Below, piece by piece: positions 1-22,521 of a stretch of 22,521 nt of DNA (positions within the stretch are counted from its first letter, which is position 1; every line of letters starts with the position of its first letter). Under the pieces are notes generated by a model. It worked only from the letters and a program-made list of their open reading frames with translations. It was not told where the DNA came from and ran no database searches. The DNA is from Patescibacteria group bacterium (GTDB taxonomy: Bacteria > Patescibacteriota > Gracilibacteria > JAYELJ01): NCBI GenBank assembly GCA_034717395.1, contig JAYELJ010000025.1, forward strand, positions 1 through 22,521. Direction: 5' to 3'. A program made the position numbers and the translations under genes.

Positions 1-1
1 T

Positions 2-1147
2 TGTGTAACATTTACTGGAGGGCTCTATATAGGAAAATACTATAGTTATAATGAAGCAAGTATTTCTCTTCTTGGAAAAGAAATACCAATGGAGTCACTG
101 GAGTTGATGGTCGAAACTATCGAAGATAATTTCTATACACATGATATTCCAGAAGCAAAAGACATGGAATATTCTCTTGTTGGTGGATTGGTAGATGCTC
201 TGGGAGATCCTCATACATCATTTTTTCCTCCACAAGAATTAGAAGATTTTGAAGTAGCAGTAAATGGCGAGTTTTTTGGTATTGGAGCAGAGCTTTCGCA
301 AGAAGGTGATCGTATTATGGTAGTAGCTCCATTGGTCAACTCTCCAGCTGAAAAGGCAGGACTTATGGCAAAAGATCAAATCATTGCAGTAGATGGCGAG
401 GATTTTGATATGGAAGTCACTGTGTCAGATGCAGTAGAACAGATTCGTGGTCCACAAGGAGAAAAGGTAGTGCTTACCGTTTATAGAGAACAGGATAATC
501 TCATTACTGATATCGAAATTATTCGTGATCGTATTTTGCTTGATTCTCTCATTACCGAGTACCAAGATAACGGAGTATACTATGTCCGTATTACACAGTT
601 CGATAGTGATACTGCGTATGAATTTTCTCAATTTACTCAAAATGCTCTCGCAAATACAGAAGAACCTCTCGAAAAACTTATTCTTGATCTTCGAAACAAC
701 CCAGGTGGATACATGGATGCTGCGGTTTCTATTGCAAGTGAATTTCTTCCTTTGGCAGGGGTAGTAGTGACCAGGCGAGATCAGACAGGAGATGTGTCTT
801 TGTATGCTCATGGGAATAATCCTCTTGCAGATACCCCTGTGGTGCTTCTGATCAACGAAGGTTCTGCTTCTGCTTCAGAGATCTTGGCGGGTGCTCTCTC
901 GTATCATATGGGTGCTCAGGTGTTAGGTCAGACGAGTTATGGAAAAGGTTCTGTACAAGAGCTGATTCCATTCAATGATGGAGGTTCTCTAAAAATTACA
1001 GTAGCAGATTGGCTCTTGCCAGACGGTTCTAATATAAATGGGACAGGGATAGTTCCGGATATAGAGGTGGAGTTTGATATAGATGCATTTCTCGAAAAAG
1101 GAACAGATACGCAGCTAGAGAAAGCTATGGAGATAATACAAGAGTAG
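2..1147 (+). CDS. S41-family C-terminal processing (tail-specific) peptidase with PDZ domain; 5' end cut by the window edge
   Basis: The frame is open from nt 2 to TAG at 1145-1147, so the ATG at 89 is internal. PDZ-like FGIGAEL...GDRIMVVAPLVNSPAEKAGL. S41 catalytic motifs NEGSASASEI (Ser) and SYGKGSVQ (Lys). Confidence 0.9.
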   Translation, partial: CVTFTGGLYIGKYYSYNEASISLLGKEIPMESLELMVETIEDNFYTHDIPEAKDMEYSLVGGLVDALGDPHTSFFPPQELEDFEVAVNGEFFGIGAELSQEGDRIMVVAPLVNSPAEKAGLMAKDQIIAVDGEDFDMEVTVSDAVEQIRGPQGEKVVLTVYREQDNLITDIEIIRDRILLDSLITEYQDNGVYYVRITQFDSDTAYEFSQFTQNALANTEEPLEKLILDLRNNPGGYMDAAVSIASEFLPLAGVVVTRRDQTGDVSLYAHGNNPLADTPVVLLINEGSASASEILAGALSYHMGAQVLGQTSYGKGSVQELIPFNDGGSLKITVADWLLPDGSNINGTGIVPDIEVEFDIDAFLEKGTDTQLEKAMEIIQE

Positions 1148-1148
1148 C

Positions 1149-1177
1149 TTGATATCGTGTGTTGTATCAATTAGAAT
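1149..1177 (+). promoter_or_regulatory. Sigma70-type promoter for hicBA: TTGATA-17 nt-TAGAAT, with an inverted repeat TTGATA...TATCAA (1149-1170) over the -35 and spacer
   Basis: TTGATA at 1149-1154, TAGAAT at 1172-1177, exact 17-nt spacer, about 35 nt upstream of the hicB ATG. Arms of the 6-bp inverted repeat are at 1149-1154 and 1165-1170. Confidence 0.5.
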
Positions 1178-1211
1178 ACATATGAAATTATATTTCTAAA
1201 AAATATTAAAT

Positions 1212-1472
1212 ATGTCACAATATTATGTTTTATTTGAGACAGAAGATAATGGGACTATTACAGTATCTGTTCCAAGTTTGCCAGGGTGCTATAGTAATGG
1301 GCAAACTATAGAAGAAGCAACGAGTAATATCCAAGAAGCAATTCAATTGTACCTCAGTGTAGCAAAAGAACGTAATGAGCAAGATGTTTTAGATCATGAT
1401 GATTCAAGAGTTGTAGTGCAAAGTCTTATGGTAAATACTTCTTCAATGAATAATATCCATAATTATGCCTAG
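1212..1472 (+). CDS. hicB: HicB-family antitoxin (UPF0150 / HicB-like fold)
   Basis: YYVLFETEDNGTITVSVPSLPGCYSNGQTIEEATSNIQEAIQLYL matches the HicB N-terminal signature (PdLPGC..qGeT.eEA..n..EAi). Overlaps the next gene by 8 nt (ATGCCTAG). Confidence 0.8.
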   Translation: MSQYYVLFETEDNGTITVSVPSLPGCYSNGQTIEEATSNIQEAIQLYLSVAKERNEQDVLDHDDSRVVVQSLMVNTSSMNNIHNYA

Positions 1473-1677
1473 TGTTTCAGGAAAAAAGTTAGTGAAATTG
1501 CTTCAATGATTTGGTTATGCTGTTATTAGACAAACTGGTAGTCATGTCGTTCTTGTGAAAGAATGAAATAATAAAAATATTGTAATTCCTATTCATGGAA
1601 ATAAGGATTTGGGATATGGACTGATTCTGAAAATCATCAAAGATGCTGAAGTGAGTAAGTCGGATATAGGTTTATAG
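1465..1677 (+). CDS. hicA: HicA-family mRNA interferase toxin, 70 aa, with two in-frame TGA (Gly) codons at 1507-1509 and 1564-1566
   Basis: Absent from the standard-code ORF track. With TGA=Gly it reads MPSVSGKKLVKLLQ-G-FGYAVIRQTGSHVVLVKE-G-NNKNIVIPIHGNKDLGYGLILKIIKDAEVSKSDIGL. This is the HicA pattern (K.L.k.GF...rq.GSH....; iP.H..k.l..g.l..Il.). Ends at TAG 1675-1677. Confidence 0.8.
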
Positions 1678-1690
1678 TTATTACTCATTC

Positions 1691-2422
1691 ATGTATAAAA
1701 ACCTCCCATATTTTAACGGTGATAAAAAAGATCTTCTTCGGTATTTGAATCAGAAGATTTCAAAGAAACAAACTCCTATTCAAATAGCAACAGTGAATCC
1801 AGAGTTTATTTTGGAATCAAGAAAGAATACTGCGTTTTTTCAGACTCTTCAGAATAGTCTGTGTGTTGTAGATGGAAAAGGCTTGCAATCAGCACTTTCT
1901 TTGTTTGCTTCGAAAAAGTATCCTCGAATTACCGGATCAGATTTTATATATGATCTGATGGCTTTTTCTGAACAAAAAAAACTACGTGTCGCATTAGTTG
2001 GAGCACAAGACGGTGTTGCTGAAAAAACTGCAAGCAAATTGAAAGAGAAATATTCAGAGCTACATGTTGTGTACGCATGAGTTGGGTATTTTGCAGAATC
2101 GGAAAAAAGAAAATTCTTAAATCAGCTGCAAGTCTGCAAACCTGATGTAGTCTGTGTTGCTTTCTGAGCATCAAAACAAGAACTATTTATATCAGAAGAT
2201 CTTTTTCGATATGTAAAAAGTGTGAAAATAGCTATTGGTCTTGGAGGAACATTCGATTATGTTGCGGGGGAAGTGGATCTCGCTCCAGATTGGATGAGAG
2301 TATATGGGATAGAGTGGCTGTATAGGCTTATCACACAACCATCACGCTGGAAACGTATAATGAATGCGGTGATCATCTTTCCTTTGTATGTGTTTTGGTT
2401 ATTTTTGACTCGACAAAAGTAA
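1691..2422 (+). CDS. WecG/TagA/CpsF-family (GT26) glycosyltransferase, 243 aa, with two in-frame TGA (Gly) codons at 2078-2080 and 2165-2167
   Basis: Track ORFs 1691-2080 and 2222-2422 share a frame (offset 531 nt). The joined sequence reads ...LHVVYA-G-VGYFAESEKRKFLNQLQVCKPDVVCVAF-G-ASKQELFI...GLGGTFDYVAGEVDLAPDWMRVYGIEWLYRLITQPSRWKRI. The second TGA falls on the conserved Gly of the family motif V(G/A)xG.PKQE. Confidence 0.87.
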
Positions 2423-2466
2423 TATGTTTTGTTAGTATTTTGTGGATTTTGATAAAGGGGGATATT

Positions 2467-2895
2467 ATGAGTAAAAATTATATGGTGACAGGTGGAGTAG
2501 AGAGATCTGGTAGACATGGGTCTGCTAAAAAAGCCCAAGCTCAATCTAAGAAATCTTTTGAAGAGAGAAGAGATATGTTTTTTGAGAATCATGGTTTTGA
2601 ACAATCAAGAAATGAATTAAATGACTTGAAAGCAGCCTATGCACAGTGGGTAGCGGCAGGATATAATGGTTTAGACCTGAAGAGAAAATTGGTAAAACTA
2701 GGATTTGAGAGTACTGTTTCTGATGATGCAAAAACAGAAAAAACAGTACGAATTATAAAACCAGGGTTTGAAGATATTATGCCTGATGGGTATGAGGCGA
2801 GGGTCTTGGTATGAGCACTAATAATACAAGTTTATGTGTTCTTGGTGAGCACAAAGAGGAGTCTGTGACTCTTAGTGATTTACAAGAGCTTGTAG
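2467..2895 (+). CDS. Hypothetical protein. The standard-code end is TGA 2812-2814; the table-25 end is TAG 2893-2895.
   Basis: ATG 2467 follows a strong SD (AAGGGGG at 2455-2461, 5-nt spacing), so the track's 2395 start is less likely. No recognisable family. Under table 25 the protein gains a 27-aa tail (GALIIQVYVFLVSTKRSLGLLVIYKSL) that overlaps the next gene by 85 nt. Confidence 0.55.
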
Positions 2896-3164
2896 AAAAG
2901 AAGAATACAGAAACAGGATCTATGATTCTATTGCCTGTGATAACAACAGGGTCATTTGGCTATGGTTGTTCTCGGTGTGGGATGATATGGATCGAGAATG
3001 GTTGTTCTCTGTCAGGACAAAACGCTGATGATACAGAGGTTATAGAAGGTGTTACTTATAATGAGTATTTGGAATATTGGCAAGATATGCATGATATGCA
3101 TGATGAGTTTCTTAAAGATTTTATTATGCAAGGGTGATTTATGAACACCAAAATTCAAGTGTAG
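2811..3164 (+). CDS. Hypothetical protein with a CxxC motif (GYGCSRCGMIW). The standard-code end is TGA 3135-3137; the table-25 end is TAG 3162-3164.
   Basis: The ATG at 2811 overlaps the preceding TGA as ATGA. 108 aa to the TGA, plus 9 more codons (GFMNTKIQV) under table 25. No recognisable family. Confidence 0.55.
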
Positions 3165-3200
3165 ATCAAAAATACTCAATTTATATTGGGTGTTTTTTTG
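3145..3200 (+). terminator. Possible rho-independent terminator after the 2467-3164 gene pair
   Basis: ACACCAA (3145-3151) can pair with TTGGGTGT (3186-3193) with one bulge, followed by a T7 run (3193-3199). The loop is long (~34 nt), so confidence is low. Confidence 0.3.
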
Positions 3201-3348
3201 TTTTGAAAATACAAATGACACATTTTGCTATTGTTGTTTTATGTATATATTGCTTTTGCATTAAGATTGTATAATCTATATATTATTCCTTGCTTAACAA
3301 AGGCGACAAGTGAGAATTTGACAGTTGTGTTTTTTTGATGTTTTTGCT

Positions 3349-3376
3349 TTACATTAGAGGATAAAAAAACTAATAT
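3349..3376 (+). promoter_or_regulatory. Candidate promoter TTACAT-16 nt-TAATAT driving a short transcript or the rpoB leader
   Basis: TTACAT at 3349-3354 and TAATAT at 3371-3376. A consensus TTGACA at 3318-3323 has no good -10 partner. Confidence 0.3.
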
Positions 3377-3455
3377 ATTGTGGCTTACAAGAGTAACCCC
3401 ACCATACGTTTAATGCGAATTAGTCCGGTAATAACGAACTAGCATGTAAATTGAT

Positions 3456-3492
3456 CTAAAACATAATTGATGTTTTAGGGGTTTTTGTTTTT
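3456..3492 (+). terminator. Rho-independent terminator or attenuator 30 nt upstream of the rpoB start
   Basis: Perfect 9-bp stem CTAAAACAT (3456-3464) / ATGTTTTAG (3470-3478), 5-nt loop, then GGGG TTTTT G TTTTT. Confidence 0.6.
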
Positions 3493-3522
3493 ATTATATT
3501 TTTTAATTTTTCTCTATAGCTT

Positions 3523-6500
3523 ATGGCTCCGAAGAAAACTTCCAAAGCACCGGAAAAAGTATATGCTAATGCAGATAGGTATTCTGCAGCACGTGAGTTT
3601 ATTTATCGTAGAAAGGAATCTCTTGGGCTTCCTGACTTGATAGAAGTACAGCTCAATTCATATGAGTGGTTTTTGACAGATGGGCTTGCTGCTCTTCTTT
3701 CAGAAGTTTCTCCTATTTCGGATTTTCAAAATGAAAAATTAGAACTCAGCTTTTCTGATCATTATATTGGGACTCCAAAATATGACGAAGAACAGGCTGC
3801 AGACAAAGGGGTGACATACGAAGCTCCTTTGACAGTAAAAGCGGAACTTTTGAATAAAGAAACAGGAGAAATTTCTCACCAAGAAGTATATGTTGGTGGT
3901 ATTCCAATGATGACAGATCGTGGGACTTTTATCGTAAATGGGGTAGAGCGTGTAATCGTAAATCAACTGGTTCGTAGTTCTGGGGTGTTCTTTTCTCGTG
4001 ATCTTGTCCTTACAGATCGTTATAACTTCAAACTTATTCCAAATCGTGGGGCGTGGATCGAAGTAGAAACAGATAAAGGAGATACTCTTTCTATCAAAGT
4101 AGATCGTAAACGTAAGATTTCTGTTACTGCATTCTTACGTGCTCTTGGATATTCCACAGACAAAGAGATTCATGATCTTTTTGCTGATGTTCTCGATCCA
4201 GAGCGTGATTTTATACTCAATACTCTTGAAAAAGATACAACATCAACCACAGATGAAGCGCTTCAATCTGTGTATAAAAAACTTCGCCCAGGGGATCTTG
4301 CAACAGCAGATAATGCCAAAACTCTTGTAAATCAAATGTTCTTTGATTATCGTCATTATGATATTGGTCATGTAGGTCGTTACAAGATCAATCAACGTAT
4401 TGGTGTAGATCGTCCAGAAACAGAAGAAAATTTTGTATTTAATACAGAAGATTTTATTGAAATGGTTCGTGAACTTATTCGTATGAATAATACAAGTGGA
4501 GTAGCTGTTTCTGATGATATCGATGCTCTTGATAACCGTCGTGTTCGTAGTGTAGGGGAGCTTGTTCAAAACAAATTTCGTGTTGGTTTGCTTCGTTCTG
4601 AGCGTATTGTGAAAGATCGTATGTCGACACTCGATCTTGAAAAGCTTACTGCTCAACAATTGATCAATTCGCATCCAATCAATGCAGCTCTTCGTGAATT
4701 CTTCTCGAGTTCTCAACTGTCGCAATTTATGGATCAAATCAACCCACTTGCGGAACTTGCTCATAAACGTCGTCTTTCTGCTCTTGGTCCTGGCGGACTT
4801 ACTCGTGAGCGTGCGTCGTTCGAAGTTCGTGATGTACATACTACGCATTATGGTCGTGTATGTCCTATTGAAACACCGGAGGGACCAAATATTGGTCTGG
4901 TAGTACAGCTTGCAACTTTTGCAAAAGTAAATCGTTATGGTTTTCTCGAAACACCATTTCGTACTATTAAAAACACTGTTCCAAATAAAAAAGAAGATCT
5001 TATTGAACGTCGTTTTATCCATGATTTTGAAGTGAAAGGAAAAGTTATTGCACAGAAAGATACTGTGATCGATGAAAAACTGGCAGATACAATTGTAAAA
5101 ATAAAAGATCTTACAGAGGTTCGTGTATGTCCATATGTGACAGAAGAAGTGAAGTATTACGATGCTTCATATCAAAAAGAAATGATTCAAGTGCCATTCT
5201 CGGTAGAAACAAATGAGAAAGGAGAGTTTGTAGAACGTCGTGTAGCAGCTCGTGTAGCAGGGGAACCAGCTATGGAGCATATCGATAATCTGACGCATAT
5301 GGATGTATCATCTATGCAAGTATTCTCAACAGATACGGCTCTTATTCCTTTTCTGGAACATGATGATAATGTACGTGCTGCTGTAGGTTCGAATCAACAG
5401 CGTCAAGCGGTTGCAGTAATTCGTCCAGAGGCTCCTTTTGTTGGTACTGGTCTCGAACATGTCGCTGCCAAAAATTCAGGACAAGTAGTTGTTTCTGATA
5501 ATGAAGCAGAGGTGGTATATGTAGATGGACAAAAGATTGTAACAGTAACAGATTCTGGAGATCAGTTTACGTACGAACTTCGTAACTTTGCTCGTACCAA
5601 TCAAGGAACACTTCTTCATCAGAGTCCTATCGTATCAGAAGGACAATGGGTGAAAGAAGGTCAGATCATGGCGCAAGGTCCAGCGATCGAAGGAGATGAA
5701 CTAGCTCTCGGTCAAAATCTTCTTGTAGCATATATGCCATTTCATGGGTATAACTTTGAGGATGCGATTGTAATTTCAGAAAATGTTGCTCGTGATGGGT
5801 TGTTTGATTCAGTTCATATCGAAGATCATCAAATCGATCTTCGTGATACAAAACTGGGAACAGAACAATTCACTCGTGATATTCCAAATATCGGAGGAGA
5901 CAAGCTCAAAGATCTTAATGAAGAAGGGTTTGTTCGTATTGGTGCAGAGGTAGGAATAGGAGATATCCTTATCGGGAAAATTACTCCAAAAGGAGAAACA
6001 GAACTTACTCCAGAAGAACGTCTGCTTCGTGCTATCTTTGGAGATAAAGCAGCAGATGTAAAAGATACTTCTCTTCGTATCAACTCAGGAGAAAAAGGGA
6101 AAGTGATTTCTATCCGCGAATTTACTCGTCGTGATGGTTCAGATCTTCCTACAGGAGTACTCAAACGTATTGTTGTTTCGGTAGCCAAAATCAAACGTAT
6201 CTCTATCGGAGATAAAATGGCGGGACGTCATGGGAATAAAGGGGTTATCTCAAAAATTGTTCCTCGTGAAGATATGCCATTTATGGCTGATGGTACACCA
6301 GTAGATATTGTCCTCAATCCACTTGGGGTAATCTCTCGTATGAATCTTGGTCAAATTCTTGAAACGCATCTTGGATGGGTTTCCAAACAAAAAGGTGTGA
6401 AGATTGCTACGCCAGTACTGAATGGTGTGTCTGATACACAGATTCAAGAAATGTACAAAGAACTTGGTTCTTCAGAAGATGGAAAACTACAACTCTATGA

Positions 6501-7035
6501 TGGGTATACAGGGGAGGCATTTGAACAAACAACAACAGTTGGGTACAAATACATGCTGAAACTTTCTCATATCGTAGAAGATAAAATGCATGCTCGTTCG
6601 GTTGGTCCATACTCTCTTGTGACACAGCAACCTCTTGGAGGGAAAGCGCAACGAGGTGGTCAACGTTTTGGTGAGATGGAGGTGTGGGCTTTGGAAGCAT
6701 ATGGGGCGACTCATGTTCTTCAAGAAATGCTTACTATCAAATCAGATGATGTTCATGGTCGTGGGAAAGCATATGAATCAATTATCAAAGGAGAAAATCC
6801 AGAAAATCCATCGATCCCAGCTTCATTCCATGTACTGGTAAAAGAACTACAAGCTTGTGGTCTGGATGTGGAATTTATTGCGGACGATGGAAATGTAGTT
6901 GATATGAATGAAACAGCTATAGATATTATTGAAGAAGATTCAAAAGCACATTTATATAAAGATAAAGAAGAAGAAAAAGCCGTAGCAGAAGAATTTGCTG
7001 CACTGACAGAAGGAACAGCAACTCTAGAAGAATAA
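3523..7035 (+). CDS. rpoB: DNA-directed RNA polymerase subunit beta
   Basis: Uninterrupted 1170-aa ORF with canonical RpoB blocks (GTFIVNGVERVIVNQLVRS, RLSALGPGGLTRERA, ETPEGPNIGL, GDKMAGRHGNKGVISK, GGQRFGEMEVWALEAYGA). No in-frame TGA. Confidence 0.99.
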   Translation: MAPKKTSKAPEKVYANADRYSAAREFIYRRKESLGLPDLIEVQLNSYEWFLTDGLAALLSEVSPISDFQNEKLELSFSDHYIGTPKYDEEQAADKGVTYEAPLTVKAELLNKETGEISHQEVYVGGIPMMTDRGTFIVNGVERVIVNQLVRSSGVFFSRDLVLTDRYNFKLIPNRGAWIEVETDKGDTLSIKVDRKRKISVTAFLRALGYSTDKEIHDLFADVLDPERDFILNTLEKDTTSTTDEALQSVYKKLRPGDLATADNAKTLVNQMFFDYRHYDIGHVGRYKINQRIGVDRPETEENFVFNTEDFIEMVRELIRMNNTSGVAVSDDIDALDNRRVRSVGELVQNKFRVGLLRSERIVKDRMSTLDLEKLTAQQLINSHPINAALREFFSSSQLSQFMDQINPLAELAHKRRLSALGPGGLTRERASFEVRDVHTTHYGRVCPIETPEGPNIGLVVQLATFAKVNRYGFLETPFRTIKNTVPNKKEDLIERRFIHDFEVKGKVIAQKDTVIDEKLADTIVKIKDLTEVRVCPYVTEEVKYYDASYQKEMIQVPFSVETNEKGEFVERRVAARVAGEPAMEHIDNLTHMDVSSMQVFSTDTALIPFLEHDDNVRAAVGSNQQRQAVAVIRPEAPFVGTGLEHVAAKNSGQVVVSDNEAEVVYVDGQKIVTVTDSGDQFTYELRNFARTNQGTLLHQSPIVSEGQWVKEGQIMAQGPAIEGDELALGQNLLVAYMPFHGYNFEDAIVISENVARDGLFDSVHIEDHQIDLRDTKLGTEQFTRDIPNIGGDKLKDLNEEGFVRIGAEVGIGDILIGKITPKGETELTPEERLLRAIFGDKAADVKDTSLRINSGEKGKVISIREFTRRDGSDLPTGVLKRIVVSVAKIKRISIGDKMAGRHGNKGVISKIVPREDMPFMADGTPVDIVLNPLGVISRMNLGQILETHLGWVSKQKGVKIATPVLNGVSDTQIQEMYKELGSSEDGKLQLYDGYTGEAFEQTTTVGYKYMLKLSHIVEDKMHARSVGPYSLVTQQPLGGKAQRGGQRFGEMEVWALEAYGATHVLQEMLTIKSDDVHGRGKAYESIIKGENPENPSIPASFHVLVKELQACGLDVEFIADDGNVVDMNETAIDIIEEDSKAHLYKDKEEEKAVAEEFAALTEGTATLEE

Positions 7036-7107
7036 GAGAGAAGAATACTCTAGATCTTTGAATATAATATTTGCCTGTATTTTATCCGTCATTAATTATT
7101 TGTATAT

Positions 7108-10100
7108 ATGCTAGACAATCAAAACACTATTGGTTTACATGATTTCTCTTCGATTGCCCTATTGGTAGCTTCTCCTGAGAAGATTGCTGATTGGTCTCAT
7201 GGAGAAATCTTTAAACCTGAGACAATTAATTATCGTACTCAAAAACCAGAACGCGAAGGTCTTTTCTGTGAAAAGATTTTTGGTCCAACAAAAAACTGGG
7301 AATGTTACTGTGGAAAATATAAAAAGATTAAATATAAAGGAATTGTTTGTGAAAAATGTGGAGTAGAGGTAACACGAAGTGTTGTTCGTCGTGAACGTAT
7401 GGGGCATATCAAATTGGCTGTGCCTGTAGCTCATATTTGGTTCCTTCGTAGTACACCTTCTCGTATTGGTCTTCTTTTGGATCTTCCTATCAAGGCTTTA
7501 GAGCGAGTTGTTGGTTTTTCTGCTTACATTGTAAAATCTATCGATGAAGATGGTCGTACAAATGCTATCAAAGAACTGGAACAAGAATTCTCGGAAGTAG
7601 AATCATCAATGCAGGAAGAAGCTCGCGCAGAAATGCAAGCTTTGGAAGCAGCTGTTGCTGCAAAAGAAGCAAAAAAAGGTGAAATCAAAAAACTTCAAAA
7701 CAAACATCTCAAAGAGATGGATGCTTTTATCGAAGAATATGAAGCAATCAAACTTTCTCTTGAATCTCTCGAGGTAAACGGGATTGTTTCGGAAATGGAT
7801 TATGTTCGTCTTCGTATGCGTTTTGGTCATCTTTTTGATGCAGGAATCGGAGCAGAAGCTTTGTATGAAATCATCAAAGATATTGATCTGGAAGTTCTGA
7901 ATGGACAATTGCAAGATCAACTGAAACACGAAACAGGTATCAAACAAAAGAAAACATACAAACGTATCAAATTCATCCAAGGTTTGATCAAATCAAATAT
8001 TCGTCCAGAATGGATGATTCTTACGATTCTTCCTGTAATACCACCGGATCTTCGTCCAATGGTAGCTCTTGATGGTGGGCGTTTTGCGGCTTCTGATCTC
8101 AATGATCTCTATCGTCGTGTTATCAACCGTAATAACCGTCTTCGTCGTCTCCTTGAACTGGGAGCTCCAGAAGTTATCTGTCGTAATGAAAAACGTATTC
8201 TTCAAGAAGCGGTAGATGCTCTTTTGAATAATTCTGCTCGTGCAGGGAAAGCGGTATTCATTGCTGGAGATCGTCGTAAATATAAATCTCTTTCTGATAT
8301 TCTCAAGGGGAAACAAGGACGTTTCCGTCAAAATCTTCTAGGGAAACGTGTAGATTACTCTGGTCGTTCTGTAATTGTAGTAAACCCTACAATGAAAATG
8401 CATCAATGTGGTCTTCCAAAGAAAATGGCTCTTGAACTGTTCAAACCATTTGTTCTTGGAAAATTGGTACAAGATGGAATTGCTCATAATGTGAAATACG
8501 CAGAGCGTATGATCGAATGGGGAAGAAGTGAAGTGTGGGATGCTCTTGAAGAAGTGATTACTGATCACTATGTTCTTCTCAACCGTGCTCCAACACTCCA
8601 TCGTCTTGGTATCCAAGCGTTTCAACCACAACTGATCGAAGGGAAAGCTATTCAAATTCATCCGCTTGTGTGTGCAGCCTTTAATGCCGATTTCGATGGG
8701 GATCAAATGGCGGTGCATCTTCCTCTTTCTGCAGAAGCACAAGAAGAAGCAAAAACACTCATGGTTTCTTCTCGAAATCTTCTCAAACCTTCAGATGGAG
8801 AACCGATTATTAACCCTTCGCAAGATATGATTCTTGGTTGTTACTTTGTAACACAAGAGATCGATGGAGCAAAAGGAGAAGGTTCTATATTTGGATCATT
8901 CGAAGAAGCAAAATATGCATTTGATACAAAAAATATTGAATTCCAATCGAAAATCAAAATACGTATCGATGGGAAAATTCTAGAAACAACATATGGACGT
9001 GTTCTATTTAATAGAATTCTTCCTGAAACAATGGAGTTCAAGAATTATACATTTGGTAAGAGTCAATTGAAGAATTTGATGGCAGAAGTATTCGAAGTTT
9101 CTGATATGGAAACAACAGCACAAGTAGCGGATGCTATAAAAGACTTTGGTTTTGAATATGCTTCTGTATCTGGGATTACCATGTCGATCTACGACTTCCA
9201 TCTTCCTGGGAAAAAATCAGAATTTATTGATGCTGGTACAGATCTTACAGAGAAAATTAATACATTCTTCCGTTATGGTCTTCTTACTGAAGAAGAACGT
9301 TATCTTCATACTCTGAAGATTTGGAATCGTGTGAAAAAAGATATCGAAGGAGAAGTAAAAGTGTCATACGCAAAAGAAAATCCAGTATTTACCATGGTCG
9401 ATTCTGGAGCTCGTGCCAACTGGGGGAATATTACCCAAGTAGCTGGTATGAAAGGTCTGGTAGCTAATCCATCTGGTAAAGCGATCGAAGTACCGATTAA
9501 ATCGTCTCTAAAAGAAGGGTTCTCTATTCTTGAGTACTTTATTGGTACCCATGGAGGACGTAAAGGGAAAGCTGATACCGCTTTGAAAACAGCTTCTGCT
9601 GGTTACCTAACTCGTCGTCTGGTAGATTCTGTTCAAGATGTAATTATTCGTGAGGATGATTGTGGAACAGATAATGGATATATTGTAGATGCTAATCTAG
9701 AAGATGCTATCTCAGAACCGTTCAATGAACGTATCTTTGGTCGTACTCTCGTGAAACCAGCGTGTCACCCTGAAACAGGAGAAGTAATTGCAGATGCAGG
9801 AGTATTTATCGACAAAGAACTTTCTGAAACAATTGCAAATTCTGGTGTAGAGCAAGTAGAACTACGTAGTGTAATGACCTGTCGTACTGTATACGGTATT
9901 TGTAAAAAATGTTACGGAGCAGATCTTGCAAATAGATCAGAAATTGAAATTGGTTCGCCAGCTGGTATTATTGCTGCGCAATCTATTGGAGAACCTGGTA
10001 CACAGCTGACTATGCGTACTTTTCATATGGGAGGAGTTGCTTCTGAGGAAAAAGATATGACAGCCGGTCTCGAACGTGTAGAAGAATTATTTGAGTGTCG

Positions 10101-10986
10101 TGCACCAAAGACACAAGCGGAGATGTCACCAATTGATGGGAAAGTAACACTTTCTATTGAAGGAGATCGTCGTGCTATTATAGTTACTGCTCATGATTTA
10201 CATGATATAGATCATCAACTATATGGTCATTATGATACAGCGGTAAAAGAAGGGGATCAGGTTCGTGAAAAACAAATCATTGCTCGTCTCAAAAAAGGAG
10301 AAGGGAAAGGAGTACTTCGTGCTAAAACAACAGGGGTAGTACAGTCTGTATCAGATGAAAGTATTGTCGTGAAACAATCAGAAAAAGATGTATGTAAATA
10401 CCTGGTTCCGATTCGTGAAACACTCAAAGTACAAGACGGAGACTCTGTGGTAGCTGGTCAGGCAATGACACTTGGTCATCTGAACCTTCGTGATCTTATG
10501 GCTGCTACTGATACATATACAGTACAGAAATATATTATTGATGAAGTTCAATCGATCTATGCTTCACAAGGTCAATCGGTTGCTCGTAAGCATATTGAGG
10601 TTATTACTCGTCAAATGCTTTCAAAAGTTTCGATTCTTGATCCAGGAGAAACGAATTTCCTATCAGGAGAAACAACTTCTCTTCTTTCTGCTCTCGAAGC
10701 AAACAAAGAAGCAGATACTGATAAGAAACGACCTTGCGTATATGAACGTCTTCTTCTTGGTCTTACAAAAGTCGCTATTCATACTGATTCGTGGCTTGCT
10801 GCTGCTTCATTCCAGGAAACCATCCGTGTTCTTATTGAAGCTGCCGTAACACATAAAGTAGATAAACTGAGAGGGTTGAAAGAAAATGTAATTATGGGTC
10901 GTCATATTCCAGCTGGTCGTCACTACAAAGCATTGTATGAAGCGAAATCAGTGGAAGATACCGAAATACATGATGAAAACTATTAA
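7108..10986 (+). CDS. rpoC: DNA-directed RNA polymerase subunit beta'
   Basis: Uninterrupted 1292-aa ORF with a zinc-binding CYCGKY...CEKCGVEV, the catalytic NADFDGDQMAVH, and trigger-loop/bridge-helix blocks (QSIGEPGTQLTMRTFH). No in-frame TGA. Confidence 0.99.
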   Translation: MLDNQNTIGLHDFSSIALLVASPEKIADWSHGEIFKPETINYRTQKPEREGLFCEKIFGPTKNWECYCGKYKKIKYKGIVCEKCGVEVTRSVVRRERMGHIKLAVPVAHIWFLRSTPSRIGLLLDLPIKALERVVGFSAYIVKSIDEDGRTNAIKELEQEFSEVESSMQEEARAEMQALEAAVAAKEAKKGEIKKLQNKHLKEMDAFIEEYEAIKLSLESLEVNGIVSEMDYVRLRMRFGHLFDAGIGAEALYEIIKDIDLEVLNGQLQDQLKHETGIKQKKTYKRIKFIQGLIKSNIRPEWMILTILPVIPPDLRPMVALDGGRFAASDLNDLYRRVINRNNRLRRLLELGAPEVICRNEKRILQEAVDALLNNSARAGKAVFIAGDRRKYKSLSDILKGKQGRFRQNLLGKRVDYSGRSVIVVNPTMKMHQCGLPKKMALELFKPFVLGKLVQDGIAHNVKYAERMIEWGRSEVWDALEEVITDHYVLLNRAPTLHRLGIQAFQPQLIEGKAIQIHPLVCAAFNADFDGDQMAVHLPLSAEAQEEAKTLMVSSRNLLKPSDGEPIINPSQDMILGCYFVTQEIDGAKGEGSIFGSFEEAKYAFDTKNIEFQSKIKIRIDGKILETTYGRVLFNRILPETMEFKNYTFGKSQLKNLMAEVFEVSDMETTAQVADAIKDFGFEYASVSGITMSIYDFHLPGKKSEFIDAGTDLTEKINTFFRYGLLTEEERYLHTLKIWNRVKKDIEGEVKVSYAKENPVFTMVDSGARANWGNITQVAGMKGLVANPSGKAIEVPIKSSLKEGFSILEYFIGTHGGRKGKADTALKTASAGYLTRRLVDSVQDVIIREDDCGTDNGYIVDANLEDAISEPFNERIFGRTLVKPACHPETGEVIADAGVFIDKELSETIANSGVEQVELRSVMTCRTVYGICKKCYGADLANRSEIEIGSPAGIIAAQSIGEPGTQLTMRTFHMGGVASEEKDMTAGLERVEELFECRAPKTQAEMSPIDGKVTLSIEGDRRAIIVTAHDLHDIDHQLYGHYDTAVKEGDQVREKQIIARLKKGEGKGVLRAKTTGVVQSVSDESIVVKQSEKDVCKYLVPIRETLKVQDGDSVVAGQAMTLGHLNLRDLMAATDTYTVQKYIIDEVQSIYASQGQSVARKHIEVITRQMLSKVSILDPGETNFLSGETTSLLSALEANKEADTDKKRPCVYERLLLGLTKVAIHTDSWLAAASFQETIRVLIEAAVTHKVDKLRGLKENVIMGRHIPAGRHYKALYEAKSVEDTEIHDENY

Positions 10987-11017
10987 TATTTAAATTTTCT
11001 AACTTCCACACTCTCAT

Positions 11018-11485
11018 ATGACAACAAAACAAACACTTATTACCCAAGCGGGGCTGATCAAATTACAAGATGAACTACAATATCTAAAAGATGTTCGTCG
11101 TAAAGAGATTGCTGATACTATTAAAGAAGCAATCTCTTATGGGGATCTTTCTGAAAATGCTGAATATACTGCAGCAAAAGAAGAGCAAGGTTTTGTAGAA
11201 GGACGTATTAGCGAGCTAGAAGAACAGATTAAATATGCGAAAATTATTGAAGATACGGCTTCAGGAAAAGTAAATATTGGTTCTACTGTTACTATCAAAA
11301 ATGTAACAAAAGACCTTCCAGAAGAATCGTATACTATTGTTGGTTCTGTAGAAGCCGATCCATTTAAAAATATGATTTCTAATGAATCTCCACTTGGAAT
11401 TGCTATTATTGGTAAGAAAAAAGGAGATTCTATTACTATCGATGCTCCCGCTGGAGAAATCGAATATAAAGTTGTAAAAATTTAA
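11018..11485 (+). CDS. greA: Transcription elongation factor GreA
   Basis: 155 aa. The coiled-coil tip has the acidic motif YGDLSENAEYTAAKEEQ. C-terminal globular domain contains ESPLGIAIIGKKKGD. Confidence 0.95.
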   Translation: MTTKQTLITQAGLIKLQDELQYLKDVRRKEIADTIKEAISYGDLSENAEYTAAKEEQGFVEGRISELEEQIKYAKIIEDTASGKVNIGSTVTIKNVTKDLPEESYTIVGSVEADPFKNMISNESPLGIAIIGKKKGDSITIDAPAGEIEYKVVKI

Positions 11486-11512
11486 TATTTCTTATTTTTA
11501 AACAGAATTATC

Positions 11513-11965
11513 ATGGATCTAAATCGCGCACAAATAATAGGAAACATCACTCGTGATGTAGAGCTTCGTCAGACACCAAATGGTCAATCTGTTGTGACTC
11601 TCGGGATTGCAACAAACTATCGTTACAATGATAGTGCTGGGCAACGACAAGAGATGACAGAATGGCACAATGTCGTTCTTTGGAGACGTCTGGCTGAGAT
11701 TGCAGGACAATATCTGAAAAAAGGGGATAAGGTATTTATTGAAGGTCGTCTTCAAACACGTAGTTGGGAAGATCAACAAGGTCAAAAACGTTATACAACG
11801 GAGATCATTGGTGATAATATGATTATGCTTGGAAAAACAGAAGGGGGAGCTGCTCCGTCAGCACCAATGCCTTCTTCTACTCCAGCTCAACCAACTTCAT
11901 CTCCAAAACCAGCTGCAACAGCAGCGGCAGATGATGTTATCGATGTAAATGATTTACCATTTTAG
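11513..11965 (+). CDS. ssb: Single-stranded DNA-binding protein
   Basis: OB-fold N-terminus (NRAQIIGNITRDVELRQTPNG...TEWHNVVLWRRLAE), a Pro/Ala/Ser-rich linker and the acidic tip DDVIDVNDLPF. Confidence 0.95.
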   Translation: MDLNRAQIIGNITRDVELRQTPNGQSVVTLGIATNYRYNDSAGQRQEMTEWHNVVLWRRLAEIAGQYLKKGDKVFIEGRLQTRSWEDQQGQKRYTTEIIGDNMIMLGKTEGGAAPSAPMPSSTPAQPTSSPKPAATAAADDVIDVNDLPF

Positions 11966-11968
11966 TGT

Positions 11969-12343
11969 ATGGCAAAAAGAACAGTAAAGAGAGGAGCTAT
12001 TCGCTCCAAACAACTGCAAGCAAAAGGTCATTCGAAATCTGATAGAAAATGGAAATTCCATAAATATCGTCGTTTGACCTTTGAACAGGCTCGTGAAGAA
12101 GGAGTTATCGAAGCGAGAAAATTTGTGAAAAAAGACGGATGAGGAAGAGAGCTGGATAGCAATACAGCTGAACTTGCTCAGAGTGATTATTTCTTTCGTA
12201 AAAGAAGAAAATTGAACTGGGTTACGCGTCAGAAATTTGGAACAAATGGACTAGATTATTACGGAAATCCTCATTCAAAGGCTTGAAAGTGGATCACAAA
12301 AAAGAAACATGGGGCATAGAGCTCTTGTTTCTTTTTTATTATA
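11969..12343 (+). CDS. Candidate hidden CDS: highly basic 124-aa hypothetical protein, readable only with TGA=Gly (TGA at 12140-12142 and 12284-12286)
   Basis: The ATG at 11969 lies 3 nt after the ssb stop. MAKRTVKRGAIRSKQLQAKGHSKSDRKWKFHKYRRLTFEQAREEGVIEARKFVKKDG-G-GRELDSNTAELAQSDYFFRKRRKLNWVTRQKFGTNGLDYYGNPHSKA-G-KWITKRNMGHRALVSFLL, ending at TAA 12341-12343. It is the only long open frame in this 450-nt gap on either strand. No family recognised. The last ~15 codons run through the terminator hairpin. Confidence 0.35.
12298..12340 (+). terminator. Rho-independent terminator closing the rpoB-rpoC-greA-ssb(-ORF) transcription unit
   Basis: AAAAAGAAACA (12298-12308) pairs perfectly with TGTTTCTTTTT (12325-12335). 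16-nt loop with a T-rich 3' side. Confidence 0.55.
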
Positions 12344-12351
12344 AAATACTA

Positions 12352-12380
12352 TTTGCAAACAAAGTCAATATTTGTTATAA
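12352..12380 (+). promoter_or_regulatory. Near-consensus sigma70 promoter TTGCAA-17 nt-TATAAT
   Basis: TTGCAA at 12352-12357 and TATAAT at 12375-12380 with an exact 17-nt spacer, 40 nt upstream of the ATG at 12421. Confidence 0.6.
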
Positions 12381-12420
12381 TACTTTATTAAATAAAATAT
12401 TTATTAAAACAAAAACAAAT

Positions 12421-12591
12421 ATGCAAACAGTATTTCAATCTATGGAAGTGGCAGCGGCACCTATGGTATCTGAGTGGAGTCTTATGATGGTATTTACTAC
12501 TATTATTGGATCTGCACTTATGATTTCTTTCTATGCTCCACATATTCTTTCTCTTATGAAAGAAAACACAAAGCTTCAATTTGAAGTATAG
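12421..12591 (+). CDS. Small (56 aa) single-pass membrane protein, hypothetical
   Basis: MQTVFQSMEVAAAPMVSEWSLMMVFTTIIGSALMISFYAPHILSLMKENTKLQFEV. One hydrophobic helix, lying between a near-consensus promoter and a strong terminator. The track's 12283 TTG start would run through the upstream terminator and promoter, so it is rejected. Confidence 0.5.
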   Translation: MQTVFQSMEVAAAPMVSEWSLMMVFTTIIGSALMISFYAPHILSLMKENTKLQFEV

Positions 12592-12610
12592 GATTCCAAT
12601 ATAGAAAAGA

Positions 12611-12640
12611 AAAAGCTCTCATTTATGAGAGCTTTTTTGC
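12611..12640. terminator. Bidirectional rho-independent terminator between convergent genes
   Basis: Perfect 11-bp stem AAAAGCTCTCA (12611-12621) / TGAGAGCTTTT (12626-12636) with loop TTTA, an A-run on the 5' side and a T-run on the 3' side. It overlaps the last codons of the minus-strand gene. Confidence 0.8.
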
Positions 12641-12985
12641 ATGTTTACGAGAGAGGAGTAGAATCACTGCAATAGTTACAATACCAGGAAGTATCGAAAG
12701 AGAGAAATGAAGAAAGTCATCCATTTTGGCTCCAAGGATTACTCCGAGTGCGGCAAGACTTTGTGCGATCAGAAAGATAGAAGTACTGATAACCCAACCA
12801 ATCATAGTAATACTACGACTCAGACCATATTTAAAGTTGATCATATAGAGAAAGAACCAATTGAGTATCACTGCGATTACTAGCATATCGTAGTAGAAAA
12901 GACCATGATAGAAGAGTGCAAGCGTAAAATAGATACTAGCAATCGCTCCAGCAAACCAAGCAATAGTTGTGTGAGATGATTTCAT
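12623..12985 (-). CDS. Integral membrane protein (about 4 TM helices), hypothetical
   Basis: 120-aa ORF that is almost entirely hydrophobic helices (AWFAGAIASIYFTLALF, MLVIAVILNWFFLYMI, IGWVISTSIFLIAQSLAALGVILG, ILPGIVTIAVILLL). No upstream in-frame ATG before a TAA. Confidence 0.65.
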   Translation of the reverse strand: MKSSHTTIAWFAGAIASIYFTLALFYHGLFYYDMLVIAVILNWFFLYMINFKYGLSRSITMIGWVISTSIFLIAQSLAALGVILGAKMDDFLHFSLSILPGIVTIAVILLLSRKHAKKLS

Positions 12986-13029
12986 AGAGAGTGTGTGAAA
13001 ATCTAAAGTAAGAAGGTATTACCTTTATA

Positions 13030-13869
13030 TTACGAAATATTTTTCTTATAAGCAAGAGCTATTTGCTCAACTTCTTCTATAGAAAGAGTATGAGGTCTTC
13101 TCTGAGGATCAATAGATAGTGATCAAAGCAATTCTTTTGCCTTCTGTGTATCGAGCCCAAGACCTTGGGTTATGTTATTATGAATCTGTTTTCTTGGTGC
13201 TATGAAAAGTTTATCGAGAATATCTGAGTATTCTTCGATTGATATATTTTGAATCTTTGGCTGAGGAAATATATCTATATGAAATACAGCAGAAGTTACT
13301 TTTGGAGCAGGGTGGAATGCCTCTGGTGGTACCATACGGATGATAGATACATCTCCAAATGCTTTACAAAATAGAGATAGAGCGGATTCATTTTTACTTG
13401 TTACAATTTTATCAACTACTTCTTTTTGCATGAGCATAGTAAGACTTTTTGGTTTGTTTTCTACTTCACCAATATAGTATCGAAGAATTTTCCCGGTAAT
13501 ATAGTAGGGGATATTGGCGACTACTTTATAATCTTTCCATTCGGGTGTGTACAGGAGAGCATCTTGTTGATGCACGGTGAGGTTTTCAAATGATCCACAG
13601 CTATCTGTGTCAGTAAGCACAGGGATAGTCTCTCTGTCGAGCTCAAGTGCGGTTACAGAGTCAGCTTTGCTACAGAGTTTCTGAGTGAGTGCCCCCGGAC
13701 CAGGACCGATCTCAAGAACGGTGTCATCACTGGTTATATTGGCCCCTTCTACGATATCCAGAAGAATATTCTCATCTACAAGGTAATTCTGACCAAAGTC
13801 TTTTTTTGCCCAGAGATTATGTTTTTTGAGAAGCTGAACGAGATGTTGTCTGTGAGCAATATTGAGCAT
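13030..13869 (-). CDS. rsmA: 16S rRNA (adenine1518-N6/adenine1519-N6)-dimethyltransferase RsmA/KsgA, 279 aa, with one in-frame TGA (Gly) at 13123-13125
   Basis: FGQNYLVDENIL and the SAM motif VLEIGPGPGALT. The standard-code ORF stops at 13123, but reading through gives ...AKELL-G-SLSIDPQRRPHTLSIEEVEQIALAYKKNIS. This is the expected KsgA C-terminal helix region (..id...R.e.Ls.ee...la). True stop is TAA at 13030-13032. Confidence 0.93.
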
Positions 13870-13963
13870 ATATTTAAATAAAGCAGTAATTTTCCGTCAT
13901 GCTGAGCGGAATGAAATGGAGTCGAACTCGTAAGAGTACATGAAGTGTAGTATCTGGAAAATT

Positions 13964-14905
13964 CTATCATAAGTATATCTTATCACCCATATTCCTGCAA
14001 TAACAGAGTTTTAAAATAAAAAAAAAGACAGAGGGAATAGAAACCCAATGTCATAATATCATTCATCAGTTTTGTTTTTCATGTTCAAAACTAATTATTT
14101 GATTTCTACCATTATTTTTTGCCTGATAGAGAGCATCATCAGCAGTTTTTAGAAAATTATCTAAATTGATATTGTCTGTTGTATCTGTATAAGAATGCCC
14201 AATACTTACAGTAATATCAATATCAGTAGAGTCATAAGTGACTATAATATCTTCAATAGCTGATCTAATTTTTTCTGCGATAATAGCACCACATTCTTTA
14301 TCGCACCCAGGAAGGAATATTGCGAATTCTTCTCCTCCCCATCTAGCAACAAGGTCAGTAGATCTTACAAGTTTTTCCATAGTACTGGAAAATTCTCTCA
14401 GCACTTTATCTCCAGCTTCATGACCATAAGTATCATTGATGCTTTTAAAATGATCTATGTCTAGCATAAGCATACTAACCATAGCTTTTTTGTTTGTCAG
14501 ATAATCTTTTGTCAGAGCGGAAAACGTAGATCTTGTAAGAAGGTCAGTCAGGTTGTCATGACTATCACTGTATTTTACTGCAATGATTTCTTTGATCCTT
14601 TCTAAATTTTCTTTTTCAAAACTATTTAAAGGATCTTTTCTTCTTCCTTTTAGGACATACCCAAATCCAAGCGGATAGTGTATACCTCTCGAGCAAGAAT
14701 CGCATTTTTTTCCTTTACAGTTTTCTGTTGTTAAGATGTTGATATTATCATTACATCTTGACTGTATACAGGTTCTTTTGAAATTCAAAAGTTCTGATAC
14801 CTTTGCACAGGTTCTAAAAACCTGTGCTATTGAATGAGCCTCTAATATCTCGTCTATAATAGACATATATAGCGGCCAGTTAAATGTTGTGTTGTTTGTT
14901 TCCAT
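13964..14905 (-). CDS. GGDEF-domain diguanylate cyclase with a Cys-rich N-terminal sensor-like domain. The domain ends at tandem TGA-TGA (14063-14068); the table-25 stop is TAG at 13964-13966.
   Basis: Active site RWGGEEFAIFLPG with an intact RxxD I-site (RSTD five residues upstream), plus DIDHFKSINDTYGHEAGD and ALYQAKNNGRNQ. The N-terminal ~115 aa carry six Cys (C..C(x4)C(x11)C(x4)C(x2)C). Under table 25 a 34-aa tail with four TGA codons is appended. Confidence 0.9.
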
Positions 14906-14956
14906 GGAAATCCTTTCAATTTGTTTGTTTCTTATTTCTTATTCTTCTGTCTTGCG

Positions 14957-14985
14957 ATTCTAATCTATGATAAAAGGAAAGTCAA
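14957..14985 (-). promoter_or_regulatory. Promoter for the GGDEF gene: TTGACT-17 nt-TAGAAT (minus strand)
   Basis: On the plus strand, AGTCAA at 14980-14985 and ATTCTA at 14957-14962 with a 17-nt spacer. An AAAGGA SD-like element precedes the ATG at 14905. Confidence 0.5.
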
Positions 14986-15007
14986 AACTTTTTCTTGCAA
15001 AAAGTAT

Positions 15008-16228
15008 TTATTGTTTTTTAGAAAACCAAAAAAGTGAGAACAAAAGGAAAATGTATGTCATTATAAATGCATAAAATAAATCATTTACAAACCAACTATG
15101 AACAAATAAGAGTGGGATAATAGCACTAAGACTCAGCGCTAGTGTTTTTTGCAGAGGGCTTGCAGGGGTATATGGCTTTTGTATACGAAAGCTTTCTATC
15201 CAGGTACGGAAGTATATCCAGAAAAATATAATCAGACCGAGAGGACCGGTTGTTACGGCAATAGTAAGAAGGGAACTCTCTGATCCAGATCCAGAGTTTT
15301 TTCCTGCAGCTGCTGTCCCAAGCTGATCTTGTACATGTTTGAGTGTGTTATATCCTACACCGAGAAAAGGGGAGTGTTTGAGTGGCTGAGTACTTTCTAT
15401 CCAGCTTTGTACACGGAGCTGTGATGTGGCATCAAAAGCAAATGCTCCAGCTATACGTTCTTGCATTTTTTCTGAATTATATATACCAAAACTTCCTACG
15501 AGTATCCCAATAACGATGATCCATGGGGCGCGGATAAGAGCAATCATCATAAGTCCAATGACTAATGCCAGGTAGCTAGACCTGGAAAATGTAAGTCCAA
15601 TGGCTCCGAGTATTATCAGTATCCAAAAGAGTTTGGTAAGTATTTGCTTTTTATCGTAGTTGTTTGTCAGTAACTGAGACAATATAAGTATTACTATTAT
15701 TCCTAGAAACCCACCAACAAAATTTGGGTCATAGAATGTAGAGAGAAGCCGATCTATATGTGGGTCCCAGCCATATTTGATCGCCATTTGAGTAAAATCA
15801 GGATAGAATATGTATTGCAGATATCCAAGTATTGCAACGGCTATCCCTCCATATATACTCGTATCAAAGAGTTTTTCTTTTTCTTGTTCACTCGGGAAGT
15901 AGAGGGGAATAAAAAAGAAAAGAGCAGAATATTCGATAAATCTCAGGAAGTATAAAAAAGAAGTAAAAACCTCCATAGTTCCCAGACTTAGCATTTGTAC
16001 TCCGTACAGTAACGAAATCCCCATAATTATCCAGAGAAAGATAATAGGGAAAGATATAGCCGAAACAGGGATTTTTCGTTTGTTTTGGATAATATCCATA
16101 GTCCCAAAAGCAAGGATGAATGGGAGGATGATATCCGCTATGAGGATGGATGTTGTTCCTGTGAGAGGTATACGAATCAAATTCCCTACTACTACTAGTA
16201 GTAGGATAATATATATAAGTTTTTTCAT
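15008..16228 (-). CDS. O-antigen ligase / O-antigen polymerase-like (Wzy_C family) polytopic membrane protein
   Basis: About 10-12 TM helices with the family core LTFSRSSYLALVIGLMMIAL. The preferred start is MKKLIYIILL at 16228. The track's 16300 start would overlap the end of bcp. Confidence 0.78.
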   Translation of the reverse strand: MKKLIYIILLLVVVGNLIRIPLTGTTSILIADIILPFILAFGTMDIIQNKRKIPVSAISFPIIFLWIIMGISLLYGVQMLSLGTMEVFTSFLYFLRFIEYSALFFFIPLYFPSEQEKEKLFDTSIYGGIAVAILGYLQYIFYPDFTQMAIKYGWDPHIDRLLSTFYDPNFVGGFLGIIVILILSQLLTNNYDKKQILTKLFWILIILGAIGLTFSRSSYLALVIGLMMIALIRAPWIIVIGILVGSFGIYNSEKMQERIAGAFAFDATSQLRVQSWIESTQPLKHSPFLGVGYNTLKHVQDQLGTAAAGKNSGSGSESSLLTIAVTTGPLGLIIFFWIYFRTWIESFRIQKPYTPASPLQKTLALSLSAIIPLLFVHSWFVNDLFYAFIMTYIFLLFSLFWFSKKQ

Positions 16229-16259
16229 AAGTATTATGTGAGTGTGTGGTATGTTTCTA

Positions 16260-16721
16260 TTATAGATTTGTTGTACACCAATCAAGTATTCTCTGGGCAT
16301 GTCCTTTTGCTCGAATATTTCTCCATTCTTGTACTATATTCCCCGTATTATCTATAAGAAAAGTAGATCGTATTACACCCATAACTATTTTTCCATAATT
16401 TTTCTTTTCCCCATAGACCCCGAGTTCAGTCATAAGAGCAAGATCTGTATCAGAAAGAAGCTCTAGGTCCAATTCTTGTTTTTCGATAAAGTTGTGATGT
16501 GATTTGATACTATCTTTACTGACACCGATTATTTGTATCCCTAGCTTTTCAAACTTATTTTTGAGGCAAGTAAAGTCTTTTGCTTCGACTGTACACCCAG
16601 GGGTATTGTCTTTTGGATAGAAGTATAGTAGAGTATGTCAGCTTTTATTTTGAGCTACTAAATCTGCTAGGCTCTTTGATGATCCTGTAGATGATTCGAG
16701 GGAGATATTGAGAAATGACAT
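16260..16721 (-). CDS. bcp: Thioredoxin-dependent thiol peroxidase (Bcp-type peroxiredoxin), 153 aa, with one in-frame TGA (Gly) at 16638-16640
   Basis: The track shows only the C-terminal 70 aa. Reading upstream in frame gives [91 protein letters not shown]... The peroxidatic motif is [12 protein letters not shown]. The TGA falls on the Gly of the family's (K)G(K/H)xxVLYFYP. Confidence 0.9.
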
Positions 16722-16836
16722 GATTATTAATAAGAAAGATTATAAGAAATATTTGAAATGATTATAGAAAGAAATAGGTAAAGATGAAAGAGGAAAACTC
16801 TCAAGTTATTTTATTATAATAAATTTACATAAATCT

Positions 16837-17370
16837 ATGTTGGTTCTTGTTCTTGGTGATACACATATTTACGATCGTACCTATATTTTCCCAAAGTTTT
16901 TATATAAATGGATAGAAAAAGCTGATCAGGTATGGCATACGGGAGATGTTACCAGTGAAGAGTTCTATGATGAACTGAAAACTGTATGTGGAGATAAGCT
17001 TAAATTGGTAGTAGGAAATGGGGATTCTGGGAGTATTGTCCGTGAGAATCCTATCGAATATATTTGGGAGATGTATGGGTATCGTATTTGGCTTCATCAT
17101 GGGCACGAGTACGATCTTCCTCGTTATGATCTTCGTGCTATGGTATCAAAGGCAAAAGAAAAAGAAGCTGATGTGTGTATTTTTGGACACTGGCATCAGC
17201 CTTTGAGTCGTAAGCTTTCTGGTGTGTGGCTCGTAAACCCTGGTTCTACCTGTGATAGTAAACAGTTTGGGGTAGGGGGATTTGCACTCCTTCATTTTGA
17301 TGAAGAATATGGTATGCGTGTTTCTATCCAGACCTATGATACAAGTAAACTAGTCCCTGGGAAGAAGTAA
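16837..17370 (+). CDS. YfcE/MJ0936-family metallophosphoesterase
   Basis: Calcineurin-like motifs in order: LVLGDTH, GDV, GNGD, HHGHEYD, FGHWHQP. Confidence 0.85.
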   Translation: MLVLVLGDTHIYDRTYIFPKFLYKWIEKADQVWHTGDVTSEEFYDELKTVCGDKLKLVVGNGDSGSIVRENPIEYIWEMYGYRIWLHHGHEYDLPRYDLRAMVSKAKEKEADVCIFGHWHQPLSRKLSGVWLVNPGSTCDSKQFGVGGFALLHFDEEYGMRVSIQTYDTSKLVPGKK

Positions 17371-17388
17371 TTTAAATAAGTCAGAAAA

Positions 17389-17422
17389 CCCCCAAGCGAT
17401 AATTCGCTTGGGGGTATTTTTT
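17389..17422. terminator. Bidirectional rho-independent terminator between convergent genes
   Basis: Perfect 10-bp GC-rich stem CCCCCAAGCG (17389-17398) / CGCTTGGGGG (17405-17414), 6-nt loop, A-run on the 5' side, TATTTTTT on the 3' side. Confidence 0.9.
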
Positions 17423-17429
17423 AGCTTGA

Positions 17430-18065
17430 TTATATTTTCCCTGCAAGATCAACTCCAGGAATCAATGTTTCTCCATTAGAAGAGAACGACATTGGACATA
17501 CTTGGTTTGGATTTTTGCGCATGTGTTGAAGTGCTTCGATCTGACGAATTACTTCTTCTACGTTACGACCAAGACCACCAGCTGTCATTTCGATTCCTTG
17601 TACTGTTCCGTCTGGATCGATAATGAAACGACCACGATGAGCAAGACCTTCTTCTTCGATAAGTGTTCCGTATGCACGGCAGATAGCTGTAGAAGGATCT
17701 GCTACAAGAGGGTATTGTACTTTTCCAATAGCCGCTGATGTTTCGTGCCATACTTTATGTGACCATTCTGTATCTGTTGATACTCCGATAACTTCTACAC
17801 CAAGTTCTTTGAAACGATCATAGTGAGCAGCAAGATCTGTTAGTTCTGTAGGACATACAAATGTGAAATCTGCAGGGTAAAAGAATAATACTACCCATTT
17901 CCCATGATAATCTGTCAGGTTGATATCTTTAATTTCTCCATTGTGGAATGCTTTTGCAGTAAATGCAGGAGCAGGAGCTTCCAGCTCAACAAGAGTACCA
18001 GTATCCATAAGATCAGATACTGTGTATTTATCTTCCATTGAATTATCAAAAAATACTGTTGCCAT
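17430..18065 (-). CDS. Typical 2-Cys peroxiredoxin (AhpC/Tsa family)
   Basis: Peroxidatic FFYPADFTFVCPTEL and resolving NQVCPMSF near the C-terminus. The start could instead be one of two internal Met (M10 or M20). Confidence 0.93.
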   Translation of the reverse strand: MATVFFDNSMEDKYTVSDLMDTGTLVELEAPAPAFTAKAFHNGEIKDINLTDYHGKWVVLFFYPADFTFVCPTELTDLAAHYDRFKELGVEVIGVSTDTEWSHKVWHETSAAIGKVQYPLVADPSTAICRAYGTLIEEEGLAHRGRFIIDPDGTVQGIEMTAGGLGRNVEEVIRQIEALQHMRKNPNQVCPMSFSSNGETLIPGVDLAGKI

Positions 18066-18099
18066 ATGTATAATTGAGTTATGTGAGTAAAGTATATTC

Positions 18100-18127
18100 A
18101 GTATAGAGAGTTGTTCTCATTTTACAA
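18100..18127 (-). promoter_or_regulatory. Candidate peroxiredoxin promoter TTGTAA-16 nt-TATACT (minus strand)
   Basis: On the plus strand, TTACAA at 18122-18127 and AGTATA at 18100-18105 with a 16-nt spacer, about 35 nt upstream of the ATG at 18065. Confidence 0.4.
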
Positions 18128-18147
18128 GATGAAAGTTGTCTCATTTT
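18109..18147. repeat. Two direct copies of AGTTGT(T)CTCATTTT flanking or overlapping the peroxiredoxin promoter
   Basis: Copy 1 at 18109-18123 and copy 2 at 18134-18147, 25 nt start to start. One copy lies in the promoter spacer and the other just upstream of the -35. Confidence 0.45.
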
Positions 18148-18148
18148 T

Positions 18149-18787
18149 CTATTTTTTTCTATATTGCAAAAGAAAGACTTTTTTCCCTTCTGATACCCAT
18201 CGTTTTTCAAATACGGTAGTGATATAGTTTTCTTCTTTTATATCTGAGTTATGAAGATCCAGGCAGTGTTTTGTTTCTTGAAAAGTTGCTTTTTTGTGAG
18301 CAAACAGAATACGGGTCCAGAGAAAGTATTCATATTCATCTGTTTTGAGTTCGATAGTCGCATCTGTTTTGAGTTTTTTTGCTAGCGTATCAATTACATC
18401 CATTTGAAAGAAACGTTTTTTCCAATCGCGTTTCTTTGGCCAGAGGTTCGGGAAATAGATATAGAGTTGTTTTATTGAGTTATCTGGAAGATTTTCGATA
18501 CAGTTCCAGTAGTCATCTGATATGAGAGCAAAGCTTGTATTGTCAGAGAGGGATTTAGTTTTATGCAGTCATTTGACCAAACGATCGTTACGAAGGTCAA
18601 CCCCTATACAGAGTTTACCTGGGTTTGTTGATACCAGGTGGGCAAAATAATCACCATTCCCCGGTCCTATTTCTAGGATGATATTATCTGGATTTGGGTG
18701 TGATATGGTAAAATCTTTCATCCCATCGAAAAGATGTTCTGGGTGTTGGAAAAATTCCGCGAGTTGTTTTGATTTTTGACGAGCCAA
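18149..18787 (-). CDS. trmB: tRNA (guanine46-N7)-methyltransferase TrmB, 212 aa, with one in-frame TGA (Gly) at 18569-18571
   Basis: Track ORFs 18569-18787 and 18149-18403 join in frame: ...ILEIGPGNGDYFAHL...GVDLRNDRLVK-G-LHKTKSL...QLYIYFPNLWPKKRDWKKRFFQMDVIDTLAKKL... SAM motif is EIGPGNG and the TrmB signature is FP(D/N)xWPKKR..KRR. The annotated start is TTG at 18787. The first ATG is at 18721. Confidence 0.88.
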
Positions 18788-18806
18788 TGGAGTTAAAAGT
18801 TAAAAG

Positions 18807-19676
18807 TTAGAGATATTTATGTAACAATTTTGCGATATCTATAGCGTACTGTTGATCTATAAAATGAGGGGAAGTTGCAAGAGTTATAAGGTCAGCATGC
18901 TTCGCATAGTAAGAAATAATTCGTACTTTGTCTTCTGTGTTTATATATTCACTGTCAGGCATAAAGATATCTATATCTATGTTGAGGATGAGGGATTGGT
19001 TTTGGCTAGTAGAGACGCGATTAATCGCGTCTCTACATGGTAATGGTATTTCTTCAAACTTACCACTTTCACAGATACTTGTGAGTTTCTTTATATATCC
19101 TGCTTGGAATCCAGCATCTATATAGTCAGCTATTTGCAGCTCAGAGCTTGGTATGCCTGGATAATAATATGGGCAGGGAGCTTCATCTCTGTGTGCATCT
19201 ATGTGCACTAGCTGAAATCCTGTGTCTATAATTTTATGACCTATGCACTGCTCCCATATAAGGTAAACATGATTATGATTGTCTATCAATGAGATGGGTG
19301 TTTGAGAACTCTGAGTTTTTGAGATTAGGAATTTCTCGAGTCCATTTTGAATATCCCAGTTGTCATATTCATCATAGTCTTGAAATACAGGCTTGTCTCC
19401 TATGTATGCTTGGCTAAAATCTTCAGCATATTCGAGAGAGGGAATAAATAATTTTTCTACAGCTGTACTTGGTCTGGTGTCTAAAGAAAAGCTATTATTT
19501 CCTACGCCAATACCAATCCATGATGGAGGAGTATATATCCTTTGCAAGTCTTGTGAGTCATACTTTTTAGAAGAGTTATTACTTTTATCCTGATACTGCT
19601 GCAAAAGCAATTCGATATTTTGGAGTTTTTGTGTGTATTTCATTATACTCGCATCATACGTAATATTTATATTCAC
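18807..19676 (-). CDS. UPF0489-like protein (arginase/deacetylase-like HxDxHxD motif), function unknown
   Basis: LIDNHNHVYLIW...LVHIDAHRDE and later LILNIDIDIF...ITLATSPHFID resemble the UPF0489 (C5orf22-type) pattern hhFDSHPD ... LDIDLDFF. Recognised from memory only. Start is GTG at 19676 or ATG at 19643. Ends 19 nt upstream of trmB. Confidence 0.6.
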   Translation of the reverse strand: MNINITYDASIMKYTQKLQNIELLLQQYQDKSNNSSKKYDSQDLQRIYTPPSWIGIGVGNNSFSLDTRPSTAVEKLFIPSLEYAEDFSQAYIGDKPVFQDYDEYDNWDIQNGLEKFLISKTQSSQTPISLIDNHNHVYLIWEQCIGHKIIDTGFQLVHIDAHRDEAPCPYYYPGIPSSELQIADYIDAGFQAGYIKKLTSICESGKFEEIPLPCRDAINRVSTSQNQSLILNIDIDIFMPDSEYINTEDKVRIISYYAKHADLITLATSPHFIDQQYAIDIAKLLHKYL

Positions 19677-19779
19677 ATCAATAGAATTATCGACACTCTT
19701 TTTTTATTATTTGCCCTGAGTTTTATTCCTTTGTTTCTTTTGATTTTTGTATCTGGATATAAAAAAATATAAATACCTC

Positions 19780-19808
19780 TTGTCAAACACTTGTAAACTT
19801 TGTATAGT
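19780..19808 (+). promoter_or_regulatory. Promoter TTGTCA-17 nt-TATAGT for the PIN-PhoH gene
   Basis: TTGTCA at 19780-19785 and TATAGT at 19803-19808 with a 17-nt spacer. Confidence 0.5.
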
Positions 19809-19816
19809 TGGATATA

Positions 19817-19839
19817 GATTATAGCAAAGGGCTATAATC
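19817..19839 (+). promoter_or_regulatory. Perfect 9-bp inverted repeat GATTATAGC-AAAGG-GCTATAATC just downstream of the promoter (operator or 5'-UTR hairpin)
   Basis: Arms at 19817-19825 and 19831-19839. The repeat lies between the -10 element and the GGAG SD (19881-19884) of the gene that starts at 19891. Confidence 0.45.
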
Positions 19840-19890
19840 AATGAGAAAATGTATAAAAATATATTATAAGAGAGCCTAAAGGAGAAATAG

Positions 19891-21435
19891 ATGGCACATA
19901 TTCAAGAGATAAAAAGAGAAAAAAAACCTTTCGTAGGAAATACAGTAGCATCAAAAAAACAAGAGAAGAAACTGATGATACTGGATACAAATGTCATTAT
20001 TGATGATATTACTACACTAGTGGCATTGTATTCTGGAGGAGATAATCAGTTGTATCTACCGAATGTTGTTTTTAAAGAGTTGGATACAAAAAAGAATCAT
20101 AGGGATTATGCGGTTGCATATGGAGCAAGAGAATTTGCGCGAGTAATGGAAAGTCCAAAGATTCTTGAAACTTGGTGGGAAATTGGTAAGGTGAAAAATA
20201 AGAAAGTTTTTGAAGATCTTATTATGAAAATGGAAGTATCTATTTATGGACAGAAAGTTGTTATTCATTCTGTTGCAAGAAGTGAATATCGAGTAGATAT
20301 ACCATATGAAAAAAGAAGAGAAGGTTTTCCTGAAAACCAGAATGACCAAAGAATATTGGAAATAGCAGAGGATTATAAAGGGGTAGTGATATCAAATGAT
20401 AAGTATATGCTTATAAATTCACTTATTTCTGGTATCGAAATTCAATCTGTAAGATATGGATCTGTTCAAGAAGATGTTACTAAAATCCCTGTTATCAGAA
20501 AATTCTCTATTACCGAGGAGTTGTCTCAAAAATTTGGAGAAGATAATTATCTTATGCCAGGAGATATTCCAGGGTTTATAGATGCAGAGTTATCAGAATA
20601 TACACCTATTGTATTGAAAAATGGATATGATATAAATTGTGTGTATGAAAAAGGAAAAATCATACCTCTTGATGAAAGTCTTTGGGAAAAGTCTCTTATT
20701 CAACCACTAAATAGAGAACAAAAGTATTATATGTATCAGCTACTTCATCCAGATATACGTGTAGTGGTAGCACAGGGTGTAGCAGGTTCAGGGAAAAACC
20801 TTCTCTATTTGGCTGCGATGATAGTATTGTTTCAAAATAACACTATTCAACAGATTGGATATGGAAGAAGTCCGGTTGCTGTAGATGATAATCAATCTGA
20901 TATGGGATATAGAAAAGGGGGTATGGACCAGAAACTTGGTGTCTATCATGCGCCTTGGGAAGATGCAAAAAGAGATATCGCTATTGCTTTTTTGAAAAAA
21001 GAATCTAAATCAAAAAACAAGCAATCTTCAAAAGATTCGATATTCTTTGATGATGAAGTTGTTCAGAAAAAAGTTGAGGAGATAGAAGAAAATTTCAAGA
21101 TGTATACTATTGATTTTTCTACAATGAGAGGGTCAAAAATTCGTGGTGGTGGTTTTCAAATGGATGAAGCACAAAATAATCCTAAATCATTAGCAGCGAT
21201 GCTGATGACACGGATAGAGGATCAACCAGGAAATATGCCAAAGATTGTGATAACAGGAGATAATAATCAGATTGATCATGCGTATTTAAATGAAAAAAAT
21301 AATATGCTGGCAATTACATTTTCAGAATGTTTGAAGTCTCATAAATACGCCGTAAGTTCTTTAAATAAAACCTATAGAGGGGGAGTAGCTGAGGACTTTG
21401 CTCAGATATTTGCTAACTTAGGAAAGAGATCTTAG
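19891..21435 (+). CDS. PIN-domain + PhoH-like ATPase fusion (YlaK / PhoH2-like), divergent
   Basis: PIN: LMILDTNVIIDD, VFKELD, NDQRILEIA, VISNDKYMLINS. PhoH: PLNREQKYYMYQLL, Walker A GVAGSGKN (Asn where Thr/Ser is usual), MGYRKGGMDQKLG, Walker B FQMDEAQN, ITGDNNQIDH. Strong SD AAAGGAG. Confidence 0.85.
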   Translation: MAHIQEIKREKKPFVGNTVASKKQEKKLMILDTNVIIDDITTLVALYSGGDNQLYLPNVVFKELDTKKNHRDYAVAYGAREFARVMESPKILETWWEIGKVKNKKVFEDLIMKMEVSIYGQKVVIHSVARSEYRVDIPYEKRREGFPENQNDQRILEIAEDYKGVVISNDKYMLINSLISGIEIQSVRYGSVQEDVTKIPVIRKFSITEELSQKFGEDNYLMPGDIPGFIDAELSEYTPIVLKNGYDINCVYEKGKIIPLDESLWEKSLIQPLNREQKYYMYQLLHPDIRVVVAQGVAGSGKNLLYLAAMIVLFQNNTIQQIGYGRSPVAVDDNQSDMGYRKGGMDQKLGVYHAPWEDAKRDIAIAFLKKESKSKNKQSSKDSIFFDDEVVQKKVEEIEENFKMYTIDFSTMRGSKIRGGGFQMDEAQNNPKSLAAMLMTRIEDQPGNMPKIVITGDNNQIDHAYLNEKNNMLAITFSECLKSHKYAVSSLNKTYRGGVAEDFAQIFANLGKRS

Positions 21436-21443
21436 CTGTATCA

Positions 21444-21471
21444 AACCAGAAGTTTATACTTCTGGTTTTTT
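21444..21471 (+). terminator. Rho-independent terminator
   Basis: Perfect 10-bp stem AACCAGAAGT (21444-21453) / ACTTCTGGTT (21458-21467), loop TTAT, then a T-run. Confidence 0.85.
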
Positions 21472-21528
21472 ATTGATTTTAGTCTATGATTTCGTTATCC
21501 TATATACAGATGAAACAAGGAGTCCATC

Positions 21529-22008
21529 GTGAAAAAAATAACAGTTAGGAGAATTGAACAGTCTCCAAAGGATAATCTAGATATGGTTCATATTGTTATT
21601 CCAGGGAACCAAGTATCTCTGGAAAAATCAGCAAAAAAGAAGTATGTCGTTCATCAGCTTTTGTATACAACAGATGAATATTCAGGAAGAAAAGCTACAG
21701 AGGTAATTTTGAAGAAAAAAACTCCTGAAATGATACAAGATATCAGACAAGAAAGATTTGCTCTCAGACAGCTCAATAGAGCGATTTGTGGTCAATCTTA
21801 CCCTCTTTCTTCTCTTGAAGAACACTTGGATGATATTATGGAGATAGCTACTGGTCAGGAATATGATTGTCTTTTTGATGGAAGTAATAGTTTAGTCCTT
21901 ATGTCAGAAGAAGATATATTTGCTGACTTGGAAGAAGACTCATTAGTTACAGCATACTCTGACAATATAACAGGATTTGATTCTCTTTTGGATAAATTAT
22001 CCGCATAG
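21529..22008 (+). CDS. Hypothetical protein, 159 aa, with an acidic C-terminal half
   Basis: GTG start preceded by the SD AAGGAG with 6-nt spacing. Lies between two strong terminators. No recognisable family. Confidence 0.7.
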   Translation: MKKITVRRIEQSPKDNLDMVHIVIPGNQVSLEKSAKKKYVVHQLLYTTDEYSGRKATEVILKKKTPEMIQDIRQERFALRQLNRAICGQSYPLSSLEEHLDDIMEIATGQEYDCLFDGSNSLVLMSEEDIFADLEEDSLVTAYSDNITGFDSLLDKLSA

Positions 22009-22013
22009 ATTGT

Positions 22014-22049
22014 ATAACCTAACACTGTGTTGTTAGGTTATTTTGTTTT
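22014..22049 (+). terminator. Rho-independent terminator
   Basis: Perfect 11-bp stem ATAACCTAACA (22014-22024) / TGTTAGGTTAT (22031-22041), 6-nt loop, then TTTGTTTT. Confidence 0.85.
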
Positions 22050-22064
22050 ATAGAATCTTTTGGC

Positions 22065-22316
22065 ATGTTAGATTCCAGAGCGTTGTTTGCGGTTCTTACC
22101 ATGGAATCGACTATGAATCTGAATCAATGGTTACTTGTTACATTGACAGCAGGAGTTGAAGGGTCAATGTTATCTATTGGTTCGGCAGCAGGAGTAGCTC
22201 TCATGGCTACAGCAAGAGGAGTGTATACTTTTACCGCTCATCTGAAATACACCCCAGTAATTGCTCTTGGATATGCGGCTTCGATTGGAGCTCATCTTAT
22301 GATCAATGGTTCATAA
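22065..22316 (+). pseudogene. C-terminal remnant (83 aa) of an NhaD/ArsB-type ion transporter
   Basis: LLVTLTAGVEGSMLSIGSAAGVALMATARGVYTFTAHLKYTPVIALGYAASIGAHL resembles the last two helices of NhaD-family Na+/H+ antiporters (..SIGSAAGVA.MG....tF..hLK......GY..). The frame closes at TAA 22020-22022 inside the upstream terminator, so no N-terminal ~350 aa is present. Confidence 0.5.
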
Positions 22317-22333
22317 GATGAGCAGATATATTT

Positions 22334-22359
22334 CTCGGGTTTTTGCCCGGGGATTTTTT
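22334..22359 (+). terminator. Rho-independent terminator
   Basis: Stem CTCGGG (22334-22339) / CCCGGG (22346-22351) with one G-U pair, loop TTTTTG, then GA TTTTTT. Confidence 0.6.
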
Positions 22360-22425
22360 ATTCTTGGTTTTTTTATGGATTACTATATACTTGATCTAAA
22401 TACCTTTTAACTTTTGTTCTCTTCT

Positions 22426-22521
22426 ATGGCTCAGACATTTATCCGAAAGACTATCAATGGAAATCAGTACAACATCCTCGATCTTCCTCATACAAATATA
22501 TTCAAGTTTGAAGTAGTAAAT
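22426..22521 (+). CDS. Hypothetical protein, 5' fragment running off the window edge
   Basis: ATG at 22426, open for 32 codons to the window end (MAQTFIRKTINGNQYNILDLPHTNIFKFEVVN). Too short to assign. Confidence 0.35.
   Translation, partial: MAQTFIRKTINGNQYNILDLPHTNIFKFEVVN

Follow-up and report, generated by a model that had tools for sequence, protein, structure and literature searches.

A deep-branching Patescibacteria bacterium translates UGA, most likely as glycine, and uses it sparingly

Introduction

In a standard-code reading of the 22.5-kb window (the whole stretch of DNA analyzed here, 22,521 nucleotides), recognizable genes are cut at TGA codons and continue in the same frame. 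Is UGA a sense codon in this organism, and if so, which amino acid does it specify? The source of the contig is an uncultured bacterium that branches deeply within Patescibacteria and translates UGA; the amino acid inserted is most likely glycine, as in a table-25-type code. UGA-to-sense recoding is of an already known kind; what is unusual here is the lineage and the sparing use of the codon. The public annotation, made with table 11, splits real genes just as a table-11 track of open reading frames does, and six genes are cut short publicly.

Results

All seven in-frame TGAs listed in the initial annotation, which lie in hicA, a GT26 glycosyltransferase gene, rsmA, bcp and trmB, were found in frame at the positions given there (Table 1). 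Proteins were searched against Pfam with X placed at each TGA, and one continuous match was obtained across every TGA, which bears out the proposal that TGA is a sense codon. Indeed, the joined proteins matched their profiles over nearly the full length in all five cases: HicA_toxin at 1-57 of 58 through both TGAs (61 bits), Glyco_tran_WecG at 2-167 of 168 (156 bits), RrnaAD at 4-253 of 263 (172 bits), AhpC-TSA at 7-122 of 124 and Methyltransf_4 at 3-171 of 173. The start of hicA overlaps the end of hicB (1212-1472) by 8 nt. The alignment of RsmA with KsgA of B. subtilis extends beyond the TGA (IDxxRRxxxLSIEE), and the corresponding NCBI protein, MEA3304347.1, stops short at residue 248. All five genes are free of internal TAA, TAG and frameshifts; if the interruptions were random nonsense mutations with TAA, TAG and TGA equally likely, seven TGAs out of seven would have a p of ~5e-4.

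Table 1. Genes and open reading frames discussed in the text (codon numbers in parentheses)
Feature	Position	Strand	Sense TGAs	End
hicA toxin gene	1465-1677	+	1507-1509 (15), 1564-1566 (34)	TAG
GT26 WecG/TagA glycosyltransferase gene	1691-2422	+	2078-2080 (130), 2165-2167 (159)	TAA
Overlapping ORFs, no homologs	2395-3164 (table 11: 2395-2814 and 2811-3137)	+		TGA ends under table 11, ATGA overlap
rpoB	3523-7035	+		
rpoC	7108-10986	+		
Basic protein gene, lineage-specific, 116 aa	11969-12319	+	12140-12142 (58), 12284-12286 (106)	
rsmA (KsgA) 16S rRNA dimethyltransferase gene	13030-13869	-	13123-13125 (249)	TAA
GGDEF diguanylate cyclase gene	13964-14905	-		natural end TGA-TGA, 14063-14068
bcp peroxiredoxin gene	16260-16721	-	16638-16640 (28)	TAA
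trmB tRNA (m7G46) methyltransferase gene	18149-18787	-	18569-18571 (73)	TAG

The five mis-split genes were named correctly, but the list was incomplete, since a sixth gene carries two further TGAs. Here, the ORF 11969-12142 extends through both of them to encode a protein of 116 amino acids, whose front half is the publicly annotated 57-residue protein MEA3304344.1. An exhaustive HMMER search with this protein matched only itself and P0250 (115 aa); residues 1-114 could be aligned with 61% identity, including the segment beyond the first TGA. The codons of P0250 opposite the two TGAs are GGC (Gly) at codon 58 and CAA (Gln) at codon 106, and the latter, which lies within a conserved stretch, counts against glycine. 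Judged from these alignments, nine in-frame TGAs in six genes are all translated through. A TAA or TAG end under either code is found in 17 of the 18 confident genes (TAA in 10, TAG in 7), and the high share of TAG is similar to that in the code-25 loci L002 and L079. That every gene boundary in the window changes was overstated: the boundaries change for the six rejoined genes and for three ORFs that become longer by 9 to 34 codons.

The same population is also represented by an independent assembly (Logan contigs L085 and L086 from run SRR26901930), which was 99.8% identical to the window and kept every TGA, among them both of hicA in L086 and that of rsmA in L085. The two assemblies differed by 18 SNPs, 12 synonymous and 6 nonsynonymous. 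Assembly error, which the initial annotation had named as a possible objection, and decaying pseudogenes are thus ruled out.

The assignment to Gracilibacteria/Absconditabacteria was not quite right. In a neighbor-joining analysis of RpoB with 200 bootstraps, the contig grouped with a Peregrinibacteria-like clade that uses the standard code in 196 of 200 replicates and with the BD1-5+SR1 pair in 0 of 200; thus, its code is not simply inherited from BD1-5+SR1 by taxonomy. The next-best RpoB among 5.8 billion proteins was only ~62% identical, which fits the one-genome order JAYELJ01. A 2026 preprint, on gTranslate, describes GCA_034717395.1 as the sole genome of JAYELJ01, places it together with order GCA-2401425 inside the GTDB class Gracilibacteria, a standard-code class, and predicts table 25 and no release factor 2 (RF2) for both (10.64898/2026.05.24.727570).

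How intensively is UGA used? The UGA/GGN codon ratio is 1.7% for the seven original sites and 2.2% with the two TGAs of the 116-aa gene, rpoB and rpoC have zero TGA in 2462 codons, and the sense TGAs are mostly at variable surface positions. Moreover, the conserved GGDEF gene naturally ends with TGATGA. Without a TGA stop it would gain 34 codons with two more TGAs and run to the TAG at 13964-13966; its GGDEF domain (Pfam) is complete at residue 269 of 279, 93 of 119 homologs end within -10 to +4 residues of TGATGA, and 0 of 119 align with any of the tail. Apart from the protein itself, the best homolog has 38-52% identity. Two overlapping ORFs, for which no Pfam or NCBIfam match was found, also end with TGA under table 11; with read-through they become 27 and 9 codons longer, extending to 2895 and 3164. 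An in-frame indel of 9 nt (3084-3092) between the two assemblies suggests that the second of these ORFs is coding. The three remaining tails contain 7 TGAs in ~73 codons, a density typical of noncoding DNA, and TGAs were 8-fold as dense in the final 40 codons of ORFs as in gene bodies, compared to 1.7- to 3-fold in code-25 loci.

These data raise the question of whether UGA has a dual or transitional meaning, with a UGA-reading tRNA competing against a retained RF2 or with termination that depends on context, which would be compatible with glycine as the amino acid. In fact, TGATGA stands exactly at the end point of 78% of the GGDEF homologs, the GGDEF gene was not acquired recently from any sequenced lineage, one of the two further TGA-ended ORFs shows the typical ATGA stop-start overlap, the 8-fold enrichment exceeds that of code-25 loci, and sense usage is low, spares rpoB and rpoC and is confined mainly to tolerant positions. 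However, the seemingly TGA-ended ORF of the 116-aa gene is read through into conserved sequence, and a TGA in pheA of L088 (the contig that carries P0250), two codons ahead of the true TAA stop, is clearly sense. HicA and the GT26 enzyme each require two read-throughs, which would be costly under competition with RF2, the sequence context of internal and terminal TGAs does not differ consistently, and comparable lineages are reported to lack RF2 (10.64898/2026.05.24.727570). Therefore, we regard a dual meaning as rather unlikely. Under a fully reassigned codon, read-through of ancestral UGA stops that are still unmutated would simply append short tails. The light use of UGA, its absence from rpoB and rpoC, the mostly variable surface positions and the TGATGA of the GGDEF gene fit a reassignment that is relatively young or weakly exploited.

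Which amino acid is inserted? The initial annotation had argued that the TGAs fall on conserved glycines, but this is mostly wrong: only one of the seven original sites, GT26 residue 159, is in a conserved-glycine column. In TagA (7mpk/5wb4), the residue opposite this codon (VAF-G-ASKQE) is the invariant G of VALGAPKQE, and glycine was best in Pfam with 160.2 bits versus 156.7 for Ser, a margin of 3.5 bits. Codon 130 of the same enzyme is opposite H, and glycine was worst (149.5 bits). In Bcp, the conserved glycine is opposite Ser27, one residue upstream of the site that had been named, and the TGA column is opposite H or R in PDB Bcp alignments and prefers K or Q. In LLQ-G-FGY of HicA, the conserved glycine is the G already present in FGY, and the TGA column is opposite E, K or D (codon 15 in PDB HicA alignments); codon 34 is opposite P, and glycine there is level with Glu, behind only Asn and Asp, which speaks for glycine. 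The TGA of RsmA is opposite Glu and that of TrmB opposite Ala or Cys (PDB TrmB alignments). At GT26-130, RsmA-249 and TrmB-73, glycine had the lowest score or came close to it. When all 20 residues were substituted at each of the seven sites and scored against Pfam, glycine was not singled out; its sum of 788.3 bits ranked tenth, level with Arg and below N, H, Q, K, S, E, D, A and T. Since the columns align largely to residues other than glycine, the glycine call fails on the evidence of the window alone.

It is retained because indirect evidence rescues it. The GGC opposite codon 58 in the only known ortholog of the 116-aa gene favors glycine, and so do two TGAs of L088, which is itself recoded at a similar density (~0.14%). 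In PheA of L088, a TGA in the LGSY motif is opposite G in both 2qmx and 3mwb. With glycine at this position, and with none of nine other residues, the prephenate dehydratase model was among the best 25 matches listed, which implies that glycine leads each of the nine by at least 4.3 bits. In LepA of L088, a TGA at a DG turn is opposite G in each of the three species for which LepA structures exist; glycine was best there by ~1 bit. The preprint's prediction of table 25 without RF2 for the orphan lineages also favors glycine (10.64898/2026.05.24.727570).

Could another small or polar residue (e.g., Ser, Asn, Lys or Ala) be encoded, in a new bacterial code of independent origin? Nine residues did score above glycine in the seven-site sums, and since RpoB lies outside the BD1-5+SR1 clade, the code need not have the same origin as in that clade. 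However, the best residue varies from site to site, as expected at variable positions, so no single alternative fits all sites; the only sites under strong constraint, GT26-159 in the window and the LGSY motif of L088 PheA, prefer glycine by at least 3.5 bits. Moreover, similar genomes are predicted to use table 25 (10.64898/2026.05.24.727570). Such a code is thus distinctly improbable.

Tryptophan (table 4), as in some Minisyncoccia lineages within Patescibacteria, deserves attention because it is the commonest bacterial UGA reassignment and is now also reported within this phylum; furthermore, the main text of the preprint states that 152 Codetta UGA columns of GCA_034717395.1 aligned to tryptophan, whereas its supplementary legend gives the Codetta prediction for the same genome as table 25 (10.64898/2026.05.24.727570). 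In our tests, tryptophan had the lowest seven-site sum of all 20 residues (776.3 bits, with Gly 12 bits and Asn 18 bits higher), none of the TGAs was opposite a Trp column in the PDB, KsgA or TagA alignments, tryptophan was the lowest of ten residues tested at the L088 LepA site, and with Trp at the L088 PheA site the prephenate dehydratase model was not among the best 25 matches listed. TGA/(TGA+TGG) was 0.11, in contrast to 0.62-0.88 for the other A/G-ending pairs (TTA/TTG excepted), in which A is favored. No tRNA is present inside the 22.5-kb window, and the tRNA-Trp just beyond the contig end has the anticodon CCA with a normal 5-bp anticodon stem, as read by eye. A tryptophan code is very improbable.

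Selenocysteine occurs in some redox enzymes, the class to which Bcp belongs, and the public record follows table 11. Nevertheless, a standard code in which the TGAs are errors of sequencing or assembly, lesions in pseudogenes or codons for selenocysteine is scarcely credible and, for practical purposes, refuted by Pfam continuity and by the TGAs kept in L085 and L086: the interruptions are all TGA without frameshifts, most SNPs are synonymous, the sites do not as a rule align to Cys, Cys scores low, the TGA of Bcp is away from the catalytic Cys, five of the six affected genes do not encode redox enzymes, and Rfam gave no RNA element in the window.

Discussion

The contig probably represents a long and hardly sampled branch close to the Peregrinibacteria/Gracilibacteria groups, in which UGA encodes an amino acid, glycine by our reasoning, and only UAA and UAG terminate. 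Beyond what the window itself shows, UGA would be decoded as glycine in a table-25-type code, the glycine would be delivered by a tRNA with the anticodon UCA, and RF2 would be absent.

Table 4, in which UGA is Trp, is used by Mycoplasmatales, insect endosymbionts and some Minisyncoccia. The contig shares with these systems a sense UGA in a reduced, low-GC genome and, with the Minisyncoccia cases, the phylum. It differs in that Trp was the worst fit in every test made and in the CCA anticodon of the adjacent tRNA-Trp.

As in table 25 of Absconditabacteria (SR1) and BD1-5 Gracilibacteria (GTDB class JAEDAM01), in-frame UGA lies inside conserved genes of a low-GC Patescibacteria host, the stops of conserved genes are UAA and, in a high share, UAG, and glycine fits the few constrained UGA sites. 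In contrast to SR1/BD1-5, the RpoB of the contig sides with a standard-code, Peregrinibacteria-like clade, and its conserved GGDEF gene keeps TGATGA at the natural end. The UGA/GGN ratio of 1.7% (2.2% with the sixth gene) compares to 8.7% in L002 and 16% in L079, zero TGAs in rpoB and rpoC compare to 5 in L002 and 10 in L079, and one of seven sites in a Gly-conserved column compares to 9 or 10 of 15 rpoB/rpoC TGAs in genuine code-25 loci.

Finally, the preprint's predictions are based on whole genomes (absence of RF2, 152 Codetta columns), whereas the present analysis covers 22.5 kb (10.64898/2026.05.24.727570). Like its orphan table-25 candidates, JAYELJ01 and GCA-2401425, the contig comes from a Patescibacteria metagenome-assembled genome that NCBI treats as table 11 and sits on a long, poorly supported branch amid standard-code relatives, with UGA predicted to be sense (10.64898/2026.05.24.727570).

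Read-through of in-frame TGA codons

Nine in-frame TGA codons were found across six genes of the window, and in each gene the downstream homology goes on in the same frame; seven of the codons are crossed by Pfam matches and the other two by the alignment of an ortholog. The initial annotation had read TGA as a sense codon that cuts hicA, the GT26 gene, rsmA, bcp and trmB in the standard-code gene calls, and all seven TGAs that it located in these genes are indeed in frame. When the rejoined proteins were searched with X placed at each TGA, each of the five gave a single unbroken Pfam match (HicA, WecG, RrnaAD, AhpC-TSA and Methyltransf_4, respectively) that covered nearly the full profile and both flanks of the TGAs. 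Alignments to solved structures likewise extended beyond the TGAs, and no TAA, TAG or frameshift was present within the five genes. Moreover, three Logan contigs of the same population (L085, L086 and L087; run SRR26901930) span most of the window at an identity of at least 99.8% and retain every TGA. L085 differs from the window by 18 SNPs, 12 of them synonymous. Thus, the TGAs are genuine, and selection acts on the genes. The reading of TGA as a sense codon is borne out, and the five named genes are confirmed as cut, but their number was too low, as a sixth gene encoding a basic protein of 116 amino acids has to be added.

Only the first 57 amino acids of this protein are represented in the public record, by an ORF that follows ssb (MEA3304344.1). 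HMMER, run exhaustively on 1.84 billion representative proteins, returned just the ORF itself and P0250, a protein of 115 amino acids; two metagenome scans gave no relatives of the 116-amino-acid protein. P0250 is 61% identical to the full read-through product, and the block DYFFRKRRK.NW.TR.KFG, 3' of the first TGA, is conserved in the alignment. Since P0250 aligns past the TGAs, one of the four ORFs with an apparent TGA end is actually read through. P0250 is encoded on L088 (Logan SRR17886269; 6,665 nt, 41% GC), the only contig found to carry an ortholog of the 116-amino-acid protein. L088 is itself recoded at a similarly low TGA density: in-frame TGAs lie within pheA, lepA, an rluA-like gene and a DUF4012 gene, the last of which table 11 splits in two.

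Public annotation and gene content

The window is the entire public contig, has a GC content of 37% and encodes an RpoB identical to an NCBI protein labeled "MAG: Patescibacteria group bacterium." The public record (MEA33043xx proteins, U9Q15_ locus tags) uses table 11, and therefore at least six genes on the contig are truncated or split; RsmA, for example, was deposited as a fragment of 248 amino acids. No table-25 versions of the window proteins were found in a collection of 15 billion proteins. The same truncation must hold across the whole MAG, and such fragments are carried over into protein databases as well as into estimates of completeness and reconstructions of metabolism.

By Pfam and NCBIfam, the genes comprise an S41 peptidase, a hicB/hicA pair, a GT26 WecG/TagA glycosyltransferase, rpoB, rpoC, greA, ssb, rsmA, a GGDEF cyclase, a Wzy-like membrane protein, bcp, a metallophosphoesterase, a 2-Cys peroxiredoxin, trmB, a UPF0489 protein and a PIN-PhoH protein. 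The GGDEF diguanylate cyclase lies near the two peroxiredoxins, Bcp and 2-Cys Prx, in this Patescibacteria genome. Taken at its longest, the ORF of the Wzy-like gene shares 41 nt with the end of bcp, and translation probably starts further downstream, at the Met of MKKLIYIILL. At the right end, an ORF of 83 amino acids matches only the final 65 positions of the model for the NhaD Na+/H+ antiporter (341 to 405 of 405) and looks like a gene remnant, without the N-terminal part upstream. A look-up of the left-end peptidase, made to extend the contig past that end, gave no record.

Coordinates of features in the window and on related contigs
Feature	Contig	Position	Strand	Remark
Orphan ORF	window	2395-2814		ends at TGA
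Orphan ORF	window	2811-3137		ends at TGA
GATATGCAT 9-nt unit	window	3075-3092	+	two copies
rpoB codon 1044	window	6652-6654		CGA (Arg)
Sixth gene	window	11969-12319	+	TGAs at 12140 (codon 58) and 12284 (codon 106)
GGDEF and peroxiredoxin genes	window	14066-18065		
Wzy-like ORF, overlap with bcp	window	16260-16300	-	longest ORF starts at 16300
NhaD end	window	22065-22316	+	
tRNA-Trp(CCA)	L087	5235-5309		
gyrA	L082	10283-13002	-	split in this copy

Amino acid encoded by UGA

We substituted each of the 20 residues at each of the seven TGAs and read the Pfam bit scores, a small-scale version of a Codetta test. Over the seven sites, Asn scored highest with 794.8 bits, followed by His (793.3), Gln (792.8), Lys (792.7), Ser (792.2), Glu (791.5), Asp (791.4), Ala (790.2) and Thr (789.6); Gly came tenth with 788.3 bits, level with Arg, and Trp was lowest with 776.3 bits. 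Gly was clearly preferred in one Pfam column (GT26-159) and compatible with a second (HicA-34), and the other five columns preferred other residues. The initial annotation had expected Gly-dominated columns, for which the seven sites give a mixed result.

Pfam bit scores for residues placed at the seven TGA codons
Site	Best residues (bits)	Gly (bits)	Standing of Gly
GT26-159	Gly 160.2, Ser 156.7	160.2	best
HicA-34	Asn 58.2, Asp 58.1	57.2	level with Glu, after Asn and Asp
Bcp-28	Lys 95.6, Gln 94.8	93.0	middling
HicA-15	Lys 58.4, Arg 57.3	55.1	middling
RsmA-249	Asn 179.3, Asp 179.0	174.6	near worst
TrmB-73	Cys and Val 102.4	98.7	near worst
GT26-130	His 153.3, Tyr 152.4	149.5	worst

Three cases had been named in which a TGA was said to fall on a conserved glycine, and of these the GT26 case stood, but those of Bcp and HicA were contradicted by structure alignments and Pfam scores. 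The Bcp TGA lies opposite His or Arg, and the conserved Gly of the family is opposite the preceding Ser. The TGA at HicA codon 15 lies opposite Glu, Lys or Asp and adjoins a conserved Gly that is already present in the protein. For calibration, 9 to 10 of the 15 TGAs in rpoB and rpoC of two code-25 reference loci, L002 (BD1-5) and L079 (SR1), are on Gly-dominated columns. The window by itself does not single out Gly.

In the sixth gene, the P0250 codon opposite codon 58 is GGC (Gly), and the one opposite codon 106 is CAA, a poor fit to Gly. Two of the four TGAs of L088 are on Gly motifs. Its pheA ends in VIHL-TGA-SY-TAA, which corresponds to the LGSY motif of the prephenate dehydratases 2qmx and 3mwb; with Gly alone at the TGA, the prephenate dehydratase NCBIfam model was among the best 25 listed, and Gly scored at least 4.3 bits over nine other tested residues. 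The TGA in lepA lies at a DG turn, where the LepA structures, from three species, all have Gly as the aligned residue; among ten residues tested there, Gly scored best by a margin of about 1 bit. Gly is the best-supported residue, although the argument from the named glycines was largely mistaken.

If UGA encoded Trp (table 4), the main text of a recent preprint would fit, as it reports 152 UGA columns aligned to tryptophan by Codetta in GCA_034717395.1, whereas, according to the legend of its Supplementary Figure 4, the Codetta prediction is table 25; one of these statements must be a slip (10.64898/2026.05.24.727570). The window argues strongly against Trp. Apart from the lowest residue sum, there are 7 TGA codons versus 58 TGG codons, a TGA/(TGA+TGG) of 0.11, despite an A-ending share of 0.62 to 0.88 in the two-fold A/G families except TTA/TTG, and this is unlike synonymous Trp codons. 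No tRNA gene is present in the 22,521-nt window. A tRNA-Trp(CCA) gene lies about 1.8 kb past its right end on L087, preceded by genes for an M16 peptidase and a membrane protein of 114 amino acids; its anticodon stem, as read from the sequence, is ordinary with 5 bp. No tRNA(UCA) was found in the 1.8 kb gained there. NCBI lists the genes in this stretch (MEA3304468.1 and MEA3304469.1) under the same MAG, but on another contig, of 4,201 nt. Selenocysteine was rejected, because the TGA sites align to Glu, Lys, Asp, Pro, His, Gly, Arg, Ala and Cys, with no catalytic Cys, and an Rfam scan of the window gave no matches. A reassignment of CGA/CGG to Trp as in SR1 showed no trace in rpoB and rpoC, which contain five CGA codons and no CGG; none of the five is on a Trp column. 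Two of the five are on R/K-dominated columns; of the four in rpoC, two are on R/K-dominated and two on variable columns. The CGA at rpoB codon 1044 is at a position where 119 of 134 RpoB homologs have His.

Phylogenetic placement

Apart from itself, the closest RpoB anywhere has about 62% identity, and the labels of the top matches are a mixture of Peregrinibacteria, Gracilibacteria and Patescibacteria; an RpoC scan of GTDB genomes gave none above 53% identity among the matches listed. A neighbor-joining tree of RpoB (1,123 columns, 200 bootstraps) placed the window as sister to P0004, its nearest RpoB relative, in 155 of 200 bootstraps (78%) and within a Peregrinibacteria-like clade in 196 (98%). 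The BD1-5 and SR1 pair (L002 and L079) was monophyletic in 185 of 200 bootstraps (93%) and formed the next branch outside this clade; grouping of the window with the pair was seen in 0 of 200. The assignment to Gracilibacteria/Absconditabacteria in the initial annotation therefore needs qualifying: the window is provisionally outside the BD1-5 and Absconditabacterales clade (JAEDAM01), provisionally because the placement comes from a single gene with long branches. This agrees with the orphan table-25 prediction of the preprint, in which GCA_034717395.1 is the sole genome of the GTDB order JAYELJ01, JAYELJ01 and the order GCA-2401425 are placed in the standard-code class Gracilibacteria, and GCA_034717395.1 and GCA-2401425 are predicted to use table 25 and to be without RF2 (10.64898/2026.05.24.727570).

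The 19 kb around the rpoB of P0004 (L081; ENA ERZ27247363) contain no TGA in frame, and each of the seven genes there stops at TAA or TAG, never at TGA; this is too little sequence to tell the code of the lineage. L083, another neighbor, clearly uses TGA as a stop. An apparent gyrA TGA polymorphism between L081 and its JGI copy, L082, was considered and rejected as recoding: compared with the ENA sequence, the JGI sequence lacks 1 nt, which splits the gene. This is the single gap over about 15 kb shared at 99.99% identity, and the split is an assembly or strain frameshift. GyrA of L088 and GyrA of the P0004 lineage share 57% identity.

Sparse sense UGA and terminal UGA

TAA or TAG ends 17 of the 18 confident genes. 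The exception is the GGDEF gene, in which TGA-TGA stands exactly at the end point of 93 of 119 homologs, and none of the 119 aligns into its 34-codon tail. Its nearest non-self relative is only 38 to 52% identical, so the gene was not newly acquired from any sequenced lineage. TGA is likewise the last codon of the two orphan ORFs. The sequence context of internal and terminal TGAs showed no consistent difference. Within the second orphan ORF, the 9-nt unit GATATGCAT (Asp-Met-His) varies in copy number in frame, with one copy in L086.

The simplest reading is that UGA is fully reassigned and that the reassignment is young or little exploited; former UGA stops would now be translated through, giving short tails. 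UGA may keep a residual role as a terminator. We consider it rather unlikely that a Peregrinibacteria-related lineage recoded UGA independently of BD1-5/SR1, or as a very early offshoot, and is at an early stage, with rare sense UGAs at tolerant positions, ancestral stops such as the TGATGA of the GGDEF gene kept, and UGA maybe ambiguous or not Gly. The recoding in the window is of a known type, in an unusual and nearly unsampled lineage that was probably flagged already in the 2026 preprint, as comparable genomes were (10.64898/2026.05.24.727570). Lineages with sense UGA outside BD1-5/SR1, with sparse UGA and leftover UGA stops, would help to date and order the steps of stop-codon takeover and bear on its route, codon loss first versus an ambiguous stage, for which one 22.5-kb contig is insufficient.

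The sparseness sets the window apart from known code-25 loci. A crude comparison of ORF coverage between TGA read as open and as closed flagged L002 and L079 strongly and the window only weakly (0.76 to 0.87), and was not decisive. With 407 GGN codons, the ratio of TGA to GGN is 1.7% for the seven TGAs, or 2.2% with the two of the sixth gene, compared with 8.7% in L002 and 16% in L079, and rpoB and rpoC together contain no TGA in 2,462 codons in the window, compared with 5 and 10 TGAs in the two reference loci.
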